Sequence record: PQ287642.1
DNA: 64,000 nucleotides
Strand: one strand, 5' to 3'
Shown: positions 1 through 64,000 of the stretch, piece after piece
Position numbering within the stretch: the first letter of the stretch is position 1
Layout: each line of letters starts with the position of its first letter
Notes under the pieces: model-generated
The model's database searches: none
What the model was told of the DNA's origin: nothing
Seen by the model: only the letters and a program-made list of their open reading frames with translations
Translations under genes and position numbers: made by a program

Positions 1-2187
1 ATGGAACTTATTTTATTCCGCGATGATTGGGAGAAGTTCCCAACAGCAATAGCGGATACAAAAACGTCAAATAAAACATTCTTAAAATTAGCAGCTCTTT
101 ATAGAGATGAGCTTAAAATAGCAAACTGGAAATTCATTTTAGCATTACTCCAGCCTGATCTTCAGGGAGTAGATCCCTATGATCCAGATCTAGACGATGC
201 TACAAAAATGAAGATTGCCTTGGAGTGTAAATACAATCCTTGGTATTACTTCCGTGAAGTTGCCCGTGTCCCAGCGACATCTGGTAACGTCCCAAACCCT
301 TTCCGCGCTAACCGTGGTAACATTGCACTTTTCTGGTGCTTCTTTAACCACTTAGACTTTGGTCTGTTACAACCACGACAGACTGGTAAATCGGTTTCAA
401 CTGACATCTTGATGACGGGTATGATGTATATCTGGGGTGAGAACACCACGATCAACCTGATCACTAAAGATAATAAACTTCGAACAGCGAACATTGAACG
501 TCTAAAGGTAATGCGAGATCTATTACCTGATTACATTCACTGGGCTAATCCAAATGACGTGGACAATAACGAGCTGATGACGTGTATTCGTTTAGGTAAC
601 CGTTATAAGACCGCAGTTGGTCGTAACGATAAGATTGCTGCCGACAAACTTGGTCGTGGTCTTACAGTACCTATCATGCAGTTCGACGAATTTGCGTACA
701 TTAACTTGATTGAGATCTCTCTCCCTGTAGCCCTGGCATCTGGTTCAGCCGCCCGTGCCGAAGCCAAGCGTCAAGGTCAACCATACGGAAACATCTTTAC
801 AACAACTGCTGGCAACATTACCACTCGCGATGGAGCATTTGCTTACAAGTTCATGACAGGTGGACATACCTGGTCTGAAACAATGTTCGATCTAGTGAAC
901 CAACGTATGGCAGTGTTGGTAATGGAGAAAGGATCCAAGGCTGATCAGAAACCTATCATCTACGGAGCTTTTAACCATAGGCAGTTAGGTCGTACAGATG
1001 AATGGTTGTTCCAGGAACTTAAAGAGTCTAGTTCTTTTGGCGAGATTGCTGACCGAGACTTCTTCAATATCTGGACTGTTGGTGGTGAAGGTTCTCCATT
1101 ATCACCCGAACATAAGAAGCAACTAAAATCATCTGAACGTGAACCAATTTGGACCGAGATCACGCCAGACGGTTACACCATTCGCTGGTATATCCCTAAA
1201 CATGAAGTTGACCAGAGAATGGCTGAAGGTCGCTTTATGATGGGCATGGACCCAAGTGAACTTCTAGGATCGGGTAATGACGCCACTGGTATGGTTATAT
1301 TCGATGTGGAGACACACGAAGTAGTAGCAGCTGGTTGTTATAATGAAACCTCTGTTCCTGTTATTGCTGCATTCGTCGGTAATCTATTAATTCGTTATCC
1401 GACGATTACATGGGTACCTGAACGTAAATCGATGGGCACTGCTCTCATTGACTTCGTTGTAATGCAACTGCATAAAGCTGGGATAGATCCGTTCCGCCGA
1501 ATCTTTAATAGAATCGTAGATGAACACACGGTACTAGAATCTGAGTTCCGTGATATTCAGACTCCGTTGTCTCAACGACCTGCTTCGTTCTATGATCGAT
1601 TCAAACGTTACTTTGGTTTCAACACCTCAGGTTCCGGTCGGTATTCTCGTAACAGCCTGTTCCTTGAAGCATTACCGAGTTCAATGGATTACGGTAGCCG
1701 GAGAATGGCGGATAAGACGCTGATTACAGAACTACTTGCTTTGACAATTAAGAATGGGCGAATTGACCACACTCGTGATAATCACGACGACATGGTAATT
1801 TCCATGCTGTTGGCGCACTGGGTATGTATTCGTGGACAGAACCTTTCTTATTACGGTATTAATCCAGCAACAATTTTCTCCCGTGCTGTTACTCGTGACG
1901 TAGAGTTAACTGCTCTGGAAAAATATCGTGAAGATAAAGAGAAGCAAAACAAAGGTGAGTTCGAGGACTTGATTGCTCAGCTAAAAGGTGAGACAAATCC
2001 ATTCGTAATTACCAAGCTTGAGATGCGTCTTCGTAATCTTTCGAAGAGTATTAACATGGAAGAAACAACCGGTGTTGGTATCGATGCCATGTTGAAACAA
2101 GTACGTGATGATCGTGTTAGACGTGTCCGTACTTCTCGTTTCCAACAAGAACGTAGTTTCAATTCACTTGGATTCTATGGACGGTAA
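1..2187 (+). CDS. terL: Terminase large subunit (phiKZ gp25-like)
   Basis: Walker A PRQTGKS, Walker B MQFDEF, RNase H-like nuclease motifs (MGMDP...HDDMVIS); N-terminus typical of phiKZ-like TerL. Confidence 0.93.
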   Translation: MELILFRDDWEKFPTAIADTKTSNKTFLKLAALYRDELKIANWKFILALLQPDLQGVDPYDPDLDDATKMKIALECKYNPWYYFREVARVPATSGNVPNPFRANRGNIALFWCFFNHLDFGLLQPRQTGKSVSTDILMTGMMYIWGENTTINLITKDNKLRTANIERLKVMRDLLPDYIHWANPNDVDNNELMTCIRLGNRYKTAVGRNDKIAADKLGRGLTVPIMQFDEFAYINLIEISLPVALASGSAARAEAKRQGQPYGNIFTTTAGNITTRDGAFAYKFMTGGHTWSETMFDLVNQRMAVLVMEKGSKADQKPIIYGAFNHRQLGRTDEWLFQELKESSSFGEIADRDFFNIWTVGGEGSPLSPEHKKQLKSSEREPIWTEITPDGYTIRWYIPKHEVDQRMAEGRFMMGMDPSELLGSGNDATGMVIFDVETHEVVAAGCYNETSVPVIAAFVGNLLIRYPTITWVPERKSMGTALIDFVVMQLHKAGIDPFRRIFNRIVDEHTVLESEFRDIQTPLSQRPASFYDRFKRYFGFNTSGSGRYSRNSLFLEALPSSMDYGSRRMADKTLITELLALTIKNGRIDHTRDNHDDMVISMLLAHWVCIRGQNLSYYGINPATIFSRAVTRDVELTALEKYREDKEKQNKGEFEDLIAQLKGETNPFVITKLEMRLRNLSKSINMEETTGVGIDAMLKQVRDDRVRRVRTSRFQQERSFNSLGFYGR

Positions 2188-2230
2188 GTGACAACATAAA
2201 AGCCTTCCCGTTGGGGAAGGCTTTATGCCG

Positions 2231-2725
2231 TTAAGCTCTTTGACCTAAAGAACATTGTTGTTCAAGTCGACGTTTCTCTTTCTTAACATTCGGTTTAGAG
2301 GGACGTGTAACAATTCGGTAACTATCCACACCTGCACGAATCAAACCACGGATAATTGGATTAACCTTAGATACTTTTAGCGCCTCATAGAAGATATGGT
2401 CTATCTCTTTTCGAGTTACCTTAACTTCTGTCTCTTTCCCATCTACCATCTGGAAGATAGTGTATGTCTCACAAAGCTTATCATGCAACGCTGCTGCCTG
2501 ACCATGCTTACCTAATCGAGGGATCAACCAACGTACTGGCCGTGGAATAGATGCACCATCTGTTAGGAAACATTTATTAACAACTGCGTATTTACCAGAG
2601 CCTTCACTTCCAATGTCATATTGAAAGGTCTCCATAATCCGCCAGTAGTCATCACCCAGAATAACAGATGCATCATCGTCATACTGGATAGACATCTTGG
2701 CATTAAACTTAGTATAGCTACTCAT
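2231..2725 (-). CDS. DUF1353 family protein
   Basis: FLTDGASIPR...AAALHDKL...EIDHIFYEAL signature. Confidence 0.85.
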   Translation of the reverse strand: MSSYTKFNAKMSIQYDDDASVILGDDYWRIMETFQYDIGSEGSGKYAVVNKCFLTDGASIPRPVRWLIPRLGKHGQAAALHDKLCETYTIFQMVDGKETEVKVTRKEIDHIFYEALKVSKVNPIIRGLIRAGVDSYRIVTRPSKPNVKKEKRRLEQQCSLGQRA

Positions 2726-2756
2726 TTACAATCTCCGTTAACCACAGAGGATTGGG

Positions 2757-3281
2757 TTAACGTCTTGCCCAGTATTGCAAACTATATCCAAGACCTGGAT
2801 TACGGGGAGCGTTAGTTACACCTTTCTGACAGGAAATGAATCGCCATTTAATTGGATCAATATATTCCTCGAACTTAGCAACGTCAGTTACGTCATCGGA
2901 AGAACAATCAATGTCCATATCAACAATCGTGCGATAGAACTCACTACAACGAGTGATACCATCTTTAAATAGTCTTTCACCACCAATGATAAAAACCTTC
3001 TTTTCATTTTGGGATAATTCTAGTACTTCGTCTAAAGACTTAACATGGATATATCCCTCTCCCTTCAAGTTATCACTATCTGAAGAAAGGACATAGTTAG
3101 TCCGACCTGGAAGAGGTTTATTTCCTAACGATTCCCAAGTCTTCCGCCCCATTACAACAGCGTGTCCTAAAGTCTTTTCTTTAAACCATTTAAAGTCTTC
3201 AGGAATATGCCATGGAATACTCCCATTGATTCCAATAATGCCATTCGTGGATACAGCAAAGATCATTGCTAGGGTGGGCAT
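2757..3281 (-). CDS. folA: Dihydrofolate reductase
   Basis: IGINGSIPWHIPEDFKWFK, VVMGRKTWES, LPGRTNYVLS, IIGG motifs. Confidence 0.97.
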   Translation of the reverse strand: MPTLAMIFAVSTNGIIGINGSIPWHIPEDFKWFKEKTLGHAVVMGRKTWESLGNKPLPGRTNYVLSSDSDNLKGEGYIHVKSLDEVLELSQNEKKVFIIGGERLFKDGITRCSEFYRTIVDMDIDCSSDDVTDVAKFEEYIDPIKWRFISCQKGVTNAPRNPGLGYSLQYWARR

Positions 3282-3292
3282 GATTAACTCAC

Positions 3293-3874
3293 TTACTCGG
3301 AGAATTTAACGTTAAAGGCAAAGGGCGTCCAATGGAAAGTATATTCCACATCGAAAGTGCCACGGAACCCAGCACACTCCTCGTGTAGATTAGCGATGCA
3401 ATGACTCAAAGCAATCTGTTGTAGAATACTGAATTGATTAAGAGAGAACTCAAACTCTTTTTTACTAATCGTGGAAGACGGATCAAAGTCAGGATGTCCA
3501 TCAACTGTCGATTTATGTGCCAGCGTACCACGGAAAATAGCTTTATTACCAGTGGGAAGGACATCGATAAAATATTCGGTAATTACAAATCCTTTCTCTC
3601 CAACTTCCTTAAGATCCTCTAGCAGATATTGCGTGATAAGGAATAGTTGTGGCGGGAGTTCGAGTGAAGGGTGCTTACCAGTGATGGTATCAATGAGGCT
3701 AGTGATTTGACTGAAATGAAGTGAATGAACAACACCGTCATTATCAAGAATAGAGAGTTCATGCGAAATCATCGTTTCGCTCTCACCCTCAGCTTGATGT
3801 TCAAAAATAAGACCTTTTGTGATCTTATCAAATTTATCCATGGTATCTACAAACGGGTAATTAACAGCGGTCAT
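3293..3874 (-). CDS. chmB: Phage-nucleus-associated protein ChmB (gp2-like)
   Basis: 193-aa sequence recalled as PA1C gp2; position between RNR and DHFR fits phiKZ-type synteny; recall only, not searched. Confidence 0.72.
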   Translation of the reverse strand: MTAVNYPFVDTMDKFDKITKGLIFEHQAEGESETMISHELSILDNDGVVHSLHFSQITSLIDTITGKHPSLELPPQLFLITQYLLEDLKEVGEKGFVITEYFIDVLPTGNKAIFRGTLAHKSTVDGHPDFDPSSTISKKEFEFSLNQFSILQQIALSHCIANLHEECAGFRGTFDVEYTFHWTPFAFNVKFSE

Positions 3875-4266
3875 TTCTTAACTCCATTGGTAACAATTTT
3901 TTCAAAGATCGCTTCAAATTCTTTTTTATGATGAAGCCTGTAACTCAGAATACGTTTCTTGTCATCCCGAATAAACTCAATATAGTCACCTGGACAAACA
4001 ACAGCGGGACTATCGTCAGTTCGAACTTTAAGGATCCCATGAAGGGCCATCTTACAGTTACAGTCAGGACAGATCATTCCACCTTGTACACTACCATGGC
4101 TAATATGCCGTCCAACGATAGCCCCTTCGTTAATTCCATTAACGGTGCGGTCCATGGGATGGTCGCCATTTTTAAACCATTGGTGAGCTTCTACGAGTGG
4201 TAGAATAGCTTGATAATAAGGCATTTGTATTCTCCAGATTGAAATAAATAGCATATCCTTTTCCAT
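3871..4266 (-). CDS. Conserved phage protein with putative Zn site
   Basis: WFKNGDHP...CPDC...HG...VCPGDYI pattern of a widespread phage family. Confidence 0.7.
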   Translation of the reverse strand: MEKDMLFISIWRIQMPYYQAILPLVEAHQWFKNGDHPMDRTVNGINEGAIVGRHISHGSVQGGMICPDCNCKMALHGILKVRTDDSPAVVCPGDYIEFIRDDKKRILSYRLHHKKEFEAIFEKIVTNGVKK

Positions 4267-4420
4267 CTGAGTAGTTCTTCTTTTTAGGTGTTGTATGGTA
4301 TGCTGTTAGAAGATTTTAACTTATTTAAAACTAAATGATCGTAAAAATACTTGCGTGGTTTTAGTTATGTTAGAATTCATCAACTTACGTTTTACGCAAT
4401 AAACAACTGGAAAAATAGAG

Positions 4421-6706
4421 ATGATTGAAACTATTATCAAACTGGATGGTACTGAACAACCCTTCGATAACGAGAAAGCAAATGGCTGGGGCGAGTGGGC
4501 AGCGGCACGTCTGGGCAACAAAGTTGACTGGGGTAGTATCGTACTAGGTGCTGTAAGCGGTAAGCCCAAAAAGGTTACATCTCAGGAGTTCCAGGGTTGG
4601 CTGATCGAAGAATGTCTTAATCGTAAGACCTGGTCGTATTACCTAATGGCTGGTCGTCTGTACGCAGTATTTCTGCGTAAGAAAATCTATGGACTGGACG
4701 GTATTCCGACAGTAAAACAACTTCATGCCAAAATGCATGAAGATGGAGTAATGATCAAACTGGATTATAGCGATGATGAATATCAGGCTATCCAGGAGAT
4801 GATTGATCATGATCTTGATTTCAATTCCCCTCATTTCGCTCTCCACCATATCCGTGGTAAGTATTCCCTTCGTAATCGCGTGTCTGGGAAAGAGTATGAA
4901 ACTCAGCAGTTTACATACATGCGGATGGCAATGGCTCTTTCTGAGAAAGAACCTAAAGCTGAGCGGCTGGAACATGTGAAGAACTATTATGAATTGTTCT
5001 CTCAAAAACAATTGTCGGCGCCGACTCCTAACTACGTTAACCTTGGTACTGTACTGCGGGGCTTTGCTTCTTGCTGCCTCTTCGCTTCTGGCGACAACGG
5101 TACTTCGTTGGCTATCGGAGACTACATCGCGAACATCATGACCCAGTCCTCTGCTGGTATTGGCGTTAACATCATGTCTCGTTCTGTTGGAGATCCTGTA
5201 CGTAACGGTCTCATTGTTCACCAAGGTAAGAAACCTTACATCGACGTAATGGGTAAGGCTGTTCGAGCTAACCTGCAAAATGGTCGTGGTGGCGCCGTAA
5301 CTAGCTTCTACAGTCTCTTTGATCCAGAAGCTGATATGATTTCCCAACTCCGTAACCCTCGCTCTACCGAAGACCGTAAGAATCGTGATCTTCACTATGC
5401 AGCAATGGGTAACGTTCTTTTCGCAGCTAAAGCAGCTAAGAATGAAAAAGTCTTCGTATTTAACCCGTATACTGCACCTGACCTGTTCGAAGCATTCTAC
5501 GGTAAAGATCAAGCTAAGTTCAAAGAACTCTACGAGAAGTATGAAGCAGATCCGAATTTCACTAAGACCTACATCGATGCACGGGATCTTCTAAAAACGG
5601 TTCTTAACGAAGCCTATGAAACTGGTGTTGCATATACTGCTCAAATCGATGAAATGAATCGCCATACTCCGTTCAAAGAGCCGATTCATAGTTCGAACCT
5701 CTGCATGGAAATTGCTGAACCAACCAAACCTTACTACGACATGCGTGACCTCTATTCCGAGGAAGACCATGGTCGAGGTGAGATTGCTACCTGTTCTCTC
5801 GCAGCAATCGTTGTTGACAATATCCCTGATGCAGCAACTTATCGTAAAGCTGCTTACTATGCACTGAAGATGATTGATTATTGTATCCTCAATGCAGAAT
5901 ATGCTTTCCCTCATCTCGGTTTCACTGCCAAACAGCGTATGAGTGCTGGGGTTGGTATCATGGGTCTTGCTACACACATGGCCCGCGCCGGTCTGGCGTA
6001 TTCTTCTGAGGCCGGTAAGCGCGAGATGCACTTTGTTGCAGAACGCCACATGTATCACCTGATCGAGGCATCGCTGCGGATCTCTAAAGAACGTGGTCTT
6101 GCACCGTGGATACATAAGACTCTGTGGCCTGAAGGTTGGCTGCCTCTTGATACCTACAAACGAAATGTAGATGAAATCGTACCTGGTGGGTTTGAGAACA
6201 TTTACAACTGGGAGAAACTTCGTAAGGAAATCATTGCTAACGGTGGTATCGGCCACTCGGTACTTGTTGCATACATGCCAGGTGAAGCCTCCTCGAAAGC
6301 GGTAGGTGGTGCTAACTCTATTTATCCGGTTCGTCGTCTGGTTATCAATAAGTCGGACAACAATAACCTGATTAACTGGGCTGCCCCGTTTGGAGACGAC
6401 AAAGCGTATAAGTACGAACTGGCTTATGATATTCCAACTAAGGACATGATCGAAGCTTACGCTATCTTCCAGAAATGGACCGACCAAGGTATTTCTGCTG
6501 ACCTGTATCGTCGGATTATCGGCGATGAGAAGATTAGCTCCAACGAAATGCTTCGCGACTACTTCCTGCAAGTTAAGCTTGGTATGAAGACTCGATACTA
6601 CATGAATACCGAGACTTCTGCTAACCTGTCCCTGGCTGCTCTTGAATCTGCGTTTGAAAATAACGATGGTTCGAAAGGATGTGCTGGCGGTGCCTGTACT
6701 CTGTAA
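4421..6706 (+). CDS. nrdA: Ribonucleotide reductase class Ia alpha subunit
   Basis: SAPTPNY, ASCCL, SNLCMEI, YMPGEASS, KTRYY and C-terminal GCAGGACTL. Confidence 0.97.
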   Translation: MIETIIKLDGTEQPFDNEKANGWGEWAAARLGNKVDWGSIVLGAVSGKPKKVTSQEFQGWLIEECLNRKTWSYYLMAGRLYAVFLRKKIYGLDGIPTVKQLHAKMHEDGVMIKLDYSDDEYQAIQEMIDHDLDFNSPHFALHHIRGKYSLRNRVSGKEYETQQFTYMRMAMALSEKEPKAERLEHVKNYYELFSQKQLSAPTPNYVNLGTVLRGFASCCLFASGDNGTSLAIGDYIANIMTQSSAGIGVNIMSRSVGDPVRNGLIVHQGKKPYIDVMGKAVRANLQNGRGGAVTSFYSLFDPEADMISQLRNPRSTEDRKNRDLHYAAMGNVLFAAKAAKNEKVFVFNPYTAPDLFEAFYGKDQAKFKELYEKYEADPNFTKTYIDARDLLKTVLNEAYETGVAYTAQIDEMNRHTPFKEPIHSSNLCMEIAEPTKPYYDMRDLYSEEDHGRGEIATCSLAAIVVDNIPDAATYRKAAYYALKMIDYCILNAEYAFPHLGFTAKQRMSAGVGIMGLATHMARAGLAYSSEAGKREMHFVAERHMYHLIEASLRISKERGLAPWIHKTLWPEGWLPLDTYKRNVDEIVPGGFENIYNWEKLRKEIIANGGIGHSVLVAYMPGEASSKAVGGANSIYPVRRLVINKSDNNNLINWAAPFGDDKAYKYELAYDIPTKDMIEAYAIFQKWTDQGISADLYRRIIGDEKISSNEMLRDYFLQVKLGMKTRYYMNTETSANLSLAALESAFENNDGSKGCAGGACTL

Positions 6707-6745
6707 CGACATATCGCCCTCCCTTTAGGGGAGGGCTTTATGATG

Positions 6746-7693
6746 TCACACTGGAACGTCATCTATTGCTACCAAGGTTGGTACAATCTTAGAAAGGTAT
6801 CCATGACGAGCTGTATCAAAACCACCGATTAGATATAGTTCGTTATTAACTTGTACACCGGTCGATAAACCATGTACATTTCCAGATGGAGTTTCATTTA
6901 CAGGTCTCCATTCATTTGAACCAGGGTTATATGCCCATATACCACTATTTACTAGATAAGCAATAACTTCATTGTTATGCCACATCAATTGAACAGCGTT
7001 CAGTTTTACTGGTAATGGTGCAAGTGCTTTAAAAGTGTTAGTAACAGGGTTATAATAGAAGAATGTATCTACTGGCGAACCAGTGGAATCTAAACCCCCA
7101 CCAATATAAACATCATTTCCATTTCGACATGAACCAGCATAACGTGTTCTATAAGCTGCCGGTATACTTGGTAATGGTGTTGTACTAACCCCACCGGTTG
7201 GGTTAACATCAATACGACTAGCATTTGATAACATCGTCGTGCCAGACCAACCCGAATAATCGATAACTTCTCCATCGGCTAACTGAATACCGGTTCCCTC
7301 AAATCGAGCTACATCACTCGTGTTTGAAGTTCCCCAAGTGTTGTTAGTGGTATTGTAGGTGTAAATCGTAGCAAATGGTCCGACTGGATTACCACCCTGG
7401 TTATAACCACCGACATAAATAACTCGATTACCCTCAGCTGCCATTACGCCTGATCGCCTCTGGCCAGGCATTACTGCTCCAACTGTCCATGCATCATTTT
7501 CGATATCGTAAATATCAAAATTGTTTATAGACCGTGTGGAGGTATTAAGACCACCAGCGACGTATATTTTTCCAGCGTATTCACACGCGGTAGAGTGACT
7601 AGCGGCAGTTGGTCTTGGTGTCAGTGATACTAAGTCGTAGTTAAATGTCAGTTTCGGTGATCTCTTCGGTAATGCTAATAGTAATTCAAACAT
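6746..7693 (-). CDS. Kelch-repeat beta-propeller, MFELLL N-terminus (putative virion protein)
   Basis: Repeated IYVxGG...YxP..NxW units. Confidence 0.85.
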   Translation of the reverse strand: MFELLLALPKRSPKLTFNYDLVSLTPRPTAASHSTACEYAGKIYVAGGLNTSTRSINNFDIYDIENDAWTVGAVMPGQRRSGVMAAEGNRVIYVGGYNQGGNPVGPFATIYTYNTTNNTWGTSNTSDVARFEGTGIQLADGEVIDYSGWSGTTMLSNASRIDVNPTGGVSTTPLPSIPAAYRTRYAGSCRNGNDVYIGGGLDSTGSPVDTFFYYNPVTNTFKALAPLPVKLNAVQLMWHNNEVIAYLVNSGIWAYNPGSNEWRPVNETPSGNVHGLSTGVQVNNELYLIGGFDTARHGYLSKIVPTLVAIDDVPV

Positions 7694-7799
7694 GATCGTG
7701 CTCTTAGCTGCCCTTTAATATTCTAACAAGATGTTATTATAATTTTACTTGATAACCATATCAATTGTAAGCAACTTTGACATCAACAAGGAAACTGAA

Positions 7800-8957
7800 A
7801 TGACTGACAAGCTCCCCAAGAAAATCTTTAACGTAGAAAAGACTGACTATGACGTACCCGAAATCATTCTTGGTCAAGAACCTGGCCTTCTAGATTCTAT
7901 CCATACCCATTTCCCTGTACCCTGGTCTCTCTATAAACGTCTGCGTAAGCTTGACTGGGATGAACTGGAATTCGATTTCCAGCAATGCCTTATTGAATTC
8001 GAAACCTGTAATAAGTCGACTTACGACATGATGATCAAAACCCTTGCATGGCAATGGGAAGCTGACTCTGTAGCTAGTCGAGCAATTGTGAATATTCTTG
8101 GTCCTGTAATGACTGACTCTAGGATTTGGACTGGTTATGTTCGAATCAATGATAACGAAGATGTTCACGCCCTTACTTATTCCGAGATTGTCCGGGGTTC
8201 GTTTAAGAATCCGCGTGTTATTCTCGATGAAATCCTGCGCGTTGAAGAAGCACAGGAACGCATGGTTGCTGTTGCACGTGTAATGGGTGAAGCACACGAT
8301 ACATCTCACGCCTATGCATTGAAGCAAGTACCCAACAACCAGGAAACTTACAATAAGATCTTCATGTTCTTCATTGCACTTTATATGCTGGAACGTATTC
8401 AGTTCATGGCATCGTTTGCAGTGACTTTTGCTATTTGTAAAACTGGCTTGTTCCAACAAATCGGTGAAGCGGTTAAGAAGATCGCTCAAGATGAATTCGA
8501 GATCCATGCCCAATACGGACAAGAAGTCATCAAGGCTCTTCTGAAAACTGAACGTGGTATGACTGCTTATGAGCAATGCAAACCACAAATCGTTGAACTG
8601 TTCTGGGAAATCATTCGGACTGAAGTTACTTGGGTTAAATACCTGTTCTCCGAAGGTCGTAGCTTGGCTGGCGTTAACGCACAAAAACTGTTCCAATGGG
8701 TTCTGTTTAATGGTAACGCTGCTGGTACTTTCCTGAATATTATTCCGGAGACTCTGGAAAAGCATTCGGCAGAATACCTGGAACTTACTGGTGTTCCTCT
8801 GGAATTCCCTGAAGATAACCCACTGCCGTTCATGGTAGAATATCTCGACATTTCGGCAACTCAAGCCTCTCCACAAGAAGCAGAGAAAGGTGACTACATG
8901 GTTAACCTTCTTGACACCCGTGGTGAAAAAGACGAATTTGATGTGGATTTCCTGTAA
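7800..8957 (+). CDS. nrdB: Ribonucleotide reductase class Ia beta subunit
   Basis: Di-iron ligands (ENEDVH-like NEDVH, DEFEIH), LERIQFMASF; start moved to ATG 7800 after AAGGA. Confidence 0.95.
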   Translation: MTDKLPKKIFNVEKTDYDVPEIILGQEPGLLDSIHTHFPVPWSLYKRLRKLDWDELEFDFQQCLIEFETCNKSTYDMMIKTLAWQWEADSVASRAIVNILGPVMTDSRIWTGYVRINDNEDVHALTYSEIVRGSFKNPRVILDEILRVEEAQERMVAVARVMGEAHDTSHAYALKQVPNNQETYNKIFMFFIALYMLERIQFMASFAVTFAICKTGLFQQIGEAVKKIAQDEFEIHAQYGQEVIKALLKTERGMTAYEQCKPQIVELFWEIIRTEVTWVKYLFSEGRSLAGVNAQKLFQWVLFNGNAAGTFLNIIPETLEKHSAEYLELTGVPLEFPEDNPLPFMVEYLDISATQASPQEAEKGDYMVNLLDTRGEKDEFDVDFL

Positions 8958-9370
8958 TGAAAAAGATCACTCTTGCTGTAACTCTAATGTTCCCTCTAAT
9001 TGCATTTGCAGCAGGGGAGATCAAATCTTCTACCACTGGTATCGTAAAGCAGTCTGAGTGTCAACTGGTTGCTAAAGATAACAGTATCGTTGGTGCAACT
9101 GTTGGCGGTACAGCAGGTGCAGTTGGCGGTGTAATGTTGGGTAGAGCTATCTTCGGTAAATCAGGCGGCTGGATTGGTGGTCTCGTTGGAGGCGCCGCTG
9201 GCGGTGCTGTCGGAAACGAGATAGGGGCTACTGAAACATTCCAGTGTAAGATGATTATCGAAGCTGATGGAAAGCAACATCTGGTGCAAACTGTTGCTAA
9301 CAAGAAACCAGAGGTAGGTAAAACGATTACAGTTCTTGAAATGGCAGATGGTACCCGAGAAGTAATGTAA
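8957..9370 (+). CDS. Glycine-zipper 2TM exported/membrane protein
   Basis: Signal peptide then GATVGGTAGAVGG...GGLVGGAAGGAVG; TAATG overlap with nrdB. Confidence 0.8.
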   Translation: MKKITLAVTLMFPLIAFAAGEIKSSTTGIVKQSECQLVAKDNSIVGATVGGTAGAVGGVMLGRAIFGKSGGWIGGLVGGAAGGAVGNEIGATETFQCKMIIEADGKQHLVQTVANKKPEVGKTITVLEMADGTREVM

Positions 9371-9427
9371 ACATATAGCTCTCCTTCGGGAGGGCTTTAT
9401 GTTATGTCAATTCTAAAGGTAACAATC

Positions 9428-10156
9428 ATGCCTAACATTAACCTTTTGCTGCGATACGCGATATCACTCGAAGCGGAAATGGATGACCTCATCAATCAGT
9501 TGTTTGATGAAGTTAACAATCCACGCGCGGATCGTCCTTACGATGTATGGGTAGAACCAGATACAGATAACGTTATCCAACCACCAACCATAACTGAACT
9601 TATTAATAATACGGACGATATGTGGACTTACTACAATCGCTCCGGAAGATCTAATGTAAAGAGTTACAAATATGGTCCTGATTGGATGCTTGTAGAATTC
9701 GGTGGAGAGGTGTTTTATCTTTATACACTAAAAAGTATCACTGAAATACAACTACAGGACATGAAATACTTCGCTGATGGCGGTGCTGGTTTGAACAGTT
9801 ATATCAGCAAGGTTATCCGTGGTGGTTATGTAGCTAAAAATATTAATAATGAGATTATCCTAACTCCAGGTTTTGAAATGTATAAATCTGAAGGACCTAT
9901 AATTTTCATTCATGTAAGAAACAAAAAAGAGGAAAAGAACATGTCTTCTCTTACTACCCTCACTGGATATAAAGCTGCTATTGAAGCAGCAGGTATTGAT
10001 GGACTTAGCCCAGACGCTCGCAAAGTGATGCAGATTGGACTAGCGCAAATTGATAAAGAACATAATTTCACAAGTGTTTCTACTGAGAACTTCGATGAAG
10101 TAATAACTCTGGAAAATATCGAAGAGCGTATTGCTTTCGTTAGCGAAGAAGAATAA
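9428..10156 (+). CDS. KTSC-like domain protein, possible head protein
   Basis: SNVKSYKYG...VEF...YLY...GLNSYISK core; S-x-E motifs (ISLE, VSTE); start 9428 preferred from SD. Confidence 0.55.
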   Translation: MPNINLLLRYAISLEAEMDDLINQLFDEVNNPRADRPYDVWVEPDTDNVIQPPTITELINNTDDMWTYYNRSGRSNVKSYKYGPDWMLVEFGGEVFYLYTLKSITEIQLQDMKYFADGGAGLNSYISKVIRGGYVAKNINNEIILTPGFEMYKSEGPIIFIHVRNKKEEKNMSSLTTLTGYKAAIEAAGIDGLSPDARKVMQIGLAQIDKEHNFTSVSTENFDEVITLENIEERIAFVSEEE

Positions 10157-10158
10157 CT

Positions 10159-10179
10159 TACCAGCTATGTAATGATATG
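10159..10179 (+). promoter_or_regulatory. TAC-N14-TATG promoter-like motif of ncRNA candidate 1
   Basis: TAC 10159-61 and TATG 10176-79; same spacing as the motifs before the tRNAs. Confidence 0.6.
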
Positions 10180-10355
10180 TAGAGATGTCACTCCTCATCT
10201 TTACTAGGATCACAGCGCGCCGGAGCCAGCAACCCTTCCAGCTGGCTTCTAGGAAGTAAGACTCCCTGTTGTGATCCCCTCCTTTCAGTTGGTAAGTTGT
10301 ATCTTTCTCCTTGTTGTGTTGATGAGCATATCGCCTCCCACTGGGAGGCTTTATG
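10179..10355 (+). ncRNA. Candidate structured sRNA 1 with anti-SD motifs
   Basis: Helices 10207-16/10268-77, 10222-30/10241-49, 10194-99/10321-26; G-U pairs favour + strand; bounded by promoter motif and terminator. Confidence 0.65.
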
Positions 10356-10395
10356 TTGAATAATACTGAGGAGCCTCTATTTATAGAGAAGAAAT

Positions 10396-10481
10396 GCCCG
10401 GTTGGTGAAATTGGTAGTACACAAGAGACTTAAAATCTCTCGGCGAAAGCCGTGTCGGTTCGAGTCCGACACCGGGTACCA
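10396..10481 (+). tRNA. trnL: tRNA-Leu(UAA)
   Basis: Cloverleaf, AGAGA-CTTAAAA-TCTCT, long variable arm, encoded CCA. Confidence 0.95.
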
Positions 10482-10487
10482 AATTTA

Positions 10488-10563
10488 CGGAGTGTAGCGC
10501 AGTTGGTAGCGCGCCTGCTTTGGGAGCAGGATGTCGGGAGTTCGAGTCTCTCCACTCCGACCA
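10488..10563 (+). tRNA. trnP: tRNA-Pro(UGG)
   Basis: CCTGC-TTTGGGA-GCAGG, TTCGA loop, CCA. Confidence 0.96.
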
Positions 10564-10621
10564 TTTAAATATAGAGCCCCTCTGTCATAGAGGGGTTTTA
10601 TATTGTATCGAGATAATAGAC

Positions 10622-10843
10622 ATGAATATCGCGACAATGTTTGTTTTAGCGATTCACGTGGGGTTGTTTGGAATTACATCCACAGAAGAATCGACTATCC
10701 AGTTTGAAAATAAAGCACAGTGTATTTCGCGTCTAGATATTTTAGAAAACAAGTACCGTGGATACGAGATACTACGAACGGAGAATACGTTGAAAGTTAC
10801 TAATCCTGACGAGTATTCTATTTTTATTTTCAAATGTCTTTAA
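10622..10843 (+). CDS. Small exported hypothetical protein
   Basis: Hydrophobic N-terminus; start moved to 10622 to avoid overlap with tRNA-Pro. Confidence 0.6.
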   Translation: MNIATMFVLAIHVGLFGITSTEESTIQFENKAQCISRLDILENKYRGYEILRTENTLKVTNPDEYSIFIFKCL

Positions 10844-11139
10844 GAGAAATTATGGAACATCAAGAACAAAAAGCGCTACTAAAAGAACCATTGCAGAAAC
10901 TCTACAATCTTACGTTTAGTCCCCGCTTACGTAATGGAGCGAAAGCTCCCGATTGGATCCGCCTAACTGATGAAGTAACCCTATTCCCAAACGGATTAGA
11001 TATTACAATCAACGCTATTACACGTTGTATCAAATGGGAACTTATCGAAGAGAGTATAAGTAACATTACTTATGTTGAAGCCATGTTCTTCAATAAAGGT
11101 CTTAAAGCAGTTGAAACCTATCTCAAACATACGGAGTAA
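10834..11139 (+). CDS. Hypothetical protein
   Basis: Coupled ORF in a compact operon. Confidence 0.65.
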   Translation: MSLREIMEHQEQKALLKEPLQKLYNLTFSPRLRNGAKAPDWIRLTDEVTLFPNGLDITINAITRCIKWELIEESISNITYVEAMFFNKGLKAVETYLKHTE

Positions 11140-11141
11140 AT

Positions 11142-11489
11142 ATGAATCATCTAACCCCAACGCAGAACGCTGTATATTTCACATTTGTTAGTCCTGAGTT
11201 TATGAAACTAACTCTTGTTGAATCTTTTGTAGCTATCCACAAGAAACATCCAGAAGTAAAGCACTGTGTTAAGAAAAAGATTAGTGATAATGAAACTCAG
11301 TTTATCTTTATCTTCAAAGATGGGACTGATAATTTAATCGTCACGCGTAAGACTGAACCTTGTCCTGAACTGGATAGTCAAGTAGGCGATAGAATTAAGT
11401 TGTCTGGTGAAGAACTTAAAAATATTCTCACTAAACATGGTCGCCCTAGTGACAGTAACTATTTTAAGCATTGGACAGACCGTTCATGA
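11142..11489 (+). CDS. Hypothetical protein
   Basis: GGAG SD, operon-like packing. Confidence 0.7.
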   Translation: MNHLTPTQNAVYFTFVSPEFMKLTLVESFVAIHKKHPEVKHCVKKKISDNETQFIFIFKDGTDNLIVTRKTEPCPELDSQVGDRIKLSGEELKNILTKHGRPSDSNYFKHWTDRS

Positions 11490-11532
11490 TATTATAAATC
11501 CCTATGTATACTAATATGTAGGTAATGAATTA

Positions 11533-11609
11533 GGGTCTATAGCTCAGTTGGTTAGAGCAGGCGACTCATAATCGCTTGGTCGTAGGTTCGAGTCCTACTG
11601 GACCCACCA
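11533..11609 (+). tRNA. tRNA with CAU anticodon, probably Ile2 (lysidine type)
   Basis: GGCGA-CTCATAA-TCGCT-type arm; GGGTCTA acceptor resembles bacterial Ile2 rather than initiator Met. Confidence 0.88.
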
Positions 11610-11732
11610 AATTAATAAAGCATAATGCCTCCCTTAAATAGGGGAGGCATTATTCTGTCTATGATAATAAAATAAATATCTGAACCGCAAAGGTTATCCT
11701 ATGATCTAAATGGTTTACTTGAGAGCATACTA

Positions 11733-13580
11733 ATGTTTGAATTATTGTTATCAGCTGCTGGGCAAGCTAAGCCAGTGGAAATGATACCGTATAACCAACC
11801 AACATTGTTTGGACAACTGGATGTTGGATTGGTTGGATCGGTACCCTATTTCAGAAATGGTTTATTAAATATTAATAGTGGTGCTCCATCAAGAAGTACA
11901 ACTGATAATAAAATCAGAATTTTTGATAGCACTGGTACTCAAATCAGTAAAACAGCTGTCCAAAATAGTTATTCACTTTGTCATACTGCGGGTGTATTTG
12001 TTCCAACATCTGATAGACTTTACATGTTCGGTGGGCGTCGTGGGGCTTCTTGGACACAAAACGTCATCACGATGATCAATCCAACTGTACCTAATGATAA
12101 TCTTATTAGTAATCAGTTGATGAATACATCCACTTATAACAGTATCGGCGATTGGGATGGCGGTGAATTTATTTGGGTACTGGAACATGCAACAGATCTT
12201 TTGATTCGCTATAGACTATCGAATAACGTTCGAGAAGTAATGAGTGCCCGGTGCCCTGTTATTCTATCTGGAGCGTATGCATTCTGCCATAAAGGGAATT
12301 TCTATGTGATGGGTGGATGGAAGAACATCTCTGGCAGTTGGGTTGTTAACCAAGATGTTTATAAATACACCGTTGCTATTAATACATGGACATTGTACCA
12401 TTCATACTCCACAGACTACCACGGTGGTCATCAAGGTGGTAAGTACTGGAACGGGACTTTTAACTACACTATCGTTAAAGATGGTAAGATTCATTGTGTT
12501 CGTTATTATATCGCCGAAAAACAATTTGTTGTTACTGAGACGAATATTGGTGAGGTCCATGGGACATCAGTCGCATTAAATCCATCGAATGGCGATCTGT
12601 ATCTGATCGGTGGTTCGGACATTGTTATCGATGACGCCCTTTTTAACACCCCTGAAAGAACGAAAGCAGCTATCTATAAATTCACTATTCCTATCCCTCC
12701 AAGTAAAACTGAATGGGAAGTAATGGCAAACGCACCTTATGATAGTCGAGGTTCCACTGCGGTTGTAATAGATGATGAACTGTATATGTTCGGCGGGTAT
12801 ACAAGTACAGGTGCATATAGAGGCGCGTTTAATAAATATAATCCTGAGACTAATACATGGAACGGTCTATTCACTGGATCTGGTTTAAGTCCGAGTGCAC
12901 GTGCTAATATGTGTGCAGCTGCAAATGATACACATATGTACCTATTCAGTGGATCTAACCAATCAGCAGATTTCTGGCGTTATAACGTAGCGACCAATGA
13001 TTGGACGGCTATTACACCCGCTTCTCCGGGTTCATCTAATCCAGTATTTAGAACACAAGCTACGATGGTTCATTATAATGGTAAGCTCTATTTGCTTGGC
13101 GGGAATAATGAATCTGACGCGTTGTTCGTCTACGATATTGCATCTAACATGTGGTCAAAACGAGTTGCGCAAGGTGGTATCCAACGATCTTCGCATAGAG
13201 CGGTTGTTGTCGGCGAGTACATGTATGTCTATGGTGGATTTGTAAATGGTTCGCAATCCGGTCGATTTGATCGAATGAATATGAATACATTTGCATGGGA
13301 GTCTCTACCGACTACCGATGGGCCAGGTGTTAACAGTTACGGTGTAATGCTGACTAACGATGAAGAAATTATATACATTGGCGGTGTTGACGAAGACAAA
13401 CGTAGAAAAGCCAATGCGTATAATATCCAATCGAGAACATGGCGTAAACTACCAGAACTACCAAACGGTGTGAATGATGGCTATGGTGGATTTATTAATG
13501 GCACAGCATATGTTGGCGGTGGTCTAACTGGAGCCAGTAATAATACAATTACAGACAAGTTCTATCGTCTTGGAATTTAA
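11733..13580 (+). CDS. Double Kelch beta-propeller protein, MFELLL N-terminus
   Basis: About 11-12 LYxFGG...Y..W repeats in 615 aa. Confidence 0.88.
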   Translation: MFELLLSAAGQAKPVEMIPYNQPTLFGQLDVGLVGSVPYFRNGLLNINSGAPSRSTTDNKIRIFDSTGTQISKTAVQNSYSLCHTAGVFVPTSDRLYMFGGRRGASWTQNVITMINPTVPNDNLISNQLMNTSTYNSIGDWDGGEFIWVLEHATDLLIRYRLSNNVREVMSARCPVILSGAYAFCHKGNFYVMGGWKNISGSWVVNQDVYKYTVAINTWTLYHSYSTDYHGGHQGGKYWNGTFNYTIVKDGKIHCVRYYIAEKQFVVTETNIGEVHGTSVALNPSNGDLYLIGGSDIVIDDALFNTPERTKAAIYKFTIPIPPSKTEWEVMANAPYDSRGSTAVVIDDELYMFGGYTSTGAYRGAFNKYNPETNTWNGLFTGSGLSPSARANMCAAANDTHMYLFSGSNQSADFWRYNVATNDWTAITPASPGSSNPVFRTQATMVHYNGKLYLLGGNNESDALFVYDIASNMWSKRVAQGGIQRSSHRAVVVGEYMYVYGGFVNGSQSGRFDRMNMNTFAWESLPTTDGPGVNSYGVMLTNDEEIIYIGGVDEDKRRKANAYNIQSRTWRKLPELPNGVNDGYGGFINGTAYVGGGLTGASNNTITDKFYRLGI

Positions 13581-13584
13581 TAAA

Positions 13585-13605
13585 TACTGGTATGGTAATA
13601 CTATG
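13585..13605 (+). promoter_or_regulatory. TAC-N14-TATG motif before tRNA-Tyr
   Basis: AAATACTGG-11 nt-TATGTAAG. Confidence 0.65.
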
Positions 13606-13624
13606 TAAGACTATACCAGATTTC

Positions 13625-13713
13625 GGAGAGATAGGAAAATTGGTAACCCCAGCTGACTGTAAATCAGCCGTCCGTATCGGGCATTACTGGTTCGAGTCCA
13701 GTCCTCTCCACCA
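13625..13713 (+). tRNA. trnY: tRNA-Tyr(GUA)
   Basis: GCTGA-CTGTAAA-TCAGC, long variable arm, CCA. Confidence 0.93.
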
Positions 13714-13775
13714 ATGCGTCATAGTGCTCTCCCTTCGGGGAGAGCTTTATGTCAACTATTACAAAAGGAAATAAC

Positions 13776-14312
13776 ATGTCAGCATTAAGTTTGATTAAAC
13801 GTTGGTCACCCGCAGTACCTAAAATTCTATTGAGTCCACAGGACACTGTCAATGAGACTAAGATGGTCTTAGATAACGAGGGTGGAGAATATATGAAGTT
13901 TAATGACTTCTTGATCCTCCTTCAAAACGGCGTGTACCTAGAAGCCACCAAAGAGATGCATGAGACTTTGTTAGATGGTAAAGCACAGCAAAGTCTCATT
14001 GCTCGACTTAGTCGCATGGGTTATGAAGACTTTGATCAAGTAATGAAAGTCTTAGAAGAACAGCGTGATTCTGTACTTAAGAAGAAAGAATATGAAATTT
14101 GGCAAGAAGGACATCGCGCTACTGGCGAATCTAGTATAGCCAGCTTTGTAGGTAAAGCTGAAGGTTATTCTTTCTTAGATGCTGTAGACAACTACATGAA
14201 GACAGCTAGTGAGGAAGTTAAGAAATGTTTCCGTGCTGAACTAGACGCAGCTTATATTTGGGGTTGTCGTTTGTTTGACAATGAAGCCGACGCACGTAAA
14301 TCTTTCGGGTGA
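13776..14312 (+). CDS. Hypothetical protein
   Basis: AAGGA SD before ATG 13776. Confidence 0.75.
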   Translation: MSALSLIKRWSPAVPKILLSPQDTVNETKMVLDNEGGEYMKFNDFLILLQNGVYLEATKEMHETLLDGKAQQSLIARLSRMGYEDFDQVMKVLEEQRDSVLKKKEYEIWQEGHRATGESSIASFVGKAEGYSFLDAVDNYMKTASEEVKKCFRAELDAAYIWGCRLFDNEADARKSFG

Positions 14313-14315
14313 CTT

Positions 14316-14486
14316 ATGGTTCCTAATCTTTCTATAAAAGCAATTCATGCTCGTCAAACTCCAGAACAACTTGCTGACAACCGAGAGAAAACTCTTGAGG
14401 CCCTGGCTAAGTTCAACCAGGCTCAACGTAAACTTGAAGAGCATTGCAAACGCAATGGACTTGAAGTACCAATTATGGTTTGTTAA
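14316..14486 (+). CDS. 56-aa microprotein (not in ORF track)
   Basis: MVPNLSIKAIHARQTPEQLADNREK...; packed between neighbouring genes. Confidence 0.65.
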   Translation: MVPNLSIKAIHARQTPEQLADNREKTLEALAKFNQAQRKLEEHCKRNGLEVPIMVC

Positions 14487-14488
14487 TA

Positions 14489-14635
14489 ATGACTGATGAC
14501 AAAAAAGAAAAACAGCATAAAGGGCGACAAGCCCTCAATGTAGTTGGTGAAATCATTGGCGCTGTGTTCGAAGCTATTTGGTGGGTCTTGACCTGCCCGT
14601 TCCGTTTAATCGGTGTACTCTGTACGCTTGATTAA
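14489..14635 (+). CDS. 48-aa membrane microprotein (not in ORF track)
   Basis: Basic N-terminus then hydrophobic IIGAVFEAIWWVLTCPFRLIGVLC. Confidence 0.65.
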   Translation: MTDDKKEKQHKGRQALNVVGEIIGAVFEAIWWVLTCPFRLIGVLCTLD

Positions 14636-14640
14636 AATAA

Positions 14641-14661
14641 TACCTAGTTGATTACAATATG
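14641..14661 (+). promoter_or_regulatory. TAC-N14-TATG promoter-like motif of ncRNA candidate 2
   Basis: TAC 14641-43 and TATG 14658-61. Confidence 0.6.
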
Positions 14662-14932
14662 TAACGAACAAAGTTACTTCATCGAAAGCTACCTGTAGAA
14701 ACATCTCACATTAGGTCCAGCAGACTGTAGTATTTCGATGTGACCATTTATAGCACCCGGAAACCAAAGGCTAATAGTGGCAAGCCGATGATTGAGGGAA
14801 GTCGAATGGGCCGCCCATACCGAAAGGTGTCTCTTCAGTTCCACTAACTGTCACCTCACGATGGACATTACGATCAAAAAGAGACTGGTTTTAATGTCCG
14901 ATATACGACTCTCCGATAAGGAGAGTTTTATG
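14661..14932 (+). ncRNA. Candidate structured ncRNA 2 (about 270 nt)
   Basis: Multiple hairpins including a GAAA tetraloop; promoter motif upstream; terminator about 14907-14932. Confidence 0.6.
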
Positions 14933-14985
14933 TCGTTTTATACTGGGCTATATAACAGTATGTCAAAGGATGTAAAGAGGTAATC

Positions 14986-15276
14986 ATGACAGCTTTCATG
15001 CCATGTCATACTGAGGCTGATATAGACCTAGCTTCAAGAAATAAAATGTTGTCAGAGCTACTTATAGAAGAATTCCCAAATACAGAAGGGATGTCAACTA
15101 AAGCAGCAGAAGACTATCTACGGTCTAAGGTCATAGATAAATTCAATATTAACCATCCCGAATATCAAGCACATGTAAGTTACGATTGTACTACACGTGG
15201 AGATTTCATTACGGCTTGGGTAACTCGAAGACTTGCCCTTGTAAAACTTGCTATAACTACAGAGGATCAATCATGA
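14986..15276 (+). CDS. Hypothetical protein
   Basis: GAGG SD; operon packing. Confidence 0.7.
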   Translation: MTAFMPCHTEADIDLASRNKMLSELLIEEFPNTEGMSTKAAEDYLRSKVIDKFNINHPEYQAHVSYDCTTRGDFITAWVTRRLALVKLAITTEDQS

Positions 15277-15488
15277 ACGAAAACGCACTGTACCAAGACG
15301 ATGGACTTGGCGCACTCATTACGGAAATTTTTAGTCGGGATCTGAATAAGAAATTTCAAGAATGGTATCGTCCGATTATGGATGACCCCAGCATTGAAAA
15401 GGTACCCGTTTGTAGAAACGGTCAGGTTGTAAAAGAACCCGTTAATTTTGTAGCCCTTTTGAAAGAATGGTTAGCTAATCAAGATTAA
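15273..15488 (+). CDS. Hypothetical protein (MNENALY...)
   Basis: ATGA overlap with the upstream stop and GAGG SD; shorter than the ORF-track call. Confidence 0.6.
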   Translation: MNENALYQDDGLGALITEIFSRDLNKKFQEWYRPIMDDPSIEKVPVCRNGQVVKEPVNFVALLKEWLANQD

Positions 15489-15548
15489 AAACATAAAGCC
15501 TCCCTTCGGGGAGGTTATATGTTATGATTTTGACGAAAGGTAATCGTT

Positions 15549-16487
15549 ATGTTTGAAGTTTTGTTAGGAATTGGGGAATATAAAAGTAAGCAAGGTTGGG
15601 TTCAGCTACAGGGACCCGATGTCGGAAGAAATCAGTCAACATCTGTTGTTGTAGGAGACAAACTTTATATCTTCGGTGGACGCCGTGCCACCACTAATGC
15701 GTTTAACACGGTATCCGTCTATGACTTCATAGCAGACGAATGGAAAGAACTACCAGCTGGAGCGAACGTTAACCTACGTGCTGCTGGTGGTTTAGTTGGT
15801 AATAAATTTTACGTATTCGGTGGATATACAGGTTCCGCTGATACGAATACAATGGTAGAGTTTACTATTGATGGCGAAACTATCACCCCTGTAACTCGAT
15901 CCAATGGTGGATTGGCTGTTCGTAATAGCCACTGCATGTCGGCTATTGATAATAAAGTGTATCTGTTTGGTGGGAACGGTGCACAGGGTATTATGTATGA
16001 ATTTAAAAGCTACAATACCGATAACTTTACAGTAGCTAATCTAACACCACCATACCAAATCCGTTATGCGTCTCTAACTAGTCATGATCGCCGTCTTTAC
16101 ACGCTCGGTGGATATGAAACCGCTAACACATCAGTTGCCTCATTTAGAAGTTATAATGTTGACAACAACACATGGACTGCCCACAAGAATGGTCTTGTAA
16201 ATAGAAATAGACATTCTGCCGTAGCTCTTAATAATAAGATCTATGTATTCGGTGGTCAATCTGGTACGAGCTCTACTCCAAACACTATTAACAACGATCA
16301 TATTTTCAGTGTCTATGATATTGAAACCGATACATGGTCAAACATAATACTTCCTCCGGGTAAGATGCCCCCTACTAGATTCTATGCTAATATGGAAGTC
16401 TACGACGGTAAGATTTATTTATCTGGTGGTTACACGAATGGTGTGTACCACAATGATCTATGGGTATACGATCCAGAGAATCCATGA
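15549..16487 (+). CDS. Kelch beta-propeller protein, MFEVLL N-terminus
   Basis: Six LY[IV]FGG...YD..W repeats. Confidence 0.9.
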   Translation: MFEVLLGIGEYKSKQGWVQLQGPDVGRNQSTSVVVGDKLYIFGGRRATTNAFNTVSVYDFIADEWKELPAGANVNLRAAGGLVGNKFYVFGGYTGSADTNTMVEFTIDGETITPVTRSNGGLAVRNSHCMSAIDNKVYLFGGNGAQGIMYEFKSYNTDNFTVANLTPPYQIRYASLTSHDRRLYTLGGYETANTSVASFRSYNVDNNTWTAHKNGLVNRNRHSAVALNNKIYVFGGQSGTSSTPNTINNDHIFSVYDIETDTWSNIILPPGKMPPTRFYANMEVYDGKIYLSGGYTNGVYHNDLWVYDPENP

Positions 16488-16494
16488 AAACAAA

Positions 16495-16515
16495 TACTGG
16501 CGTAGTGATTATATG
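16495..16515 (+). promoter_or_regulatory. TAC-N14-TATG motif before tRNA-Leu(UAG)
   Basis: AAATACTGG-11 nt-TATGTAAG, same ends as 13585. Confidence 0.65.
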
Positions 16516-16544
16516 TAAGGATTAGCGTTAAGCATATTCTACAT

Positions 16545-16630
16545 GGGAACATAGGCGAATTGGTATAGCCAGCTGGTTTAGGTCCAGCCGTCGTAAGACA
16601 CTGTGGGTTCGAGTCCCTCTGTTCCTACCA
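16545..16630 (+). tRNA. trnL: tRNA-Leu(UAG)
   Basis: GCTGG-TTTAGGT-CCAGC, variable arm, CCA. Confidence 0.92.
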
Positions 16631-16795
16631 TTTCAATAGAGCCTGCCGAAAGGCGGGCTTTATGTTGCAAATTGTATGATTTAGTCTTTTGGTAAGTACC
16701 TTTAATGGGGGAGGCCTTAGACGGTAAGGGAGTAGGAACGTGAAGTTCTATACAGTCACCCCTCTGTAAACAGTCACTTTTCAATGGATAAAATT

Positions 16796-18364
16796 ATGTT
16801 TGAATCGTTGTTGTCAGTACTCATTAAGGTAACAGAAAATAAATTACCCGGTCCCTCTACCTTTGAATACGGTGATTCGACACTTGGTCTGTATGGTGAG
16901 TTAGCAAGTGATAAGTTTATAACTTACCCTCAGTTAAGAACACTTGTTGAACTCGATTCCATTGGTAGCATAAATACCGATGCCGGCTGGATTAAGGTAT
17001 CTAGGAATAATGTTGTCATGTATTATTCAAAGACAGCTATTCTCCGATCCATTAGTCCAAACCAACTTGATACCGCTGGTTTAATAGATGGTAGTAAAGT
17101 TATTGTAATTGACGGAAATATGTTTAAAGTCCGTCTTATGAATGCAGGTGAAAATCCTTATTCTGATATTACTACCCAAGGTAATGAAGGTTCCGAGTTA
17201 TGGGATATTTTTGGTAACGTTACAACCAAAGGAAGCTGGGCGAAATATACAGATTCTCAACTTATAGGTGCTGAAGGCGGTAGTTATAGCTGGGCGGCTA
17301 ATAGAAATACAAATGGTAATTATCTACAGTTCTCGCCTTCGTCTACTCATCCCCAGGCAAAGAATGGAGTTTATGTTTACGACGGACACCCACCGACGGA
17401 AGCTACTAATTATAGAGGATGGCGTCCAGTACTAGAATATATTCCACCGAAGGAACTTAAAGGTTTATCGTCTGTACTATCGACAGTAAATCCACCACCA
17501 CAACGTGGGATGCCAGTGCTTGCATATGACTCGGATAACAATGATATCTATATGGCTTGTGGATATACAACTGGACCAACTGCTTTCATGTCCGACCTAC
17601 ATCGATTAGACATGGATACAAAAACATGGACTAAGTTACCATCGGTTGTGCCATTCCAAGGTGAAACCACTACCACGAATATGGTTTACAGTAACGGTAA
17701 ATTAATTCTTCATGGTAACCCATTGTCAACTGGGCCAACTATTTATATTTACACCATAGCTACTGATACCTGGGAAACTAAAAAGCTCGCGGCTATTCCA
17801 GGTTTGGTTGAAGCTTACTACATCGAACGTACAGCCAGTATAGTTAAAGATGACATACTCTATATTGTCGGTGGTTTCTCTGGTCGAAACGATAAGATCC
17901 ATAAGAGTATTATAACGGTTGATCTAACCTCCTACTCAATCGATCTTATTGAAAATATTCTACCATTTGAGGCTTGGCATCACGATCTTGGATTTAATGA
18001 TAATAACGAATTAGTTATTGTTGCATCTCAAGGTAGATTATCTATTGGTGGAACAAATATCACACCAACGGACTATATAAAAATTAGTCCCGATTTTAGT
18101 GCCGCTGAGACCATCCCTTTAAATGCACCGGCTAATAAGTATTCGACGTATAGGTCTATTGTTTTCGGCAACAATATCTATATTACGAATAATACTACAA
18201 CACAGTTAGCATTGGTACAACTTAATAAAGAACCAGAGCTAATCGGAGATCCTTTCCCTACAATTAGGTCGTATGAAGAAATGGTGATTACATCAGCTGG
18301 TGTATATAGATTCAGCGGTGATGTTTCTAAAACAGCACCTGTAGTCGAATACGAAATTAAATAA
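16796..18364 (+). CDS. Virion structural protein: phiKZ-type N-domain (...GWRPVLE) plus Kelch-like propeller, MFESLL start
   Basis: GDSTLGLYGE and GWRPVLE motifs of phiKZ-like structural paralogs; C-terminal propeller repeats. Confidence 0.75.
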   Translation: MFESLLSVLIKVTENKLPGPSTFEYGDSTLGLYGELASDKFITYPQLRTLVELDSIGSINTDAGWIKVSRNNVVMYYSKTAILRSISPNQLDTAGLIDGSKVIVIDGNMFKVRLMNAGENPYSDITTQGNEGSELWDIFGNVTTKGSWAKYTDSQLIGAEGGSYSWAANRNTNGNYLQFSPSSTHPQAKNGVYVYDGHPPTEATNYRGWRPVLEYIPPKELKGLSSVLSTVNPPPQRGMPVLAYDSDNNDIYMACGYTTGPTAFMSDLHRLDMDTKTWTKLPSVVPFQGETTTTNMVYSNGKLILHGNPLSTGPTIYIYTIATDTWETKKLAAIPGLVEAYYIERTASIVKDDILYIVGGFSGRNDKIHKSIITVDLTSYSIDLIENILPFEAWHHDLGFNDNNELVIVASQGRLSIGGTNITPTDYIKISPDFSAAETIPLNAPANKYSTYRSIVFGNNIYITNNTTTQLALVQLNKEPELIGDPFPTIRSYEEMVITSAGVYRFSGDVSKTAPVVEYEIK

Positions 18365-18385
18365 TACTTCGTGTCTAATAGTATA
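18365..18385 (+). promoter_or_regulatory. TAC-N14-TATA motif before tRNA-Thr/Asp
   Basis: TAATACTTC-11 nt-TATACGAG. Confidence 0.6.
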
Positions 18386-18403
18386 CGAGAGTATTCAATT
18401 TTC

Positions 18404-18481
<78 letters not shown>

Positions 18482-18501
18482 GTTTAAGTAGTTTAAAATT
18501 A

Positions 18502-18578
18502 GGCTCCATAGTTCAGTTGGTTAGAATGCTTGCCTGTCACGCAAGAGGTCGCCGGTTCAAGTCCGGCTGGAGTCGCCA
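18502..18578 (+). tRNA. trnD: tRNA-Asp(GUC)
   Basis: CTTGC-CTGTCAC-GCAAG, CCA. Confidence 0.95.
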
Positions 18579-18672
18579 AACATAACAAGGAATCTTCGGA
18601 TTCCTTTTATGCCGTAACATGAATATACTGAAAGACCAGATCCTATGGTTAAACATTATCTAGGGTAAAGAC

Positions 18673-18858
18673 GTGTCACTAAAAGCTTTGCAGGGTATAG
18701 CTAGTAGTGTTCCTACAAATGAACAAAAGGAACGATTGGCTAAAGTTCGAGAAACAATGGAAGAGCTAAACGAATCTATTAAAAGACAAATTCGGAATAG
18801 AAAGCCAAGCGCTACTCTTCTCAACAAAACAGTAAACTGGGGAAACAAATATGACTAA
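18673..18858 (+). CDS. Small coiled-coil hypothetical protein
   Basis: GTG start, overlaps the next gene. Confidence 0.6.
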   Translation: MSLKALQGIASSVPTNEQKERLAKVRETMEELNESIKRQIRNRKPSATLLNKTVNWGNKYD

Positions 18859-19150
18859 GACTCTGGTTCGTGCTAAACTGATTACGGAAGCAGGTGCTTG
18901 GATGTCTTCTGATTGGGGGAGTGGATTTATCGCTAGTCGGTTTGTTAAGACGAGTGGAGATACCATTACTCCTAACGAATTCGAGTCTCTGATCACAGAC
19001 TTCGCTATTGGAGATATGCTCGTTGTATGGCCGAATGGACTGAGGACTTCCTATAAGACCGAAAGCTTTGATAAGAACTTTACACACGTGAAAGATGAGT
19101 ACTATCAAACTGATCTTATTCCTTTGTTCTATCCCGGAAGTAAACAGTAA
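18851..19150 (+). CDS. Hypothetical protein
   Basis: Coupled ORF. Confidence 0.7.
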   Translation: MTKTLVRAKLITEAGAWMSSDWGSGFIASRFVKTSGDTITPNEFESLITDFAIGDMLVVWPNGLRTSYKTESFDKNFTHVKDEYYQTDLIPLFYPGSKQ

Positions 19151-19410
19151 TGGCTTTCGCTTGTTGTAATGCCGTCTATATGAACTACATCAATCATGAT
19201 AGTAGTTTTAACATCGATGTATTAAGAAAGATATTTGGTGTTGTAGACGATATCATTCAGAAAGAACGTACAGACGAGTTAGCTGTATGGCATGCTAAGA
19301 AACATGATGCACCTGTAGCTAAGGCTACGTTTGTAATCATAGGTGGAGTTGAACAAGAACTCTGTACCTGTGATTGCCATAAGCATGACGGTTTGAACGT
19401 TTTACATTGA
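19150..19410 (+). CDS. Putative Zn-binding small protein
   Basis: N-terminal CC and C-terminal CTCDCH...H. Confidence 0.65.
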   Translation: MAFACCNAVYMNYINHDSSFNIDVLRKIFGVVDDIIQKERTDELAVWHAKKHDAPVAKATFVIIGGVEQELCTCDCHKHDGLNVLH

Positions 19411-19417
19411 GGTGGTT

Positions 19418-19594
19418 ATGAGTACATTGGTACATAAATACGTTGCGTTCACACGAACTTTTAAACTCACTGAAATCAAAATGGATAAGGGTGATCGTAT
19501 GGTTCGTGTTGGTGGTGGTTTCAATAAAGGTAAAGGGTTTTTTAGAGTAGACTTAGGTGCACTTGGCTACCGTATAACTCGCCGAAATAGATAA
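19418..19594 (+). CDS. Small basic hypothetical protein
   Basis: GAGGTGG SD; Gly/Arg-rich; end approximate. Confidence 0.55.
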   Translation: MSTLVHKYVAFTRTFKLTEIKMDKGDRMVRVGGGFNKGKGFFRVDLGALGYRITRRNR

Positions 19595-19613
19595 CATAAA
19601 AGCCTTCCCCACT

Positions 19614-19775
19614 GATGAAGGCTTTGTTTCGTCATTAGAGATCGTTAGAACTCCCACTGCACTGAACAACCCCGATTACGCTCGTCTTGCTCGTGGTGTT
19701 ATGACAAAGACAGTTGCTACCGATACAACAAATAGAGTGTTGTGGCCACTGTTTAAATATAGAGGGCGAGTTTAA
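19614..19775 (+). pseudogene. Possible 5'-truncated ORF remnant coupled to the next gene
   Basis: Stop-free protein-like frame ending TAA(19773-75), overlapping ATG 19775; no upstream start. Confidence 0.35.
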
Positions 19776-20659
19776 TGAAGATTACGTTTTATGGGACTGG
19801 AGTTGCTTGTAAGGAATATCGTGTTTATGCATCAGCCGAAATCACTGATCTTAATACACTAACGCCAATTGCAACCATTCCAGCTACTCCGCCTTACCGT
19901 AACTATCATGAAGTTGATTTCAATGCCATAAAGAACGTTCAGTACTATGTTGTTATTAGGCAGGTATTAGAAGAAGGTTTATTCTTAGATACCGGTCATA
20001 CTACCTGTATAGAACGTAATACTGGTGCCTTGTCTAATAATGCCGACATGGGTGTAGACAGGCTACAAAGGGGTGATTCTACATTGGGCTATTTCGGTAC
20101 AGTCCCTATGGAAGACTTACCTGGACTAACAGAACTCGTAGCAGCATATAGCTCTCTCAGGAGTGCTGACCTCAAGGGTACTACTGAACCTCCTTATGGA
20201 AAGTTTATGGTTAACAATGAGGTATATTTCATTCCATCCAGCGTACATAACTGGTTGTATCCAAATGAAGTATATGCAGCTGGGTTTGCAGCTGTCGAGG
20301 GAACACTTGACGGTACTTATATAACTCCGCAGATAAAAAGTGACAGTCGATTTAAAGGTCTAGTTGAACAAGGACGCGATATTATCTATCAAGGACATAC
20401 CTACCGACCATTCATTATGGATCAGTGGATGTTTGATAATCTGTTCACTCCGATGAACAATAATAAACAGTTACGGACAGCATCTAACTTACAAGTTAAA
20501 TATGATACAATAAGTAAGAAGGATGCTTATACAGCAGTTGCGCTTTCTAATAACAAGGCATCTAAATACGTTAGGCAAAATACAGTCGGGGCAACTATTC
20601 TTTGGTACGACCACTGGCTATTGTCTAATATTGATATCTGCTGGAAGCTGATGGAATAA
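19775..20659 (+). CDS. phiKZ-type virion structural paralog
   Basis: GDSTLGYFG motif shared with the 16796 protein. Confidence 0.65.
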   Translation: MKITFYGTGVACKEYRVYASAEITDLNTLTPIATIPATPPYRNYHEVDFNAIKNVQYYVVIRQVLEEGLFLDTGHTTCIERNTGALSNNADMGVDRLQRGDSTLGYFGTVPMEDLPGLTELVAAYSSLRSADLKGTTEPPYGKFMVNNEVYFIPSSVHNWLYPNEVYAAGFAAVEGTLDGTYITPQIKSDSRFKGLVEQGRDIIYQGHTYRPFIMDQWMFDNLFTPMNNNKQLRTASNLQVKYDTISKKDAYTAVALSNNKASKYVRQNTVGATILWYDHWLLSNIDICWKLME

Positions 20660-20672
20660 AAAAAAAAAATAA

Positions 20673-20710
20673 GACATATAGCCCTCTCCCGAAGGAGAGG
20701 GCTATATGTC
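20673..20710. terminator. Bidirectional terminator at the strand switch
   Basis: Perfect GACATATAGCCCTCTCC-CGAA-GGAGAGGGCTATATGTC between convergent genes; A12 run beside it. Confidence 0.9.
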
Positions 20711-20713
20711 GTC

Positions 20714-21247
20714 TTATACCAACTCGACTACATCGTAATCGTGATGTTTACCTTTACTGGTCCACCAGGCAAATTTACCGTCCTTGTTGATCCGATAACC
20801 ATCTCTTTCGGTCAGAGGATTCACAGCCAGATAGGTAGCGAATTGGGGATGGTCGTTATAGACTGGAAAACGATCGATAAGGAGTTTGGAAAATGGGAGA
20901 ATGTCGCGCATCGACTTATACAGAGGTGCGGTGATAGCGCGGTTATATTCTGTCAGGATGCGATTGACCTCAATGAATACAGGATCTTTTTCATCGATCA
21001 ACCATGGTGTTTCTCCTTCATTCAGAAGGAGCTGCTCACCATAGATCGGTATAGCAACTTCATAATCCTTTACGAATGCGAGACCACCTTTATTACCGGT
21101 TACTTCGGTGTGAATGATATTACCGTTATCATCACGCATTTGTACACGCCAGGTCATACCGAGCAGTTTTGCAGCGTGGACCATCCTTTCAACAAAGGTT
21201 TTGAAAGTGATGAGTTCTTTTGCAATAGCGATTTCATGTTGAGACAT
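20714..21247 (-). CDS. Hypothetical protein
   Basis: AAGGA SD; last gene before the bidirectional terminator. Confidence 0.75.
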   Translation of the reverse strand: MSQHEIAIAKELITFKTFVERMVHAAKLLGMTWRVQMRDDNGNIIHTEVTGNKGGLAFVKDYEVAIPIYGEQLLLNEGETPWLIDEKDPVFIEVNRILTEYNRAITAPLYKSMRDILPFSKLLIDRFPVYNDHPQFATYLAVNPLTERDGYRINKDGKFAWWTSKGKHHDYDVVELV

Positions 21248-21393
21248 TTTAATTTCCTTTTAAAAAAGTTGGATAACAGAAATGATGACAACGACACTGA
21301 TGAACGACCACATCAATCCACGTTGTAGCTTATCTTTACGCATATCACGTTGACGACGTTTAAGCCGTTCTTCAGGGAGGTTGCGCATTTTAT

Positions 21394-22071
21394 TTACCTA
21401 TTTACGATATTGACAGGACGGGGCTTAGAGTTAACCGATATCTTTTTCACTGCCCGACTTGCTACCCAATGACGTGCCCGATCACTAAGATCATTGTCAC
21501 GTGTGAGTATATTCGATTCAGCATTCCAGTGATCGAACCGACGACCAAGTACAGGGTAGTGTGCTTGAGCTAGAACCATGCATTCCAGTGGGCTTAGTTT
21601 GTTCTCAGCCGAGGTGAATACATTATTCAATAGTTCAACTGCTACAGCGCAACCAAAAATGATTGGTTTACGTGCAGGCGTGGAATAATAATTGCTCCTA
21701 AACATGTCATGGGTTGATTCGAACACATGAAGAACATTATCTTCATCGATGAGGATGTATTCGGCATTAGGCGTAAGCAGGTGTTGGAAATTCTTTGCGG
21801 TCTCTGCTAGACTATGTACATCATCTCCTGTCTCCAAGAAATTCAGCCAGCAATGACGATGTTCCGTATCTCCAACCATTGTAAATGCTTTTATAGCTCG
21901 ACCCCAGACTTTAGCTTCCCATTTGTTCTCAGAAGCAAGATAGATCTTGGACTTGTCCAGTTCCACGTAGTATGGTTGTGGTGTACCATCCTCTCCAGTG
22001 ATATCGCTCTGGGTGATCGTAGTAACTCGATCAACCAAAAGATCCTTACCATCCCATATGACAATAGTCAT
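21394..22071 (-). CDS. HslV/proteasome-beta-like Ntn hydrolase
   Basis: Thr after the initiator Met (MTIVIWDGKDLLVDR), SKIY, TMVGD, IIFGC motifs. Confidence 0.7.
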   Translation of the reverse strand: MTIVIWDGKDLLVDRVTTITQSDITGEDGTPQPYYVELDKSKIYLASENKWEAKVWGRAIKAFTMVGDTEHRHCWLNFLETGDDVHSLAETAKNFQHLLTPNAEYILIDEDNVLHVFESTHDMFRSNYYSTPARKPIIFGCAVAVELLNNVFTSAENKLSPLECMVLAQAHYPVLGRRFDHWNAESNILTRDNDLSDRARHWVASRAVKKISVNSKPRPVNIVNR

Positions 22072-22104
22072 TCTTTATATTCTCCTGTTTACAAGCTGAG
22101 ACGG

Positions 22105-22474
22105 AATAAAACCCGCTCCTCAACGGAGCGGGCTATTCGTTAGATTACCTTACCAGAAAGCTGGCCAGCTAAGGCACCGATTACGGGTCGGCACCCATCT
22201 GGTTAGGTAACGCCACTCGGGGATACCCCTCTCAACTGGAGGTAGTAACCGTCGTAACTTCAGATATAAAGACGGCCAAGTCAATATACCTGCTTCGGCT
22301 TGATCCTTTGGCATGGATCGCTGTTAGTCTCTCCGATCTTATGCGGAGAGAGCCCACTTACACCGAAAGCTAGTGGGAATAAGGTGAGGTCACTGCGGCA
22401 CCCTAATATGGCGACGGGGAGCCTTAGGGGAGATGATCCGGGTGACCTCTGTTCTGTTGGGACATTAGTCCTCG
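22105..22474 (-). ncRNA. Candidate structured ncRNA 3 (about 370 nt)
   Basis: At least 8 helices, GC-rich, no credible long ORF; TAC-N14-TATACGAG motif upstream on minus; U-tailed terminator about 22105-22135. Confidence 0.68.
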
Positions 22475-22495
22475 TATATCATTACAACTCAAGTA
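22475..22495 (-). promoter_or_regulatory. TAC-N14-TATA promoter-like motif of ncRNA candidate 3
   Basis: Minus strand GAATACTTG-AGTTGTAATGA-TATACGAG; last 8 nt identical to the tRNA-Thr motif. Confidence 0.62.
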
Positions 22496-22500
22496 TTCTT

Positions 22501-23031
22501 TTACGAGAGTTTAACTTCTACGTCAACTGACTCAAGACCAGTCCCGTTTCTTTTATTAGATCCACGTGCTAGCAGGTAACGAGACCAGGTCTCCGCTTGT
22601 ACTCGGTCAAACTTAAAGTAGATATGCTGCATGATCATCTTACTCAGGTCAGCGATTTCTTTCGACACCATATCAAAGAACAGGTCTTTGTCCATTACGT
22701 CAGCATCATAACGAGCCAGCTCAACGTTGCAATACTGTGCTTTCACTTTATCATAGAACTCAACAGCAGGTTCTTGATGAAAGTAATGGACTTTGTTATC
22801 TTTGATTTCGATACCATGGAGAGTGATCTCGATGTGGTTGCTATGATAGAAATGTTCACGCATAGCTTTATTAAACTCTTCCACCATCTTATCCAGATGG
22901 ATACCTCTAATAACCTCTTTGGCAGTGAATAGATAATTACCATTTGGATCAACGTATTGTTCGCGCGCCCAAAGACAGCACAGACCAATAGGAATGATCT
23001 CAGTGGGGATACGTAGATCACTGAGCTGCAT
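22501..23031 (-). CDS. Hypothetical protein
   Basis: AGGAG SD before MQLSD. Confidence 0.7.
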   Translation of the reverse strand: MQLSDLRIPTEIIPIGLCCLWAREQYVDPNGNYLFTAKEVIRGIHLDKMVEEFNKAMREHFYHSNHIEITLHGIEIKDNKVHYFHQEPAVEFYDKVKAQYCNVELARYDADVMDKDLFFDMVSKEIADLSKMIMQHIYFKFDRVQAETWSRYLLARGSNKRNGTGLESVDVEVKLS

Positions 23032-23485
23032 CGAGTTGCTCCTTCTTTGCATGGATGGATTTGGTTATGATAGTACGTCGTTCGCTTGCTGCATTGGACA
23101 TTATTGTAATTTGTTCTTGCATTTGAGTAAACAGTAAAAGTTCCAACATGGTGAGCAGCATATGCTCAATCCAGAGACGTACACACACCTTGTTCATAGG
23201 GGCAGTGTAATTGAGAGGCTGGACGACCTTAGCAAGTGCGCCAGTCAGCGGGCAGGTAAAGCAGATATGTAGATTCTCACTATCGCTATCTTCTGCCCAG
23301 TGAACATCTTCTCCCTCGCCATGTACCATATTCGTTACATGGACAACCGGCTGATGCTCAAATGCCTCGGGATGAGGAGTCGTGCCTTTCTCCGCGCATT
23401 GATCAAGATAGATATCGCGAATGACAGCCGTAAGCTCAGCTGGCTCAAGAGACGGCATAAAAGGGAATTTAAGAGTTACTGCCAT
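23018..23485 (-). CDS. Hypothetical protein
   Basis: Overlap-coupled; start at MAVT. Confidence 0.7.
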   Translation of the reverse strand: MAVTLKFPFMPSLEPAELTAVIRDIYLDQCAEKGTTPHPEAFEHQPVVHVTNMVHGEGEDVHWAEDSDSENLHICFTCPLTGALAKVVQPLNYTAPMNKVCVRLWIEHMLLTMLELLLFTQMQEQITIMSNAASERRTIITKSIHAKKEQLDAAQ

Positions 23486-23544
23486 TTGAAGGTTCCTATT
23501 GACGAGAGACAAAATAAACCCCTCCCCCGATCAAGGGGAGGGAG

Positions 23545-23710
23545 CTCAAGGTTGGTTGTGACACTAGTCACAGGGATCAGCCGATGGAAGACCCCTAAAG
23601 GTGATGGGACTCTAACCCATCGTGTCGATCGCTGGATTTCAGCCCAGCTTAACCAAATTGTAAAAGAGCTATCGTAAAGGATCAGGAAACGCATATGATA
23701 GTGCGTAACC
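23545..23710. ncRNA. Candidate structured RNA element 4
   Basis: Five helices in a 165-nt intergenic gap; strand unresolved. Confidence 0.45.
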
Positions 23711-23715
23711 TTTAA

Positions 23716-24138
23716 CTAAACGATTACCTCCCTAGGTGGAGGTTCGACCTTTGTCCAATCTAAAGTTAGAGGAGTAGCTATCTCTTCCTTCATTTTGAAC
23801 TCAACGATAGTACGTTGTCCAAAGTGCTTAACACCTAACATGTACCCATCGATGGCAACTTCGTATTGCCTACATAATTTACGGATGTATAACTCAGTGT
23901 CAGTTTCAACACGAGGATCTTCCGCTGTAGGACGATGTTGATGATCCCAGAAAATACAGAACTCTAGTTTCTGCCAGTTACTGAATTCTGGGTTATAGGA
24001 GAATTGATGTAGATGGGCCGCCTCATGTTCCTCTCCAACATAGAACATTAGACTATCGGTGGGCTCTCTAGTCAACTCACTGAAGTCGACTTTTTGCCCA
24101 CCTTTAGTGAGATCGACAACAATGAGTTGAGAAGCCAT
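23716..24138 (-). CDS. Hypothetical protein
   Basis: Coupled to 24138-24839. Confidence 0.75.
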   Translation of the reverse strand: MASQLIVVDLTKGGQKVDFSELTREPTDSLMFYVGEEHEAAHLHQFSYNPEFSNWQKLEFCIFWDHQHRPTAEDPRVETDTELYIRKLCRQYEVAIDGYMLGVKHFGQRTIVEFKMKEEIATPLTLDWTKVEPPPREVIV

Positions 24139-24839
24139 TATGCGCTCCGTCGGCTATCGGTCAGAGAACGGATGGTTCTACTGTCCGCCTCATTACGATT
24201 TTTATTCCGCGTGCGTTCAACTACACGGAATACATTTACATGTTGTTCATCAACTTCATAATTCTCAAACAGTTCACCAAAGTTGTTGGTCAACGAATCT
24301 ACGATCAGTCGTTTGGCATCTACCTCATTGATGTAGTGATAGAGAATAACGCCACGATGATACAGGAACAGAGGATAGTCCTGACCATTGATTCGAACTT
24401 CAGCTGCGAAGCCTCCGTAAGACATGGTGTCTGAATTGATGTCTTCGCGATATACATCCAACTGCACGTTATTGATCGTGTGCATTTGGATCATGTCGTT
24501 TCCATGACCACCAAAGAAGGTGGGACGCTTACGACCAGTTACAACATCTTGGATAGATTCCATCAGTCGTGATACGTCTGTAACGATCTCGATTACATCG
24601 CACAGTTTGTTGATTGCTTCGAGGAAACGAGCTTTCATTTCATCGACCTCGAAACTAGACCATGCCCGAGTTTCGTGGTTGAGAATGTTAACGCCAAACC
24701 AGGCATAACCGTTGTTATGTTTTACCTTTACGCACAGATGCGGTACATCATCCAAACCAGACTGATGATTCAACGTATAATCACTGATGCGTTTCAGGAC
24801 CAGTTGTACGAAGGGAAGATTGATGATCTTTGTCGACAT
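24138..24839 (-). CDS. Hypothetical protein
   Basis: AGGA SD; basic C-tail. Confidence 0.75.
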   Translation of the reverse strand: MSTKIINLPFVQLVLKRISDYTLNHQSGLDDVPHLCVKVKHNNGYAWFGVNILNHETRAWSSFEVDEMKARFLEAINKLCDVIEIVTDVSRLMESIQDVVTGRKRPTFFGGHGNDMIQMHTINNVQLDVYREDINSDTMSYGGFAAEVRINGQDYPLFLYHRGVILYHYINEVDAKRLIVDSLTNNFGELFENYEVDEQHVNVFRVVERTRNKNRNEADSRTIRSLTDSRRSA

Positions 24840-24916
24840 GGAGCTATTCCTATTAATTCTTAAAAGAGATTAGAGGCTACATAAGCACTCACTAGATTAT
24901 GTAGCCTCAGTACATT

Positions 24917-25606
24917 TTAATGACGAGTGAAGCTTTGATTCAAGCATCGACCCATAGGGGAATCGATGGTGAAGTTTTCCATGATCTCGATTGCTTCATC
25001 AATCGACTTGAACTCAGCTACCTCGGTGATAGTGAAACCCCGACATTTCAGGATATCTTCAGCTTGTTCAGTAACGAAGCTCTGAAGAAGCTTGTTCGAA
25101 CGGAAATGGTGAGAGTGTTCGATCTTACCAATGTAGTACATGAACTTGGTCAGTACTTCATATTCCGTGGTATTATTATTACGGGTTTTCGTCAGGAAAT
25201 AATCCGCCGACTTATCATGGCGGATGACGAACACCCTACCATTGGAAGATTTACGTGGCGCAGTTCGTTGCAGAAGTTGATCCCTTTGATCCAACTCTTC
25301 TCGCAGTTGTTCCACATTGATCTCCGGTTTAGTACAGAACCAAAGATCCAGTTTTTGGCCAGCCTTTACTGCTTCATCAATAGCAACCGGCATGTTTGCC
25401 ATACTTCCAGAACGGAAACGTTGCATTACAGCAGAAAATGACGGAGACTCCGCAAGCCATACGTCCCCAGTATCGCGGGTGACCAAAGCATACCAACCCT
25501 TTTTAACTTTAGGTGGGGTTGAGGTATTGGTGAAGTCAGCCATGTATTTCATGATCAGGCGGCGAGTATTCTCGTACGCTGCGGTCTTGGAATCATTAGT
25601 GTACAT
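24917..25606 (-). CDS. Tandem GIY-YIG-like domain protein
   Basis: Two repeats, KGWYALVTRDTGDVWLAES and GRVFVIRHDKSADYFLTKT. Confidence 0.5.
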   Translation of the reverse strand: MYTNDSKTAAYENTRRLIMKYMADFTNTSTPPKVKKGWYALVTRDTGDVWLAESPSFSAVMQRFRSGSMANMPVAIDEAVKAGQKLDLWFCTKPEINVEQLREELDQRDQLLQRTAPRKSSNGRVFVIRHDKSADYFLTKTRNNNTTEYEVLTKFMYYIGKIEHSHHFRSNKLLQSFVTEQAEDILKCRGFTITEVAEFKSIDEAIEIMENFTIDSPMGRCLNQSFTRH

Positions 25607-25681
25607 CAGGTACTCCTCTTAGAATTTGTATTTTCTATTTAATTGAGAAAAGCGGTGGGTTTTCCCCACCGCAATATATCG

Positions 25682-27196
25682 TCAAACGATATCTTTCGGG
25701 ATAGACTCGATGAAGGCTTTAACGTCATTGCGGTTTTCTGCAAACAGAGCTTGCAGATCACAACCGGCAATTGAACGAAACACAATGCCTTTATCTACTT
25801 GAGTAGACGGGAACATCAGCTCGATATAATCACGAACTTCTGCATCCTCCAGCAGACCGATCTCCCATTGATGATCAACACGGCCCTTACGAACCAATGC
25901 TGGATCAAGGTGCTCTGGATGGTTGGTAGTTAGAAGAATCAGCGATCCATCCAACGGAACAACACCATCAAGGGCATTCAACAGGCCAGAGAGTGTTAGG
26001 CCACCCATGCGAGTATCTTCTTCACCTCCATTCGCACGACGGTTATGAAGTTCCCATATGCGAAGCATAATTGGATCATCGGCAATGTATTTAGAAAGGG
26101 GTTCTTCCGGCACCGGTGCATCAAAGCTGTTTCCAATGACATCTCGGTATTGACGCGATTCAGTTGGGTTGTGTTGCTGATACCCAACACTGAAATCTTC
26201 ACCGGGTATATCCCATATACACATGGGTCCGCCGCCATTATCTATCACTCGATAGTTAGTCAACCCCATCTGAGTGATAAGGCTATCCAACTCATCTTCC
26301 TCACCAGCTGTCAGTTTCTTAAGCGAACGATTCTGGACTGCCTTATTGGTATCGAAGTCCTCGATCATCAGAACACTACCAGAAGGCATAGACGTAACAG
26401 CTTTACGAAGCAGTTCATCGGAGATACTGGCTAAAGACAACCAATAAATATTCTTATTAAACGCCGAAGCGATTGCCTTACCGATAGATGTCTTACCAGT
26501 GCCAGGGGGACCTGAAAGCATAGCGCACATTTTGTACGGCATGCCACGGGACTCATACCACTCTCGTCCAGAGAAGAACTCTTCAATCTTACCAATGATC
26601 TCCGCTTTTTGTTTGCGGTTCATGATAACTGTGTTCAGCGCGCGTTTAGTAATCGGGATAGAATCACCCCAACGCAAGCCTTCCCATGGAATGACGCAGA
26701 CTTCTTTATCATCTCCCTTAACACGGAATTCCTCTACAAGATCTAACAGTAGTTGAGTGTTCCTAGTCAAGCCGTGGATCTCAATCTGGAATTTTTCCAT
26801 ATGAGTACCAGAGCTATCCAGCTTAGAGCGATTGAACCAGAAGAAGCGCCCTTTGTAGAAGAAGAAATGGGTACCAAAACCAGCGCCGATATCGGTGCTA
26901 GGAGAGGGACTACCATTCCACATAGAGTTCAACGATAGCTTCCGACTGAACCTGGCAATAGGTTGTTGTTTGAACCACTTCATGAAGGCGATACATTGTT
27001 CTTCATTAGGGCCATGTCCACCATTGTTCATTATCAGGGATGTGACAACCTGATTCCGAATTGCGCTGAACATTTTCTTAGGTAAACTTCGCGCCATCAT
27101 AAGCACCCAGCCACCCAAACCAACACCGACTAAAGATGCGAATGTCGGATTGATCGACATGATCTCTTTGTACCAGGACATAAACTCCTGAATCAT
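25682..27196 (-). CDS. BCS1-like membrane AAA+ ATPase
   Basis: N-terminal TM, GFGTHFFFYKG BCS1_N-like motif, WYESRGMPYK, GPPGTGKT, IEDFD, LTLSGLLNALDG, TTNHPEHLDPALVRKGRVD. Confidence 0.88.
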   Translation of the reverse strand: MIQEFMSWYKEIMSINPTFASLVGVGLGGWVLMMARSLPKKMFSAIRNQVVTSLIMNNGGHGPNEEQCIAFMKWFKQQPIARFSRKLSLNSMWNGSPSPSTDIGAGFGTHFFFYKGRFFWFNRSKLDSSGTHMEKFQIEIHGLTRNTQLLLDLVEEFRVKGDDKEVCVIPWEGLRWGDSIPITKRALNTVIMNRKQKAEIIGKIEEFFSGREWYESRGMPYKMCAMLSGPPGTGKTSIGKAIASAFNKNIYWLSLASISDELLRKAVTSMPSGSVLMIEDFDTNKAVQNRSLKKLTAGEEDELDSLITQMGLTNYRVIDNGGGPMCIWDIPGEDFSVGYQQHNPTESRQYRDVIGNSFDAPVPEEPLSKYIADDPIMLRIWELHNRRANGGEEDTRMGGLTLSGLLNALDGVVPLDGSLILLTTNHPEHLDPALVRKGRVDHQWEIGLLEDAEVRDYIELMFPSTQVDKGIVFRSIAGCDLQALFAENRNDVKAFIESIPKDIV

Positions 27197-28020
27197 TTCT
27201 TTTCCCTCACGTAGCTGAAGTTTCCACGAGTGTATGTATTTTGGATCGGATGCTTCTCGATAATCTCATGGTTGGCCATCGAAAGCATGTTTTCAGTGAG
27301 TGCGGGAATATATTCCCCACCGATCATGTAACCGAGGTTCTTCCTTTCTTCATCGCCAATGTGACGTTGATACAAAGGTTGCTCATAGGTCACAATGAAT
27401 AGACCAGTATAACACTTGAAGATGATAAAGCATTGTCCGCGGAGGAACTTATAACGCCATTGCTGCTTTTTAATTTTCTCAATAGGGAACCGGTATTCTT
27501 TACCACCTTCACGGGAAATACGACGAATCTCACCTGCACATTTCTGTGCCCAGGATCCTTCACCGACGACATAGATTTCTTCGATCAAATCGTCGTAACC
27601 GGGACGGAACTCAGCCTTTCTCCCTCGGGCATTCTTGTAAATTTTGTACGACTGAACTTCAGGACCGAACCAGAATCCTTCAGTGAAGTTTACGACGTGT
27701 GGTGGACGATACACATTACGTGCGATTTTTACATCCACCTTAACGTCGCCATTAAGGGTGAAATCTTCGATATATGCCAGACGCCGCATCAGTTGATGAT
27801 ACGGGTAAAGCTTTTGCGTTTGTTCTCCCGGCAAATGAAAACGAAGAAGATGTGGTTCCACGTTATCGGAAATACGCATCCGATGGTTCTTGGTGAGTTC
27901 ACTCAGATTGAATGACTTAATTTCCTCACGCGCAGCTCGCGCTACATATTTCGCATATTTATTTTCACGATCATCAACGTAAATGTTCATGACAGCTGTG
28001 ACACTTTCATTGAAGTTCAT
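27193..28020 (-). CDS. Hypothetical early protein
   Basis: First ORF after the early promoter at 28057; AAGGA SD. Confidence 0.8.
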   Translation of the reverse strand: MNFNESVTAVMNIYVDDRENKYAKYVARAAREEIKSFNLSELTKNHRMRISDNVEPHLLRFHLPGEQTQKLYPYHQLMRRLAYIEDFTLNGDVKVDVKIARNVYRPPHVVNFTEGFWFGPEVQSYKIYKNARGRKAEFRPGYDDLIEEIYVVGEGSWAQKCAGEIRRISREGGKEYRFPIEKIKKQQWRYKFLRGQCFIIFKCYTGLFIVTYEQPLYQRHIGDEERKNLGYMIGGEYIPALTENMLSMANHEIIEKHPIQNTYTRGNFSYVREKK

Positions 28021-28056
28021 TGCATTTTCCTTTTGGTTAAGCTTAACGGCATAAAA

Positions 28057-28064
28057 GTAATATA
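28057..28064 (-). promoter_or_regulatory. phiKZ-type early promoter TATATTAC
   Basis: Exact match on minus, just upstream of an ORF. Confidence 0.75.
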
Positions 28065-28099
28065 GACCTCTAAACGGTTAGAATAGAGGTCTACTTTTT

Positions 28100-28312
28100 C
28101 TAGAACTTCAGTTCATGTTCCCTGGCTTTGAATACCAGAGGACGTGCACGATCCTGAACACTGACCACAAATTGATCAGTCCCAGGAATCTGACCGAGTA
28201 GAGTTAGGGGTTCATCCTTTTCTGCACAGAGATAAGAAGTCCGCCCTTTCAAGGCTGAAGCTTCAATTCGTTCACTAGCACGAACAGTAACACGATAAGT
28301 CATTTCATTCAC
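28100..28312 (-). CDS. Small SH3-like beta protein
   Basis: Pattern shared with 39277 and 39506. Confidence 0.55.
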   Translation of the reverse strand: MNEMTYRVTVRASERIEASALKGRTSYLCAEKDEPLTLLGQIPGTDQFVVSVQDRARPLVFKAREHELKF

Positions 28313-28875
28313 TCAAAGTCAATTACACGCCAACGATCATACCCGCACGCAGCGAGCAAACCGACACGCTCCATTGCAGGCACATAGCCCGACAGTTTGA
28401 CGGTCTTCAATTCTCCGGTTTCCATCCCATGATACAACGATTTCGCAATAGCCGTGTCCGGATACCACTGCGTCAACGGAATCGAAGTATTATAGGTATA
28501 ACCGCAGAACACATCATAAACGTGATGATGTTCATTAATGAACAGACAGTTACCTTGAGCGCCGTTATCGTGATGGGTTTCTTGGATCAACGCGCGGATC
28601 TCACTCAGATGGCCGGAAGTAAAGCTATCGTAAAACCGGCCAACATCATCATCCCAAAGCAGATCACGAATACGACGAACCAGAGTATCTTCACCACCAA
28701 TGATGATACACTTGATTTTCTGTTTGCGTTCTTCCTGCGGGGGATGGTAAGTGTTGTCGTTATTTTCATGGAAGCGAACGACATGGGTATTGAAACCGCA
28801 ATCCTTACGACCGAAGAAAACAACCTGATCGGCAAAAACTGCCTGGGCGAAATGCATTTGTCCTTTCATATTCAC
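28309..28875 (-). CDS. Hypothetical protein, possible degenerate Ntn-fold paralog
   Basis: IKCIIIGG and GNCLFINEHHHVYDVF resemble motifs in 21394-22071. Confidence 0.55.
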   Translation of the reverse strand: MNMKGQMHFAQAVFADQVVFFGRKDCGFNTHVVRFHENNDNTYHPPQEERKQKIKCIIIGGEDTLVRRIRDLLWDDDVGRFYDSFTSGHLSEIRALIQETHHDNGAQGNCLFINEHHHVYDVFCGYTYNTSIPLTQWYPDTAIAKSLYHGMETGELKTVKLSGYVPAMERVGLLAACGYDRWRVIDFE

Positions 28876-29213
28876 TCCTCCAAAATATGGATGGCTTCAC
28901 CGCGTTCCAAGAACGGCAGATAAGTCTCGTAGTTGTTGATGACCCACTGGCAGGATTCGTGCTTCGGGGTATCCTGAATGAATACACGCATAAAGGTCAG
29001 AAGGTAGATCAGAGAAGCACGGTTGAAACTCAGACCAGCCTGTTCCCATTCTTCCTTGTATTGGCGGGCCTTATCGATGTGATAATCCAAACCTTCCAAT
29101 GCAGCGATGTTAACACCATCGACAGCGTTAGCCAAATCCTCGATCATGTACGGGAAAACCAGATCGACGTACTCATCATGTTCAACAGCGTTTACTTGTT
29201 CGATAGCGTTCAT
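28872..29213 (-). CDS. Hypothetical protein
   Basis: Coupled ORF. Confidence 0.7.
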   Translation of the reverse strand: MNAIEQVNAVEHDEYVDLVFPYMIEDLANAVDGVNIAALEGLDYHIDKARQYKEEWEQAGLSFNRASLIYLLTFMRVFIQDTPKHESCQWVINNYETYLPFLERGEAIHILEE

Positions 29214-29419
29214 ACTTCATTTCCTTGTTTGTAATAAACTGATTTACGAGAATGTGGAAGACACGACATATCACGGACGGGGAAGATCCCGTCCGCGTAT
29301 GCTGTTATCACCTGTGGTCTTGCCCGAGTGGGCATCTCAGCTTCAGCTTTCATGGTTACAGGCAGTACGCCTTTACTGAGAATATCATCAACGAGTTGAT
29401 TCCAGGCGATAGAGTACAT
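29210..29419 (-). CDS. Hypothetical protein
   Basis: Coupled ORF. Confidence 0.6.
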   Translation of the reverse strand: MYSIAWNQLVDDILSKGVLPVTMKAEAEMPTRARPQVITAYADGIFPVRDMSCLPHSRKSVYYKQGNEV

Positions 29420-30216
29420 TATTCGGTACCTTGTTCCGGGAGGAATTGGTTAACAGCATCACGATAGTCTCGATCAGCCAGAGCCAACAGAGACCATTTA
29501 GTTGCTACCGGAAGTTCACGGCATTTACTGGTAACCTGATAGATCGTGTAGCCAGCCACACGCTCAGCAATCGGATCCAGACGCCATTGAGTATCGCGGA
29601 TTTGTTTGATCGCTTTCGGAGAAACCAGATCGTAGACAACACCATGGCTGGTAATACCGATGATGGTAACCTTACCAGCAGCTCGACGAGAAATCTCCTC
29701 CATATCCGATTCTTTCAGGAGCCGGCTCCGGCGAACGATGTGTTGCAAATAGCGGCGAGCATTTCGCAGTGCGTTATGTTCACCCATGAAGTAGAACTCA
29801 CGAATGAACAGGTGTTCGTTGTTGTCGGTACGGATTTGAACAGGACGAGCGAACCCATCACCAATACCCAGTGAACAGGTTTCTTCACGGGACATTCCGA
29901 AGAAGTCTACATGGCTCTTACAAAGCAGATACAGATCACCATGCGGTCCAAGGTATACCTTAGTGGCGCTGGAATCTTCTACGTCGACTTCATTGTGTTC
30001 GCAATAGATACCGAGGCCATTCAGAATCAGTTTAGCCTGATGAAGCTGCTCTTCCATATAACGACTGATGTTACCACCAGTGTAAGCGACTACACCAGTC
30101 AGCAAGTTCTCTCCATTACAGGGAATGATTTCCAGATCGTCGAGTTCAGTTAGCTTGAAAACCTGTTTGACCTTCTCCATATCGAAACGGTCGTAGATAC
30201 CAATGAATTTAGCCAT
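29419..30216 (-). CDS. Hypothetical two-repeat protein, possible Ntn-like paralog
   Basis: GAGG SD before MAKF; IREFYFMGE and GKVTIIGITSHGVVYDL motifs. Confidence 0.6.
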   Translation of the reverse strand: MAKFIGIYDRFDMEKVKQVFKLTELDDLEIIPCNGENLLTGVVAYTGGNISRYMEEQLHQAKLILNGLGIYCEHNEVDVEDSSATKVYLGPHGDLYLLCKSHVDFFGMSREETCSLGIGDGFARPVQIRTDNNEHLFIREFYFMGEHNALRNARRYLQHIVRRSRLLKESDMEEISRRAAGKVTIIGITSHGVVYDLVSPKAIKQIRDTQWRLDPIAERVAGYTIYQVTSKCRELPVATKWSLLALADRDYRDAVNQFLPEQGTE

Positions 30217-30458
30217 GTCGCATTTTCCTCTTTTGGTTAAAGTAATTACATACAACGGGGGTGGGGAGTGTATTCTTACTCGGTACAGCTACTCTTGAGG
30301 TAGCTGCTATCCGAGGAACTATTATGCTGGATTGTATTGGGAGTTTAATACTCATTTCGGATGTACCTAAAGGTAGTGTATATTAAAAGAAGAATAAAGA
30401 GGGGTAATCTCCCCCTCATTAGATCAAGGTGATCCAGTATAAAATTCCTTATCTTTTT

Positions 30459-30695
30459 TTAGATAAGGTTATTGCTCCAGGTGAAACCATCAGGAGCATT
30501 CTTACTAAAGAACTCATTACCCCAACCAAAAGAAATCTTAAAGTCTTTAACTACACCTGAATCGGAGTTAATAACTTTATATTCACTGACCTCATCGCTA
30601 TTCTGCAATACAATCAACAGAGCGATAAGATCTTCAGGATTGCCAATACAGAGCTCATGACGCTTGTCATGTCTCTTAAAGATAACTGTCAGCAT
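30459..30695 (-). CDS. Hypothetical protein
   Basis: GAGG SD. Confidence 0.65.
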   Translation of the reverse strand: MLTVIFKRHDKRHELCIGNPEDLIALLIVLQNSDEVSEYKVINSDSGVVKDFKISFGWGNEFFSKNAPDGFTWSNNLI

Positions 30696-30736
30696 ATCAA
30701 ACCTCGTGACGGAATAAAGAGAGCTCCGAAGAGCTC

Positions 30737-31252
30737 TCAGAATTTATACATCAATACGTCTTTCGGATATCGACGCAGAAGAACCTTGAAATCGGTATCC
30801 ATGGGTGCAGTGGTCGAAGTAACAACTTTACCCTTCATAACTTCACGAAGGTCTACCTCTTCAACTGTGACATTGTGGATAGTCTTCCGAGTGGTCCATT
30901 CCGTATCAATGTTGTTATACGGATTATTATTCTTCTGCCATCCATCTGAATCGCGGAAGGGAATAGTGTAAACATAAATCGTCAACTTGAGGAATTCTTC
31001 AAGTGTGATTAATCGATCGGAGAAGATCCATATATCACCATTGATCTCAACGAAGCGATCAGAGTTAAACTCTTTTTCTACAGCACTACCTATTCCAAGT
31101 AGTTCAGCTTCTCGTTTGACAGAGGTAGCATAAAGATTTAGGTTAGACTCAACCCCATCCCACACTGTTAACTTACCAGACCTTTTAAAGCCAGGCATGA
31201 GTTCCTTCTGTTTGTAGAGAGAGCCATGATACAACAGCTCTGGTTTGTCCAT
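30737..31252 (-). CDS. Possible ADP-ribosyltransferase-fold protein
   Basis: LYHGS and LYATS strands as in H-Y type ART folds. Confidence 0.4.
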   Translation of the reverse strand: MDKPELLYHGSLYKQKELMPGFKRSGKLTVWDGVESNLNLYATSVKREAELLGIGSAVEKEFNSDRFVEINGDIWIFSDRLITLEEFLKLTIYVYTIPFRDSDGWQKNNNPYNNIDTEWTTRKTIHNVTVEEVDLREVMKGKVVTSTTAPMDTDFKVLLRRYPKDVLMYKF

Positions 31253-31316
31253 GATGCGTTTCTCTTGATAAACTCATACGATGGATGCCTTTTACAACAT
31301 CCATCGTCTATGAGCC

Positions 31317-31685
31317 TTACACGGCCTTGTAGCTATCATCCATATCGATAGGACTTCCAGAATAAATCTGGAACCTATTGAACAGACTGTCCATGTCTAT
31401 ACGTAGAGCACGGATATTCATGCGGTTATCACTCGGCCGCCCTTCGGACTCCCAAATGGCATGTGCGATCGAAGGAGCTACGTTATTCAGGTAGTCTTCA
31501 ACCTCATGCTCTTCGAGTAACAGAGTATCCTGGAAACCGATACGGGAGATAATAGCATAGTCACGCTGATCGTGTTTTTTAGAACCTTCACGTACCAGGT
31601 AACTCGTGCCAGATCCATTCCTACAACCATTACCATGAATCTCTACAACGAACTTACCGTGCCATTTGTAGTCCATGTGAAGCAC
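31317..31685 (-). CDS. Hypothetical protein
   Basis: GGAG SD. Confidence 0.7.
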   Translation of the reverse strand: MLHMDYKWHGKFVVEIHGNGCRNGSGTSYLVREGSKKHDQRDYAIISRIGFQDTLLLEEHEVEDYLNNVAPSIAHAIWESEGRPSDNRMNIRALRIDMDSLFNRFQIYSGSPIDMDDSYKAV

Positions 31686-31689
31686 TCCT

Positions 31690-32211
31690 TTATTTGATCC
31701 GCTTCATTACAAGAGGGACAGACAAAGTAATCCCATTCGACAGTTTCTCCAGGATGCGGTTTACAGCAGCAGCCTCTTGGGCGTTCTCACAAGGGAGCAT
31801 AATAGCATCCCCGTAGTAATGACTGTGATCCAGACGATCACCCCAGACACTGTTTACGAAACCATATTCCATGCCGTCGTTTGTAGTTACAATCGCAACG
31901 ACATGGTCAGGACCAATCATACCAGTTTCGAGATCACCGACAAGATCCAGCTTCTGTACAACGCCCCGCTGGCAGATCCATACTTCATGATAACGATAAG
32001 GAGTAAGGTCACCACCAGTGCTCGGATCGACTTCGCTAACGAAATACAGAGTACCCCAGTTCATGCTTTGAAACTGAACGGTCTGCTTGTAAGCTTCCCA
32101 TTTGTCTTCTAGACAGTTTACATGTTTGTCGATCCACAAACCCTCGTTATTGAGGCTATCGACGATACCGTCCCGGACACGTACGACATGAAGAGTCTTA
32201 GTCATTTTCAA
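31690..32211 (-). CDS. Hypothetical protein
   Basis: AGGAG SD. Confidence 0.75.
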   Translation of the reverse strand: MKMTKTLHVVRVRDGIVDSLNNEGLWIDKHVNCLEDKWEAYKQTVQFQSMNWGTLYFVSEVDPSTGGDLTPYRYHEVWICQRGVVQKLDLVGDLETGMIGPDHVVAIVTTNDGMEYGFVNSVWGDRLDHSHYYGDAIMLPCENAQEAAAVNRILEKLSNGITLSVPLVMKRIK

Positions 32212-32218
32212 TCTCCTT

Positions 32219-32665
32219 TTAATAGTTTCTGAATCGATCGTAAGTGACTTTTTCTTTAAGCCGATCGATAATGTAATTACGACCTTGAGTGAACTGAAGT
32301 TTTTGATGACTGTCCAACTCGCTCCATTCGGTCAAGCGAGGAAGATCTGAAACCTGATCATATTTCGCCTTATTGAGCTTCTTGATCATGTCCCAGATAT
32401 AGTCACCTTCAATGAACCAGCGGAGACCAGTGAACGTATCCACGTCAGTTAGCTTGACCCCATAGAGGCTAAGATCAACTCCTGCTTCTTCTGCCATCTT
32501 ACAGGTCTTTTTATAGGCATCGAATACCGCACGAAGGCGATGGTCGAAACCATCACCCTCGCACATTTCGATAGCTACGATCAACATCGGAAACGTATCA
32601 CTGTAGAACTTGATCAGCTTCCGGGTCGCTGCTTCCAGCGCTTTCTGCTTTTGCGTTTTTGCCAT
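32219..32665 (-). CDS. Helical protein, paralog of 32598-33110
   Basis: Shared A.E.G....GV...W....WD.I..LN pattern. Confidence 0.7.
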   Translation of the reverse strand: MAKTQKQKALEAATRKLIKFYSDTFPMLIVAIEMCEGDGFDHRLRAVFDAYKKTCKMAEEAGVDLSLYGVKLTDVDTFTGLRWFIEGDYIWDMIKKLNKAKYDQVSDLPRLTEWSELDSHQKLQFTQGRNYIIDRLKEKVTYDRFRNY

Positions 32666-33110
32666 TTTTAATATCCCTAAATTCACGAAGGAATTCTTTG
32701 TGTTCATCGTAATGTTTAAAAGCCAGTGCAAGCACATTAAGTGCCTTCCCGAAAGCGCGTCGTTCACTGACGGGATATTCTGACCAGATTTTAAACTTGT
32801 TCTTTGGTAGTTGAAAGTTCAGATGTACGATCGTGTCCCAATAGGAATACGAAAGCAACCAGCTCGCATGTTCATAGACAGTGTGGTTAGCAGGGTCTAC
32901 ACCCATCACATCCATGTAGATGCCGTTTTCTTTCGCCACGCACAGAAGATTCCTGTGACAATGGAGAAGGTCAGTCATCACATCTACGTCTGGTATACCT
33001 TTACCAGAATAAGAATGGAACTTACGAACCATTACCATCCAGGCCTCGAATGCTCTTTTAAATGCAGCAGTCTGCCGACGCGTCTTCGTTGATTTCTTAG
33101 TCTCCATCAT
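32598..33110 (-). CDS. Helical protein, paralog of 32219-32665
   Basis: Shared pattern as above. Confidence 0.7.
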   Translation of the reverse strand: MMETKKSTKTRRQTAAFKRAFEAWMVMVRKFHSYSGKGIPDVDVMTDLLHCHRNLLCVAKENGIYMDVMGVDPANHTVYEHASWLLSYSYWDTIVHLNFQLPKNKFKIWSEYPVSERRAFGKALNVLALAFKHYDEHKEFLREFRDIKNGKNAKAESAGSSDPEADQVLQ

Positions 33111-33690
33111 GATGCTCCACTCGACCAGAAAGGTTATATTCGACCTTGAACTGCATTCTTACCGGAGCGTAAGTTTGCGGATATTCTGGAATACTTTTGT
33201 ATTCACCTTCAAAACAGGTGAACAACATTTCACCCGTATTGACTTTGTAGATACTTGGCATGTAGTGTACGTACCACAGCTTGTCATCTTTTAGAACATA
33301 ATGACCAAAACTGTTTTCACGACGAGCATCTTTTATGACCTGGATATTCTTACCAAGTACGTCTCCGATGAAACCGAGGTGATCATCCAGATCCATACCC
33401 TCGGAATCACCATTCATGACTAAAGCTTCAGGAGACAAATACATCTTTCGAATGGTGGCATTAACCGGTTCGAGATAACCTTTCTCTACACCCGACATCC
33501 ATTTGTTGAAAGAACCAATCCGCTTGGGATCGTCTGTACCTACCAGGATAGTGGTATCGTCATAAACGATATTAATCAAATCGTAGCCAGCTGCACGATT
33601 ACGTTGAATGATCCAACCATGATAGTTGACCCGCAGAAAAGCCATTGCATGTAGTTTGCCTCGGAGGGCTTCCAGAGTAAGCTTTTTCAT
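33097..33690 (-). CDS. Hypothetical protein
   Basis: AAGGA SD; weak resemblance to the Ntn-like set. Confidence 0.7.
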   Translation of the reverse strand: MKKLTLEALRGKLHAMAFLRVNYHGWIIQRNRAAGYDLINIVYDDTTILVGTDDPKRIGSFNKWMSGVEKGYLEPVNATIRKMYLSPEALVMNGDSEGMDLDDHLGFIGDVLGKNIQVIKDARRENSFGHYVLKDDKLWYVHYMPSIYKVNTGEMLFTCFEGEYKSIPEYPQTYAPVRMQFKVEYNLSGRVEHHDGD

Positions 33691-33699
33691 TTTAGTTCC

Positions 33700-34161
33700 T
33701 TAGTAAACGCCATTGATGATGGCCTCGCGGAAACGAGCCCACTCAGTTTGACCAACTACCAGCTCTCTTTCTTTTGGACGCCAGAGGTGGTCGCCGCAAT
33801 CAAGACCTAGGTAAAGCATATTAGCTTTCCATTGGTTCCGATGGTTACGCAGTGTAGCCGACAGACTGAACTCACGCATAACTTCATTAACATCCAAATG
33901 AACCAGAGTTTCACTGGTCATTCCGCTCATGCTGATACCAAGAACCTCACGAACACGAATCAGATCATCCGTCATCGAACGCCAGGCTTGGATATGTGCG
34001 TAATACTCATCTGGAGTCATGCTGTTTTTATAGTTCGATGCTCCGGGCGTCATGGACATCCAACTCGGAAATTGGATAGACATGTAGTAAAGCCAGTCGC
34101 TATCGTATCGCAGTTCGTTCAGTTTTTCCTGGATAATGGGGTTGGTGGTTGCTTTAGCCAT
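33700..34161 (-). CDS. Helical protein, paralog of 34161-34616
   Basis: KL.EL..D...Y....FP..M...P.G..NYK and W.....L.L......W.....E. Confidence 0.75.
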   Translation of the reverse strand: MAKATTNPIIQEKLNELRYDSDWLYYMSIQFPSWMSMTPGASNYKNSMTPDEYYAHIQAWRSMTDDLIRVREVLGISMSGMTSETLVHLDVNEVMREFSLSATLRNHRNQWKANMLYLGLDCGDHLWRPKERELVVGQTEWARFREAIINGVY

Positions 34162-34616
34162 TAGACTACTACCTCGCGTAGATAAGCAATGAGTTCCTCC
34201 TGGAACTCAGCCCAGACAGATTTCATATCAACCCCTTCAGGTTGACGTGCACGCCATACATCGGAGTCTGCCGGTAGTTCCAGCGCTTTACAGATATCAC
34301 GCCATTGGTGAACATACTTACGGACACCAGCCGGAGTGGAAAGAACCACCAGAGAATCGATGGTAGCCAATTTAACGAAAGGTTCGTCTTCAATCGGCAT
34401 ACCACCCCAACTGACATCAATCTCACGAACGATGTCATTCAGTTCAGCCAGGCGATGATGGAACTCGACAACACCTTCACGACCAGGTTTGTAGTTCAGA
34501 CCAGACGGCATGGTACGCATCATGGCCGGGAACAGTTCGGTCAGCACAGCGTAGTAACGCTCGTCCTTGGCCAGATCACGGAGTTTGTTTTCGAGCATGG
34601 AATTAACTTTAGGCAT
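34161..34616 (-). CDS. Helical protein, paralog of 33700-34161
   Basis: Shared pattern as above. Confidence 0.75.
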   Translation of the reverse strand: MPKVNSMLENKLRDLAKDERYYAVLTELFPAMMRTMPSGLNYKPGREGVVEFHHRLAELNDIVREIDVSWGGMPIEDEPFVKLATIDSLVVLSTPAGVRKYVHQWRDICKALELPADSDVWRARQPEGVDMKSVWAEFQEELIAYLREVVV

Positions 34617-34642
34617 TTCTATTTCCTCAGGGCTTGATGGAA

Positions 34643-35161
34643 TTAAGCAGTTGTAACTTTAGGTTGGACGGGTTTGATAATTTCGTTATAGGACATCCAG
34701 TTGTAGGTGGTGAAGAACTTCGGATGACTTACTTTCAACCATTTAACGAACTTATTCAGTTCTTCTTCCCGAACGAAACCATTACCGTAAAGATCACGGC
34801 GGCACGGATCACCCTCGGGCATTTCAGCGCAGTGGGCATCATGCATTTGTCGGATCAACTCCAACAAATTTTCTTTACGTCCAATCAGGAACGTAAATAC
34901 ATGCAGCGGATCCCAACTTGTCATGGTGGTCCACATGGATTTGTTGGCAGTCAGATTTTCGAGCTTGAGCTCTTTCACCTTATCCATCACCAATTTGCAT
35001 TGGACCAACATCCCTTCAAGTTGTTCGTTCGGATCACCGTCAATAATCCAGTGAGAACCGCCAGGCATATAACCGCAGAAGGTGTAAAGATTGTCACGCA
35101 GATACGCATGACGACCGCGTTCCAAAGCTTCAGCCTTCTTTTGTTCCTTAGATTTAGCCAT
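34643..35161 (-). CDS. Hypothetical protein
   Basis: GAGG SD before MAKSK. Confidence 0.7.
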   Translation of the reverse strand: MAKSKEQKKAEALERGRHAYLRDNLYTFCGYMPGGSHWIIDGDPNEQLEGMLVQCKLVMDKVKELKLENLTANKSMWTTMTSWDPLHVFTFLIGRKENLLELIRQMHDAHCAEMPEGDPCRRDLYGNGFVREEELNKFVKWLKVSHPKFFTTYNWMSYNEIIKPVQPKVTTA

Positions 35162-35162
35162 C

Positions 35163-35612
35163 TTAGTAACCCTCGTCAGATTTGAATGTGCGTTCAGGAC
35201 TGAACACGTATTTGATATCGTCAATCACAGCTGTGATATAGACCTGATATTCTTTTGAAATAGATTCCATCAACTCTACCGATACGTACTCCGCAGTTTG
35301 AATACGGTTGTAAGCATCGTCAAGCATGTCATCATCATGACCGAACAACAAACCGAGATCAGTAGAATTGATTACCGGGTAATGTACCCAGTTACGGATA
35401 TACGGTTTACCAAGATGAATTACTTGAATAACTTCATCATGTTCCTGTTTCTTTTTCTTGTTTACGTATTTGACGTGACGTTCGATGAAAGCATAGATAC
35501 CGGAACCGTTGGTGTTACCGTATGCAGCCAGTTCGAAGCCGTATTTATGGTCGATGTTATTGGTGTCACGACGCCATTGAGGAATGAAAGCACTCATTTG
35601 AATTCGTACCAT
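35163..35612 (-). CDS. Hypothetical protein
   Basis: Operon packing. Confidence 0.7.
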   Translation of the reverse strand: MVRIQMSAFIPQWRRDTNNIDHKYGFELAAYGNTNGSGIYAFIERHVKYVNKKKKQEHDEVIQVIHLGKPYIRNWVHYPVINSTDLGLLFGHDDDMLDDAYNRIQTAEYVSVELMESISKEYQVYITAVIDDIKYVFSPERTFKSDEGY

Positions 35613-36109
35613 CCGTTAATGATCAGATCAAGATCCTTCCAGAACAACTGGGAGAATTCATCGAGGGTATCGGCGTCCTCCAGTCCATCGAGATCAACGT
35701 CAGGAGACTTAACGAAACTCATACCAGTTTCGGGATAGATATCTGTGATGACCCTAGTACTGTTGTCAGAGTAATCTCGGGTGAATGTGGTTACCGAATG
35801 GTCAGTAAAAAGAGCGACACAGATATCGCCTTTATGATTCCCCAGTTCATCGGTAAGAGCATCGATGATATCGACATCGATGATATTTCCACCAAAGTCA
35901 AGAATTTTTAGACGATTACGGACAAGTTCATTTGCTGCCCAATCGCCAGACTGGATAACCAAAAGCTTCGCGGTTTCACCGCGATAGGTTACAAGATCTT
36001 CCTCGCCTTCTCGCCGCATACCCCAATCGAAACGGATGTCCGTATCTTCATTGGCTTTATCACGTGCGATGATTACACCCTGCTTACCATAAACTACGAT
36101 ATGTTTCAT
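35594..36109 (-). CDS. Possible degenerate Ntn-fold paralog
   Basis: HIVVYGKQGVIIARD, LLVIQSGDWAANELV, ICVALFTDHSVTTF; no N-terminal Thr. Confidence 0.55.
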   Translation of the reverse strand: MKHIVVYGKQGVIIARDKANEDTDIRFDWGMRREGEEDLVTYRGETAKLLVIQSGDWAANELVRNRLKILDFGGNIIDVDIIDALTDELGNHKGDICVALFTDHSVTTFTRDYSDNSTRVITDIYPETGMSFVKSPDVDLDGLEDADTLDEFSQLFWKDLDLIINGWYEFK

Positions 36110-36126
36110 TTGTATATTCCTTTTGG

Positions 36127-36507
36127 TTAATTGAAACGGCTATATTCAACCCACCATTCTTCGTCGCGAATGTGGAGAGTAGTGCACAGGTCGATAATTG
36201 CATCGAAAAGCAGAACAGTCGTTGGATTGCGTCCAATGAACTGACGTTGGAAAGAAGTGAAGATAGCGATGATGTTATCGCCATCTTCTGTGTCAAACAA
36301 GATCTGATCATGAACAAGAGACATGTCATAGAAATCAATCTTAGACAATGCCTCTAGAAGAACTTCCATGCGAGTGAGGGCGGTATTCAGTTCGAATACA
36401 ATCAGCGGACTGCAACCACGATCCTTATGGTGATGCATGCGATGTTTGGAGATACGTTCGACGATAAGCCGGGGAAGACCTTGTACATCTACGAGTTTAC
36501 GTTTCAT
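36127..36507 (-). CDS. Hypothetical protein
   Basis: GAGG SD. Confidence 0.7.
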   Translation of the reverse strand: MKRKLVDVQGLPRLIVERISKHRMHHHKDRGCSPLIVFELNTALTRMEVLLEALSKIDFYDMSLVHDQILFDTEDGDNIIAIFTSFQRQFIGRNPTTVLLFDAIIDLCTTLHIRDEEWWVEYSRFN

Positions 36508-36563
36508 TTTTGATTTTCCTCTTTACGAAATAGAAGCCCTCCCGAAGGAGGGCAATTATGTTG

Positions 36564-37043
36564 TTACAGGTTGATAACGGTTACGAACTCGAATACACGA
36601 CAGAGTTCTTCGTCACGGTAAGCTTGACGGAAAGGTTTACCTTCTTTACCACAATACGGGAAGAACAGTTTGCGATTCTCCGTATCGCCAAACCAGAAGG
36701 TAGTGGTATTGGAATCGATGATCCCGTGTGTAGCCACATCCCGGATGTTCTGGAATACATGGACCACTTTGTCGGCGATAACGCGAAGTTCCACACCATG
36801 CTCGGTCATCATGGCCAGAATGTCTTCACGACTGTAGTCGGTCCGTTCGTTGTTGGTCATGATCTCGTGAACCAGAGAACGCTTCTCTTTGTCACCGAAG
36901 CAGATGCATACCAGATGAACAGAAGCACCTTCGATCTTCATGCCATTGATAGGTTTAAACAGAACAATGTTCTCGTATTTGAAATCGTTGGTGACGATCA
37001 ATACCGAACTATCACGTACAGCGATACCCAGGCTATAGGCCAT
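36564..37043 (-). CDS. Possible degenerate Ntn-fold paralog
   Basis: YSLGIAVRDSSVLIV, LVCICFGD, ELRVIADKVVHVFQ. Confidence 0.55.
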   Translation of the reverse strand: MAYSLGIAVRDSSVLIVTNDFKYENIVLFKPINGMKIEGASVHLVCICFGDKEKRSLVHEIMTNNERTDYSREDILAMMTEHGVELRVIADKVVHVFQNIRDVATHGIIDSNTTTFWFGDTENRKLFFPYCGKEGKPFRQAYRDEELCRVFEFVTVINL

Positions 37044-37046
37044 GAT

Positions 37047-37406
37047 TTATTCCTCTTTAGCGATTGAAATAGTTGTACTTGCCGCAATCTCATGATCGCG
37101 GAGATACACAAGTTTAACTTTGTAATTACCCGGAGTTTCACCCATTGCCAGGATCAACTTAGGTAGGTCAGGTTGAGTGGTTACATGTGCCAGCATAAGC
37201 TGAGCTGTTTTGAAGTCTTTCCACCGGACCAACTCCTCATTAACATAAGAAGTGACCCATTCAGCGATCTTCTCACCGCGCTTTCGAACGAACCACAAAA
37301 GATCCCGACCATCTTCGGTCGAGACCTTCATGTAGTACGGCGATTGAACGGGGAGCATCAGGTTACGAATATTATTCGCTCCCGATGTATCCCAGTTAAA
37401 TACCAT
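37047..37406 (-). CDS. Hypothetical protein
   Basis: GAGG SD. Confidence 0.7.
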   Translation of the reverse strand: MVFNWDTSGANNIRNLMLPVQSPYYMKVSTEDGRDLLWFVRKRGEKIAEWVTSYVNEELVRWKDFKTAQLMLAHVTTQPDLPKLILAMGETPGNYKVKLVYLRDHEIAASTTISIAKEE

Positions 37407-37413
37407 GCTTACC

Positions 37414-37644
37414 TCACAGACTTGGTGGAGGGAACGCCGGATTTACACGGATATCAGTTTCAGTGACATACACGTAATTGATGGTGGTTTCATCTCGACG
37501 AATACCATACATCAATGGAGCTTTTGCCGGATCGACTACCATGATTCGACCCGGTTGATCTGCTTCCATATAGATCTCACCTTTGGCATTCTTTACCTGA
37601 TTATTGGTGAGAATGAACGTACCACATTTGAATTTCTTTTCCAT
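37414..37644 (-). CDS. Small beta-rich hypothetical protein
   Basis: GAGG SD. Confidence 0.65.
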   Translation of the reverse strand: MEKKFKCGTFILTNNQVKNAKGEIYMEADQPGRIMVVDPAKAPLMYGIRRDETTINYVYVTETDIRVNPAFPPPSL

Positions 37645-37651
37645 GTTTACC

Positions 37652-38296
37652 TCAATTCAACCAACGGTTATCGGTATCAGCGAAACGTGCAGATGCACGA
37701 TGCGGGTAACCGTAAGGGATTTGCGGGAGGATAGGTTGATCGATGAGATTAGAAGGATAACCTTCTTCATCAGGGAAATACCCATCCAGGGAGTAAATCA
37801 ATTGCACTACACGTACACGGTCGGAGTTCGGTCCATAAAAACGGCCGCAGTTCAAACCAACTCCATGCATGAACTGTTCGGAGTCAATAGGAATGAACCG
37901 ATAGTAGTAGCGAAGATTTTTGGTCGACAACAGCTTTTCGTTCAGATAGTCTGCCCAGTCTCCAGCGTTGTACAGATCCCGTTCCTCAATATCGACAGTA
38001 TCTGCGGCTACAGCAGCTGCACGGAAAATGTCACGCACGTAATCTTTTTCAGTAAGACCCATGGTAACAAATTCAGGTAACCCGGTTCGACCAAGACCAA
38101 TGGTGAAACGTGCTTGCGGCAGTTCGTCAGCACGACGCGTATAAATAACGTAGTCATTACCTTCGAATTGATTAACAATCGCCTTCTGGATATCTGCTAC
38201 CTTTTGTTCGAGTACATGCGACATCTCGAATACAGGGTTGTTCGGTTGAATGGCCATACCAGATACAGTTCCTGCAACATCAACTACATTAGACAT
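37652..38296 (-). CDS. DUF4262 family protein
   Basis: FTIGLGRTGLPEFVTMGL...QLIYSLDGYFPDEEGY...QPIL. Confidence 0.75.
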   Translation of the reverse strand: MSNVVDVAGTVSGMAIQPNNPVFEMSHVLEQKVADIQKAIVNQFEGNDYVIYTRRADELPQARFTIGLGRTGLPEFVTMGLTEKDYVRDIFRAAAVAADTVDIEERDLYNAGDWADYLNEKLLSTKNLRYYYRFIPIDSEQFMHGVGLNCGRFYGPNSDRVRVVQLIYSLDGYFPDEEGYPSNLIDQPILPQIPYGYPHRASARFADTDNRWLN

Positions 38297-38333
38297 GTTC
38301 GCTCCTAAGGGAATAAAGAGGACCCGAAGGTCC

Positions 38334-38693
38334 TCAATTGAGTAACAGATAGCTATACTGCGTTTCTTTTAGGGCGATCCGAATGCGACCTTCGATTTGT
38401 TTGGCTTCTGCTTGACTTGCAGGAAACTCCAACAATTCCAAATCGCTGTTTTCTGGATCACCTTCCATCAATCGATTCATCTTAGGCCAAGGGCTAGCTT
38501 GTCCTTTAATGCGTGCGATCAATTGGTCTACATCTTTAGAGACTGTTTTACTTCGCCCCATGACGAACTTACCGGTCCCAAGATGGACAATGCAGTACAA
38601 CCCATTCGTTACAACATCTTTACGTTTCCCCCTACCCCAGATAGTCGAAGACCATTTGTTGTATTGGGTTTCACCATGGAATGCCTGTTGCAT
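38334..38693 (-). CDS. GIY-YIG-like small protein
   Basis: GLYCIVHLGTGKFVMGRS...AKQIEGRI. Confidence 0.5.
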   Translation of the reverse strand: MQQAFHGETQYNKWSSTIWGRGKRKDVVTNGLYCIVHLGTGKFVMGRSKTVSKDVDQLIARIKGQASPWPKMNRLMEGDPENSDLELLEFPASQAEAKQIEGRIRIALKETQYSYLLLN

Positions 38694-38737
38694 TTCAAAA
38701 TCCTTGCTAAATGACTATTACATTTAGCAGCCCAGTA

Positions 38738-39262
38738 TTACTTGTGGTATTCTGGGAAGAGAAGACGGGATTCTTCTCGGTATGTAACAACAAGCGATTC
38801 CAGCTTACTGAGAATCTCAGCCATGTTGAGATACGCATCGCGGCTAGCTTTATGTTGTTCATACATAGGATCGAATACACCAATCGATTCCATTTCGGAG
38901 TCTAGTTGAATGGCTTTGTCCAATGCCTCGTCAGAAATCATAAAGATCTGACGACCTTCCATCGCCACCTTCAATTGCATTTCGAGGATACGGTTGTAAC
39001 CTTTGCGGAAGAACTCGGGGCTACCATCATATCCTCGTGCAACAGCACGGCGGAAAAGTTCAGGATCGACTGGGATATCAGTAGCTACCCCATTATGAGG
39101 TCCGACCACGAATCGACGTCCGCAGCTATCTACACCGATAAACAGTGTAGTGCCTTCCATTTCTTTTTCGAGGGTAAGTACCCAGCCAGGATGATAGGTT
39201 ACATTCGGATTATCCTGCGTGCGCAGTGTGGTGGTTGTATAGAACTGATCACCTACTTTCAT
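38738..39262 (-). CDS. Hypothetical protein (SH3-like N-terminus plus helical C-terminus)
   Basis: GAGG SD. Confidence 0.7.
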   Translation of the reverse strand: MKVGDQFYTTTTLRTQDNPNVTYHPGWVLTLEKEMEGTTLFIGVDSCGRRFVVGPHNGVATDIPVDPELFRRAVARGYDGSPEFFRKGYNRILEMQLKVAMEGRQIFMISDEALDKAIQLDSEMESIGVFDPMYEQHKASRDAYLNMAEILSKLESLVVTYREESRLLFPEYHK

Positions 39263-39276
39263 TTTCGAATCCTCTA

Positions 39277-39474
39277 TTAATGAATGACAATCTGACTACG
39301 GGAGGCATAGAACGATACAGCTTCAGGATCACTCGATAGAACAACCTCGTAAGTGTCCCCGCTTACCTTACGAATGATCTTGAGTTCATCACCTTTATTT
39401 GCCATTATTAAACCAGGCCCACTATCACTAACGTTGGCAGTGATGTTTTCCAGAGCAGTAGCTTTAACACTCAT
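39277..39474 (-). CDS. Small SH3-like protein
   Basis: ANKGDELKII shared with ANEGDDLEII of 39506. Confidence 0.65.
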   Translation of the reverse strand: MSVKATALENITANVSDSGPGLIMANKGDELKIIRKVSGDTYEVVLSSDPEAVSFYASRSQIVIH

Positions 39475-39505
39475 GGTTTATTCCTCTTGATCGAGATAAC
39501 TATGT

Positions 39506-39805
39506 TTATTTGCCATAGTCGTTGAATGTATCTTCCATCTCACTAAATGGGATGGTTTCAATCTGATTGAAATTATCATGGTTGATTACCCGGAAACCAC
39601 CAGCTGGATTATCTACATCCTCGCAAATGATTTCAAGGTCATCACCTTCATTGGCATACTTTGTTTCGGTATAACCTTTTTCTCTATCAGTACGGGTAAT
39701 AAAGATATCCCTGGCCGCCTGCAATACCATGCCTTTAACGACATCGTTCTTTGCCAGGTTAGCACTAAGTTTCATTGTATCACTAATGAGAGTACTGAAG
39801 TTCAT
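39506..39805 (-). CDS. Small SH3-like protein
   Basis: Shared motif as above. Confidence 0.65.
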   Translation of the reverse strand: MNFSTLISDTMKLSANLAKNDVVKGMVLQAARDIFITRTDREKGYTETKYANEGDDLEIICEDVDNPAGGFRVINHDNFNQIETIPFSEMEDTFNDYGK

Positions 39806-39915
39806 TTCTTTTTACCTTTCGCTTTATCTGTCACTACATCTTTACGCTCTCTCCATTTTTGGTCGAGTATCGTGTTGATGATATATTTTTGTTTACTTGT
39901 TGTAACTTGTTGCAT
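39802..39915 (-). CDS. 37-aa basic microprotein (not in ORF track)
   Basis: MQQVTTSKQKYIINTILDQKWRERKDVVTDKAKGKKK; ATGA overlap with the next gene. Confidence 0.6.
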   Translation of the reverse strand: MQQVTTSKQKYIINTILDQKWRERKDVVTDKAKGKKK

Positions 39916-39916
39916 T

Positions 39917-40273
39917 TTACACCGTTGAAGCAATTACAGCGACAGAGATTAGTTCACGTTGGAAACGATTTGCATCGGGCCATTTCAGAGTGTGATTTGC
40001 ATGTGCATTGATCTCACCCGTGGAACGATCAACCCAAACAGTGAGGTAACGGCGATCCCGTCCCTCGAAGATACAGTTTACAACAAACAGACGTTCATCG
40101 TTTGCGTTATCCCTCAGTTCAGCTTTGAAGTCGAAACGATTGTTGAAAGCATCAACGATAGCATTCGTTGCAGCTTCAGTCGTTACACCAGCCTTATGTT
40201 GTTGATCGTAATAAATACGCATGACGCTAGTTACAGCCGCATTACGTGATTCACGGATCAGTATATCTTTCAT
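39917..40273 (-). CDS. Hypothetical early protein
   Basis: First ORF after the early promoter at 40300. Confidence 0.75.
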   Translation of the reverse strand: MKDILIRESRNAAVTSVMRIYYDQQHKAGVTTEAATNAIVDAFNNRFDFKAELRDNANDERLFVVNCIFEGRDRRYLTVWVDRSTGEINAHANHTLKWPDANRFQRELISVAVIASTV

Positions 40274-40299
40274 TACATGTTCCCCGGTTGACCAAGCTT

Positions 40300-40307
40300 G
40301 TAATATA
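40300..40307 (-). promoter_or_regulatory. Early promoter TATATTAC
   Basis: Exact match just after terminator 40333. Confidence 0.8.
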
Positions 40308-40366
40308 GGCTTTTAAAACAATTGAATGTAACGACATAATGCTCTCCCCGAAGGGAGAGCTATATG

Positions 40367-40807
40367 TTAAGCTACCAAAGAGAACTTAACTCCGATAATC
40401 GGAGATTCCCGATCGATCTTGATCACAGCACGACCAGTAACACCATCGACTTCGAAGGTAGTTCCCCACCGCAGTCCGTCCATCTTGGATACCATACCAA
40501 AACGGAAAAGACCATCGCGACGAATTTCGATAGGATCGTGTTCGGTGACTTTGTGGAATAGAATATTATCACCCGAATCAACGTAGGCGACTTCTTCAAT
40601 CTTCAGTTTACGAATGTCTTCATCACCACCGCAGAGTGCAAAGATATTGAACGTGGAATCCACCTTCACATAACTAGACAGAACCGAACCAACACCTTCT
40701 ATATCAACCCGATAAACAGGCATACGTAGATGTTGTGCGAAGTGCTTATCGCTCTTACCCATTTGGTAAAGCGGTACACGGATAGAACTAGAGACTTTCT
40801 CAGTCAT
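40367..40807 (-). CDS. Hypothetical beta-rich protein
   Basis: GGAG SD, coupled. Confidence 0.7.
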   Translation of the reverse strand: MTEKVSSSIRVPLYQMGKSDKHFAQHLRMPVYRVDIEGVGSVLSSYVKVDSTFNIFALCGGDEDIRKLKIEEVAYVDSGDNILFHKVTEHDPIEIRRDGLFRFGMVSKMDGLRWGTTFEVDGVTGRAVIKIDRESPIIGVKFSLVA

Positions 40808-41214
40808 CAGTATTCTCCAAATTTGAAATTGAAGCTAATGGGTTTATCAGATCGCGTTCTAATGACTCGAACAAATTCATTCAATGAAGTTTCAATGACA
40901 TAATAGAACGAGGACTGATATATCAAATCTTCCCTATAGCGTTGATCTAGTATAACCATGTCATTAGAAAGATAGACATAAAATGTCGAATCTAAGCTAT
41001 CGACCACAACAGGATTCGAACAGACCGGAGTCGTTTTTATACCGTCATGTGAGTATCCTACTACTTCTATATTCACGCGCTTATTATTCACTACAAGAGG
41101 ACGATGAATAATAATCATTACCCAAGTTAGTAGTAATGCAGTCATGAATAATAGAAAAGATAACTCAATGAGAGTTTTATCCATACGGAATCTCCGTGTT
41201 AGATTGTCCTCCAA
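40807..41214 (-). CDS. Single-pass membrane protein
   Basis: N-terminal TM helix. Confidence 0.65.
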   Translation of the reverse strand: MEDNLTRRFRMDKTLIELSFLLFMTALLLTWVMIIIHRPLVVNNKRVNIEVVGYSHDGIKTTPVCSNPVVVDSLDSTFYVYLSNDMVILDQRYREDLIYQSSFYYVIETSLNEFVRVIRTRSDKPISFNFKFGEY

Positions 41215-41603
41215 TCAATAACGTTATTGTTACCCTTCAAATCGAATTCCTCGAATTTATAAGCACCACCGCCTCTTAACCAGACTTGGTGATATTTGAA
41301 GTACAGGGTATCAGCATCGTTGGAGATTAAATCTATCTCCAGATTGGTAAGGTTTTTGTGGTAGGTCACTTCACCATTTCTAACTACAACATAGAACTGG
41401 TTTCTACCATCACGCAGCCCATAGCAATTACCTTTATTTTTAATTGGTATTTTGCGACTCACTGCACCTCGGACATGTAGTACATTTACGACGAAATGTT
41501 TCCTGATCCTAAATACAAAACGAACGACTGTATAAGCAAGTGCAATTACCGCAACTATGATGCATAAGTTAACCAGTGTTTCAATAAACATTGATAACCT
41601 CAT
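41199..41603 (-). CDS. Single-pass membrane protein
   Basis: N-terminal TM helix. Confidence 0.65.
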   Translation of the reverse strand: MRLSMFIETLVNLCIIVAVIALAYTVVRFVFRIRKHFVVNVLHVRGAVSRKIPIKNKGNCYGLRDGRNQFYVVVRNGEVTYHKNLTNLEIDLISNDADTLYFKYHQVWLRGGGAYKFEEFDLKGNNNVIDWRTI

Positions 41604-41860
41604 TGAATATTAAGTTGGCGTGCAAGACCATGGTTAGATGGGATTTCAACCACATCAAGATCAATGTTGTCTTTCACCCGATAAACCCGTTCTAGAACAC
41701 CACTCATATTGCATTCGAAACGAAGACCCGAGTCAGGATGAATTCCTAGTGACACCCAACTGGTATCATCATCCAGCGAAAACGTAAACTTGTTCTGAGT
41801 TTCCATTTTCTGTACCAGCCATTCGCCTTCGTTTTTTACCAGTTTGATGTTAGAATTCAT
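41600..41860 (-). CDS. Hypothetical protein
   Basis: GGAG SD. Confidence 0.7.
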   Translation of the reverse strand: MNSNIKLVKNEGEWLVQKMETQNKFTFSLDDDTSWVSLGIHPDSGLRFECNMSGVLERVYRVKDNIDLDVVEIPSNHGLARQLNIQ

Positions 41861-41862
41861 GT

Positions 41863-42285
41863 CTATTCTCCGGGTAATTTTACGACCTTATAAACAGACT
41901 GACCATTGTCATGTGTCTCATTAGTCGTATGTTCATCTAAATAGAGATAAGCTATCTGCACAGCTTTGCTAATGGTATCGGCCCAGATGCACAAGGTTTT
42001 AGTTCGATATGTTTGTTTTTCCCACGAGTACTTTTTAGGTTCTTTGTAGGTAAGCTCGATGCTAAGCGATACGAATTGCTTCGTAGCCTTAGCGGATTCA
42101 AACATAGTCTTCTGGTCTTCATCAGACACCAAGAGTTTATTGGCATCGATGAAGGATCCATAATAGCAACTACGGCCACATAGCATTTGTGTCAGAGTGG
42201 CCTTTCCATTATAATGGCGAGGCTCTATCTCTACACGCCAACTCCAGTCCAATAGCTTCTTTATCTTTTCGTCGAGTTCAGTCAT
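41863..42285 (-). CDS. Hypothetical protein
   Basis: Coupled ORF. Confidence 0.7.
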   Translation of the reverse strand: MTELDEKIKKLLDWSWRVEIEPRHYNGKATLTQMLCGRSCYYGSFIDANKLLVSDEDQKTMFESAKATKQFVSLSIELTYKEPKKYSWEKQTYRTKTLCIWADTISKAVQIAYLYLDEHTTNETHDNGQSVYKVVKLPGE

Positions 42286-42641
42286 TATGGCATCTCAAAT
42301 TGAATGGTGACCATAGATTTTTCAGGGTTGTATTCGATGTAGGGGTTGACATAACCCAAACGGAAAAGCCATTGCCGGAGTTCTTGATAGTCTGCCATGT
42401 TCCACGGCATACTACCCATACTGACGCGATAGACCAGACCTTTAGTGTGGTCATCGAGTTTCCAGTTCTCCGGTTCCAATACACCAGACCGAATAATAAT
42501 GCGCGTTTGATCAACGACATTGAACATTTCTGGATTAGCTTCGCGTACCTTACGGAATGCTTCAGAAGCCTTACTCGTGTTGTCGAAGTGAGACAACGAC
42601 TCGGGGAGTGAACCCCAACCTTGTTTAACTTGCATTTTCAA
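42285..42641 (-). CDS. Hypothetical protein
   Basis: Coupled ORF. Confidence 0.7.
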   Translation of the reverse strand: MKMQVKQGWGSLPESLSHFDNTSKASEAFRKVREANPEMFNVVDQTRIIIRSGVLEPENWKLDDHTKGLVYRVSMGSMPWNMADYQELRQWLFRLGYVNPYIEYNPEKSMVTIQFEMP

Positions 42642-42689
42642 GACCCTAAAGAAAAATGTATAGAAAGGGGACCCGAAGGTCCCCTGTCA

Positions 42690-43163
42690 TTAGTTCAGAG
42701 AAGTGCGATGAGCGTACTCGAAGGTATCGACACCATCAACCATGTTGAATACAGCGATGATCGCGCTCATGGGTTTCTTGCCCATGTTGAAGTGAACGAT
42801 GAAGCTGTCTTTGTAACACTCGATGGAACGGATGCCATAAACGACATTGATGCGATCGATTTGGTTACGAATAACCAGCGCTTCCTCATCGGTCATATTT
42901 TCGATGTAGTTCTCGATCAGCTGGAACACCCGCTCATCGCCCAGGATCAGATTTTTACGTTCGACTTCCACCGGAGCGAAGGTCAGTAGGTGAGGCATGA
43001 ATTCCGGAAGAGCCTCCACGTTGAACAACAGCTTGTCGTCCATCAGAGGAGTTGCACGATACAGATCCGACAGGACGATATTACCACCCACGATCTCGAT
43101 TTTGTTTTCTTGAGCCAGAGTGGAAGCGAGGCGGCGATCAGCAGTATTATTAGAACCGAACAT
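42690..43163 (-). CDS. Hypothetical protein
   Basis: AAGGA SD; codon usage looks highly expressed. Confidence 0.75.
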   Translation of the reverse strand: MFGSNNTADRRLASTLAQENKIEIVGGNIVLSDLYRATPLMDDKLLFNVEALPEFMPHLLTFAPVEVERKNLILGDERVFQLIENYIENMTDEEALVIRNQIDRINVVYGIRSIECYKDSFIVHFNMGKKPMSAIIAVFNMVDGVDTFEYAHRTSLN

Positions 43164-43205
43164 TACATTTTCCTTTTTAGTTAATCAGTAGATTGGGATT
43201 CCGGG

Positions 43206-43802
43206 TTAGACTTCCCAGGTGTCTTTCCAGCGAGTTACAGGAAGTTGGAACATCTCACAGAGTTTAGTTACTGCACGATGTTCCAGGTTATTTTCTGGAT
43301 GGAATGTGATGGGGCTCATCGAACAACCCCAGTCAACACGACAGCCAGTTTCTTTATGGATTTCACTGAGAGCGGTATAAGAACCACTGCCATCATCGTA
43401 ACCCATTTTGTACGGGTTAACGCAGATCTGGGTATTACGCTTCATCAGAACCTTATCAACTTCAATCGACAAGAGTCGGACGAATTCGTTGGTTTTCTCG
43501 ATGTCATCAACCCAGAATTCCAGAAGGATCCATTTTCCACGTGGGTCATTATGACCGCCTTGGAAGAATACACTGAAACCTTGTTTTGCTTGATAGAACG
43601 GAGAGGACATCAGGTTACATGTAACAACCCGATGAACAGCTTCCCATACACGCTCGGTGACATAGTCACCATAGAGTTCAATGCATGGACCACGACCAGG
43701 GAAACTTTCCTTTTCAGCGAATTTGAGTTCGAACATGTTATTCTCCCGAGCGATAGCGGTTGTAACGAACCCAGTTTCCATCACCCGGCCGCTGGAATTC
43801 AA
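43206..43802 (-). CDS. Hypothetical protein
   Basis: Overlaps the phosphatase; true start uncertain. Confidence 0.65.
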   Translation of the reverse strand: MNSSGRVMETGFVTTAIARENNMFELKFAEKESFPGRGPCIELYGDYVTERVWEAVHRVVTCNLMSSPFYQAKQGFSVFFQGGHNDPRGKWILLEFWVDDIEKTNEFVRLLSIEVDKVLMKRNTQICVNPYKMGYDDGSGSYTALSEIHKETGCRVDWGCSMSPITFHPENNLEHRAVTKLCEMFQLPVTRWKDTWEV

Positions 43803-44130
43803 TGGTATCCATCATGTGGTAACCGAAGTGTTCAATGATCCACAGAGCTACTTGCTTGGAACGCTTCATGCCCATTTCACAATGGACAACGATATTTTCG
43901 CCATTACAGGCTTTCACCCATTCGACGAGCTCTGCATTACGGCTATTGATGGGATTATCGAATCCATCAATCTCGAAGACATTGACACCGTCATCGATAC
44001 CGTAATTATCAGCACGGTTGTATTCGATACTGATCAGATTGGTACCGGGATTAACGGCACACCCAACACCACGTGGAACATAGATAACGCCTTTACGCTT
44101 ACGAGTAACCTTTACAGATACGATACTCAT
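43738..44130 (-). CDS. Tyrosine/dual-specificity phosphatase-like protein
   Basis: VHCEMGMKRS = HCxxGxxRS catalytic loop. Confidence 0.75.
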   Translation of the reverse strand: MSIVSVKVTRKRKGVIYVPRGVGCAVNPGTNLISIEYNRADNYGIDDGVNVFEIDGFDNPINSRNAELVEWVKACNGENIVVHCEMGMKRSKQVALWIIEHFGYHMMDTIEFQRPGDGNWVRYNRYRSGE

Positions 44131-44363
44131 TTGGAATCAACCTCGCGCAGTGCTTGAATCAGTTTTTCTTTGGCTTCTACGCTGGAACCCCAGCATTCGA
44201 TCACGTCGTAGCCGTGCCCATCTTTCTTCATGAAAGCACGTGCATCATGTCCGAGTTTACCAGCCACATGCATGTTGTAAGCCTGGAAGCGCTCGGGTGT
44301 CATGGTAACCGGATCCAGATGGATGATGGTAACCATATCGTTCAGGATGTTGTAAGTCAGCAT
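44127..44363 (-). CDS. Hypothetical protein
   Basis: AAGGA SD. Confidence 0.7.
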   Translation of the reverse strand: MLTYNILNDMVTIIHLDPVTMTPERFQAYNMHVAGKLGHDARAFMKKDGHGYDVIECWGSSVEAKEKLIQALREVDSK

Positions 44364-44377
44364 TTTGAATTTTCCTT

Positions 44378-44983
44378 TTAAATATTAGTGGTGTAGTGGC
44401 GAACGACACTATGTGTACGCTCTGCGGTTTTTCGGAGAACACTGAAGTTAACGACATCATGATCGTTGAAAACTCCAGTTTTGATGATTTCGGTTACGGA
44501 TGCCATCTCGCATGCGAGTCCAAGGCGAGCGATAATCATGTCAGCATGTCCAAGATTATTGAAGTTACATGCCTTACTGATATCCGATGTGAAGTGAAGA
44601 GAATTGGGATCATCTCCAACAGTGAGAAACACAAATTTGTTCCCAGCCGAGATCTCGATGATAAGTTCATCATCACCGTTTTTGTCTTCCAGTAGCTCAT
44701 AAAGCTCATGGTATTTGATGCACCCTTGTACCCGCCCGAGTTCGATCTCGGTGTTACCATACCAGGTAGCTTTAGCGAGTTGCATGAAATTCATCGCGGA
44801 ATAGAAATCCACGAACACAGCACCGTAACGACGAACATCGTCTACATCGAAATCATTAGCTAGTTGATTATGGACGATGAACACAGGTACGTTAAAAATG
44901 AAATCAACGTACAGGTGAAGCTCACATGCAGACGGAATACCATCGATGGTATTGCTCAGAATTTCTTTTCGCAATTGTTTCAT
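44378..44983 (-). CDS. Hypothetical early protein with internal repeat
   Basis: Directly after the tandem early promoters. Confidence 0.75.
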   Translation of the reverse strand: MKQLRKEILSNTIDGIPSACELHLYVDFIFNVPVFIVHNQLANDFDVDDVRRYGAVFVDFYSAMNFMQLAKATWYGNTEIELGRVQGCIKYHELYELLEDKNGDDELIIEISAGNKFVFLTVGDDPNSLHFTSDISKACNFNNLGHADMIIARLGLACEMASVTEIIKTGVFNDHDVVNFSVLRKTAERTHSVVRHYTTNI

Positions 44984-45010
44984 TGTACTATCCTTTTTAC
45001 ATGGTGGAAT

Positions 45011-45100
45011 ATCACATTTGTAATATAGGGATTTAAAAGGTTTAAATATAACCTTCTATTATCACAGTTGTAATATAGGCTTTTAATGCGTTTAAATATA
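45011..45100 (-). promoter_or_regulatory. Tandem duplicated early promoter (TATATTAC at 45020-27 and 45070-77)
   Basis: 50-bp period imperfect direct repeat ATCACAnTTGTAATATAGG...TTTAAATATA. Confidence 0.85.
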
Positions 45101-45147
45101 AAAGAAAAAAGGACATAACGCCTCTCCCGAAGGAGAGGCAATTATGT

Positions 45148-45555
45148 TTACTCACCAACGTCGGGTTCGGTTTCGCCGCCAGTCTCCGGAGGAGTACCGC
45201 CAGTGCCACCATTCTCACCTTCGTTATCGCCACCTTCACCCGGTTCAGGTTCTACCGGAGCTTCCGGTTGTTCTTCAACATAGAAGCTAACGAACATCTC
45301 ATTTCCATTCTTGATTTCAACGGAAACGGATTTCCAACCGGCATCTTCAATCGCTTTCTTTAGAGCAGCAACGGAAGTTTCAGCAATGGTGACATTACGG
45401 AAATGACGGTGAACGAAATGGACAGCTTGTTCCGGATCGTTAAGGAAATCAACAGTCCCAGGAAGAGACAGATATTCGTTGATAGCATCTTCATACTGAG
45501 CAATCTCAGCATCGGACATAGCCTTGCCGGCTTCGTCCAGGGAATAAATCGCCAT
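45148..45555 (-). CDS. Hypothetical protein with acidic Gly/Pro-rich tail
   Basis: GGAG SD before MAIYS. Confidence 0.7.
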   Translation of the reverse strand: MAIYSLDEAGKAMSDAEIAQYEDAINEYLSLPGTVDFLNDPEQAVHFVHRHFRNVTIAETSVAALKKAIEDAGWKSVSVEIKNGNEMFVSFYVEEQPEAPVEPEPGEGGDNEGENGGTGGTPPETGGETEPDVGE

Positions 45556-45606
45556 TGGGTGATTCTCCATAGTCATGAACAGCGGTATTGCTGTACATAA
45601 CATCGG

Positions 45607-46038
45607 TCACTTCATAGCGATAATACCAAAGCCAAGTTCAGTCCGTACACCGGTTTGCCCCTCTGTAACCTGCTCTACTTTAACACTCCATTCAGGATCG
45701 CCAACCAAAGTAACTTCTAGAATAGAATGCGTATCTTCCCCTGCCATTCGGTATGCCGATTCAAGAGATTGGTATACTTCAATTGTTCTATCCTGACAGC
45801 AAAGAAACACAGTGCCTTGGGTATCTGGAAAGTCTAGATACATTCGACGGAAGTCTGAATAAGCAATAAGATTACTACCAACGTAGTGTGTCATACTACC
45901 AATAATGACACGTCGCTTTTCTTTCTTTTTTGGTTTCTCTTTCTTACTTGTTTCAGATGGCAATGTTAACCAAATTAAACCAGCTAGAATTAAAAGAATA
46001 ATAGCTGATGTCGGTATAGTAAATGGCATACCTTTCAC
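45607..46038 (-). CDS. Single-pass membrane protein
   Basis: TM helix followed by a Lys-rich linker. Confidence 0.7.
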   Translation of the reverse strand: MKGMPFTIPTSAIILLILAGLIWLTLPSETSKKEKPKKKEKRRVIIGSMTHYVGSNLIAYSDFRRMYLDFPDTQGTVFLCCQDRTIEVYQSLESAYRMAGEDTHSILEVTLVGDPEWSVKVEQVTEGQTGVRTELGFGIIAMK

Positions 46039-46091
46039 CTAAAAATTAAACGTAAAAAAAGCTGTCCCCGTAGGGACAGCCTTATGTCAGA

Positions 46092-46442
46092 TCAGTTGTT
46101 GACAGTGGCCCAGTAGGATGCTGCCAGATCAATCTCCAGAGTATTAGGAGCGACTTCAACAGTCTGAGATTCACCACTCTCATTAACGATGAACTTTGGT
46201 ACCAGATGGAAATCATTCTGGATACCAGCCATGGTACCAGCGATAGCTCGATCGATAAACGTCGAATGCACCTTGACTGCTTCAGCTTCAACATCGAGAC
46301 CTTTAAGAAGATCTGCTTTAAGATCCTCGCAATACTTCAGTACAGAAGCACCAGCATTGGTCAGAGATGCATGTTGTTCAATTACGTTTTCTACAGGTTC
46401 CATTTTCATATCCTTAATTAGAGAGAAGGTATAGCTGCGCAC
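46092..46442 (-). CDS. Hypothetical protein
   Basis: AAGGA SD before MKMEPV. Confidence 0.65.
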   Translation of the reverse strand: MRSYTFSLIKDMKMEPVENVIEQHASLTNAGASVLKYCEDLKADLLKGLDVEAEAVKVHSTFIDRAIAGTMAGIQNDFHLVPKFIVNESGESQTVEVAPNTLEIDLAASYWATVNN

Positions 46443-46462
46443 CCTAAGATGCGCAGATTAAA

Positions 46463-47329
46463 TTACTTGCTGAATACACGATTGCTCATGCCAGTGCTGT
46501 TCAGTGCTTCATACGGAACGAAGATGGACGAGCCGGAGTTACCCAGACTGTTAGCCATTTTCTCTTGGACTTCCAGAGCACGATATTGCAGAAGCTTCTC
46601 GCTGATACCCGCAGCAACGATTTGGTTCTGATCACGCAGGGTACGTGCTTTAGTCAGCTCAACCTCACGATCAGCTTCGGCCAGTTTCAAGGCGTTAGTG
46701 CGTTTGGTCATTTCAATCGCTTGCTGGTTATTCTCGGTCTGAATAGCAAGTTCACGCTCAGCTTGTTTCTCAATAGCTTCAGTAATAACACTCGGATACT
46801 TCAGACTACCGAGAGTAACGTTAGATACTTCAAGCGGAGAATTTTTCATTGCTTCTTGGAGTTTGGCCAGAAGATCAGCAGTGATCTTATCGAAGTTTGC
46901 AGGAACTTCTTCGACTTTATATTTGCCGAGCACAGAACGAGAAACCGAGCTAACTACATCACGCCCGTAGATACTGTAAACTTGATCCAGGGTAACGATG
47001 TTGTCAACAACGGTGATCGAGTTGAACATGGCGTTGATAACTTGTTCGTTACCAGCAACGCGAGTACGGAAACTAACAGTAAAAGTCAGATCGAGTTTAT
47101 CTGCCATCTTTACAGTCAGTTGTTCGTTTTTGGTCTGAACCGAACCATCCAGCAGAATGAGTTGATCACGTCCATAGACAGTGAGTTTACCGGGTTCGAG
47201 AACTTCCGGGGAATAGCCGTTAACAGTGAGTAGCTTACCTTTGTGCGCTGGAGGAATAACCTCAAACGAACAACCGGTAACTGCGAGAGCGATCAGAATT
47301 GCAAAAACAAATTGGATGTACTTTTTCAT
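46463..47329 (-). CDS. SPFH/Band-7 domain lipoprotein
   Basis: Lipobox LAVTGC, IPPAHKG, SPFH core and coiled-coil tail. Confidence 0.85.
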   Translation of the reverse strand: MKKYIQFVFAILIALAVTGCSFEVIPPAHKGKLLTVNGYSPEVLEPGKLTVYGRDQLILLDGSVQTKNEQLTVKMADKLDLTFTVSFRTRVAGNEQVINAMFNSITVVDNIVTLDQVYSIYGRDVVSSVSRSVLGKYKVEEVPANFDKITADLLAKLQEAMKNSPLEVSNVTLGSLKYPSVITEAIEKQAERELAIQTENNQQAIEMTKRTNALKLAEADREVELTKARTLRDQNQIVAAGISEKLLQYRALEVQEKMANSLGNSGSSIFVPYEALNSTGMSNRVFSK

Positions 47330-47676
47330 TGCGCGTTTTCCTGTTTAGATTTCTTGAGTTGTTCGTCAAAAGAAGATTGAGCTTTCGACACATTATCTTG
47401 GGGTTTGGTAACTTTTTCCGGGATAGTTGATTGATCAACCAGCGGTGCATCGAATCGAGTTACCGCTGATTGTTTCACCGGAGTGGTAATTTGAAGCAGC
47501 GACAACTGGAAGAAGATTACGATGACCAAAGCGATGAGGAAGCGTTTTGCAAAACCAAGTTGTTTTACCCAGTTCTTTTTAGAGAACAGAATCCATCCCG
47601 CCAGACCAATCGAAATCAGTGTGAGGATTCCATAGAGGAATGGACTACCAATAATAACGATGTTTAGATTATGCAT
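47326..47676 (-). CDS. Two-TM membrane protein coupled to the SPFH gene
   Basis: Two hydrophobic helices; ATGA overlap. Confidence 0.7.
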   Translation of the reverse strand: MHNLNIVIIGSPFLYGILTLISIGLAGWILFSKKNWVKQLGFAKRFLIALVIVIFFQLSLLQITTPVKQSAVTRFDAPLVDQSTIPEKVTKPQDNVSKAQSSFDEQLKKSKQENAQ

Positions 47677-47683
47677 ACTTACC

Positions 47684-48028
47684 TCATTGATTAACGTGTT
47701 TGAAATATTGATCTGCTAAGGTATTGTTATTATCAGAAATAAGCCTAACACCAACAGTGCGATCAGTTACAGATTTACTCCGCTTGAGCTTAGAGTCATA
47801 ATCCCTGGAGCAACGATAGTTACCTGAACTCAGGAACCGAAGGGCCAGAAGGATACCTTCTTTAATTCCTTCATCGAACGCGTCTTGTTGTGCAGCGTCC
47901 GTGTAACGGAGCACATTTTCTCGGCTGAACGTTTCATGAGTTTCTGAAAACTCTTGGAGGAATAAGTCATTTGCTCTTAACCACTCTTTTGTAGGTTTAA
48001 AGGGACAATCATCTTTCGTATCAGTCAC
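47684..48028 (-). CDS. VN[TSQ]-tail family member 1
   Basis: Ends YFKHVNQ. Confidence 0.65.
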   Translation of the reverse strand: MTDTKDDCPFKPTKEWLRANDLFLQEFSETHETFSRENVLRYTDAAQQDAFDEGIKEGILLALRFLSSGNYRCSRDYDSKLKRSKSVTDRTVGVRLISDNNNTLADQYFKHVNQ

Positions 48029-48360
48029 GTGTTAACTCCCTCAAAAAGAGATTGCGTGAGATCAGGATACCACGGCGTACTAGTGAGGCGGATTTTACCC
48101 TCTTCATCGTACACATCACTACCGACGATCATGATTTGACCATGAGTCTGAATAGCATCGATAGTAGCCAAAGCAGCTTTTCTTGCAGTATCAGTGAAGA
48201 GTTTAGACATCATTCGTCCTTCGCCGTTATATGAAATATCAGCGAAACCTTCATTGATGATGCCATCTACCCGTTCGCGAATTTCATCTTGTAGGAATTT
48301 TGTTTTCCCGCTCTGAAATTCGTTATCATGGTAGGGGTATTCTACTTTCGCTTCTTCCAT
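48025..48360 (-). CDS. VN[TSQ]-tail family member 2
   Basis: Ends LFEGVNT. Confidence 0.65.
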   Translation of the reverse strand: MEEAKVEYPYHDNEFQSGKTKFLQDEIRERVDGIINEGFADISYNGEGRMMSKLFTDTARKAALATIDAIQTHGQIMIVGSDVYDEEGKIRLTSTPWYPDLTQSLFEGVNT

Positions 48361-48557
48361 ACATTCACCTCGGTTATGGAACTACGCTTCATTCGCCGCC
48401 TTAGCGATGATGCTGCTTTCTCTGTTGTCTCGGTCCAACCACCACCGAAGATGATGTGATCGCCGTTGATCTGTGTATGTAGTTCATGTGTAGCCATTAC
48501 GCCACTAAGACCACGAGATGCGTAATACTCGATAAGAGCGTTAGCCGGATCACTCAT
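48342..48557 (-). CDS. Hypothetical protein
   Basis: Coupled ORF. Confidence 0.6.
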   Translation of the reverse strand: MSDPANALIEYYASRGLSGVMATHELHTQINGDHIIFGGGWTETTEKAASSLRRRMKRSSITEVNVWKKRK

Positions 48558-48895
48558 GTGTTAACCCTGTCGTAGTGATAGGAGTAGATGGAACCCACAA
48601 CGTGACTAGCAGCTGAAGTATCCAGAGAATGGTTCTCCACCATTTTCACAGCGGAGAGGTTAATGTCACCGAGCTTGTAAGCAAAGTCAGTGAGCCATTC
48701 ACGGACAGGTCCTTCAGCTATACCCGTCTTGTCAACCACGTCAACCGTTGCTTTATCCAGAAGATCATTTAACATTGCAACACCGACATTGATAATGGAT
48801 TTCTCAAGGTCGATAACAACGGCAGAAAACTCCCCACTCACTCGGAGCAAGGAGTCAAGGTCTGGATCGTTCCAATCTAACGAAGGAACCTTCAT
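48554..48895 (-). CDS. VN[TSQ]-tail family member 3
   Basis: Ends HYDRVNT; start MKVPSL. Confidence 0.6.
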   Translation of the reverse strand: MKVPSLDWNDPDLDSLLRVSGEFSAVVIDLEKSIINVGVAMLNDLLDKATVDVVDKTGIAEGPVREWLTDFAYKLGDINLSAVKMVENHSLDTSAASHVVGSIYSYHYDRVNT

Positions 48896-49185
48896 CAGGT
48901 ATTCACGGACTCGAAGTAGGTTTCCGAGAGCCCGGAGACACAAGTGAGATTCACACCAGGGTCTTCATCGTGGTCGGTAGACCCAGTGATGATATCCTCG
49001 TAATGGTTTTCAACAGCGTCGAGAACACCACCCACCGCATAGTCAATAGCGGCAGCAGCTGCCCCGCAAAGAACATCATTGCCGTCGTTGGTGTCATCTT
49101 TACTGAGTTCACGAACTTTGTTCTTGAACAGTTCAATTGCCTCAGTACGTACTTCTACAGCAGCGCCAATCAGTTGAGTAGCCAT
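48895..49185 (-). CDS. VN[TSQ]-tail family member 4
   Basis: Ends YFESVNT. Confidence 0.65.
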   Translation of the reverse strand: MATQLIGAAVEVRTEAIELFKNKVRELSKDDTNDGNDVLCGAAAAAIDYAVGGVLDAVENHYEDIITGSTDHDEDPGVNLTCVSGLSETYFESVNT

Positions 49186-49685
49186 TAAGCTTCTCCTACA
49201 AGTTGTTTGGTTTTAAGACGTAGTTTGTGTTGCCGGTATTTCAGAATGGACGATGCTTTAACTTCACCCCTCAGAATGCGTTTAGTTTCTTCAGTCGTAA
49301 AGTCAGCATCGACTTGGTAGATGTAATGCTTCTCGTAGAAATGTTGGTATCCATGGAAACCATAATAACCACGTAGAAGTTTTGGACCAGTCAATCGTCG
49401 TAGCTCTTTCACCATACCTGAACCGACGCCTTTTCGCCGGAATTCGGGTTTAACGTAGAACATACAGAGATTACGACGGCCAGTATTGTGCAAGATATAA
49501 CCAACCAGTGCACCATCAGTATCATCGATCGCCATTACCACACGGTAACGTCTCACGGTACCATTTTTCAGAATGGTTTTGATATAACGACAGAGTGAAC
49601 CGGATTGTTCGTAAAGTTTGTTCTCTATGATCGAACGTAGGGACATCTTCACAAGAATGGGAGCTTCGATGATACTGTAGTTCAT
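49185..49685 (-). CDS. GNAT acetyltransferase
   Basis: MFYVKPEFRRKGVGSGMV acetyl-CoA motif A. Confidence 0.88.
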   Translation of the reverse strand: MNYSIIEAPILVKMSLRSIIENKLYEQSGSLCRYIKTILKNGTVRRYRVVMAIDDTDGALVGYILHNTGRRNLCMFYVKPEFRRKGVGSGMVKELRRLTGPKLLRGYYGFHGYQHFYEKHYIYQVDADFTTEETKRILRGEVKASSILKYRQHKLRLKTKQLVGEA

Positions 49686-50053
49686 TAGCTGTTTACCAAT
49701 TTGAAATAATCAACTACCCCATCGGAAATATCGATTGCTTCCACATCTTCAGATGCGAAAGGAATCCAGTTTCCACCTGCTTCAATAGCTTCGGCTTTTT
49801 CTTCTTCACCCACCTTAGGAATGAGTGAAAAACCGGGACAGTCGGGATGGTTACCTTCAATCACACCGAGTACACCGGAGACAATATCATCCGCCATGGC
49901 AGCATTCGGATTGACATATGCCTCATACTTACCTTGTTCAGCTTCAGCGAGAATTTCATCTCGTTTACTATTCACCGCGTCTATAAACAGATCACGTACT
50001 TCACTGAACGTGGCTGCGCGCGGTTCACCAGTGCCTTCGAAATATACGGTCAT
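49685..50053 (-). CDS. VN[TSQ]-tail family member 5
   Basis: PRAATFSEVRDLF...PGFSLIP...GGNWIP; ends YFKLVNS. Confidence 0.7.
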   Translation of the reverse strand: MTVYFEGTGEPRAATFSEVRDLFIDAVNSKRDEILAEAEQGKYEAYVNPNAAMADDIVSGVLGVIEGNHPDCPGFSLIPKVGEEEKAEAIEAGGNWIPFASEDVEAIDISDGVVDYFKLVNS

Positions 50054-50502
50054 GGTTTTTCGATCGCTTTGTTGAGTTCTTGTTCTAGTTGCACGAGTTC
50101 TTCATCGGTGAGATCCCTTGAAGCACACATGCAACGCCCTGGTCGTTTGTACCACGTGATACAGACATCACGCCAAATCAAAGCACCCTCATCTTCACCT
50201 GGAATCCTGAATGTTTCAAGTTCATCGGTGTTAAGAGTGGGACCACCCGGATAAGGGTTAACTCGATCGTGGTCTATTTTACTAAACTTCATCAGGAGGT
50301 CGTAAAGAGGACCGGTAGATACGAGTTTCCAATGCGAAGCAAGTTTGATGTCTTCACTCGGTATAGTCGCCCAGTATTCTTTTTCATTTTCATCAAGGTC
50401 TTCTGGCTCAGGCAGACCACCGATTAAACAATAGGCATGTTTAGCCACTTCTACTAAACGGATGTTTTTCATAGCTTGATCCTGATCTTTGTAATACCGC
50501 AA
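50050..50502 (-). CDS. Conserved hypothetical phage protein
   Basis: ITWYKRPGRCMCAS motif. Confidence 0.7.
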   Translation of the reverse strand: MRYYKDQDQAMKNIRLVEVAKHAYCLIGGLPEPEDLDENEKEYWATIPSEDIKLASHWKLVSTGPLYDLLMKFSKIDHDRVNPYPGGPTLNTDELETFRIPGEDEGALIWRDVCITWYKRPGRCMCASRDLTDEELVQLEQELNKAIEKP

Positions 50503-50813
50503 CTATGTTCGCAGAACTCTACCTTCGTCCATCCTGCTTCTTTCAACCGCGCTTTAACAACTTTCTTTACAGACAAAGCAATGTCGTCTTTATGTTCGAC
50601 AACAATCTCATAGTTTCTGACATAATGGAAGTTATTGAAACCAGGTAGATCTTCAAGAATCTTTTTACGGATGCTTGCACAGACTTCATTAGCCTGGCGT
50701 TCTACCAGCATCGCAATAACTTCACTTTTTGTCGGAATAGAACAATTGTCGGTTTCCATCCGGAGAGTTTTGATTGCATCTTCCAGAAGCGATTTTGAAA
50801 TACCAAGGGTCAT
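50469..50813 (-). CDS. Small alpha/beta protein, paralog of 50810-51265
   Basis: L...GW.....  ..I.I.L C-terminus. Confidence 0.6.
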   Translation of the reverse strand: MTLGISKSLLEDAIKTLRMETDNCSIPTKSEVIAMLVERQANEVCASIRKKILEDLPGFNNFHYVRNYEIVVEHKDDIALSVKKVVKARLKEAGWTKVEFCEHSCGITKIRIKL

Positions 50814-51265
50814 CGGACAAGCTCTCCATGAGTGAGATAGATTTTAATACGGGTCACAATTGACTCACCTGTTTCATTAGTAGGGCTAGCCTCATCAATG
50901 ATTTCAATTGACCAACCATGCTTACCCATTGCTTCTCTTAGAGAGAGTTTTAACTCTTTTGTGAGTATGTGGGATACATGTATTTCGAACCAGGCTGCTC
51001 CAGATGAATCATATTTTACGTTCGCGTAATTTCCACCATAATCATCCAATTCCATTTCAGAACGGATATCCCGAAGAATTTGAGTTGTCATGTAGCGAAC
51101 ATATTTGTCATAGAACTCTTCTTTAGAATCTATGACAATGGTTCTATCTCGAAGCATAAAAGATAACTCTTTTTTATTTAGTGACGTGACATTTGAGTCA
51201 TTCACCGAAGCGGACTTGCTTGAGAAGTTCCAAGGTAGCCAATTCCAACAGCTCATCTTCTTCAA
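50810..51265 (-). CDS. Small alpha/beta protein
   Basis: Shared C-terminal pattern as above. Confidence 0.65.
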   Translation of the reverse strand: MKKMSCWNWLPWNFSSKSASVNDSNVTSLNKKELSFMLRDRTIVIDSKEEFYDKYVRYMTTQILRDIRSEMELDDYGGNYANVKYDSSGAAWFEIHVSHILTKELKLSLREAMGKHGWSIEIIDEASPTNETGESIVTRIKIYLTHGELVR

Positions 51266-51692
51266 CCTCGATGTCTCTCAGTAAGTACATCCCTTCCCAT
51301 TCAAAACACCGGTCTTTAAGAGCGGCATTAATATTACTTGGGATCATCAGGTAAACATCATACTCTTCACCTTCATCGTCCAACTGGCCGAGATTATGCA
51401 TGGTGATACTACCTGTTTTAGGAACAGGTGTCATTCGATGAATACCTGGTTTATTTGTTACCTTGATAAAGGTTTCAATGTCATGCGTAAATGACATTGA
51501 GTTATTAATAGCCTTATCGAGAACAGTATCATCAGTCAGATTAATCAGACTGAATTGACCACCAGGGATATAACGAGTACAATTTGAATTGCAATACGTC
51601 TGAACAAGCGGAACGACAGCGAGTTCCCAGCCGGTCTCATTATCTGGATCAGGCATCCATGTACCGTGGATTATTGCGATCTTGTTAGCCAA
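51198..51692 (-). CDS. Hypothetical protein
   Basis: GAGGAG SD. Confidence 0.7.
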   Translation of the reverse strand: MANKIAIIHGTWMPDPDNETGWELAVVPLVQTYCNSNCTRYIPGGQFSLINLTDDTVLDKAINNSMSFTHDIETFIKVTNKPGIHRMTPVPKTGSITMHNLGQLDDEGEEYDVYLMIPSNINAALKDRCFEWEGMYLLRDIEVEEDELLELATLELLKQVRFGE

Positions 51693-51879
51693 TTACACCA
51701 CTCCTCAAAGGTTCTGGATCTCGGAATGTAATTTTTACAGTGGGAAGTAATTCACCAGAACGTTCTTCCCAACCTATCTCAAGACTGGTGATACGTTTTG
51801 CGATATCTGGGTTTGTAGCGATAACCGATTTACCACCATTTACAAGTACTTGAAGACGATCAGCGGAACGACTGGACAT
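51685..51879 (-). CDS. Hypothetical protein
   Basis: GAGG SD. Confidence 0.6.
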   Translation of the reverse strand: MSSRSADRLQVLVNGGKSVIATNPDIAKRITSLEIGWEERSGELLPTVKITFRDPEPLRSGVIG

Positions 51880-52030
51880 GTGTAACTACCTCTTGACAAG
51901 AAAGGGGATATTTTTTACATTGCTCAACTTGACGTTCAGCGTGTTTCTTCGTGTAGATACAGGCAATAATGACAAAGACGACTAGTCCAATTATCATTAA
52001 CCAGATAGACTGTTTCCTCTTATACGTCAT
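51860..52030 (-). CDS. 56-aa early membrane microprotein (not in ORF track)
   Basis: MTYKRKQSIWLMIIGLVVFVIIACIYTKK...; first ORF after promoter 52061. Confidence 0.65.
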   Translation of the reverse strand: MTYKRKQSIWLMIIGLVVFVIIACIYTKKHAERQVEQCKKYPLSCQEVVTHVQSFR

Positions 52031-52060
52031 TTGTAAAGTCCTTATGGATTCAGCAAATAC

Positions 52061-52068
52061 GTAATATA
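52061..52068 (-). promoter_or_regulatory. Early promoter TATATTAC
   Basis: Exact match after terminator 52089. Confidence 0.75.
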
Positions 52069-52125
52069 GATCTGAAAAAAATTTTAGTACATACAGCCCT
52101 CTCCCGAAGGAGAGGGCATATGCAT

Positions 52126-52575
52126 TTATTTCTTATCTGCTGGATTAGGTACAGTAAACGGTTTAGGATCAAAACTCTTACTCATCCTGCATGCAGAGAA
52201 AAGCCTTTCCGCAGCACGATCAGTAGCGGTCATTCCATTAAAGCCGTTAGGACCAAACTGTTTCCTATACCGAGTGATATCGACATGGAAGTTAACGATC
52301 TTATCTTTGATATACCACAGCGCAGTAAGATTCGCGGTGATTTCGTACTCCATGGTTTTAGGCATATCTTTTGCTTTGTTCCAGAGAGTCCAGTACGCAT
52401 TCTGAACGGCAATAGAAGCCTGATCGGAATTGGCGTTTTTCTCTTCGATCTGATTACCTACAACAATACTGGTTTGATATACCAGTGCGCAAACGTCATC
52501 GTTCAACGCAAGGTAATTATTCGCATTAACAGCGAAAGAGAAAAACATAAGAACGAAAGCAGCTACGTATTTCAT
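52126..52575 (-). CDS. Exported protein, 2-Cys family member
   Basis: Signal peptide (AVNA); Cys near each end of the mature domain. Confidence 0.75.
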   Translation of the reverse strand: MKYVAAFVLMFFSFAVNANNYLALNDDVCALVYQTSIVVGNQIEEKNANSDQASIAVQNAYWTLWNKAKDMPKTMEYEITANLTALWYIKDKIVNFHVDITRYRKQFGPNGFNGMTATDRAAERLFSACRMSKSFDPKPFTVPNPADKK

Positions 52576-52589
52576 GGGATCTCCTTAAT

Positions 52590-53045
52590 TTAGAGGGCGC
52601 GTCCATTGATGGGACGAAGGTATTCGAACTTAGTACCGATGGCTTCCTTACAATCGAGATAAGTGGCACCACCGATAAAGTCAGGATACTGACTGAGATT
52701 ACCTTTTAGGTTAAGCCAATTAAGGCGGTAGGTTTTACTATAAAGGTTATTATGCAGGGTCGGTGAATAAACTGCAATGTAGTGGAATACTGCCCAACTG
52801 GTCGGATCTTTTGTTTCGTTGTTCAAAAGAGCGGTAACGACCTGTTGTGAGAGATCACGAACACTTACATTACTTTTCATGTTGTCAATAGCGAGAGCAG
52901 TTGCGATGATCTCAACTTTTTCACAAAGCTCTACATCGACCACACGGGTATCCCGCATGAAACCTTTAGGTGGCGGTGCAGCATTGGCTACACTCAACAC
53001 CATCAGCATTACAAAACCTACAATAAGACGAACGAACATATTCAT
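52590..53045 (-). CDS. Exported protein, 2-Cys family member
   Basis: Signal peptide (VANA); LCEK...DCKEAIGTKF. Confidence 0.75.
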   Translation of the reverse strand: MNMFVRLIVGFVMLMVLSVANAAPPPKGFMRDTRVVDVELCEKVEIIATALAIDNMKSNVSVRDLSQQVVTALLNNETKDPTSWAVFHYIAVYSPTLHNNLYSKTYRLNWLNLKGNLSQYPDFIGGATYLDCKEAIGTKFEYLRPINGRAL

Positions 53046-53398
53046 TTACTCCCTGCGAATTTGTAACCCACGTTAGCTTCACAACTTTCGATTATTGCCT
53101 GGATAATATCTTTATCAGGATAACGTTTAGTTATGTTGCGTTTGATATCTATTACAAGAACTTGTGCATAGATGGCCCCAGTACGAATATCATCGTTATC
53201 TGTGTCACCCATACGCTTATTCAAATAAGACATTGCTTGGAACTGGTCGCCGCCATTCCGAAAGATCTTGATAACATCACGGGACATAGTTACAGCGATC
53301 TTACAGGATTTTTCGGTTATTTGTTGATCTCGCTCAGCGAACGAAGGTTGACAACCAGTGAACATCATAATCAGAAAAGCGATTATATACCTTTTCAT
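53042..53398 (-). CDS. Exported protein, 2-Cys family member
   Basis: GAGG SD before MKRYII; SCKI...SCEANVGYKF. Confidence 0.7.
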   Translation of the reverse strand: MKRYIIAFLIMMFTGCQPSFAERDQQITEKSCKIAVTMSRDVIKIFRNGGDQFQAMSYLNKRMGDTDNDDIRTGAIYAQVLVIDIKRNITKRYPDKDIIQAIIESCEANVGYKFAGSK

Positions 53399-53505
53399 CT
53401 CCTTAACCTCTTTTGAGTATATGTCAAGTTTGTTATGTAGTGTTTCAAATGTTTTAAATGTAGTATCCGTCCAACATAAAGTCCTCCCCGAAGGGAGTAC
53501 AATAT

Positions 53506-53778
53506 TTAGATAGCATACGCCTCTACAATTGGACCAACCAGATAACCGATCCAGATAGCAAATAAGCAAGGCATCATAAAGTCGTGACTGGCTGTCCAGC
53601 GCTTATACCACTTAGGCGACCGTTTGAAAATACCTTTCCAAATATCACGTGCTTCCAGTTGAATATAGAGGTAGAACCAAATGGAAGAACTTATGAATAT
53701 AGCAATCGCTACACCCTCATAGTAAGCAGAGATATACGCGGTTACTATACCTACAATAAAAGCAAGGTAATGTGACAT
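53506..53778 (-). CDS. Multi-TM membrane protein
   Basis: Three hydrophobic segments. Confidence 0.7.
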   Translation of the reverse strand: MSHYLAFIVGIVTAYISAYYEGVAIAIFISSSIWFYLYIQLEARDIWKGIFKRSPKWYKRWTASHDFMMPCLFAIWIGYLVGPIVEAYAI

Positions 53779-54386
53779 TAAGCCTCCAGTTTAGCGAATG
53801 CCTCGTCCAAGAAAATCTTGAATACATCCCTTACCACCGGATGCGCTTTAGTCATCCGATTATAAAGGTCCAATTTCTCTTTGAGAAAGACGGGTGCAAA
53901 TTTAGGAGCGTCATCAACGATAACATACACGTTGGTGAGCGATTCAATAAGTTTGCATGTCTGTGTAACGTCACAGCATTCTTCAAGTTGGCGATGGTAC
54001 GCATCGATACGTACTTTTCGAGGAGCATCGAAATTCGGTTGAGTTAAGCCCTGTACTAGTTTGGTGATATACGGAGTGAAATGAGTTAGGACGTCATCGA
54101 GAGTCCAGCTACTATCCTCAACGATATCGTGTAACCACAAGGCAGCCTGCTCGCCCGGTCCAAGTCCAAACATTTTTCCGATGGATGCTGCATTGTGTAA
54201 ATGCGTCCATACCGGTAGGCCAGAACCTTTACGACGTTCACCAGAGCCGATCGTATACCCTACACCAATAGCTGCCGCCAGCTCTACGGTGTGATGCCCT
54301 TTCCATAGCGGAAGCACGTTCGCCGGGATGCGAGTATCCAAGATAGCTTTAACTTGCTGATATGCTTCTGCTACAATATCCATCAT
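53778..54386 (-). CDS. HD-domain hydrolase, SpoT/Mesh1 (small alarmone hydrolase)-like
   Basis: RRKGSGLP..TH, LHDIVED, KLVQGLT, KLIES..N. Confidence 0.78.
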   Translation of the reverse strand: MMDIVAEAYQQVKAILDTRIPANVLPLWKGHHTVELAAAIGVGYTIGSGERRKGSGLPVWTHLHNAASIGKMFGLGPGEQAALWLHDIVEDSSWTLDDVLTHFTPYITKLVQGLTQPNFDAPRKVRIDAYHRQLEECCDVTQTCKLIESLTNVYVIVDDAPKFAPVFLKEKLDLYNRMTKAHPVVRDVFKIFLDEAFAKLEA

Positions 54387-54409
54387 TTACTCCACGTTAA
54401 GCGTTAGTA

Positions 54410-54895
54410 CTATTGAGGAAAAAGGATCTTCTCATTAGGATCAACAAAGAATCCACAATTAACGAGAATTACGTCCATCCAAGTTTTAGTTTGGAGAATA
54501 CCCGTTTCATACGCATCTTCAAGATCGATTAGATCAAGCGGATCGAACGAACCGTAATAGATCGGACCATCATCAATCTGCAATTGATAGAAGCGAAGTT
54601 TGGACATATCCTCTTCATCTAGAGTATCATCGAGGTCTTCATCATCATCATCCTCATCGTCCACACCGCTCATTAAATCAAGCACGTGTTCACGATAAAG
54701 GAATTGTTGACCACTTTCAACTGTGAACCAATGTTTCTTATCTTTGATTGGAATCCGGCGCTTAAACTGAGGCTCGGCAACGAATGCCCTATATTCCTCT
54801 TCAAGCTCGTCCGCTCTACCGCAGGCCATGGTAGAAGAACGGATGGCTGTAAGTACAACCGATTCCAAAATAGGATGTAGTTCTATCATGGACAC
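54410..54895 (-). CDS. Hypothetical protein with poly-Asp/Glu tract
   Basis: DDEDDDDEDLDDTLDEED. Confidence 0.7.
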   Translation of the reverse strand: MSMIELHPILESVVLTAIRSSTMACGRADELEEEYRAFVAEPQFKRRIPIKDKKHWFTVESGQQFLYREHVLDLMSGVDDEDDDDEDLDDTLDEEDMSKLRFYQLQIDDGPIYYGSFDPLDLIDLEDAYETGILQTKTWMDVILVNCGFFVDPNEKILFPQ

Positions 54896-55004
54896 CTCCT
54901 AGTAATGGGTTAATGATCATCTACATCATGTAGATCTGAGATAATCTTTAACGGTAAAGAAAAAGACAAAGTGCCCTCTCCCGAAGGAGAGGGCTTTATG
55001 CACC

Positions 55005-55397
55005 TTAAGCTTTTAGTGCATCGCAGTTCTGGGCTACGTAGCGAAGCACTTCATGAAGAAGACTTCTCATCCAACCCTCAGAGCGACTTCCTTGACGATA
55101 TTTCTTAAAGATCGTCAAATGGTTCATGCAGTCTATGTCGAATTCATATTCGATCCAAGAGGTCTCTTTATCACGAACTGCTGTAATGTGAACAGTGAAA
55201 CGTTCAGGGGCCTCAGATTTCCAATCAATTCTAACGTCGACAGTGTGGTTATCTGGACCAGAAACGTTATTGAGGATATACGGAAGCTTCTCTGGCGTAA
55301 CCTTATCGAGAATGAATCTGAACAGTGCAATGGAGATTGCGTCATGTTCAAGAAGATAAAGTTCATTCCGACGGATACGGTGAAATTCTTGATCCAT
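55005..55397 (-). CDS. Hypothetical protein
   Basis: AAGGA SD. Confidence 0.7.
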   Translation of the reverse strand: MDQEFHRIRRNELYLLEHDAISIALFRFILDKVTPEKLPYILNNVSGPDNHTVDVRIDWKSEAPERFTVHITAVRDKETSWIEYEFDIDCMNHLTIFKKYRQGSRSEGWMRSLLHEVLRYVAQNCDALKA

Positions 55398-55407
55398 TAT
55401 CTTTTCC

Positions 55408-55746
55408 TTATCGAGTTACGTACTCTGCCCATCTCACAAGAACCTGTGCGCTGTCACGATATAGCTCAGCGGATTCGATGCAGCCGCTACTAGCGTAATC
55501 GTTAATGATAACCCCACCATCATGCACAGTCACATCAAAGTGAAGGATACCTGCACCAGTACCTACTGCAATCGTCCAAGTTTTTACTTCGGGACTGAAG
55601 CTGGTGTCACCGATTATTACTTGTGTCCCATCGCAGAAGTGTATGTGTTCTTTATCCAAGCAACTTGGGTGCGACATGACCGTATCGGTCACAACCATGA
55701 CTATTGTTTTCTTCCACAGTTCTTGATAACGCTTATCGGTATCCAT
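55408..55746 (-). CDS. Hypothetical protein
   Basis: AAGGA SD. Confidence 0.7.
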   Translation of the reverse strand: MDTDKRYQELWKKTIVMVVTDTVMSHPSCLDKEHIHFCDGTQVIIGDTSFSPEVKTWTIAVGTGAGILHFDVTVHDGGVIINDYASSGCIESAELYRDSAQVLVRWAEYVTR

Positions 55747-55782
55747 AAACCAAATCCTTGTAATGAGGGTTATAAGAAACAG

Positions 55783-56187
55783 TTAGACTTTAGTTTTAAC
55801 CGTGATGGGTTTACCGTATTGGTCGAAGTTAGAGGAACAGTATGCAACTGCCTCCGTAAACAAACTGTTCACTTCTTCCATATCCGAAATGATGTCATCG
55901 GAAACTGTACCTCCAACCAATTCAAAATCTACGCCACCTGGAACACCGTAGCTATATTCCTGTACGATATTCCACAGTCGATCAGATACCTTTACCTCAG
56001 CAGTAACGTAGCTAAGGCGGCGATCAACGGAGCGATGATGGAAGGTAACAGTAGCGTCACCCACCTCAACAGTGGGGAGGGTATTAGCAGCTTCACGACG
56101 GAAAGCATTATTGTAGTAAACAAAGACAGCTTCTGCAATGCGTTGCAGAATGGTGATATGTACGCTGGTTTGGATCTCGGTATTCAT
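55783..56187 (-). CDS. Hypothetical early protein
   Basis: First ORF after promoter 56260. Confidence 0.7.
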   Translation of the reverse strand: MNTEIQTSVHITILQRIAEAVFVYYNNAFRREAANTLPTVEVGDATVTFHHRSVDRRLSYVTAEVKVSDRLWNIVQEYSYGVPGGVDFELVGGTVSDDIISDMEEVNSLFTEAVAYCSSNFDQYGKPITVKTKV

Positions 56188-56259
56188 GGAACATTCCTCT
56201 ATGGACTATCGATGATCTTCTTTACGTATTTGAATGATATCTTTACGAATATCAAATTG

Positions 56260-56267
56260 GTAATATA
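56260..56267 (-). promoter_or_regulatory. Early promoter TATATTAC
   Basis: Exact match with extended flanks like 45070. Confidence 0.8.
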
Positions 56268-56331
56268 GGTTTTTAATGTATTTAAATACAAAAAAGAAAA
56301 GAACAAAGGGGAGCCGAAGCTCCCCCATTAT

Positions 56332-56892
56332 TCAGATGGAACGACGCAGGATCGAATCGAGATTCTGGGTAGATTCCAGGAACACCGAACGCAGATCGAT
56401 ACCCCAGTCACTAATGGCTTCAGCTGCCTCAGGCCAATACTCTGTACCAAGAGGACTCACTGTGGCGAAACGAGGACCGTCGAGATCACGTAGAGTGAAC
56501 TTGTTAGCATCTATCAGTTTCAGGTGTTGTATCAGAATGTGGTAAATCACTTGACACAGAATCGACTTACCACGATGGTTGCCACCCAGCACGGCGATTC
56601 GGAGTTCTTTACTCCAGAGCGGGTTGAACGCATTATCCACAGGTGGAGACACCTTAGTGCCACACGGATGAATAGCGTGCTCACTGACAGTCAGATGATA
56701 GTCATCAGCTTTGAACTCACTCAAGATTACAGCGGAATCGAGATCAGCATAGTCTTCACGACCAGTGTGCATTACTTTGTGGTTAAGACCAAGAGAGGTC
56801 AACTCATTAGAAAGCACATTCCGGATAGCCAGGCTGGTTGCAGGGTCATCAGTGAGAACGAGGATTTGATTATTTACGTGGTTATACAGCAT
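56332..56892 (-). CDS. Protein with a P-loop-like motif in a duplicated domain
   Basis: IAVLGGNHRGKS; start MLYNHV after AAGGA. Confidence 0.55.
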   Translation of the reverse strand: MLYNHVNNQILVLTDDPATSLAIRNVLSNELTSLGLNHKVMHTGREDYADLDSAVILSEFKADDYHLTVSEHAIHPCGTKVSPPVDNAFNPLWSKELRIAVLGGNHRGKSILCQVIYHILIQHLKLIDANKFTLRDLDGPRFATVSPLGTEYWPEAAEAISDWGIDLRSVFLESTQNLDSILRRSI

Positions 56893-57361
56893 TTTGTCTT
56901 TCCTTGTGGTCATTAAAAGCTTTTTCGTAAATGGGAGTAACGAGATGGTTATCAGGGTAGACTGGGTCACCACTGCCATCCCGAACCCAACGGATGTAGG
57001 TTGTGAAGTTGAATCGATTACTGCGATGTTGTGCTGGGTCTTGTCCGAATCCGTTATACTCGGGCATATTTAGCCAGAGGTTACAGATCTGGAACAACCA
57101 GTCCAACTCCACTGGAATATCATCGGTGATAGTTCTTTTGTCTTCTTCGTTCAGAATCTGGAACAGTTGTAAAAGGAAGTGGATATTGTTCCACACCTTA
57201 GCCCCGTTCTTGATGTTCTGATGGAAGTAAATTGCACGCCGAGTAAAGAGATTACGGAAGATCTCAAACTCGTCCCTCGGTAAAGTGATTGGCTCATTCA
57301 GATAGACAAAGCGAACGTACGCTTCAACCATCTCAAGAGACATGTGATTTTTACTGGTCAT
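56882..57361 (-). CDS. Hypothetical protein
   Basis: AGGA SD. Confidence 0.7.
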   Translation of the reverse strand: MTSKNHMSLEMVEAYVRFVYLNEPITLPRDEFEIFRNLFTRRAIYFHQNIKNGAKVWNNIHFLLQLFQILNEEDKRTITDDIPVELDWLFQICNLWLNMPEYNGFGQDPAQHRSNRFNFTTYIRWVRDGSGDPVYPDNHLVTPIYEKAFNDHKERQNAV

Positions 57362-57411
57362 TGAAATTCCTGGTGGATATAAGGCCCAGCCGAAGCTGGG
57401 CCTTTATGTTG

Positions 57412-57513
57412 TCAGATCCAGTCTTCCTCTTTGGTGATGATACCATCGTATTCATCAGAAGAAACGCCTTCACCAAAACCGACGTAGTCTTCCCAAGAAT
57501 CAGAAACCTTCAT
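57412..57513 (-). CDS. 33-aa acidic/aromatic microprotein (not in ORF track)
   Basis: MKVSDSWEDYVGFGEGVSSDEYDGIITKEEDWI. Confidence 0.5.
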   Translation of the reverse strand: MKVSDSWEDYVGFGEGVSSDEYDGIITKEEDWI

Positions 57514-57522
57514 AATCGTCTC

Positions 57523-57834
57523 TCATAGGGCTTTCCTAATGCGAATAGAAAGAGTAGTACCGTCGTCAGCCTTGAACTTGAACAGTGCGGTTCCAGGTTG
57601 GAGAATAGAAGGTACAACGGTGACAGTCCATGTACGTGCTTTTTTACGACTGCGTACATAATCATTGATAGCTTCACTCAACTGTTCGGTCCAGTGATAC
57701 TTTTCGAAATGTGCAATTACCTGGAGAATATACTCCTTATCTCCAACAAAAGTAGCTCGATCTTTTAGATAGTTGGGGAAACCAACAGTGGCGATAGCAT
57801 GCAGTCGTTGACAAGCAGAAAGGAGCAGACTCAT
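57523..57834 (-). CDS. Hypothetical protein
   Basis: Coupled ORF. Confidence 0.65.
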   Translation of the reverse strand: MSLLLSACQRLHAIATVGFPNYLKDRATFVGDKEYILQVIAHFEKYHWTEQLSEAINDYVRSRKKARTWTVTVVPSILQPGTALFKFKADDGTTLSIRIRKAL

Positions 57835-58202
57835 AATGACCTCGTTAAGTAAGCGCTAATGATTTCGATACCAATCCAACATCCAGAGAGAAAGGCGATG
57901 CAGAACCATGTCCACGGCGATATACCGTCAAACAGATTGAATCGTTCTCTGGGTACAAACTTGACACCAGATTTCTTCTCATTCCAATCTATGTTTATCG
58001 TCGAATAGACTGGATCGACACTCACTGGAATTGGTTCTTTCAATGGAGGTGGGACAGGAACTAACGATTCGATGTCGCGATAAATATCACGGACGTCCGT
58101 AGCATTCATTCGCGGCTTCGATGGTTTCCTTGTAGTAGTCGGGGTTTCCCATGATCGCCTTATATGGTTCCTTGACGTACGCAGCGTAGTATTCTTCCTC
58201 AT
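57831..58202 (-). CDS. C-terminally anchored membrane protein (true start likely MNATD)
   Basis: C-terminal TM helix. Confidence 0.55.
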   Translation of the reverse strand: MRKNTTLRTSRNHIRRSWETPTTTRKPSKPRMNATDVRDIYRDIESLVPVPPPLKEPIPVSVDPVYSTINIDWNEKKSGVKFVPRERFNLFDGISPWTWFCIAFLSGCWIGIEIISAYLTRSL

Positions 58203-58656
58203 AAGCTATCCTCGTATTAATATCGCCATTAAGAAGACGATAAGGTTGCGCACCGATCTTCTCTGCAAAGGCTCTAACCCGAGCGACAGTTATTGGGTAA
58301 GCATCTAGACGCTTTTTATCAAGAGTATACAGGACACTGATATCGTAATTGAAGAAGCTGTTATTTAGACTAACCCCTTGTTCAATTGCTTTATCATAAG
58401 CTGTCTCAAGATAGTCCAGCTTATTGTTTACAACACGCATCCATTGATCAATACGGAAATCAGCTTCTGCAATGAGCCGAGGGGTTCTTTCGATGTTCCC
58501 CTTCGACTCAAATGTGATAGAATGACTTTCCAACCATTTCTTGGCATCGGGAAGACGATCTGAAATAACTTGTGGACCGAGAGCAGAGGTCGTACAAAAT
58601 TCAGAAATGAATTCGTCAAGCAGACCTTTTTGTGTCAGTTGTTCAAGAATTTTCAT
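58087..58656 (-). CDS. Hypothetical protein
   Basis: Coupled ORF. Confidence 0.7.
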   Translation of the reverse strand: MKILEQLTQKGLLDEFISEFCTTSALGPQVISDRLPDAKKWLESHSITFESKGNIERTPRLIAEADFRIDQWMRVVNNKLDYLETAYDKAIEQGVSLNNSFFNYDISVLYTLDKKRLDAYPITVARVRAFAEKIGAQPYRLLNGDINTRIAYEEEYYAAYVKEPYKAIMGNPDYYKETIEAANECYGRP

Positions 58657-59210
58657 TTAAACCGTTCCAGGAAAGTCCAACGTTCATACGCGCTATATAC
58701 ACGAAGACCAGGATTAGTAACAAGTTCCAGTTGTCCACCTTCTACATAGGGGCGCATCGCAATTTCGAAATTCTCTTCGCCACCACAGTTAAGATCTACG
58801 TCAGATTCGAACTTAAAGTCTTCTTTAACAATGGCAATGACCATGTTATTTTTAAGATCGCTACCACTATAAACAGGGCGAGGGAAAAGAACAATCATTT
58901 CACCGGCTTTATAGTCAATCTTACCAGCAGTCATGGTTTCAAACAGAACTTCAGTTCGATCCTTCAGATCTTCCAGCGTAGTCGGCAGATTTTTACCACG
59001 AAGGAATTTCAATCCGAGATCATGACGGTAGACAGTAACTACGTCAGGATTAAAATCGAGTTCTTCTGGAGTGGCATCTTCATAGCAGAGACGTTTAAAG
59101 TCTTCAGTAAGACCACACTTACGGACGATGTCAAAAACGTCAGTTGGTTGTAGGGGAGTCTCTTTACGAGGTTCCAGCGGAGATACAGTCAAATCGATTT
59201 CTTGAGACAT
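58653..59210 (-). CDS. Hypothetical protein
   Basis: AGGA SD. Confidence 0.75.
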   Translation of the reverse strand: MSQEIDLTVSPLEPRKETPLQPTDVFDIVRKCGLTEDFKRLCYEDATPEELDFNPDVVTVYRHDLGLKFLRGKNLPTTLEDLKDRTEVLFETMTAGKIDYKAGEMIVLFPRPVYSGSDLKNNMVIAIVKEDFKFESDVDLNCGGEENFEIAMRPYVEGGQLELVTNPGLRVYSAYERWTFLERFK

Positions 59211-59262
59211 TTTCGTTTCCTGTTTATAGTTAATAACACATTATCAGTTAACTCGGTATTTT

Positions 59263-59712
59263 CTAATTCCGAGAAAAAAGTTCACGCCAGCTTCGTTTCC
59301 ATTTGTAGTTAGGTGAGTATATACTACAGAAACCTTCATCTGCCATGAAGATTGGATTAACTCGTTCAACGATTTTTACAATTGCGTGAGGGCTATCAGA
59401 ATTAGCTAGAATACATTCTCTAGCCTCTTTCGTGTAAGTGCCCCAATCATCAATGTAACCTTCCTTCAGCTGATCAACTCGACCAATCCAACACCGAGGT
59501 ATAAACAGACAACGGAACCAACCCACGAATAGAATATGGATCAACCACATTGACAGAAGGAGAGAACAGAAATATAACGCTGTAAAGAACGTGTGTCCAT
59601 CAGATGCATTAGCTGTGGTGAGTTCTTGCCAACCACGTTTAATCCAACTAATGGGATTCCACCAGACAATTTCTGTTTTAGGTTGACTAGCGTAACGGTA
59701 AAATATTGACAT
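59263..59712 (-). CDS. Membrane protein
   Basis: Central TM helix. Confidence 0.7.
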   Translation of the reverse strand: MSIFYRYASQPKTEIVWWNPISWIKRGWQELTTANASDGHTFFTALYFCSLLLSMWLIHILFVGWFRCLFIPRCWIGRVDQLKEGYIDDWGTYTKEARECILANSDSPHAIVKIVERVNPIFMADEGFCSIYSPNYKWKRSWRELFSRN

Positions 59713-59714
59713 GT

Positions 59715-59996
59715 TTATCCCTCTACGTCAAGAATAGTTTCCCAGGTTTTATCCGTCTGAAGCTGGATCTTTATTTGATTGACATACATCTGATCCGAGT
59801 ATTGGCGGAATATCGTCATCCGGATTTTCTGCCATAATGGCATATAACGACGATAGCTGATGGTGAAGCGCTGATTTGGGTCATACGCTTCAATAGCTTT
59901 CCTGATTGTCTCAGCAAAGAAAGCAAACGAATATACATTGTTGTTATACAGCAATGCAGTTATGGTTTTCTTAGAGCCGACGAGGTTTACCTTCAT
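59715..59996 (-). CDS. Hypothetical protein
   Basis: Operon packing. Confidence 0.65.
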   Translation of the reverse strand: MKVNLVGSKKTITALLYNNNVYSFAFFAETIRKAIEAYDPNQRFTISYRRYMPLWQKIRMTIFRQYSDQMYVNQIKIQLQTDKTWETILDVEG

Positions 59997-60357
59997 GGAA
60001 GATGTCCATTACGTCAAGTGAAGTACTATACTCTACACGAGCATATCCAGGTTCTTCGAAAATAACAATATTGAACTTATCATCGCGCCAAGTAAACTTG
60101 AAGTAATTTCGAATAACGCTGATAAGGTCTTCTTGAAAATCCGGGAGATTATATTCAGCCCGGATAATTCGACAAAGTTTCCAAATAGCATTGTCAAACT
60201 TGTAGTAAACGCGACGACCCTCTTCACCCATTTCTTCGGATAGAATACCGACTTTTTGAAGAATAGGTGAGAGAACCTTATCGGTCTTCCAGTTCAATAT
60301 CAGGTATAGTTCTTCACTATCCAAATTACGAGTCAGGAATTTTAGAGCTTGTGACAT
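59971..60357 (-). CDS. Hypothetical protein
   Basis: AGGTG SD. Confidence 0.65.
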   Translation of the reverse strand: MSQALKFLTRNLDSEELYLILNWKTDKVLSPILQKVGILSEEMGEEGRRVYYKFDNAIWKLCRIIRAEYNLPDFQEDLISVIRNYFKFTWRDDKFNIVIFEEPGYARVEYSTSLDVMDIFHEGKPRRL

Positions 60358-60410
60358 ATATTCACCTTCTTGACAAAAATAAAAAGGGAGCTAGAGCTCC
60401 CTTTATGTCG

Positions 60411-61766
60411 TTATACAGCGTCTTCTTTAGCGGCTGCTTTCTCTTCTTCTTTCTCTTTCTTCAAGAGATAATTAGTCGAAATGGCTTTCCACGACAGTAC
60501 ACGTTGGTTGGACTTAAATACCAGACCTTCCCGGTATCCACGCTTGTTCTTAAATGCAGATGGACCTTCAGCCATAGCGAGAACATCTTTAACAGACATT
60601 TCCTTAGAAGGTTTCCAGCACGGGTCAAGCACGGGAACATAATTCAGACCAAGGTCTTTTACAACAGCTCGTGCTTCGGCCGGCAGGAGTTCACGATTAC
60701 CATCCTCATACACGTTGAAGATGTAATAATCGTAATCAGCCACTTCTTCAAAGTTATCTTGAATAGATGGTCCAATCAGTTCCCCTTGTACAGAAATGAA
60801 GCGACCGGTGTTCTTGTGGAACTTGAGAAGACGTTCGATGATCTGTTGTTGGTTAGTTACACGTACGAAGTTATTGTCTTCGATAGCGGTACCTTTCGTC
60901 CAAAGGGGCAGAATAATACCATTACGAAGTTTACCTTCTGGAGTAACCCAGGTCTTCTTACGGAACAGATTACGGTTACGGATAAGGAAGTTACCAACCC
61001 AATACCGAAGCTGCTGGATGAATCCCCATTTCTCACCACCCATTCCGAGTTCGTAGTTCCGCGAGCAAACGCCAGTACGAATACCTTTGTCATCGACACA
61101 GAATACGGTCATGGAGCTACCATCCAGCTTATAGGTAACTTCCATGTCATCACCGTCTTCTTTCAGGTTATAAAACGCAACGGTCTTATTCTGAATGCGG
61201 TCTTGATCGGACTTAGTTAGCATCTCAGGCCACGGTTTCAGAGCGCCACCCAGATTACCAATCAGCTTGGCACCAAGCTTAACGATCCACGGAGCGTTAC
61301 GTGCTGCATGAGCCTTCGATACCATCGGAGGAGCAGACTCGTACTTAAGGATACCCAGCTTCAGGGTCAGGTTAGTATCAACGGGTTCATCTTTGAACTC
61401 ATCGGGAATCGGAACCAGTAGTCCTTGAGAGAGCTCTTTACGAAGCTTGATAGTTTTCAAACGATGATAGTTTTTACCGTCTACACGTCGATTGTCGGAC
61501 CGACGGCTCTCAAGAAAACCGAAGAGCTTAACGTTATCCAGAGGAAGAAGAGAATCAATCTCGCAGTAAATAGCGCGATCACCTTTCTTATATTCGCCCA
61601 TCTTTACACAAAGTTGCCAACCACCAACAATAGCCAATTCCAGTGCATCGGCATTAGGGTGTTTCACAACATCATCGATCTCAACAATGCGTGCAAGCTT
61701 ACGAGTTTCTTCTACTACACCAAAACCTTCGCGGATCGGTTTCAATTCATCCATTTCAATCGTCAT
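60411..61766 (-). CDS. RNA ligase, DRB0094 family
   Basis: HPNADALE...GW N-domain, KLRKELSQGLL, KTDQER-like KSDQDRIQN, motif I KLDGSS, QGELIG, EGLVFK, KAIS. Confidence 0.9.
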   Translation of the reverse strand: MTIEMDELKPIREGFGVVEETRKLARIVEIDDVVKHPNADALELAIVGGWQLCVKMGEYKKGDRAIYCEIDSLLPLDNVKLFGFLESRRSDNRRVDGKNYHRLKTIKLRKELSQGLLVPIPDEFKDEPVDTNLTLKLGILKYESAPPMVSKAHAARNAPWIVKLGAKLIGNLGGALKPWPEMLTKSDQDRIQNKTVAFYNLKEDGDDMEVTYKLDGSSMTVFCVDDKGIRTGVCSRNYELGMGGEKWGFIQQLRYWVGNFLIRNRNLFRKKTWVTPEGKLRNGIILPLWTKGTAIEDNNFVRVTNQQQIIERLLKFHKNTGRFISVQGELIGPSIQDNFEEVADYDYYIFNVYEDGNRELLPAEARAVVKDLGLNYVPVLDPCWKPSKEMSVKDVLAMAEGPSAFKNKRGYREGLVFKSNQRVLSWKAISTNYLLKKEKEEEKAAAKEDAV

Positions 61767-61767
61767 T

Positions 61768-61974
61768 TTATTTACCTTTATCAGTGATGGTTGTGCGAAC
61801 GTCATTACGGAACCGCCGCACTATTTCGAGTATTTCTTTTTGATCTACATAACGAATGTCTGTCAGTTCAATTTCACGACAAGCCAATGAAATTTCAGCT
61901 TCAATCTGATCTGACAACGTTCGACGTAAACCATCTATCGTTACTTTACCCGGTGGCGGCGGCGCTGCAATCAT
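61768..61974 (-). CDS. Hypothetical protein
   Basis: Coupled ORF. Confidence 0.6.
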   Translation of the reverse strand: MIAAPPPPGKVTIDGLRRTLSDQIEAEISLACREIELTDIRYVDQKEILEIVRRFRNDVRTTITDKGK

Positions 61975-62369
61975 GTATTCACACCCCAGTTATAATCATA
62001 GAAGGTTTCAACGAAAGACTTACCAGGTAGTTCTTGTACGACCTGCTCTGTGCTATTTACCAAGGTTACAGCTTTCTCAAATGGGACAGGATGCCCACTT
62101 ACCGGCGAGATGATCTTGTAACCATTCTCGCGTAGGTGATCAACGAAGTTCACCATACCAGTTTCAAGACCGACATTATAAATATCGTTCTCCTGGTTGG
62201 TAGTGATTTCATAAGTCTTTCCAGCAGGGATATCGACAATGGGAGTACGGTCGTCACTGGTACGTGCTACGTCTCCCATGGTACGACTTACAGTCCAGCA
62301 GAACTCATTGAGAACTGGGTTCGATTCTTGCCATTCTTTCTTTTCATCTAAACGGTCTTTATTCGACAT
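61971..62369 (-). CDS. Hypothetical early protein
   Basis: GAGG SD before MSNK; 30 nt after promoter 62399. Confidence 0.7.
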   Translation of the reverse strand: MSNKDRLDEKKEWQESNPVLNEFCWTVSRTMGDVARTSDDRTPIVDIPAGKTYEITTNQENDIYNVGLETGMVNFVDHLRENGYKIISPVSGHPVPFEKAVTLVNSTEQVVQELPGKSFVETFYDYNWGVNT

Positions 62370-62398
62370 TGCAGTTACCTCGTTGTGGATACAAGAGA

Positions 62399-62406
62399 GT
62401 AATATA
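62399..62406 (-). promoter_or_regulatory. Early promoter TATATTAC
   Basis: Exact match after terminator 62426. Confidence 0.75.
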
Positions 62407-62458
62407 GATTTGAAATCTTTTTTATGACATAAAGGGGAGCCGAAGCTCCCCATGTCTA

Positions 62459-64000
62459 TTACAGAGAGGTCGCAATCCGTTCCCGGATTTTTGCCATCGT
62501 GTCGTTCTTGTAGAATTCACCATTCTTAAAGAACAGCTTCAATTCGCCGGATTCTGTCTCCAGAGTCGCCCAAGACATGTCGGCTTCTTGTTCAAGAACG
62601 AAGTTACCTTCTTCATCTTTAATTACACGAAGGAAACCTTTTGCAGACTTCTTACTAGATGCAGCTTTTGGATCTTTATACAGCTCTACGAATTCCTCTT
62701 CGATCTGAACAGCAGTGGCTTTAACGGCCATACCGAACGTATCGCGAGTGTTGTACTGATAGGTGTAGCTACCAATACCGAGAACGACGTTACTAGAGGC
62801 GTAGCCTTTACGTTCCAAGCGAGACATGATCTGCTCGGTACGTTCTACAGTAATCGAATCGCCATAGATCAGGCCAACATATTCGTTCAGGCATTTGAAG
62901 CCTTTACCGTTAACAGTACCGCCAAAGGAATCCCACAGGACTTCAATCGCACCACGTACTTCAACTTCCGGGATAGTCTTTTCAGACAGGAAATCGGAGA
63001 GCGACGAAGCAATGTGATTGATCTCGTAGTATTCGCCTGCGATACGTACAACTTCGTAGCCACTGAACTCAATGGACCCCAGTTCACCGATGTGCTTCTC
63101 GAAATCAGCGCGATCTGCAAACTCAGTCGGGTAAGCCATGTAGCCAGTAATAACTTTAACCGGATCACCGGAGTCAGGACGAACAACAACCCTGGCAAGG
63201 CCAAGTTCATTCTTCAGACGACTTTCGATTTCTGCACGGATGCTCGGGAGAACATCAGAGATAACACCCCAGAAGTCGAAGGAATCACAGACCAGCGAGA
63301 TGATGCCTTCCGGAACTTTCTGAAGAATGATCTCCAGAATGTAGTCACGTTCAGCTTCCAGTCGCAGTTTGTCATGCAGTTCCGGAGTGATCACAGTACC
63401 TTCCTCTTTGAGGAAGTTGATCTTCATTTGCAAACGGTACAGGATGTTGGTAGTGGCTACAGCGTGTTCGGTTGCAGTAACCGAAGCACCCAACAGTTCA
63501 GTATCGCTATTAGCACCGTAATACATCTCAGCGTAATCAAGTGCCGGGATGGTATCAGTACCAGCGAAGCTAGTCAGGTGAGCCGAGCCAGAACGCATTG
63601 CATCTTCAGGGCCACTCATACCACGGAAGCTGAAATCATGTGCTTGGAACTTAACGTGCTCACGGTTATCGCAAGTACGGTCAGCATAATGGTTCAATAC
63701 ACGTTGGTATTCAGCAGCGATGGTTGCGTTGCAAATCATTTTCCAGTTGTACGAACTAACGATGGTTTCCAGATAGTTCACCAGCCAGTAATGATCATCG
63801 TCATCCAGACTGTTGTAAACTACGAAAGTTGGAACACCAATGTTAACACGTTCACCTTCATCAATAGCCAGTACAGTCAGAGGCAGGTAACCCAGTTCAT
63901 GTAGTTTGTACAGACACTCGTGTTTGATAACGCCTTTACCGCACATGTTGTCGAAACGACGTGCAGCGCGTTTAACAGCGATTTCACGAGGCAGATTGAA
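62459..64000 (-). CDS. nadV: Nicotinamide phosphoribosyltransferase (5' end outside the window)
   Basis: HDFSFRG, GTDTIPA, SVTATEHAV, SLVCDSFD, VVRPDSGDP, IYGDSIT, RDTFGMAVKAT, KKSAKG; frame stays open to position 64000. Confidence 0.93.
   Translation of the reverse strand, partial: FNLPREIAVKRAARRFDNMCGKGVIKHECLYKLHELGYLPLTVLAIDEGERVNIGVPTFVVYNSLDDDDHYWLVNYLETIVSSYNWKMICNATIAAEYQRVLNHYADRTCDNREHVKFQAHDFSFRGMSGPEDAMRSGSAHLTSFAGTDTIPALDYAEMYYGANSDTELLGASVTATEHAVATTNILYRLQMKINFLKEEGTVITPELHDKLRLEAERDYILEIILQKVPEGIISLVCDSFDFWGVISDVLPSIRAEIESRLKNELGLARVVVRPDSGDPVKVITGYMAYPTEFADRADFEKHIGELGSIEFSGYEVVRIAGEYYEINHIASSLSDFLSEKTIPEVEVRGAIEVLWDSFGGTVNGKGFKCLNEYVGLIYGDSITVERTEQIMSRLERKGYASSNVVLGIGSYTYQYNTRDTFGMAVKATAVQIEEEFVELYKDPKAASSKKSAKGFLRVIKDEEGNFVLEQEADMSWATLETESGELKLFFKNGEFYKNDTMAKIRERIATSL

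What the first reader, a model, noticed from the sequence alone, without database searches (positions are those of the whole stretch)
10179..10355. sRNA candidate that mimics the 16S rRNA anti-Shine-Dalgarno tail
Seen in sequence: GATCCCCTCCTT (10273-84) matches the conserved 16S 3' end GAUCACCUCCUU at 11 of 12 nt. In the predicted fold its CCUCCUU is single-stranded directly after the 10-bp helix 10207-16/10268-77. Further CUCCU motifs lie at 10191-95 and 10307-11. G-U pairs in two helices favour the + strand. Loop CUUCC could alternatively pair with the downstream GGAAG, and GGAG with CUCC, suggesting a second conformation. Inference: it could mask SD sequences to reprogram translation, act as a decoy for nucleases or proteins that target the 16S tail, or titrate an RNA-binding protein.
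Basis: partly seen in the sequence, partly recalled or inferred. Interest (0 to 1): 0.82.

Follow-up and report, generated by a model that had tools for sequence, protein, structure and literature searches.

The report
Jumbo-phage small RNA, phiKZ orthologue
The region encodes a real, structured small RNA of a Pseudomonas jumbo phage, the counterpart of a 141-nt RNA already seen on northern blots in phage phiKZ. Its resemblance to the ribosomal anti-Shine-Dalgarno tail lies in an insertion found only in this phage genus, so it is not the conserved feature of the RNA family.

Summary
The window is Pseudomonas phage HHBS36_1 (Pawinskivirus, a phiKZ relative). Positions 10179-10355 (+) lie between the gp303-like virion gene and tRNA-Leu/tRNA-Pro.

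**What is confirmed**
- The fold is supported by covariation in eight sequences from three genera.
- The unit starts at the G of a conserved TATG (the phiKZ late-promoter consensus, G = +1). It ends at a hairpin homologous to phiKZ terminator T131.
- In phiKZ the orthologous unit (P144 to T131, TU237) is a published, northern-validated, abundant 141-nt RNA. It also reads through into PHIKZ302 and the tRNA cluster.

So "sRNA on the + strand" is supported, but it is not new.

**What is not supported**
- The 16S-tail match sits in a linker that is absent from phiKZ, and only its 3' part is present in PhiPA3.
- On its own, an 11-of-12 match somewhere in 64 kb is not rare.

**What is conserved**
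- Two fully exposed pyrimidine-rich apical loops occur in all genera; one of them is an invariant CCCUUCCA.
- Within Pawinskivirus, 53 of 55 linker positions are identical, all but two at its 3' end.

Function is unknown. The best guess, about 0.35, is a trans-acting RNA that pairs through its C/U-rich single strands with purine-rich sites such as ribosome-binding sites.

The parts
9404..10156 (+). Upstream gene: gp303-like virion structural protein. In phiKZ the gp304-gp303 mRNA (TU238) ends at the same terminator as the small RNA.
   Evidence: Annotation of PQ287642.1. tblastn to PHIKZ303, PhiPA3 gp375 and 201phi2-1 gp455. TU238 in the supplement of 10.1101/2023.10.13.562163.
10166..10179 (+). 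Promoter-like element: two TATG motifs (10166-10169 and 10176-10179). The predicted +1 is G10179.
   Evidence: The motif TATGTAATGNTATGTAGA is invariant in Pawinskivirus, PhiPA3, KTN4 and PA7; phiKZ proper keeps only the second TATG. TATG with G as +1 is the phiKZ late-promoter consensus (PMC4666361). phiKZ P144 is classed as a late promoter. Promoter activity was not measured in this phage.
10179..10204 (+). Hairpin 1: stem 10179-10187/10196-10204, loop 10188-10195 (UCACUCCU). The loop is C/U-rich in every orthologue.
   Evidence: Folds. Helix 1 has 2 pairs with changes on both sides. Loop motifs have P(unpaired) 0.92-1.00.
10207..10277 (+). Three-way core. The closing helix 10207-10216/10268-10277 encloses hairpin 2 (stem 10222-10230/10241-10249, invariant loop 10231-10240 holding CCCUUCCA) and hairpin 3 (10251-10267).
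   Evidence: Covariation in helices 2-4 and RNAalifold. A covariance model of HP2+HP3 scores 81.5 bits here and 74-75 bits in phiKZ, PA7 and PhiPA3, and finds nothing else.
10278..10332 (+). Single-stranded linker of 55 nt. It is specific to this lineage.
   Evidence: Absent in the phiKZ group. PhiPA3 shares only the 20-mer at 10305-10324. The linker is 53/55 identical in HPP-Temi and PS119XW, against 74.5% and 86.6% for the neighbouring CDS. P(unpaired) is 0.65-0.75.
10333..10355 (+). Intrinsic terminator: hairpin 10333-10339/10343-10349 plus the tail UUUAUG. It is the orthologue of phiKZ T131. The predicted 3' end is about 10353-10355.
   Evidence: Terminator scan. Alignment to the T131 sequence given in the supplement. 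In phiKZ, the distance from the TATG G to 6 nt past the hairpin is 141 nt, the published length.
10352..10355 (+). A further TATG fused to the terminator tail. It is a candidate second late promoter for the tRNA-Leu/tRNA-Pro transcript.
   Evidence: Sequence. phiKZ has a mapped late TSS (P143) 30 nt after T131. Eight hairpin+TTTATG modules occur in the window. Inference only.
10396..10563 (+). tRNA-Leu(UAA) 10396-10481 and tRNA-Pro(UGG) 10488-10563, reached by read-through or by the second promoter.
   Evidence: ARAGORN and Rfam. In phiKZ the longest reads from P144 run through PHIKZ302 and the tRNAs.

Best explanation
**Identity (near certain, about 0.9).** Positions 10179-10355 (+) are the Pawinskivirus orthologue of the phiKZ small RNA made from late promoter P144 and terminator T131 (TU237, 141 nt).
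- It is transcribed by the phage's non-virion RNA polymerase from a TATG promoter 20 nt after the gp303-like stop codon.
- It folds into a 5' hairpin, a three-way core and a terminator hairpin.
- It is about 177 nt here because of a 55-nt single-stranded linker.
- By analogy with phiKZ, the same sequence is also the 3' end of the gp304/gp303 mRNA and, on read-through, the 5' leader of the tRNA transcript.

**Mechanism (inferred, about 0.35).** The released RNA acts in trans by base pairing through its permanently exposed pyrimidine-rich single strands.
- In all genera these are the hairpin-1 loop and the invariant hairpin-2 loop CCCUUCCA.
- In Pawinskivirus they also include the two CUCCU-containing stretches of the linker.
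- The proposed partners are purine-rich stretches such as ribosome-binding sites of phage or host mRNAs, which would change their translation or stability late in infection.

The likeness to the 16S tail would then be a by-product of carrying an SD-complementary seed, not decoy mimicry of the ribosome.
For: **Identity**
- Synteny RNR-beta / gp304 / gp303 / element / tRNA-Leu / tRNA-Pro is shared with phiKZ.
- The core is homologous.
- Three genera fold independently into the same architecture.
- Covariation supports the fold.
- The published phiKZ unit TU237 (141 nt, late promoter, intrinsic terminator, northern-confirmed and abundant, with read-through forms) maps within 1-2 nt of my alignment-based prediction.

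**Independent unit rather than a leader tied to one gene**
- The downstream gene differs between genera: PHIKZ302 in phiKZ, a 222-nt ORF in PhiPA3, tRNA-Leu here.
- phiKZ has a separate promoter just after the terminator.

**Exposed seeds**
- Stems vary by compensatory changes while the HP2 loop is invariant.
- The loops have P(unpaired) = 1.00 in all eight sequences.
- The unstructured linker is 53/55 conserved, against 56% for the next spacer and 74.5% for the CDS.
- A 20-mer of the linker is identical in PhiPA3.
- CTCCT is locally enriched.
- The HP1 loop pairs slightly better with translation-initiation regions than with gene interiors or than shuffled versions do.
Against: - No target was found. 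There is no antisense match of 12 nt or more to the unpaired parts in the first 100 kb of the genome.
- The best 9-bp hit, to the initiation region of CDS0045, is not conserved in HPP-Temi.
- The HP2 loop and the CCUCCUU segment pair no better with initiation regions than with gene interiors.
- phiKZ itself has no CUCCU at all; its loops read CCUUCC. If function is conserved, the partner is GGAAGG-like rather than a canonical SD.
- Invariant loops fit a protein-binding site equally well.
- Expression of this particular orthologue has not been measured.
- The host genome could not be searched.
Confidence: 0.45

Rival explanations
1. It is a cis-acting leader or conditional terminator. The structure exists mainly to set how much late transcription from the TATG promoter, and from the gp304/gp303 mRNA, reads through into the tRNA genes. 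The short RNA is a by-product.
For: - In phiKZ both the short RNA and full-length read-through transcripts start at P144, and the authors describe the short form as the result of premature termination.
- In this window the tRNAs follow directly.
Against: - A second promoter sits right after the terminator: P143 in phiKZ and TATG 10352-10355 here.
- The downstream gene is not conserved between genera, while the RNA is.
- No conserved alternative (anti-terminator) pairing was found. The repeated GUUGUG segment that could compete for the closing helix is absent from phiKZ.
- Invariant loops are not needed for a plain terminator.
Confidence: 0.2
2. It is a protein-binding RNA, acting as a sponge, scaffold or cofactor. 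The invariant HP2 loop and the nearly invariant HP3 would be recognised by a phage or host RNA-binding protein, and base pairing would play no part.
For: - 33 of 53 core columns are invariant across three genera, while the stems covary.
- No RNA target was found.
- phiKZ infection is known to involve phage factors that bind the host translation machinery (PMC10914614, seen in the listing only).
Against: - There is no match to a known protein-binding RNA family (Rfam).
- There are no GGA motifs in loops (the RsmA type) and no A-rich Crc/Hfq motif.
- The U-tail is short (UUU), which is poor for the Hfq proximal face. This last point rests on my knowledge of Hfq, not on a test here.
Confidence: 0.2
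3. It is a strict 16S 3'-tail mimic. The GAUCCCCUCCUU segment would act as a decoy for factors or nucleases that recognise the 16S tail, or as a bulk competitor for SD sequences.
For: - The match is 11 of 12 and is placed single-stranded after a helix.
- The segment is perfectly conserved within Pawinskivirus.
- Genes in the rightward block around it carry an SD core less often than those in the leftward block: 8/19 against 42/58, p = 0.026.
Against: - The segment is absent from phiKZ, KTN4, PA7 and PhiPA3.
- One such 12-mer match per 64 kb is not unusual.
- GAUCC, the part that extends the match beyond the CCUCCUU core, is paired in the closing helix. It changes to GGUCC or GGUUCC in PS119XW and HPP-Temi through compensatory substitutions, so it is under structural selection, not selection for mimicry.
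Confidence: 0.05
4. It has no separate function. It would be only the structured 3' end of the gp303 mRNA, stabilising it against 3' exonucleases, plus a terminator.
For: - It lies immediately after the gp303 homologue in all three genera.
- phiKZ TU238 ends at T131.
Against: - It has its own conserved TATG promoter, and in phiKZ a capped (primary) 5' end.
- The loops and the linker are conserved far beyond what a stabiliser needs.
Confidence: 0.1
5. It is a small protein gene: the annotated 30-aa ORF CDS0012 (10271-10363), a hydrophobic peptide.
For: - It is annotated in HHBS36_1, and a 35-aa version is annotated in HPP-Temi.
- The ORF is open in all Pawinskivirus copies.
Against: - The GTG start lies inside the closing helix and has no SD upstream.
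- The stop codon (10361-10363) lies beyond the terminator, so the short RNA lacks it.
- GTG is lost in HPP-Temi, and the changes there are the compensatory partners of changes in the 5' strand of the helix.
- The ORF is not annotated in PA1C, BRkr, phiHQ or PS119XW.
- The region is absent from phiKZ and PhiPA3.
Confidence: 0.03

Closest known systems
phiKZ small RNA upstream of PHIKZ302 (TU237: promoter P144 to terminator T131, 141 nt; Putzeys et al. 2024, PMC10914365 and bioRxiv 10.1101/2023.10.13.562163)
   Same: - Same position after the gp303 homologue and same strand.
- Same TATG start and a homologous terminator.
- Homologous, covarying three-way core with the invariant CCCUUCCA loop.
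- C/U-rich 5' hairpin loop.
- Read-through towards tRNA-Leu and tRNA-Pro.
   Different: - It is 177 nt rather than 141 nt, because a 55-nt conserved single-stranded linker carrying CCUCCUU and CUCCU is inserted between the core and the terminator.
- PHIKZ302 is missing, so the tRNAs follow directly.
- The 3' strand of the closing helix is placed differently.
- Expression here is inferred, not measured.
- The function of the phiKZ RNA is itself unknown.
Other UTR-derived small RNAs of Pseudomonas jumbo phages (phiKZ 3'UTR_PHIKZ298 and 5'UTR_p40, Gerovac et al. 2021 PMC8545117; 201phi2-1 sRNAs including one just upstream of a tRNA, PMC11512511)
   Same: - Short promoter-to-terminator units in intergenic space of nucleus-forming phages.
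- Abundant and of unknown function.
- 201phi2-1 and Viktualia carry a roughly 75-nt TATG-to-hairpin unit at the same position after their gp303 homologue.
   Different: - They are at different loci and show no sequence or structure homology to this core.
C-rich-loop regulatory RNAs of Gram-positive bacteria (RsaE/RoxS, RNAIII type; UCCC motifs pairing with SD regions). This comparison rests on my own knowledge and was not tested here.
   Same: - Several exposed C/U-rich loops or single strands on one small RNA, complementary to purine-rich ribosome-binding sites.
   Different: - There is no homology.
- This RNA is from a phage of a Gram-negative host.
- The invariant loop reads CCCUUCC (complement GGAAGGG), which is not a canonical SD complement.
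- No target is known.
Stable RNAs C and D (species 1 and 2) encoded in the tRNA gene cluster of phage T4. This comparison rests on my own knowledge and was not tested here.
   Same: - Small stable non-tRNA RNAs co-located and co-transcribed with phage tRNA genes, whose function has long been unknown.
   Different: - There is no homology.
- The T4 RNAs are released by processing of a tRNA precursor, whereas this RNA has its own promoter and terminator.

Membership tests
phiKZ P144-T131 small RNA (TU237) | Located directly downstream of the gp303 homologue, on the same strand, in the block RNR-beta / gp304 / gp303 / RNA / tRNA-Leu / tRNA-Pro | tested here: met
   Annotations of HHBS36_1, PS119XW, PhiPA3, KTN4 and phiKZ; tRNAs.
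phiKZ P144-T131 small RNA (TU237) | Starts at a late-type TATG promoter (G = +1) | tested here: met
   The TATG at 10176-10179 aligns with the TATG of phiKZ P144. The consensus is from PMC4666361. Only the motif was tested; promoter activity in this phage was not.
phiKZ P144-T131 small RNA (TU237) | Ends at an intrinsic terminator homologous to T131 | tested here: met
   Hairpin 10333-10349 plus TTTATG aligns with the T131 sequence.
phiKZ P144-T131 small RNA (TU237) | Homologous core sequence and structure | tested here: met
   blastn; covariance model at 81.5 bits here against 74-75 bits for phiKZ, PA7 and PhiPA3; covariation.
phiKZ P144-T131 small RNA (TU237) | Accumulates as a discrete abundant small RNA during infection | not testable with these tools
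   Shown for phiKZ by ONT-cappable-seq and northern blot. There are no expression data for HHBS36_1 or its genus.
16S rRNA 3'-tail / anti-SD mimic | Single-stranded CCUCC core with flanks matching the 16S tail | tested here: met
   11 of 12 at 10273-10284; P(unpaired) is 0.75 for CCUCCUU. However, GAUCC is paired in the closing helix.
16S rRNA 3'-tail / anti-SD mimic | The match exceeds chance | tested here: not met
   0.33 matches expected per window, and a second unrelated match is present. Only the local clustering of CTCCT is unusual.
16S rRNA 3'-tail / anti-SD mimic | The motif is conserved in orthologues | tested here: not met
   It is conserved within Pawinskivirus but the segment is absent from phiKZ, KTN4, PA7 and PhiPA3.
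16S rRNA 3'-tail / anti-SD mimic | Binds SD sequences or factors that recognise the 16S tail | not testable with these tools
   In silico, the CCUCCUU segment pairs no better with 84 initiation regions than with gene interiors.
Any Rfam family | Score at or above the gathering threshold | tested here: not met
   Only tRNAs pass. At E up to 10 nothing is found on the + strand of 10179-10355.
Transcription attenuator or riboswitch leader | Conserved mutually exclusive terminator and anti-terminator pairings | tested here: inconclusive
   No alternative pairing is shared by the three genera. Ligand or factor dependence cannot be tested.
Small protein gene (annotated CDS0012) | Conserved start codon with a ribosome-binding site, and an ORF contained in the transcript | tested here: not met
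   The GTG is lost in HPP-Temi, there is no SD, and the stop lies beyond the terminator.

The most novel reading that the evidence does not exclude
In Pawinskivirus the ancestral phiKZ-type small RNA has gained a 55-nt, almost perfectly conserved single-stranded arm carrying CCUCCUU and CUCCU. Late in infection this abundant RNA would mask Shine-Dalgarno sites of SD-dependent (leftward-block or host) mRNAs. That would shift ribosomes towards late messages that have little or no SD, such as the gp303-like gene with its 3-nt leader. This would be an RNA-based, phage-encoded reprogramming of translation initiation.
Probability: 0.1. Interest if true: 0.8.

Novelty: new member of a known kind. Interest (0 to 1): 0.35.

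Why it matters
Small RNAs of nucleus-forming jumbo phages have been catalogued, but none has a known function. This analysis adds four things:
- The phiKZ P144-T131 RNA is a family conserved in three genera (Phikzvirus, Miltoncavirus, Pawinskivirus).
- It defines a covariation-supported structure for the family.
- It identifies the parts under the strongest constraint: the invariant CCCUUCCA loop, the C/U-rich 5' loop, and a genus-specific conserved single strand.
- It corrects a probably spurious ORF annotation.

This gives precise mutagenesis targets for a tractable model (phiKZ or PA1C on PAO1). It does not by itself reveal a new mechanism.

Tried and rejected
1. **Rfam.** Searches at gathering and permissive thresholds returned only tRNAs. 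The weak Trp_leader and rnk hits at 10498-10607 are tRNA-Pro plus its terminator.
2. **More homologues.**
   - IMG/VR returned only PhiPA3 and PA7.
   - The metagenome scan gave 8 hits, all in unrelated, mostly high-GC, apparently coding DNA, so I treated them as chance matches.
   - A protein-anchored search of IMG/VR for gp303 relatives found nothing.
3. **More distant phages.** 201phi2-1, Viktualia and Phabio have no core homology.
4. **Paralogues in the window.** None were found.
5. **Targets.**
   - Duplex scan against 84 initiation regions.
   - The best hit, CDS0045, was rejected because the complementarity is lost in HPP-Temi.
   - An exact antisense search of the first 100 kb of the genome found only repeats of the terminator module.
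   - The remaining 200 kb of the phage and the host genome were not searched.
CUUCC with GGAAG is not conserved.
7. **The small ORF CDS0012.** Judged unlikely.
8. **CRISPR-repeat mimicry (RNA anti-CRISPR).** Considered from memory of the P. aeruginosa repeats. I saw no resemblance and ran no formal test.
9. **Supplement of the 201phi2-1 paper.** Not held, so its sRNA coordinates could not be compared.

Full report
**Where we are.** The window is identical, coordinate for coordinate, to Pseudomonas phage HHBS36_1 (PQ287642.1). This is a 302-kb jumbo phage of the PA1C/PS119XW group (genus Pawinskivirus), related to phiKZ. The finding lies in the 239-nt gap between the gp303-like virion structural gene (9404-10156, +) and tRNA-Leu(UAA) 10396-10481, which is followed by tRNA-Pro(UGG). 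The gene order RNR-beta, gp304, gp303, gap, tRNA-Leu, tRNA-Pro is the same as in phiKZ, except that phiKZ has PHIKZ302 between the gap and the tRNAs.

**The observation.**
- The 12-mer is at 10273-10284 and differs from GATCACCTCCTT at one position.
- CTCCT occurs at 10191, 10279 and 10307.
- The + strand RNA 10179-10355 folds to -62.2 kcal/mol (z = -3.65; none of 200 shuffles does as well). The - strand gives -56.9 kcal/mol (z = -2.59).
- The fold has a 5' hairpin, then a 10-bp helix (10207-10216/10268-10277) enclosing two hairpins, then about 55 unpaired nucleotides beginning with CCUCCUU, then a terminator hairpin (10333-10349) with the tail UUUAUG.
- The 12-mer alone is not remarkable. With one mismatch allowed, 0.33 matches are expected in the window and two are found.
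- The clustering of three CTCCT in 177 nt is unusual: 34 copies on the + strand of 64 kb give about 0.09 expected.

**It is a conserved structured RNA.**
- The 251 nt around the element are 100% identical in PA1C, BRkr and phiHQ, whose flanks are 95-97% identical. They are 92-93% identical in PS119XW and phiLBG22, and 91% in HPP-Temi.
- The first roughly 115 nt also match the phiKZ group and PhiPA3, which belong to other genera.
- Eight distinct sequences from three genera fold independently into the same architecture.
- On their alignment, 93% of cells are paired, 9 pairs change on both sides, 0 of 500 shuffles reach this, and partners slid by 1-3 columns give only 41-52% paired. RNAalifold recovers the hairpins unaided.
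- Several conserved G-U pairs would be C-A on the other strand.
- No Rfam family matches.
- A covariance model of the core finds only the orthologues. It finds no paralogue in the window and nothing in 201phi2-1, Viktualia or Phabio.
- Pattern scans of IMG/VR and of the metagenome collection added no new members.

**It is already known in phiKZ.**
- Immediately after the gp303 stop codon, all members carry TATG, usually twice, followed by GTAGA.
- TATG with its G as +1 is the late-promoter consensus of the phiKZ non-virion RNA polymerase (PMC4666361).
- In phiKZ, the distance from that G to 6 nt past the terminator hairpin is exactly 141 nt, at record positions 274149-274009.
- Putzeys et al. 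report TU237 for phiKZ: TSS 274148 (P144, late promoter), TTS 274007 (T131, intrinsic), 141 nt, minus strand, containing no annotated feature. They describe it as an abundant small intergenic transcript upstream of PHIKZ302, confirmed by northern blot, with full-length read-through forms as well (PMC10914365; supplement of 10.1101/2023.10.13.562163).
- The same tables show that the gp304-gp303 mRNA (TU238) ends at T131. They also show that reads from P144 can continue through PHIKZ302 and the tRNAs, and that another late TSS (P143) lies 30 nt after T131.
So the element is the Pawinskivirus orthologue of a published phage small RNA whose function is unknown. I found no later functional study.

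**What is and is not conserved.**
- Conserved in all genera:
  - the 5' hairpin with a C/U-rich loop (UCACUCCU here, CCUACUCCU-like in PhiPA3, CCUUCCCCC or CCCUCCCCC in the phiKZ group);
  - hairpin 2, whose stem covaries and whose loop CCCUUCCA is invariant;
  - hairpin 3;
  - the terminator.
- These loop motifs have P(unpaired) of about 1.00 in every sequence.
- The linker is not conserved across genera. It is 55 nt here, is shorter in PhiPA3 (which shares only the 20-mer at 10305-10324, including CUCCU), and is about 2 nt in phiKZ.
- Its 5' half (GAUCC) is the 3' strand of the closing helix. It changes to GGUCC or GGUUCC in PS119XW and HPP-Temi as the compensatory partner of changes in the 5' strand. 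Its resemblance to GAUCA therefore reflects the helix, not mimicry.
- Within the genus, however, the linker is strikingly constrained. Between HHBS36_1 and HPP-Temi it is 53/55 identical (the first 52 nt are identical), against 74.5% for the gp303-like gene, 56% for the spacer before the tRNA and 98.8% for tRNA-Leu.

**Mechanism.**
- What is shown:
  - this is a promoter-to-terminator unit on the + strand;
  - its structure is under selection;
  - it carries exposed pyrimidine-rich elements under sequence selection;
  - in phiKZ it gives an abundant discrete RNA.
- What is inferred: the released RNA acts in trans through those single strands on purine-rich partners.
- For the inference:
  - the unit is independent of the downstream gene, which differs between genera;
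  - a second promoter follows the terminator (TATG 10352-10355 here);
  - the HP1 loop pairs slightly better with initiation regions than controls do.
- Against the inference:
  - no convincing target was found;
  - the one good hit is not conserved;
  - the invariant loop is complementary to GGAAGGG, not to a canonical SD;
  - phiKZ lacks CUCCU altogether.
- A protein-binding role or a cis role in read-through control remain serious rivals. A strict 16S-tail decoy is unlikely.
- The annotated 30-aa ORF over the RNA (10271-10363) is probably an annotation artefact.

**Context for the boldest reading.** Genes of the rightward block around the RNA carry an SD core less often (8/19) than those of the leftward block (42/58; p = 0.026). 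The gp303-like gene has only a 3-nt leader after its TATG. This fits an SD-masking RNA that spares late messages, but the evidence is weak and depends on annotated start codons.

**Verdict.** This is a real small RNA, correctly delimited and on the correct strand. It is a new member of a known but functionally uncharacterised family of jumbo-phage small RNAs. The anti-SD-tail mimicry is a genus-specific feature with no statistical weight of its own. The conserved exposed C/U-rich elements are the features worth testing.

Noticed in passing
window 10396-18578 (seven tRNAs); 10271-10363: The GenBank record of HHBS36_1 annotates none of the seven tRNA genes that ARAGORN and Rfam find in the window. 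It instead places a 30-aa hypothetical CDS on top of the small RNA.
   Followed up: partly
window 2195, 6710, 10323, 54968, 57376, 60375 (+); 62460, 2228 (-): There are eight perfect-stem hairpins fused to TTTATG, that is, intrinsic terminators directly joined to the late-promoter TATG. A similar hairpin (9377-9396, one G-U pair) fused to TATG 9398-9401 sits in front of the gp303-like gene, which would give an mRNA with a 3-nt leader.
   Followed up: partly
window 7800-20659 versus 20714-49685: An SD core (GGAG, GAGG or AGGA upstream of the start) is present at 8 of 19 genes in the rightward block and 42 of 58 in the leftward block (Fisher p = 0.026). CCTCCT/AGGAGG is also depleted in the window, with 9 copies against 20.6 expected.
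   Followed up: partly
L008 about 4268-4347 (201phi2-1); L006 about 3433-3515 (Viktualia): A different unit of about 75 nt, running from TATG to a hairpin plus TTTTATG, sits right after the gp303 homologue in these more distant phages. It is a positional analogue without detectable homology to the core described here.
   Followed up: partly
window 60411-61805 and 62459-64300; PQ287642.1 65177-67975 and 85230-85967: The phage has a set of RNA-repair, tRNA and NAD-related genes as annotated: RNA ligase, nicotinamide phosphoribosyl transferase, ribose-phosphate pyrophosphokinase, an RtcB-like tRNA splicing ligase, a nucleotidyltransferase and a QueC-like protein. These may be relevant to the phage's investment in its own tRNAs.
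   Followed up: no
window 10498-10607: The weak Rfam hits to Trp_leader (26.6 bits, below threshold) and the rnk leader are explained by tRNA-Pro plus the terminator hairpin at 10579-10595.
   Followed up: yes
window 10262-10324: Degenerate direct repeats of CUCCYU...GUUGUG occur at 10262, 10278 and 10307. They suggest that the genus-specific linker arose by duplication of the 3' strand of the closing helix. The third copy could form a weaker 6-bp alternative with 10211-10216.
   Followed up: partly

What the first reader, a model, noticed from the sequence alone, without database searches (positions are those of the whole stretch)
14661..14932. About 270-nt structured RNA with a GNRA tetraloop inside the tRNA region
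Seen in sequence: 5' hairpin 14661-65/14673-77, helix 14706-11/14738-43, long-range ACTTC/GAAGT and TCATCG/CGATGA pairings, ATGGG/CCCAT (14806-18), ATACC-GAAA-GGTGT, and GTCTCTT/AAGAGAC (14829-35/14879-85) enclosing CAGTT/AACTG and TGTC/GACA. Wobble pairs and the GAAA loop favour +. It starts at the shared motif and ends at terminator 14907-32. The overlapping 63-aa ORF-track call has a TTG start, lacks an SD and runs through the terminator. Function unknown.
Basis: partly seen in the sequence, partly recalled or inferred. Interest (0 to 1): 0.7.

Follow-up and report, generated by a model that had tools for sequence, protein, structure and literature searches.

The report
Conserved structured RNA gene in jumbo phage
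Between two small genes in the tRNA region of a giant Pseudomonas phage lies a gene for a roughly 270-base non-coding RNA whose fold is kept by compensating mutations in two phage genera, belongs to no described RNA family, and has no known function.

Summary
The window is Pseudomonas jumbo phage HHBS36_1 (Pawinskivirus, phiKZ-like). Bases 14661-14932 are non-coding. Every ORF over them is broken or unconserved in relatives. The stretch has a phiKZ-type middle promoter (AATAATACC, then TATG with G14661 as +1), also found before neighbouring tRNAs and before a validated phiKZ ncRNA. It ends at a hairpin plus U-tract (14907-14929). Rfam has no match.

A covariance model built here found a full-length homolog in phage PhiPA3 (58% identity, E about 5e-11), with the same promoter and its own terminator. 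With PhiPA3, 17 of 72 modelled pairs show compensatory double changes (4.4 in shuffles).

Supported: the 5' hairpin, a long hairpin (14680-14740), a two-part hairpin (14825-14856), a 3' hairpin (14863-14899) and a probable pseudoknot (14829-35 with 14879-85).

Thermodynamic z-scores of the core are unremarkable.

The downstream genes differ between the two genera. That favours an independent RNA gene over a leader tied to one particular gene. Expression and function are untested. I rate it a new RNA family of a known general kind, of moderate interest.

The parts
14636..14644 (+). phiKZ-type middle-promoter motif AATAATACC. It reads AAAAATACT in BRkr, AAGAATACT in HPP-Temi and AAATATACT in PhiPA3.
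   Evidence: It matches the middle motif 5'-AAanTTACc-3' centred about -24 (PMC4666361) and the A-rich + TACT motif about 22 nt upstream of the TSS (PMC8244752). The same motif and spacing stand before tRNA-Tyr, before tRNA-Leu(tag), and before the validated phiKZ ncRNA.
14658..14661 (+). TATG initiator; predicted transcription start at G14661.
   Evidence: phiKZ nvRNAP starts at the G of T(-3)ATG(+1) (PMC4666361). The TATG is conserved in BRkr, HPP-Temi and PhiPA3. The phiKZ ncRNA TSS was mapped 1 nt after the equivalent G, within the stated +/-2 nt resolution. The start is inferred, not measured, for this phage.
14661..14677 (+). P1: 5' hairpin GUAAC-GAACAAA-GUUAC, starting at +1.
   Evidence: Invariant in Pawinskivirus. 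PhiPA3 has GUAGC-UAAUU-GCUAC, with one A-U to G-C compensatory pair.
14680..14740 (+). P2: long hairpin. The outer helix is 14680-92 with 14727-40. The inner part is variable and partly deleted in PhiPA3.
   Evidence: 13 pairs: 4 with compensatory double changes and 2 with wobble-compatible changes. PhiPA3 folds the same hairpin on its own.
14741..14783 (+). Central conserved block UUAUAGCACCCGGAAACCAAAGGCUAAUAGUGGCAAG. A local hairpin (P3) is predicted, but its lower stem is missing in PhiPA3.
   Evidence: This is the most conserved sequence of the family (invariant runs 14748-54 and 14759-63). Helix 5 shows no compensatory change and several breaks.
14788..14812 (+). Conserved, probably unpaired block containing the invariant GGGAAGUCG (14796-14804).
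   Evidence: Invariant in all six distinct sequences. The small hairpin predicted here is not supported (helix 7).
14825..14856 (+). P8/P9 hairpin. P8 is 14825-29 with 14852-56 and P9 is 14836-40 with 14846-50. The internal loop is UCUCUU and the apical loop carries the invariant UCCACU.
   Evidence: P8 has 4 of 7 pairs with compensatory changes (AGGUG/CACCU becomes GCGAA/UUCGC). P9 has 2 of 5 (CAGUU/AACUG becomes UUUGU/ACAAA). PhiPA3's own MFE has the same hairpin.
14829..14835 (+). 5' half of the probable pseudoknot (GUCUCUU). It pairs with AAGAGAC at 14879-85, in the loop of P10.
   Evidence: There are 7 contiguous pairs in every Pawinskivirus copy. PhiPA3 has UCUCGUU with GACGAGA, so U14834-A14880 becomes G-C. 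A loop shuffle alone reaches this length in 20-30% of trials, so support rests on the single covarying pair.
14863..14899 (+). P10: 3' hairpin (14863-70 with 14892-99; 14872-76 with 14886-90). The 9-nt loop AAAAGAGAC is at 14877-85.
   Evidence: Within Pawinskivirus alone, 5 of the 8 outer pairs vary and all stay paired, 2 of them by double changes. With PhiPA3, 5 pairs show double changes.
14907..14929 (+). Intrinsic terminator: 8-bp stem GACUCUCC/GGAGAGUU, loop GAUAA, then a U-tract.
   Evidence: Sequence. The GA-to-AG change in HPP-Temi keeps both pairs. Hairpin + TTTATG modules recur at 9379, 10333, 13729, 15499 and 20686, and in Phabio, 201phi2-1 and PhiPA3.
14929..14962 (+). Promoter-like elements for the next gene: TATG at 14929-32, then TTTTATACT-N14-TATG at 14936-62.
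   Evidence: Inferred from the motif only.
14740..14983 (+). Spurious ORF calls over the RNA: 14740-14847 and 14861-14983 (HHBS36_1 CDS0020/0021), and 14792-14983 (the 63-aa ORF).
   Evidence: These are broken by 1-nt indels in HPP-Temi, and different ORFs are called in each record.

Best explanation
Bases 14661 to about 14929 (+ strand) are a gene for a non-coding RNA of about 270 nt. It belongs to an undescribed family shared by the PA1C/PS119XW group (Pawinskivirus) and PhiPA3 (Miltoncavirus).

Shown by sequence and comparison:
- It does not code for protein.
- It evolves under constraint.
- It keeps a multi-helix fold (P1, P2, P8/P9, P10, and probably a pseudoknot between the P8/P9 internal loop and the P10 loop).
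- Between the helices sit several invariant blocks that are probably unpaired: UUAUAGC, GGAAA, GGGAAGUCG, UCCACU and GAGAC.

Inferred from motifs and from the phiKZ analogy:
- It is transcribed inside the phage nucleus by the phage's own non-virion RNA polymerase, from a middle-class promoter.
- That promoter type also drives the neighbouring tRNA genes, and transcription starts at G14661.
- The RNA is released by an intrinsic terminator.

Inferred with low certainty:
- It works as a stand-alone, stable RNA that binds a partner (protein or RNA) through its invariant unpaired blocks.
- It is not a leader dedicated to the gene behind it, because that gene differs between the two genera.
For: Non-coding:
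- HPP-Temi has three single-base indels.
- The 63-aa and 35-aa ORFs are not kept, and the antisense ORFs are unrelated as proteins.

Constraint:
- The RNA differs by 5% (BRkr) and 12% (HPP-Temi).
- Fourfold-degenerate sites of the five neighbouring genes differ by 37/172 = 22% and 73/144 = 51%.

Strand:
- One-sided changes to G-U pairs fit only the + strand.

Homolog:
- Model R1 scores PhiPA3 L023:12300-12528(-) at 34.2 bits, E about 5e-11, over the full model length. blastn had missed it.
- The PhiPA3 copy has the same promoter (AAAATATACTGG-N11-TATG) and its own, unrelated terminator.

Structure:
- 17 of 72 pairs have compensatory double changes. Shuffles give a mean of 4.4 (0 of 500 reach 17), and slid controls give 0-3.
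- 95.9% of cells are paired.
- PhiPA3's own MFE gives P1, P2, P8/9 and P10 at the same places.
- The pseudoknot keeps 7 pairs through a U-A to G-C change.

Promoter:
- The motif and its spacing are identical to those before the phiKZ PHIKZ298/297 ncRNA. That ncRNA was detected by Grad-seq, northern blot and ONT-cappable-seq.
- TATG with G as +1 and the middle motif AAanTTACc come from PMC4666361.

Independence from the downstream gene:
- The 96/119-aa gene behind it here is unrelated to PhiPA3 gp367, a phiKZ gp297 homolog.
Against: - No transcript data exist for any phage that carries it.
- Folding energy of the core is not better than shuffles (z = -1.35, -0.31 and -0.72).
- Only four independent lineages are available. 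The alignment that includes PhiPA3 was fitted to the model's structure, which inflates pair counts.
- The central third (14741-14824) has no supported structure.
- Local divergence in these mosaic genomes varies a lot. The adjacent 51-aa gene has only 3/16 fourfold differences to HPP-Temi, so the constraint argument is weaker for that comparison.
- In both genera a gene follows the terminator within 30-55 nt in the same orientation. A cis-acting role therefore cannot be excluded.
Confidence: 0.6

Rival explanations
1. It is a cis-acting leader: a riboswitch-like or protein-controlled conditional terminator. The folded domain would decide whether transcription stops at 14907-14929 or reads through into the next gene. 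The short RNA would then be a by-product, or have a double use.
For: - In phiKZ, 42 terminators lie in 5' UTRs. 34 of them give either a predominant short RNA of <250 nt or a read-through mRNA from the same start (PMC10914365). 201phi2-1 shows the same pattern.
- Here and in PhiPA3 a structured domain is followed at once by a terminator, and then by a gene 30-55 nt downstream on the same strand.
- One aptamer in front of different genes is typical of riboswitches.
- The internal loop CUCUUC (14831-36) can pair either with the P10 loop or with the 3' half of the terminator, GGAGAG at 14920-25. That could make a switch.
Against: - A TATG, and a second middle-type promoter, stand between the terminator and the next gene. 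That gene therefore does not need read-through.
- No alternative pairing with the terminator is supported by covariation. The GGGAAGUCG/CGACUCUCC pairing is weakened in HPP-Temi, where the terminator itself is kept. The PhiPA3 terminator has an unrelated sequence.
- The family is confined to two phage genera, which is unusual for a metabolite sensor.
Confidence: 0.25
2. It is a non-functional relic or a DNA-level element, for instance a decayed gene or a protein-binding or recombination site. Its apparent conservation would then come from recent exchange between mosaic genomes.
For: - Divergence is very uneven along the region. The 615-aa gene has 4% fourfold differences to HPP-Temi and the 51-aa gene 19%.
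- Folding z-scores are weak.
- A distant relative (Logan contig L014) has an unrelated sequence at the same site, and L015 has nothing there.
Against: - The PhiPA3 copy is only 58% identical, yet it keeps five helices through 17 compensatory pairs.
- It also keeps the promoter and a terminator.
- G-U pairs argue for RNA rather than DNA hairpins.
Confidence: 0.06
3. It encodes one or more small proteins: the annotated 35-aa, 40-aa or 63-aa ORFs on the + strand, or the 51-aa ORF on the - strand.
For: ORFs are called here in HHBS36_1, HPP-Temi and PhiPA3 (gp368).
Against: - Each record calls different ORFs.
- Starts are TTG or GTG without a Shine-Dalgarno sequence.
- 1-nt indels shift every frame in HPP-Temi.
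- Substitutions in the best-kept antisense ORF are mostly non-synonymous.
- The window and PhiPA3 antisense ORFs share only FPGAI, which comes from the conserved RNA block.
Confidence: 0.03
4. It is a diverged member of a known RNA class: group I intron, RNase P RNA, tmRNA, a tRNA array remnant, a CRISPR-repeat mimic, or a T-box.
For: - It lies in the tRNA region.
- GAGGGAAGUCG recalls the RNase P CR-I sequence GAGGAAAGUCC (from memory).
- AGACUG/AGAGACU recall the group I R element (from memory).
- There is an 11-nt identity with the anticodon arm of tRNA-Leu(tag).
Against: - No Rfam family matches even at E <= 10.
- ARAGORN finds nothing.
- There are no flanking exon halves, and it has its own promoter and terminator.
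- The P4-like partner overlaps the terminator and is not kept in HPP-Temi.
- The 11-mer is at chance level and lacks the complementary 5' stem.
- There is no type I-F repeat match.
Confidence: 0.03

Closest known systems
phiKZ ncRNA between PHIKZ298 and PHIKZ297 ('3'UTR_PHIKZ298', 270595-270485; Gerovac 2021 PMC8545117, Putzeys 2024 PMC10914365)
   Same: - It has the same promoter architecture and spacing (AATTATACTGG-N11-TATG against AATAATACC-N13-TATG).
- It has a hairpin right at the 5' end and an intrinsic terminator.
- It lies in the tRNA-bearing region.
- It sits directly upstream of gp297, exactly where the PhiPA3 member of the present family sits.
- It is abundant and was confirmed by northern blot.
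   Different: - It is about 111 nt with two stem-loops, against about 270 nt with at least five helices.
- Models R1 and R2 give no match to it.
- Only a short UCCACUAAAC resemblance is seen.
- Homology is therefore not shown.
Short RNAs made by premature termination in 5' UTRs of phiKZ and 201phi2-1 (ONT-cappable-seq; PMC10914365, PMC11512511)
   Same: The layout is the same: phage promoter, short structured RNA, terminator, then a gene. Sequence is conserved within a genus. Function is unknown.
   Different: Those are mostly <250 nt with simple hairpins. Their conservation was shown by sequence or position only. Here the fold is kept across two genera by compensatory changes, while the downstream gene differs.
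T4 stable RNAs C and D in the tRNA gene cluster (own knowledge, not tested here)
   Same: They are non-tRNA stable RNAs of unknown function, encoded among phage tRNA genes and co-expressed with them.
   Different: They are 120-140 nt, are processed from tRNA precursor transcripts, and come from a different phage family. No comparison was run.
GOLLD and ROOL large structured RNAs near tRNA genes in phages and prophages (own knowledge; both are in Rfam)
   Same: They are complex-folded non-coding RNAs of unknown function, often next to phage tRNA genes.
   Different: They are 2-3 times larger and occur in other hosts. No Rfam match was found here.
Transcriptional riboswitches with a terminator as expression platform
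   Same: They have a conserved pseudoknotted domain directly followed by an intrinsic terminator and a gene, and the same domain can stand in front of different genes.
   Different: No ligand is known, no conserved anti-terminator was found, promoter motifs lie downstream of the terminator, and the distribution is very narrow.

Membership tests
phiKZ-type middle-class transcription unit (non-virion RNAP) | Motif AAanTTACc (A-rich + TACT/C) centred 21-24 nt upstream of the start | tested here: met
   AATAATACC lies at 14636-44, with its centre 21 nt before G14661. The spacing is identical in the phiKZ ncRNA promoter and in PhiPA3.
phiKZ-type middle-class transcription unit (non-virion RNAP) | TATG with transcription starting at its G | tested here: met
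   TATG lies at 14658-61 and is conserved in all relatives. That the start is used in vivo is not testable here.
phiKZ-type middle-class transcription unit (non-virion RNAP) | A transcript detected with middle timing | not testable with these tools
   No transcriptome of a Pawinskivirus or of PhiPA3 was found in the library.
Intrinsic (Rho-independent) terminator | G+C-rich hairpin followed by a U run | tested here: met
   The stem at 14907-14927 has 8 bp (4 of them G-C), followed by UUUU. The pairs are kept in HPP-Temi. The scan did not list it.
Any Rfam 15 family | Covariance-model score at or near the gathering threshold | tested here: not met
   There are no hits in 14661-14932 at the gathering threshold or at E <= 10.
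Group I intron | Interrupts a gene or tRNA, with exon halves on both sides | tested here: not met
   The upstream ORF ends with a stop at 14635. The RNA has its own promoter and terminator. There are no tRNA halves.
Group I intron | Conserved core (P3-P8, P7 G-binding site), recognised by RF00028 | tested here: not met
   No RF00028 match at E <= 10.
tRNA / tmRNA | Cloverleaf or tRNA-like domain | tested here: not met
   ARAGORN and Rfam find none here.
Protein-coding gene | An ORF kept open, with mostly synonymous change in relatives | tested here: not met
   HPP-Temi has frameshifting indels, and no ORF is shared with PhiPA3.
Structured non-coding RNA (general) | Base pairs maintained by compensatory substitutions | tested here: met
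   17 of 72 pairs, against 4.4 in shuffles and 0-3 in slid controls. Within-genus support exists for P10 alone.
Structured non-coding RNA (general) | Folding energy below that of shuffled sequence | tested here: not met
   The core gives z = -1.35, -0.31 and -0.72.
Riboswitch / attenuator | Conserved mutually exclusive pairing between the sensing domain and the terminator | tested here: inconclusive
   Candidate pairings exist in the window, but none is supported by covariation, and the PhiPA3 terminator is unrelated.
RNA anti-CRISPR (solitary repeat mimic) | Close similarity to a host CRISPR repeat | tested here: not met
Other repeat types were not tested.

The most novel reading that the evidence does not exclude
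The RNA is a new class of compact, pseudoknotted functional RNA specific to nucleus-forming jumbo phages. It could be a sensor that sets terminator read-through inside the phage nucleus. Alternatively it could be a decoy or scaffold that binds a host or phage factor, for example in counter-defence. It would then be carried as a self-contained 'RNA moron' cassette (promoter, RNA, terminator) that moves between genomic contexts. The different neighbours in PhiPA3, and the unrelated structured RNA at the same site in contig L014, fit such cassette turnover.
Probability: 0.15. Interest if true: 0.8.

Novelty: new member of a known kind. Interest (0 to 1): 0.45.

Why it matters
phiKZ-like jumbo phages are candidates for therapy against Pseudomonas aeruginosa, and they are models for the phage nucleus. 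Their RNA biology is almost unexplored. Published ncRNA candidates in these phages rest on transcript mapping, and little is known about their structure.

Here the evidence runs the other way: an RNA fold kept by selection across two genera, but no expression data yet. If the RNA is expressed, it is a well-defined object for asking three things:
- what non-tRNA RNAs do in phage tRNA regions;
- whether RNAs made in the phage nucleus act there or in the cytoplasm;
- whether such cassettes are exchanged like accessory genes.

It also corrects annotation. At least five 'hypothetical protein' calls in three GenBank records lie on this RNA.

Tried and rejected
**Searches for a known family**
- Rfam at gathering score and at E <= 10: nothing.

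**Searches for more homologs**
- blastn against 50,697 phage genomes, with the window copy and with the PhiPA3 copy: only the 8 Pawinskivirus records, or PhiPA3 itself.
- IMG/VR, JGI metagenome and GTDB genome pattern scans with invariant blocks and with a three-anchor family signature: only PhiPA3 itself or chance hits. One 21-mer match lies inside an alpha/beta-hydrolase gene.
- Synteny route: the 187-aa neighbour has no relatives in IMG/VR. The 96-aa neighbour has only two distant Logan relatives. One of these (L014) has an unrelated structured RNA at the site, and the other (L015) has none.
- Models R1 and R2 on the phiKZ tRNA region, Phabio, 201phi2-1, L014 and L015: no match.

**Functional ideas tested and dropped**
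- RNase P-like P4 or anti-terminator pairing GGGAAGUCG/CGACUCUCC: not kept in HPP-Temi.
- tRNA-Leu anticodon-arm mimic: an 11-mer at chance level.
- Long antisense matches to the rest of the window: none beyond chance.
- Type I-F CRISPR repeat mimic: none.

**Functional ideas judged by eye only**
- Anti-Shine-Dalgarno mimic UCACCUC: lost in HPP-Temi.
- RsmA-type GGA loops and CrcZ-type A-rich motifs: not convincing.

**Technical notes**
- A dinucleotide-shuffle script of my own timed out. The tool's shuffles were used instead.
- I did not type long dot-bracket strings into the count of structure pairs. The pseudoknot and the proposed UAGUGG/CCACUA contact were therefore checked only by script or by eye.
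Full report
**Where we are.** The window is identical to Pseudomonas phage HHBS36_1 (PQ287642), with the same coordinates. This is a 302-kb jumbo phage of the PA1C/PS119XW group (genus Pawinskivirus). Its relatives are phiKZ-like, nucleus-forming phages: Phabio, 201phi2-1, Noxifer and PhiPA3. The finding lies in the tRNA region, which holds seven tRNAs between 10.4 and 18.6 kb. It sits between a 51-aa ORF (14489-14635) and a 96-aa ORF (14986-15276). Four of the seven annotated GenBank records leave 14636-14985 empty. HHBS36_1 and HPP-Temi place different small ORFs on it.

**The observation.** Several of them overlap each other by two bases. Folding energy gives weak support.
- The full 272 nt scores z = -2.45 on the + strand and -0.61 on the - strand.
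- Much of that signal comes from the terminator.
- The core 14661-14900 scores only z = -1.35. The HPP-Temi copy scores -0.31 and the PhiPA3 copy -0.72.

So what is 'seen in sequence' does not exceed chance on its own. Relatives have to decide.

**Not coding, and constrained.** Alignment of the seven Pawinskivirus copies gives three effective lineages: the window group, BRkr at 95% and HPP-Temi at 88%.
- HPP-Temi has three single-base indels inside the element.
- The 63-aa ORF is split there. The 35-aa ORF is frameshifted after two codons. The antisense ORF keeps only its first 32 codons, with mostly non-synonymous changes.
- The element differs from BRkr and HPP-Temi by 5% and 12%. Fourfold-degenerate sites pooled over the five neighbouring genes differ by 22% and 51%.
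- One caveat applies. These genomes are mosaics. The adjacent 51-aa gene is also little diverged from HPP-Temi (3 of 16 sites), so this argument is strongest for BRkr.

**Transcription signals.** Just upstream lies AATAATACC (14636-44), followed 13 nt later by TATG (14658-61).
- Yakunina et al. showed that the phiKZ non-virion RNA polymerase starts at the G of T(-3)ATG(+1). They also showed that middle promoters carry AAanTTACc centred near -24 (PMC4666361).
- Wicke et al. describe the same middle motif as an A-rich stretch plus TACT about 22 nt upstream of the start (PMC8244752).
- The same arrangement precedes tRNA-Tyr (13584) and tRNA-Leu(tag) (16494), and occurs again at 14940 before the next gene.
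- It also precedes, with identical spacing, the phiKZ ncRNA between PHIKZ298 and PHIKZ297. That RNA was found by Grad-seq, confirmed by northern blot, and given a TSS by ONT-cappable-seq one base after the equivalent G.

The 3' end is a hairpin (14907-27) with a U run, immediately followed by another TATG. This 'hairpin + TTTATG' module recurs five more times between 9.3 and 20.7 kb, and also in Phabio, 201phi2-1 and PhiPA3. Promoter use and termination are inferred. No transcriptome exists for these phages.

**Structure within the genus.** RNAalifold and pair counting on the Pawinskivirus copies single out one helix, 14863-70 with 14892-99. Five of its eight pairs vary and all stay paired. 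Two do so by double changes and three through G-U pairs, which work only on the + strand.

Other reader pairings fare badly within the genus:
- The 'GNRA hairpin' ATACC-GAAA-GGTGT loses one pair in BRkr and three of five in HPP-Temi.
- ATGGG/CCCAT loses two to three pairs.
- TCATCG/CGATGA loses two of six in HPP-Temi.

**Looking for more distant copies.** The following searches gave nothing real:
- blastn against the phage collection;
- exact-pattern scans of IMG/VR, the JGI metagenomes and GTDB genomes;
- the synteny route through neighbouring proteins.

Two Logan contigs carry a 58-60% identical homolog of the 96-aa gene, in conserved gene order.
- L014 has, at exactly this site, a different structured RNA of about 245 nt (z = -3.5), with the same kind of promoter and terminator. 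It shows no similarity to the window RNA by local alignment or by covariance model.
- L015 has no spacer at all.

**The PhiPA3 homolog.** I followed an unrelated lead, a second non-coding unit at 22.1-22.5 kb whose blastn hits included PhiPA3. I then scanned the PhiPA3 tRNA region with model R1 with the speed filters off.
- It gave one full-length match at L023:12300-12528 on the - strand (HQ630627, about 301.3-301.5 kb): 34.2 bits, E about 5e-11.
- The match lies between gp369 and gp367, under a + strand 'gp368' that is probably a false call.
- It is preceded by AAAATATACTGG-N11-TATG and begins at that G.
- It is followed by an unrelated hairpin + TTTATG terminator.
- Identity to the window copy is 58% over aligned columns.

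The helices compare as follows:

| Element | Window | PhiPA3 |
|---|---|---|
| P1 | GUAAC/GUUAC | GUAGC/GCUAC |
| P2 | CAUCGAAA/UUUCGAUG | UAUCGAGG/ACUUGAUA |
| P8 | AGGUG/CACCU | GCGAA/UUCGC |
| P9 | CAGUU/AACUG | UUUGU/ACAAA |
| P10 | see coordinates above | remade as GGAAGG/CUUUCC around a loop that keeps GAGAC |
| Pseudoknot | GUCUCUU/AAGAGAC | UCUCGUU/GACGAGA |

In PhiPA3 the pair U14834-A14880 has become G-C.

Counted on the model-guided alignment, 17 of 72 pairs show double changes. Shuffles give a mean of 4.4 (0 of 500 reach 17), and versions with the partner slid by 1-3 columns give 0-3. That alignment leans towards the model. However, PhiPA3 folded on its own gives P1, P2, P8/9 and P10 in the same places.

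Parts with no support:
- the inner part of P2;
- the lower stem of the predicted P3;
- the small hairpin at 14796-14816.

Between the helices lie blocks that are invariant in all copies: UUAUAGC, GGAAA, GGGAAGUCG, UCCACU, GAGAC and AGACUG. UAGUGG (14775-80) and the P9 loop CCACUA (14841-46) are complementary, and both are conserved. This is a possible tertiary contact that I could not test.

**What it is.** It is a real, selected, multi-helix non-coding RNA of a family absent from Rfam. So far it is known from Pawinskivirus and PhiPA3 only. Model R2, which includes PhiPA3, finds nothing in the phiKZ tRNA region, the Phabio and 201phi2-1 loci, L014 or L015. A family-signature scan of IMG/VR returns only PhiPA3 and chance hits.

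**How it probably works.** The RNA has its own promoter, of the class that drives the phage tRNAs, and its own terminator. The gene behind it is a 96/119-aa protein here, and an unrelated gp297 homolog in PhiPA3. At this site, relatives carry another RNA or none. I read this as an independent RNA gene, a promoter-RNA-terminator cassette, whose product acts through its invariant unpaired blocks on some partner. This last step is inference.

The main rival is the pattern documented in phiKZ and 201phi2-1. There, short RNAs arise by conditional termination in 5' UTRs. The layout here is the same, and one sensing domain before different genes is what riboswitches do. Two points count against it: promoter motifs lie between the terminator and the next gene, and no conserved anti-terminator pairing was found. 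I put the stand-alone reading at roughly twice the leader reading. Relic DNA, small proteins and disguised known RNA classes are each unlikely, for the reasons given in their entries.

**Verdict.** The element is a new family within a known kind, the phage-encoded promoter-to-terminator ncRNAs of phiKZ-like phages. It is notable for a fold conserved across genera. Interest is moderate. It becomes high only if the RNA proves to be a sensor, decoy or catalytic RNA.

Noticed in passing
window 22105-22472, minus strand (promoter-like AAAAGAATACT-N13-TATACG at about 22500-22470; terminator hairpin at about 22133-22105): A second unannotated non-coding unit of about 365 nt, and far more strongly structured: MFE -141 kcal/mol, z = -5.7, 0 of 100 shuffles. 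There is no Rfam match. It is 92-100% conserved in all Pawinskivirus records and is present over its whole length in PhiPA3 (intergenic, gp354/gp355). RNAalifold gives 110 pairs, 15 of them with compensatory double changes. It deserves its own analysis.
   Followed up: partly
L014:2832-3078 (Logan contig SRR14611563_105653): A distant relative with the same gene order has, at the syntenic site, an unrelated structured RNA of about 245 nt (z = -3.5). It has a TACT...TATG promoter and a hairpin-TTTATG terminator. A second relative (L015) has no spacer there. This suggests turnover of RNA cassettes at a fixed site.
   Followed up: partly
L012:14122-14392 (Phabio) and L013:10964-11180 (201phi2-1): These are unannotated gaps of about 270 and 220 nt in the tRNA regions of two other genera. 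They resemble each other (local alignment z = 3.9, 0 of 300 shuffles) but not the window RNA. The Phabio one lies just upstream of tRNA-Leu. They may be another ncRNA family.
   Followed up: partly
window 9379, 10333, 13729, 14907, 15499, 20686 (+ strand): A repeated module: a G+C-rich hairpin immediately followed by (T)TTATGT. This reads as an intrinsic terminator fused to a TATG initiator for the next transcript. It is also seen in Phabio, 201phi2-1 and PhiPA3.
   Followed up: partly
window 13749-13776: The 187-aa ORF is annotated from ATG 13749. That ATG is part of such a TATG module and has no ribosome-binding site. BRkr and phiHQ start the gene at the second ATG (13776), which follows AAAGGA.
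   Followed up: no
L019:8486-8596, minus strand (phiKZ 270485-270595): The validated phiKZ ncRNA has the same promoter spacing as the window RNA, a 9-bp hairpin at its 5' end and the string UCCACUAAAC. It sits upstream of gp297, like the PhiPA3 member of the family. No homology is detectable with R1 or R2, and Rfam gives only noise.
   Followed up: partly
L023:12296-12517 (PhiPA3 gp368); window 14740-14847 and 14861-14983 (HHBS36_1 CDS0020/0021); L003:3197-3367 and 3400-3498 (HPP-Temi CDS0021/0022): These 'hypothetical protein' annotations lie on the RNA, on either strand. They are not conserved and are probably false gene calls.
   Followed up: yes
window 16545-16630: ARAGORN and Rfam call this tRNA-Leu(tag) (48.9 bits), while the PS119XW record flags it as a pseudo-tRNA. 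It shares an 11-nt string (UUAGGUCCAGC) with the RNA at 14711-21, which is at chance level.
   Followed up: partly

What the first reader, a model, noticed from the sequence alone, without database searches (positions are those of the whole stretch)
21394..37043. Dispersed HslV/proteasome-beta-like family: one catalytic member plus several degenerate paralogs
Seen in sequence: 21394-22071 keeps Thr at mature position 1 plus Asp (VDR) and Lys (SKIY), a hydrophobic strand ending in Gly (AFTMVGD), the hairpin EYILIDEDNVLHVF and IIFGC. The same order of motifs recurs without the N-terminal Thr in 36564-37043 (LVCICFGD; ELRVIADKVVHVF), 35594-36109 (LLVIQSGD; ICVALFTDHSVTTF), 28309-28875 (IKCIIIGG; CLFINEHHHVYDV) and apparently twice in 29419-30216. 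Weaker candidates are 33097-33690 and 31690-32211. Established: proteasomes pair active beta subunits with inactive paralogs, and HslV/proteasome rings work with AAA+ ATPases. Inference: a phage hetero-oligomeric protease, or decoys that poison host HslUV or defence proteases. A AAA+ gene lies inside the interval.
Basis: inference. Interest (0 to 1): 0.7.

Follow-up and report, generated by a model that had tools for sequence, protein, structure and literature searches.

The report
Proteasome-like proteins in a jumbo phage
This stretch of a 302-kb Pseudomonas jumbo phage encodes at least two unannotated proteins predicted to fold like proteasome/HslV protease subunits, one with the full catalytic residue set and one degenerate; the five other proposed copies could not be confirmed.

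Summary
The window is nt 1-64000 of Pseudomonas phage HHBS36_1, a phiKZ-like jumbo phage of the genus Pawinskivirus. All ORFs named in the finding exist on the minus strand and are annotated as hypothetical.

- **21394-22071** (orthologue of phiKZ gp289 and PhiPA3 gp355): AlphaFold2 model with pLDDT 84. The top 50 PDB matches are all 20S proteasome beta subunits. Thr/Ser at position 2, D14, K42, G67 and G140 are conserved in 19 of 19 relatives.
- **36564-37043** (orthologue of phiKZ gp016): pLDDT 90. All 50 top PDB matches have the Ntn fold, 46 of them proteasome-family (Anbu, 20S subunits, connectase). The nucleophile position is Ala here and is not conserved, so this copy is degenerate.

The other five ORFs have no detectable similarity to either family, to each other or to any library.

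The AAA+ gene (25682-27196) is a membrane-anchored BCS1-type ATPase, not HslU-like.

The hetero-oligomer and decoy ideas remain untested. Proteasome homologues in phages are already known (PPH, AAH, Noxifer gp241), so these are new members of a known kind.

The parts
21394..22071 (-). 225-aa proteasome-beta/HslV-like Ntn-fold protein with a complete catalytic-type residue set (T2, D14, K42, G67, G140). It is the orthologue of phiKZ gp289 and PhiPA3 gp355.
   Evidence: AF2 pLDDT 83.8. Foldseek PDB top 50 are all 20S beta subunits. BFVD hits include phage proteins named 'proteasome subunit beta'. Residues are conserved in 19 of 19 relatives. Orthology.
36564..37043 (-). 159-aa compact Ntn-fold protein, orthologue of phiKZ gp016 and PhiPA3 gp331. 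The active site is degenerate: A2 in this phage, and S4 alternates with N in orthologues. D20 and G50 are invariant; K36 is present in 7 of 8.
   Evidence: AF2 pLDDT 90.1. Foldseek PDB top 50 are all Ntn-fold: Anbu, 20S subunits and connectase (46), plus PurO and MTH1020. Alignment. Third-codon-position bias shows the minus strand is the coding strand.
25682..27196 (-). 504-aa BCS1-type AAA+ ATPase with an N-terminal hydrophobic segment, orthologue of phiKZ gp286 and PhiPA3 gp347. It is a context gene and is not shown to work with the Ntn-fold proteins.
   Evidence: Pfam BCS1_N 8.9e-13 and AAA 1.5e-16. PDB mitochondrial BCS1 at 6.1e-39. In Noxifer-like phages it is flanked at -5 kb and +4 kb by two canonical-looking Ntn paralogs.
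35594..36109 (-). 171-aa unverified candidate. It has the collinear motif pattern but no nucleophile. It is an ORFan restricted to Pawinskivirus.
   Evidence: Pattern present. tblastn finds only the 8 Pawinskivirus-type records. No profile signal. Not folded.
28309..28875 (-). 186/188-aa unverified candidate. It has the collinear motif pattern and is an ORFan restricted to Pawinskivirus.
   Evidence: Pattern present. tblastn. The only signal is a weak hhalign hit, in register at the C-terminus, to the Noxifer-type family (prob 6.5%). Not folded.
29419..30216 (-). 265-aa unverified candidate. The pattern occurs once, in the N-terminal part, and there is no internal duplication.
   Evidence: No profile signal. 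Not folded.
33097..33690 (-). 197-aa weak candidate with no support.
   Evidence: Lacks the pattern. No profile signal.
31690..32211 (-). 171/173-aa weak candidate with no support. It matches phrog_24987 (function unknown) and has an orthologue in phiKZ-like phages.

Best explanation
The interval holds two separate genes for proteins of the proteasome-beta/HslV (Ntn-hydrolase) fold.

**21394-22071.** This is most likely an active N-terminal-threonine hydrolase.
- Removal of the initiator Met would expose Thr as residue 1, with no propeptide needed.
- The Asp, Lys and oxyanion-Gly equivalents are invariant across the family.
- I infer that it acts as a peptidase or amidase on its own, like the partner-less relatives Anbu and BPH, rather than with the nearby ATPase.
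- Its PhiPA3 orthologue sits at the phage bouquets, where filled capsids and tails gather. That suggests a virion-associated or late-assembly role.

**36564-37043.** It keeps the fold, the Asp and the Gly, but has lost a conserved nucleophile (Ala2 in this phage). It is therefore most likely a non-catalytic binding or scaffolding protein.

**The rest of the interval.** The other five ORFs are genus-restricted or poorly conserved ORFans of unknown fold. Three of them (35594, 28309, 29419) share a collinear motif pattern and may be further degenerate copies. The AAA+ gene is a membrane-anchored BCS1-type ATPase with no demonstrated link to the Ntn proteins.

**Shown versus inferred.** Shown: fold predictions, residue conservation, orthology and ATPase type. 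Inferred: catalytic activity, oligomeric state, substrate and timing.
For: - AF2 and Foldseek for both proteins.
- T/S2, D14, K42, G67 and G140 are conserved in 19 of 19 sequences from three subfamilies.
- The secondary-structure order of both models follows the S1-S5, H1-H2, S6-S9, H3-H4, S10 scheme. The conserved residues sit before S1, at the end of S2, before S4, at the end of S5 and at the end of S9.
- hhalign links the 21394 family to two Noxifer-type families at 87% and 91% probability. One of these is annotated 'peptidase HslV family' in RefSeq.
- PhiPA3 gp355 (YP_009217434.1) was labelled by ChmA-miniTurboID in 3 of 3 trials, and its GFP fusion localises to phage bouquets (PMC10643120).
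- N-terminal variation in the gp016 family.
- The ATPase is BCS1-type.
Against: - Foldseek E-values are modest (about 1e-3) and TM-scores are about 0.4-0.6. The models are predictions from shallow alignments (15 and 7 sequences), and two of the five models of the second protein had pLDDT near 70.
- No sequence library recognises either protein: Pfam, NCBIfam, PDB sequences, and hhalign against an HslV profile.
- The 21394 family lacks the secondary Ser129 and Asp166-x-x-Ser169 type residues that the Noxifer-type paralogs keep (GSG, DPHSS), so activity could be altered.
- No model coordinates were available, so I could not check active-site geometry.
- Gene proximity to the AAA+ recurs in Noxifer-like phages, so a functional link cannot be excluded.
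Confidence: 0.65

Rival explanations
1. One reading: a phage hetero-oligomeric proteasome-like particle. One active subunit (21394-22071) would co-assemble with several inactive paralogs (36564, 35594, 28309, 29419 and others), fed by the AAA+ ATPase in the interval.
For: - Two proteins of the fold are confirmed, one catalytic-looking and one degenerate.
- Three more ORFs share the collinear pattern, which is absent from 48 other ORFs.
- Noxifer-like jumbo phages carry two Ntn paralogs flanking the orthologous AAA+.
Against: - The two confirmed proteins have no detectable similarity to each other.
- The genes are scattered among unrelated ORFans, not adjacent. In phiKZ, gp016 lies at 8.4 kb and gp289 at 263 kb on the 280-kb map.
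- 35594, 28309 and 29419 are absent from phiKZ and PhiPA3, which keep the 21394 and 36564 families.
- The ATPase is BCS1-type with a membrane anchor, not HslU/Clp/PAN-like.
- No assembly prediction was possible.
Confidence: 0.12
2. Decoy model: the degenerate Ntn-fold protein or proteins mimic a host subunit (HslV or Anbu of P. aeruginosa). They would poison host ATP-dependent proteolysis or a protease-based defence.
For: - The best PDB matches of the 36564-37043 model are Anbu, including P. aeruginosa Anbu (5lox).
- The nucleophile is lost in this phage.
- phiKZ gp016 protein is detected in infected cells (PMC12571901).
Against: - Sequence identity to Anbu or HslV is only 9-14%, so the match is at fold level only.
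- There is no evidence of interface conservation.
- Several orthologues keep S/T at position 2, which a pure decoy would not need.
Confidence: 0.08
3. 21394-22071 is an Ntn enzyme but not a protease. It could be an amidase, a transpeptidase or ligase (connectase-like), or a small-molecule hydrolase (PurO-like).
For: - The Ntn superfamily includes ligases and non-peptidase hydrolases, and connectase and PurO appear among the fold matches.
- The family lacks the Ser129, Asp166 and Ser169 type support residues.
- It has a family-specific, strongly conserved C-terminal block (F179, D180, L195, R198).
Against: The top 50 structural matches of this model are all 20S beta subunits, and the Thr/Asp/Lys/Gly set is the peptidase set.
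Confidence: 0.12
4. Artefact: the fold assignments are false positives of AlphaFold and Foldseek on ORFans, and the motifs are chance.
For: E-values are about 1e-3 and TM-scores about 0.5. The alignments are shallow, and no sequence-profile method confirms the assignment.
Against: - Both models are confident (pLDDT 84 and 90).
- All 100 top PDB hits belong to one fold class.
- The invariant residues fall exactly on catalytic positions. For 36564-37043, numbering from S4 gives D17, K33 and G47 exactly.
- A homologous Noxifer protein is independently annotated as HslV family.
Confidence: 0.03

Closest known systems
HslV and 20S proteasome beta subunits (MEROPS family T1)
   Same: - Predicted alpha-beta-beta-alpha sandwich.
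- N-terminal Thr directly after the initiator Met, as in HslV.
- Asp, Lys and oxyanion Gly in the canonical order.
- For 36564-37043, the canonical 1/17/33/47 spacing, counted from S4.
   Different: - No match to Pfam Proteasome or to any PDB sequence.
- The 21394 family has a shorter N-terminal hairpin, an insertion between S3 and S4, no GSG or DxxS support residues, and a conserved C-terminal extension.
- There is no HslU-type partner gene.
- Ring assembly is unknown.
Anbu, BPH and connectase (partner-less bacterial and archaeal proteasome homologues)
   Same: Stand-alone proteasome-like proteins with no dedicated unfoldase. Anbu is the best structural match of the 36564-37043 model.
   Different: Those are cellular proteins of 190-240 aa or more. 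36564-37043 has 159 aa and lacks a conserved nucleophile.
PPH, AAH and RPC, the phage-borne proteasome homologues of Fuchs, Alva and Lupas 2021 (PMC8665760)
   Same: Proteasome-like proteins encoded by tailed phages. PPH is small (about 140 aa), and RPC has a C-terminal extension.
   Different: PPH and RPC are described as lacking helix H2, whereas both models here have H1 and H2. That survey does not mention phiKZ-like phages in the passages I read. I had no PPH, AAH or RPC sequences, so membership could not be tested.
Pseudomonas phage Noxifer gp241 ('peptidase HslV family', RefSeq) and its paralog gp227
   Same: Homologous to the 21394 family by profile-profile comparison (87% and 91%). Same neighbourhood around the BCS1-like AAA+. 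T2, D14, K and G conserved.
   Different: The Noxifer-type proteins keep the GSG and DPHSS motifs, and there are two catalytic-looking copies per genome. The window phage has one catalytic-looking copy plus the unrelated-in-sequence gp016-type protein.
Erwinia phage RAY gp116 (HslU-like ATPase, nuclear-localised; PMC10299810)
   Same: A Chimalliviridae accessory gene from the HslUV system.
   Different: It is the ATPase half (Pfam AAA_2), not the peptidase. The window phage has no such ATPase in this interval.

Membership tests
Proteasome-like Ntn hydrolases (HslV, 20S beta, Anbu, BPH, PPH) | Four-layer alpha-beta-beta-alpha sandwich with S1-S10 and H1-H4 in the canonical order | tested here: met
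   21394-22071. 36564-37043. These are predicted structures only.
Proteasome-like Ntn hydrolases (HslV, 20S beta, Anbu, BPH, PPH) | Thr or Ser nucleophile at the mature N-terminus | tested here: met
   21394-22071 family: T (17) or S (2) at position 2 in 19 of 19 sequences. Met removal is inferred from the known specificity of methionine aminopeptidase. For 36564-37043 this feature is NOT met: A2 in the window, and the structural position 1 (S4) alternates with N in orthologues.
Proteasome-like Ntn hydrolases (HslV, 20S beta, Anbu, BPH, PPH) | Asp17, Lys33 and Gly47 equivalents | tested here: met
   21394 family: D14, K42 and G67 are invariant. 36564 family: D20 and G50 are invariant, and K36 is present in 7 of 8 (E in PhiPA3). 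Positions relative to the strands agree with the models. 3-D geometry was not checked because no coordinates were available.
Proteasome-like Ntn hydrolases (HslV, 20S beta, Anbu, BPH, PPH) | Match to the curated sequence models (Pfam Proteasome PF00227, NCBIfam HslV) | tested here: not met
   No hit for any of the seven ORFs, nor for the Noxifer-type paralogs. Profile searches against PDB sequences were also negative.
Proteasome-like Ntn hydrolases (HslV, 20S beta, Anbu, BPH, PPH) | Ring or helical homo- or hetero-oligomer, and peptidase activity | not testable with these tools
   No multimer prediction and no experiment was available.
HslUV two-component protease | Cognate HslU/Clp-type AAA+ unfoldase encoded with the peptidase | tested here: not met
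   The only AAA+ in the interval is BCS1-type, and five genes separate it from 21394-22071.
PPH/RPC (Fuchs et al. 2021) | About 140 aa, helix H2 absent | tested here: not met
   Both models show two helices between S5 and S6: H72-81 and H85-94 in one, H52-64 and H72-82 in the other. The family description is from PMC8665760. A direct sequence comparison was not possible.
   All-against-all BLASTP, hhalign of family profiles and a merged superfamily HMM gave nothing above background. The test has little power, because the two fold-confirmed families also fail to detect each other.

The most novel reading that the evidence does not exclude
phiKZ-like jumbo phages may build their own multi-subunit proteasome-like particle. 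It would combine one active Thr1 subunit (the gp289/gp355 family) with several fast-evolving inactive subunits of the same fold (gp016-type plus genus-specific ORFans such as 35594, 28309 and 29419). This would be a viral analogue of the 20S arrangement of active and inactive subunits, possibly packaged in or assembled next to virions.
Probability: 0.1. Interest if true: 0.85.

Novelty: new member of a known kind. Interest (0 to 1): 0.5.

Why it matters
phiKZ, PhiPA3 and their relatives are the model nucleus-forming phages, and most of their genes have no assigned function. This work gives a fold and a testable catalytic hypothesis to phiKZ gp289 / PhiPA3 gp355, a protein already seen at the phage bouquets with 'no predicted function'. 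It also gives a fold to phiKZ gp016. That opens simple experiments such as a T2A mutant and active-site probes.

The result also suggests that proteasome-like proteins are more common in jumbo phages than sequence annotation shows, and are sometimes present in several copies. If further copies are confirmed, the question of a virus-encoded compartmentalised protease becomes directly testable.

Tried and rejected
- **Curated libraries and PDB sequences.** Pfam, PHROGs and NCBIfam scans of all candidates gave no informative hit. Neither did PDB sequence searches with single sequences and with a family profile.
- **HslV control.** An HslV profile built from 80 genome loci was too uniform (85-99% identity). 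hhalign did not link it even to the fold-confirmed 21394 family. Negative hhalign results therefore say little about fold.
- **Profile tests of the candidates.** Local and global hhalign, and a merged superfamily HMM, were run against 55 window ORFs and 1100 shuffles. No remaining candidate stands out.
- **False leads.**
  - The 12-bit global score of 35594 against HslV is an out-of-register alignment.
  - The 5-bit hit of window 2231-2725 belongs to a protein with a GASIPR motif like that of DUF1353.
  - RAY gp117 and gp118, next to its HslU-like gp116, show nothing HslV-like.
- **Deepening the alignments.**
  - IMG/VR scans returned only known phages.
  - The metagenome scan with A3 found nothing.
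  - Alignments A6 and A2 were too divergent to scan with.
- **Internal duplication** of 29419-30216: rejected.
- **Model coordinates** are not exposed, so active-site geometry and structure-based alignment could not be done.

Full report
**Identity and layout**

The window is nt 1-64000 of Pseudomonas phage HHBS36_1 (PQ287642.1, 302 kb). It is 98-99% identical to PS119XW and PA1C (genus Pawinskivirus) and 81% identical to HPP-Temi. From about 20.7 kb to beyond 40 kb the genes run on the minus strand. Nearly all are annotated as 'hypothetical protein'. The block is syntenic with PhiPA3 gp328-356 and with the phiKZ gp27x-290 region.

**No sequence-level support for a family**

- All-against-all BLASTP of 31 ORFs in the interval finds one significant pair only.
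- Pfam, PHROGs and NCBIfam give no proteasome or HslV hit for any candidate.

**21394-22071**

- An exhaustive HMMER search found 15 relatives. tblastn identifies PhiPA3 gp355, phiKZ gp289 and genes in Viktualia, D6 and Psa21 as orthologues.
- In the alignment, M1, G8, D14, K42, G67, G140 and D180 are invariant, and position 2 is Thr or Ser.
- AlphaFold2 with this alignment gave pLDDT 83.8 and pTM 0.81. The strand and helix order is that expected of an Ntn sandwich.
- Foldseek against the PDB returned only 20S proteasome beta subunits in the top 50 (best E 7.9e-4, probability 1.0, TM 0.39-0.60).
- Against BFVD it returned 19 hits at E <= 1e-3. These are mostly uncharacterised jumbo-phage proteins, plus two phage proteins named as proteasome subunits.
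- The conserved residues sit where Thr1, Asp17, Lys33, Gly47 and the Gly after S9 sit in proteasome subunits: before S1, at the end of S2, before S4, at the end of S5 and at the end of S9.
- Thr follows the initiator Met directly, so Met removal should expose it. This rests on the established specificity of methionine aminopeptidase.

**Relatives with two copies**

I used the AAA+ gene as an anchor in IMG/VR. Noxifer (L011) and a related 284-kb contig (L010) each carry two canonical-looking copies, about 5 kb upstream and about 4 kb downstream of the orthologous AAA+. Both begin MTT and carry GSG and DPHSS motifs.

hhalign links the 21394 family to both copies, at 87% (E 3.7e-6) and 91% (E 1.2e-6). 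Across all 19 sequences, T/S2, D14, K42, G67 and G140 hold. RefSeq annotates the upstream Noxifer copy (gp241) as 'peptidase HslV family'.

**36564-37043**

- It is 72% identical to phiKZ gp016 and 30% identical to PhiPA3 gp331.
- AlphaFold2 with seven sequences gave pLDDT 90.1 and pTM 0.84.
- All 50 top PDB matches are Ntn-fold proteins, 46 of them proteasome-family. They are Anbu (best E 3.2e-3, probability 1.0, TMq 0.53), 20S subunits and connectase, plus PurO and MTH1020.
- Counting from S4, the residue just before strand S1 in the model, D20, K36 and G50 fall at positions 17, 33 and 47.
- However, S4 alternates with Asn among orthologues. Position 2 is Ser or Thr in most, but Ala in this phage. 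K36 is Glu in PhiPA3.
- So the fold is kept but a conserved nucleophile is not.
- The HHBS36_1 record annotates the opposite strand here (CDS0063, 36558-37067). Substitutions against PA7 and HPP-Temi concentrate at the third codon position of the minus-strand frame (80 of 131 and 58 of 76). The plus-strand ORF is broken by stops in PA7. The minus-strand gene is therefore the real one.

**The two confirmed proteins are not demonstrably paralogs**

hhalign between their families gives a probability of 0.4%.

**The five remaining candidates**

- 35594-36109 and 28309-28875 occur only in Pawinskivirus.
- Profile-profile comparisons of every ORF family in the interval against the 21394, gp016, Noxifer-type and HslV profiles show nothing above background. 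A merged superfamily HMM, scored against 55 window ORFs and 1100 shuffles, shows nothing either.
- These tests have no power at this divergence. The two fold-confirmed families do not find each other, and the 21394 family does not find HslV.
- The claimed double copy in 29419-30216 is not supported.
It occurs in none of 48 other ORFs and in 4.2% of shuffles. It is circular for four of the five and proves nothing about fold.
- Both tested candidates were positive. My estimate is therefore roughly even odds for 35594 and 28309, lower for 29419, and low for 33097 and 31690.

**The ATPase**

25682-27196 matches Pfam BCS1_N (8.9e-13) and AAA (1.5e-16), and mitochondrial BCS1 structures at 6e-39. 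It begins with a hydrophobic segment. It is not an HslU/Clp/PAN-type unfoldase, and five genes separate it from 21394-22071. Its recurring neighbourhood with Ntn genes in Noxifer-like phages is noted but unexplained.

**Literature**

- Fuchs, Alva and Lupas 2021 (PMC8665760) describe many proteasome homologues, including the phage-borne PPH and AAH. PPH and RPC lack helix H2, which both models here have.
- Enustun et al. 2023 (PMC10643120) detected PhiPA3 gp355 (YP_009217434.1, the orthologue of 21394-22071) by ChmA proximity labelling. A GFP fusion localised to the phage bouquets, and the protein was listed with no predicted function.
- phiKZ gp016 is detected by proteomics in infected cells (PMC12571901).
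- RAY gp116, cited as HslUV-like, is the ATPase component.
- I found no paper that assigns a proteasome-like fold to phiKZ gp289, phiKZ gp016 or PhiPA3 gp355.

**Verdict**

- The interval contains at least two proteasome-like Ntn-fold genes, one with a complete catalytic-type residue set and one degenerate.
- Up to three more candidates cannot be judged here.
- Hetero-oligomer assembly, coupling to the AAA+ and decoy action remain speculation.
- Proteasome homologues in phages are already known, so this is a new member of a known kind. It is of moderate interest because it annotates proteins of the main model jumbo phages.

Noticed in passing
window 36558-37067 (+) versus 36564-37043 (-): The HHBS36_1 record annotates the plus-strand ORF (CDS0063). 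Codon-position substitution bias, stops in PA7, orthology to PHIKZ016 and a confident fold all show that the minus-strand ORF is the real gene. HPP-Temi has a similar plus-strand call (CDS0071).
   Followed up: yes
window 33700-34161 and 34161-34616 (-): Tandem paralogs (26% identity, E 1.8e-10). They are the only significant intra-interval pair. There are also two copies in PhiPA3 (L003 7756-8226 and 8241-8738) and one in phiKZ-like T2P. Function unknown.
   Followed up: partly
window 25682-27196 (-): The BCS1-type AAA+ ATPase has an N-terminal hydrophobic segment. A stretch of about 110 aa (roughly residues 284-395) lies between the two matched parts of the AAA domain. The gene is conserved in phiKZ (gp286), PhiPA3 (gp347), Noxifer (gp231) and IMG/VR jumbo phages. 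A BCS1-like translocase in nucleus-forming phages may deserve its own study.
   Followed up: partly
window 30737-31252 (-): This is the most conserved small gene of the block: 59-68% identity to PhiPA3 gp341, Viktualia and T2P, with clear homologues in L010 and L011 (phmmer 4.9e-54 and 2.7e-45). In L010 and L011 it lies immediately upstream of the AAA+. It has no Pfam match.
   Followed up: no
L010 4923-5528 and 14717-15334; L011 4946-5551 and 14347-14973 (Noxifer gp241 and gp227): Two canonical-looking HslV-like paralogs per genome flank the BCS1-like AAA+. Only one of them is annotated (as HslV family) in RefSeq.
   Followed up: partly
window 2231-2725 (-): 164-aa ORF with a GASIPR motif like that of DUF1353. 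It gave a spurious weak hit to the merged Ntn HMM.
   Followed up: partly
window 38334-38693 (-): 119-aa gene annotated as an endonuclease. It is conserved in PhiPA3, phiKZ-like and Noxifer-like phages at the upstream edge of this block, and has no Pfam hit at E <= 0.01.
   Followed up: no
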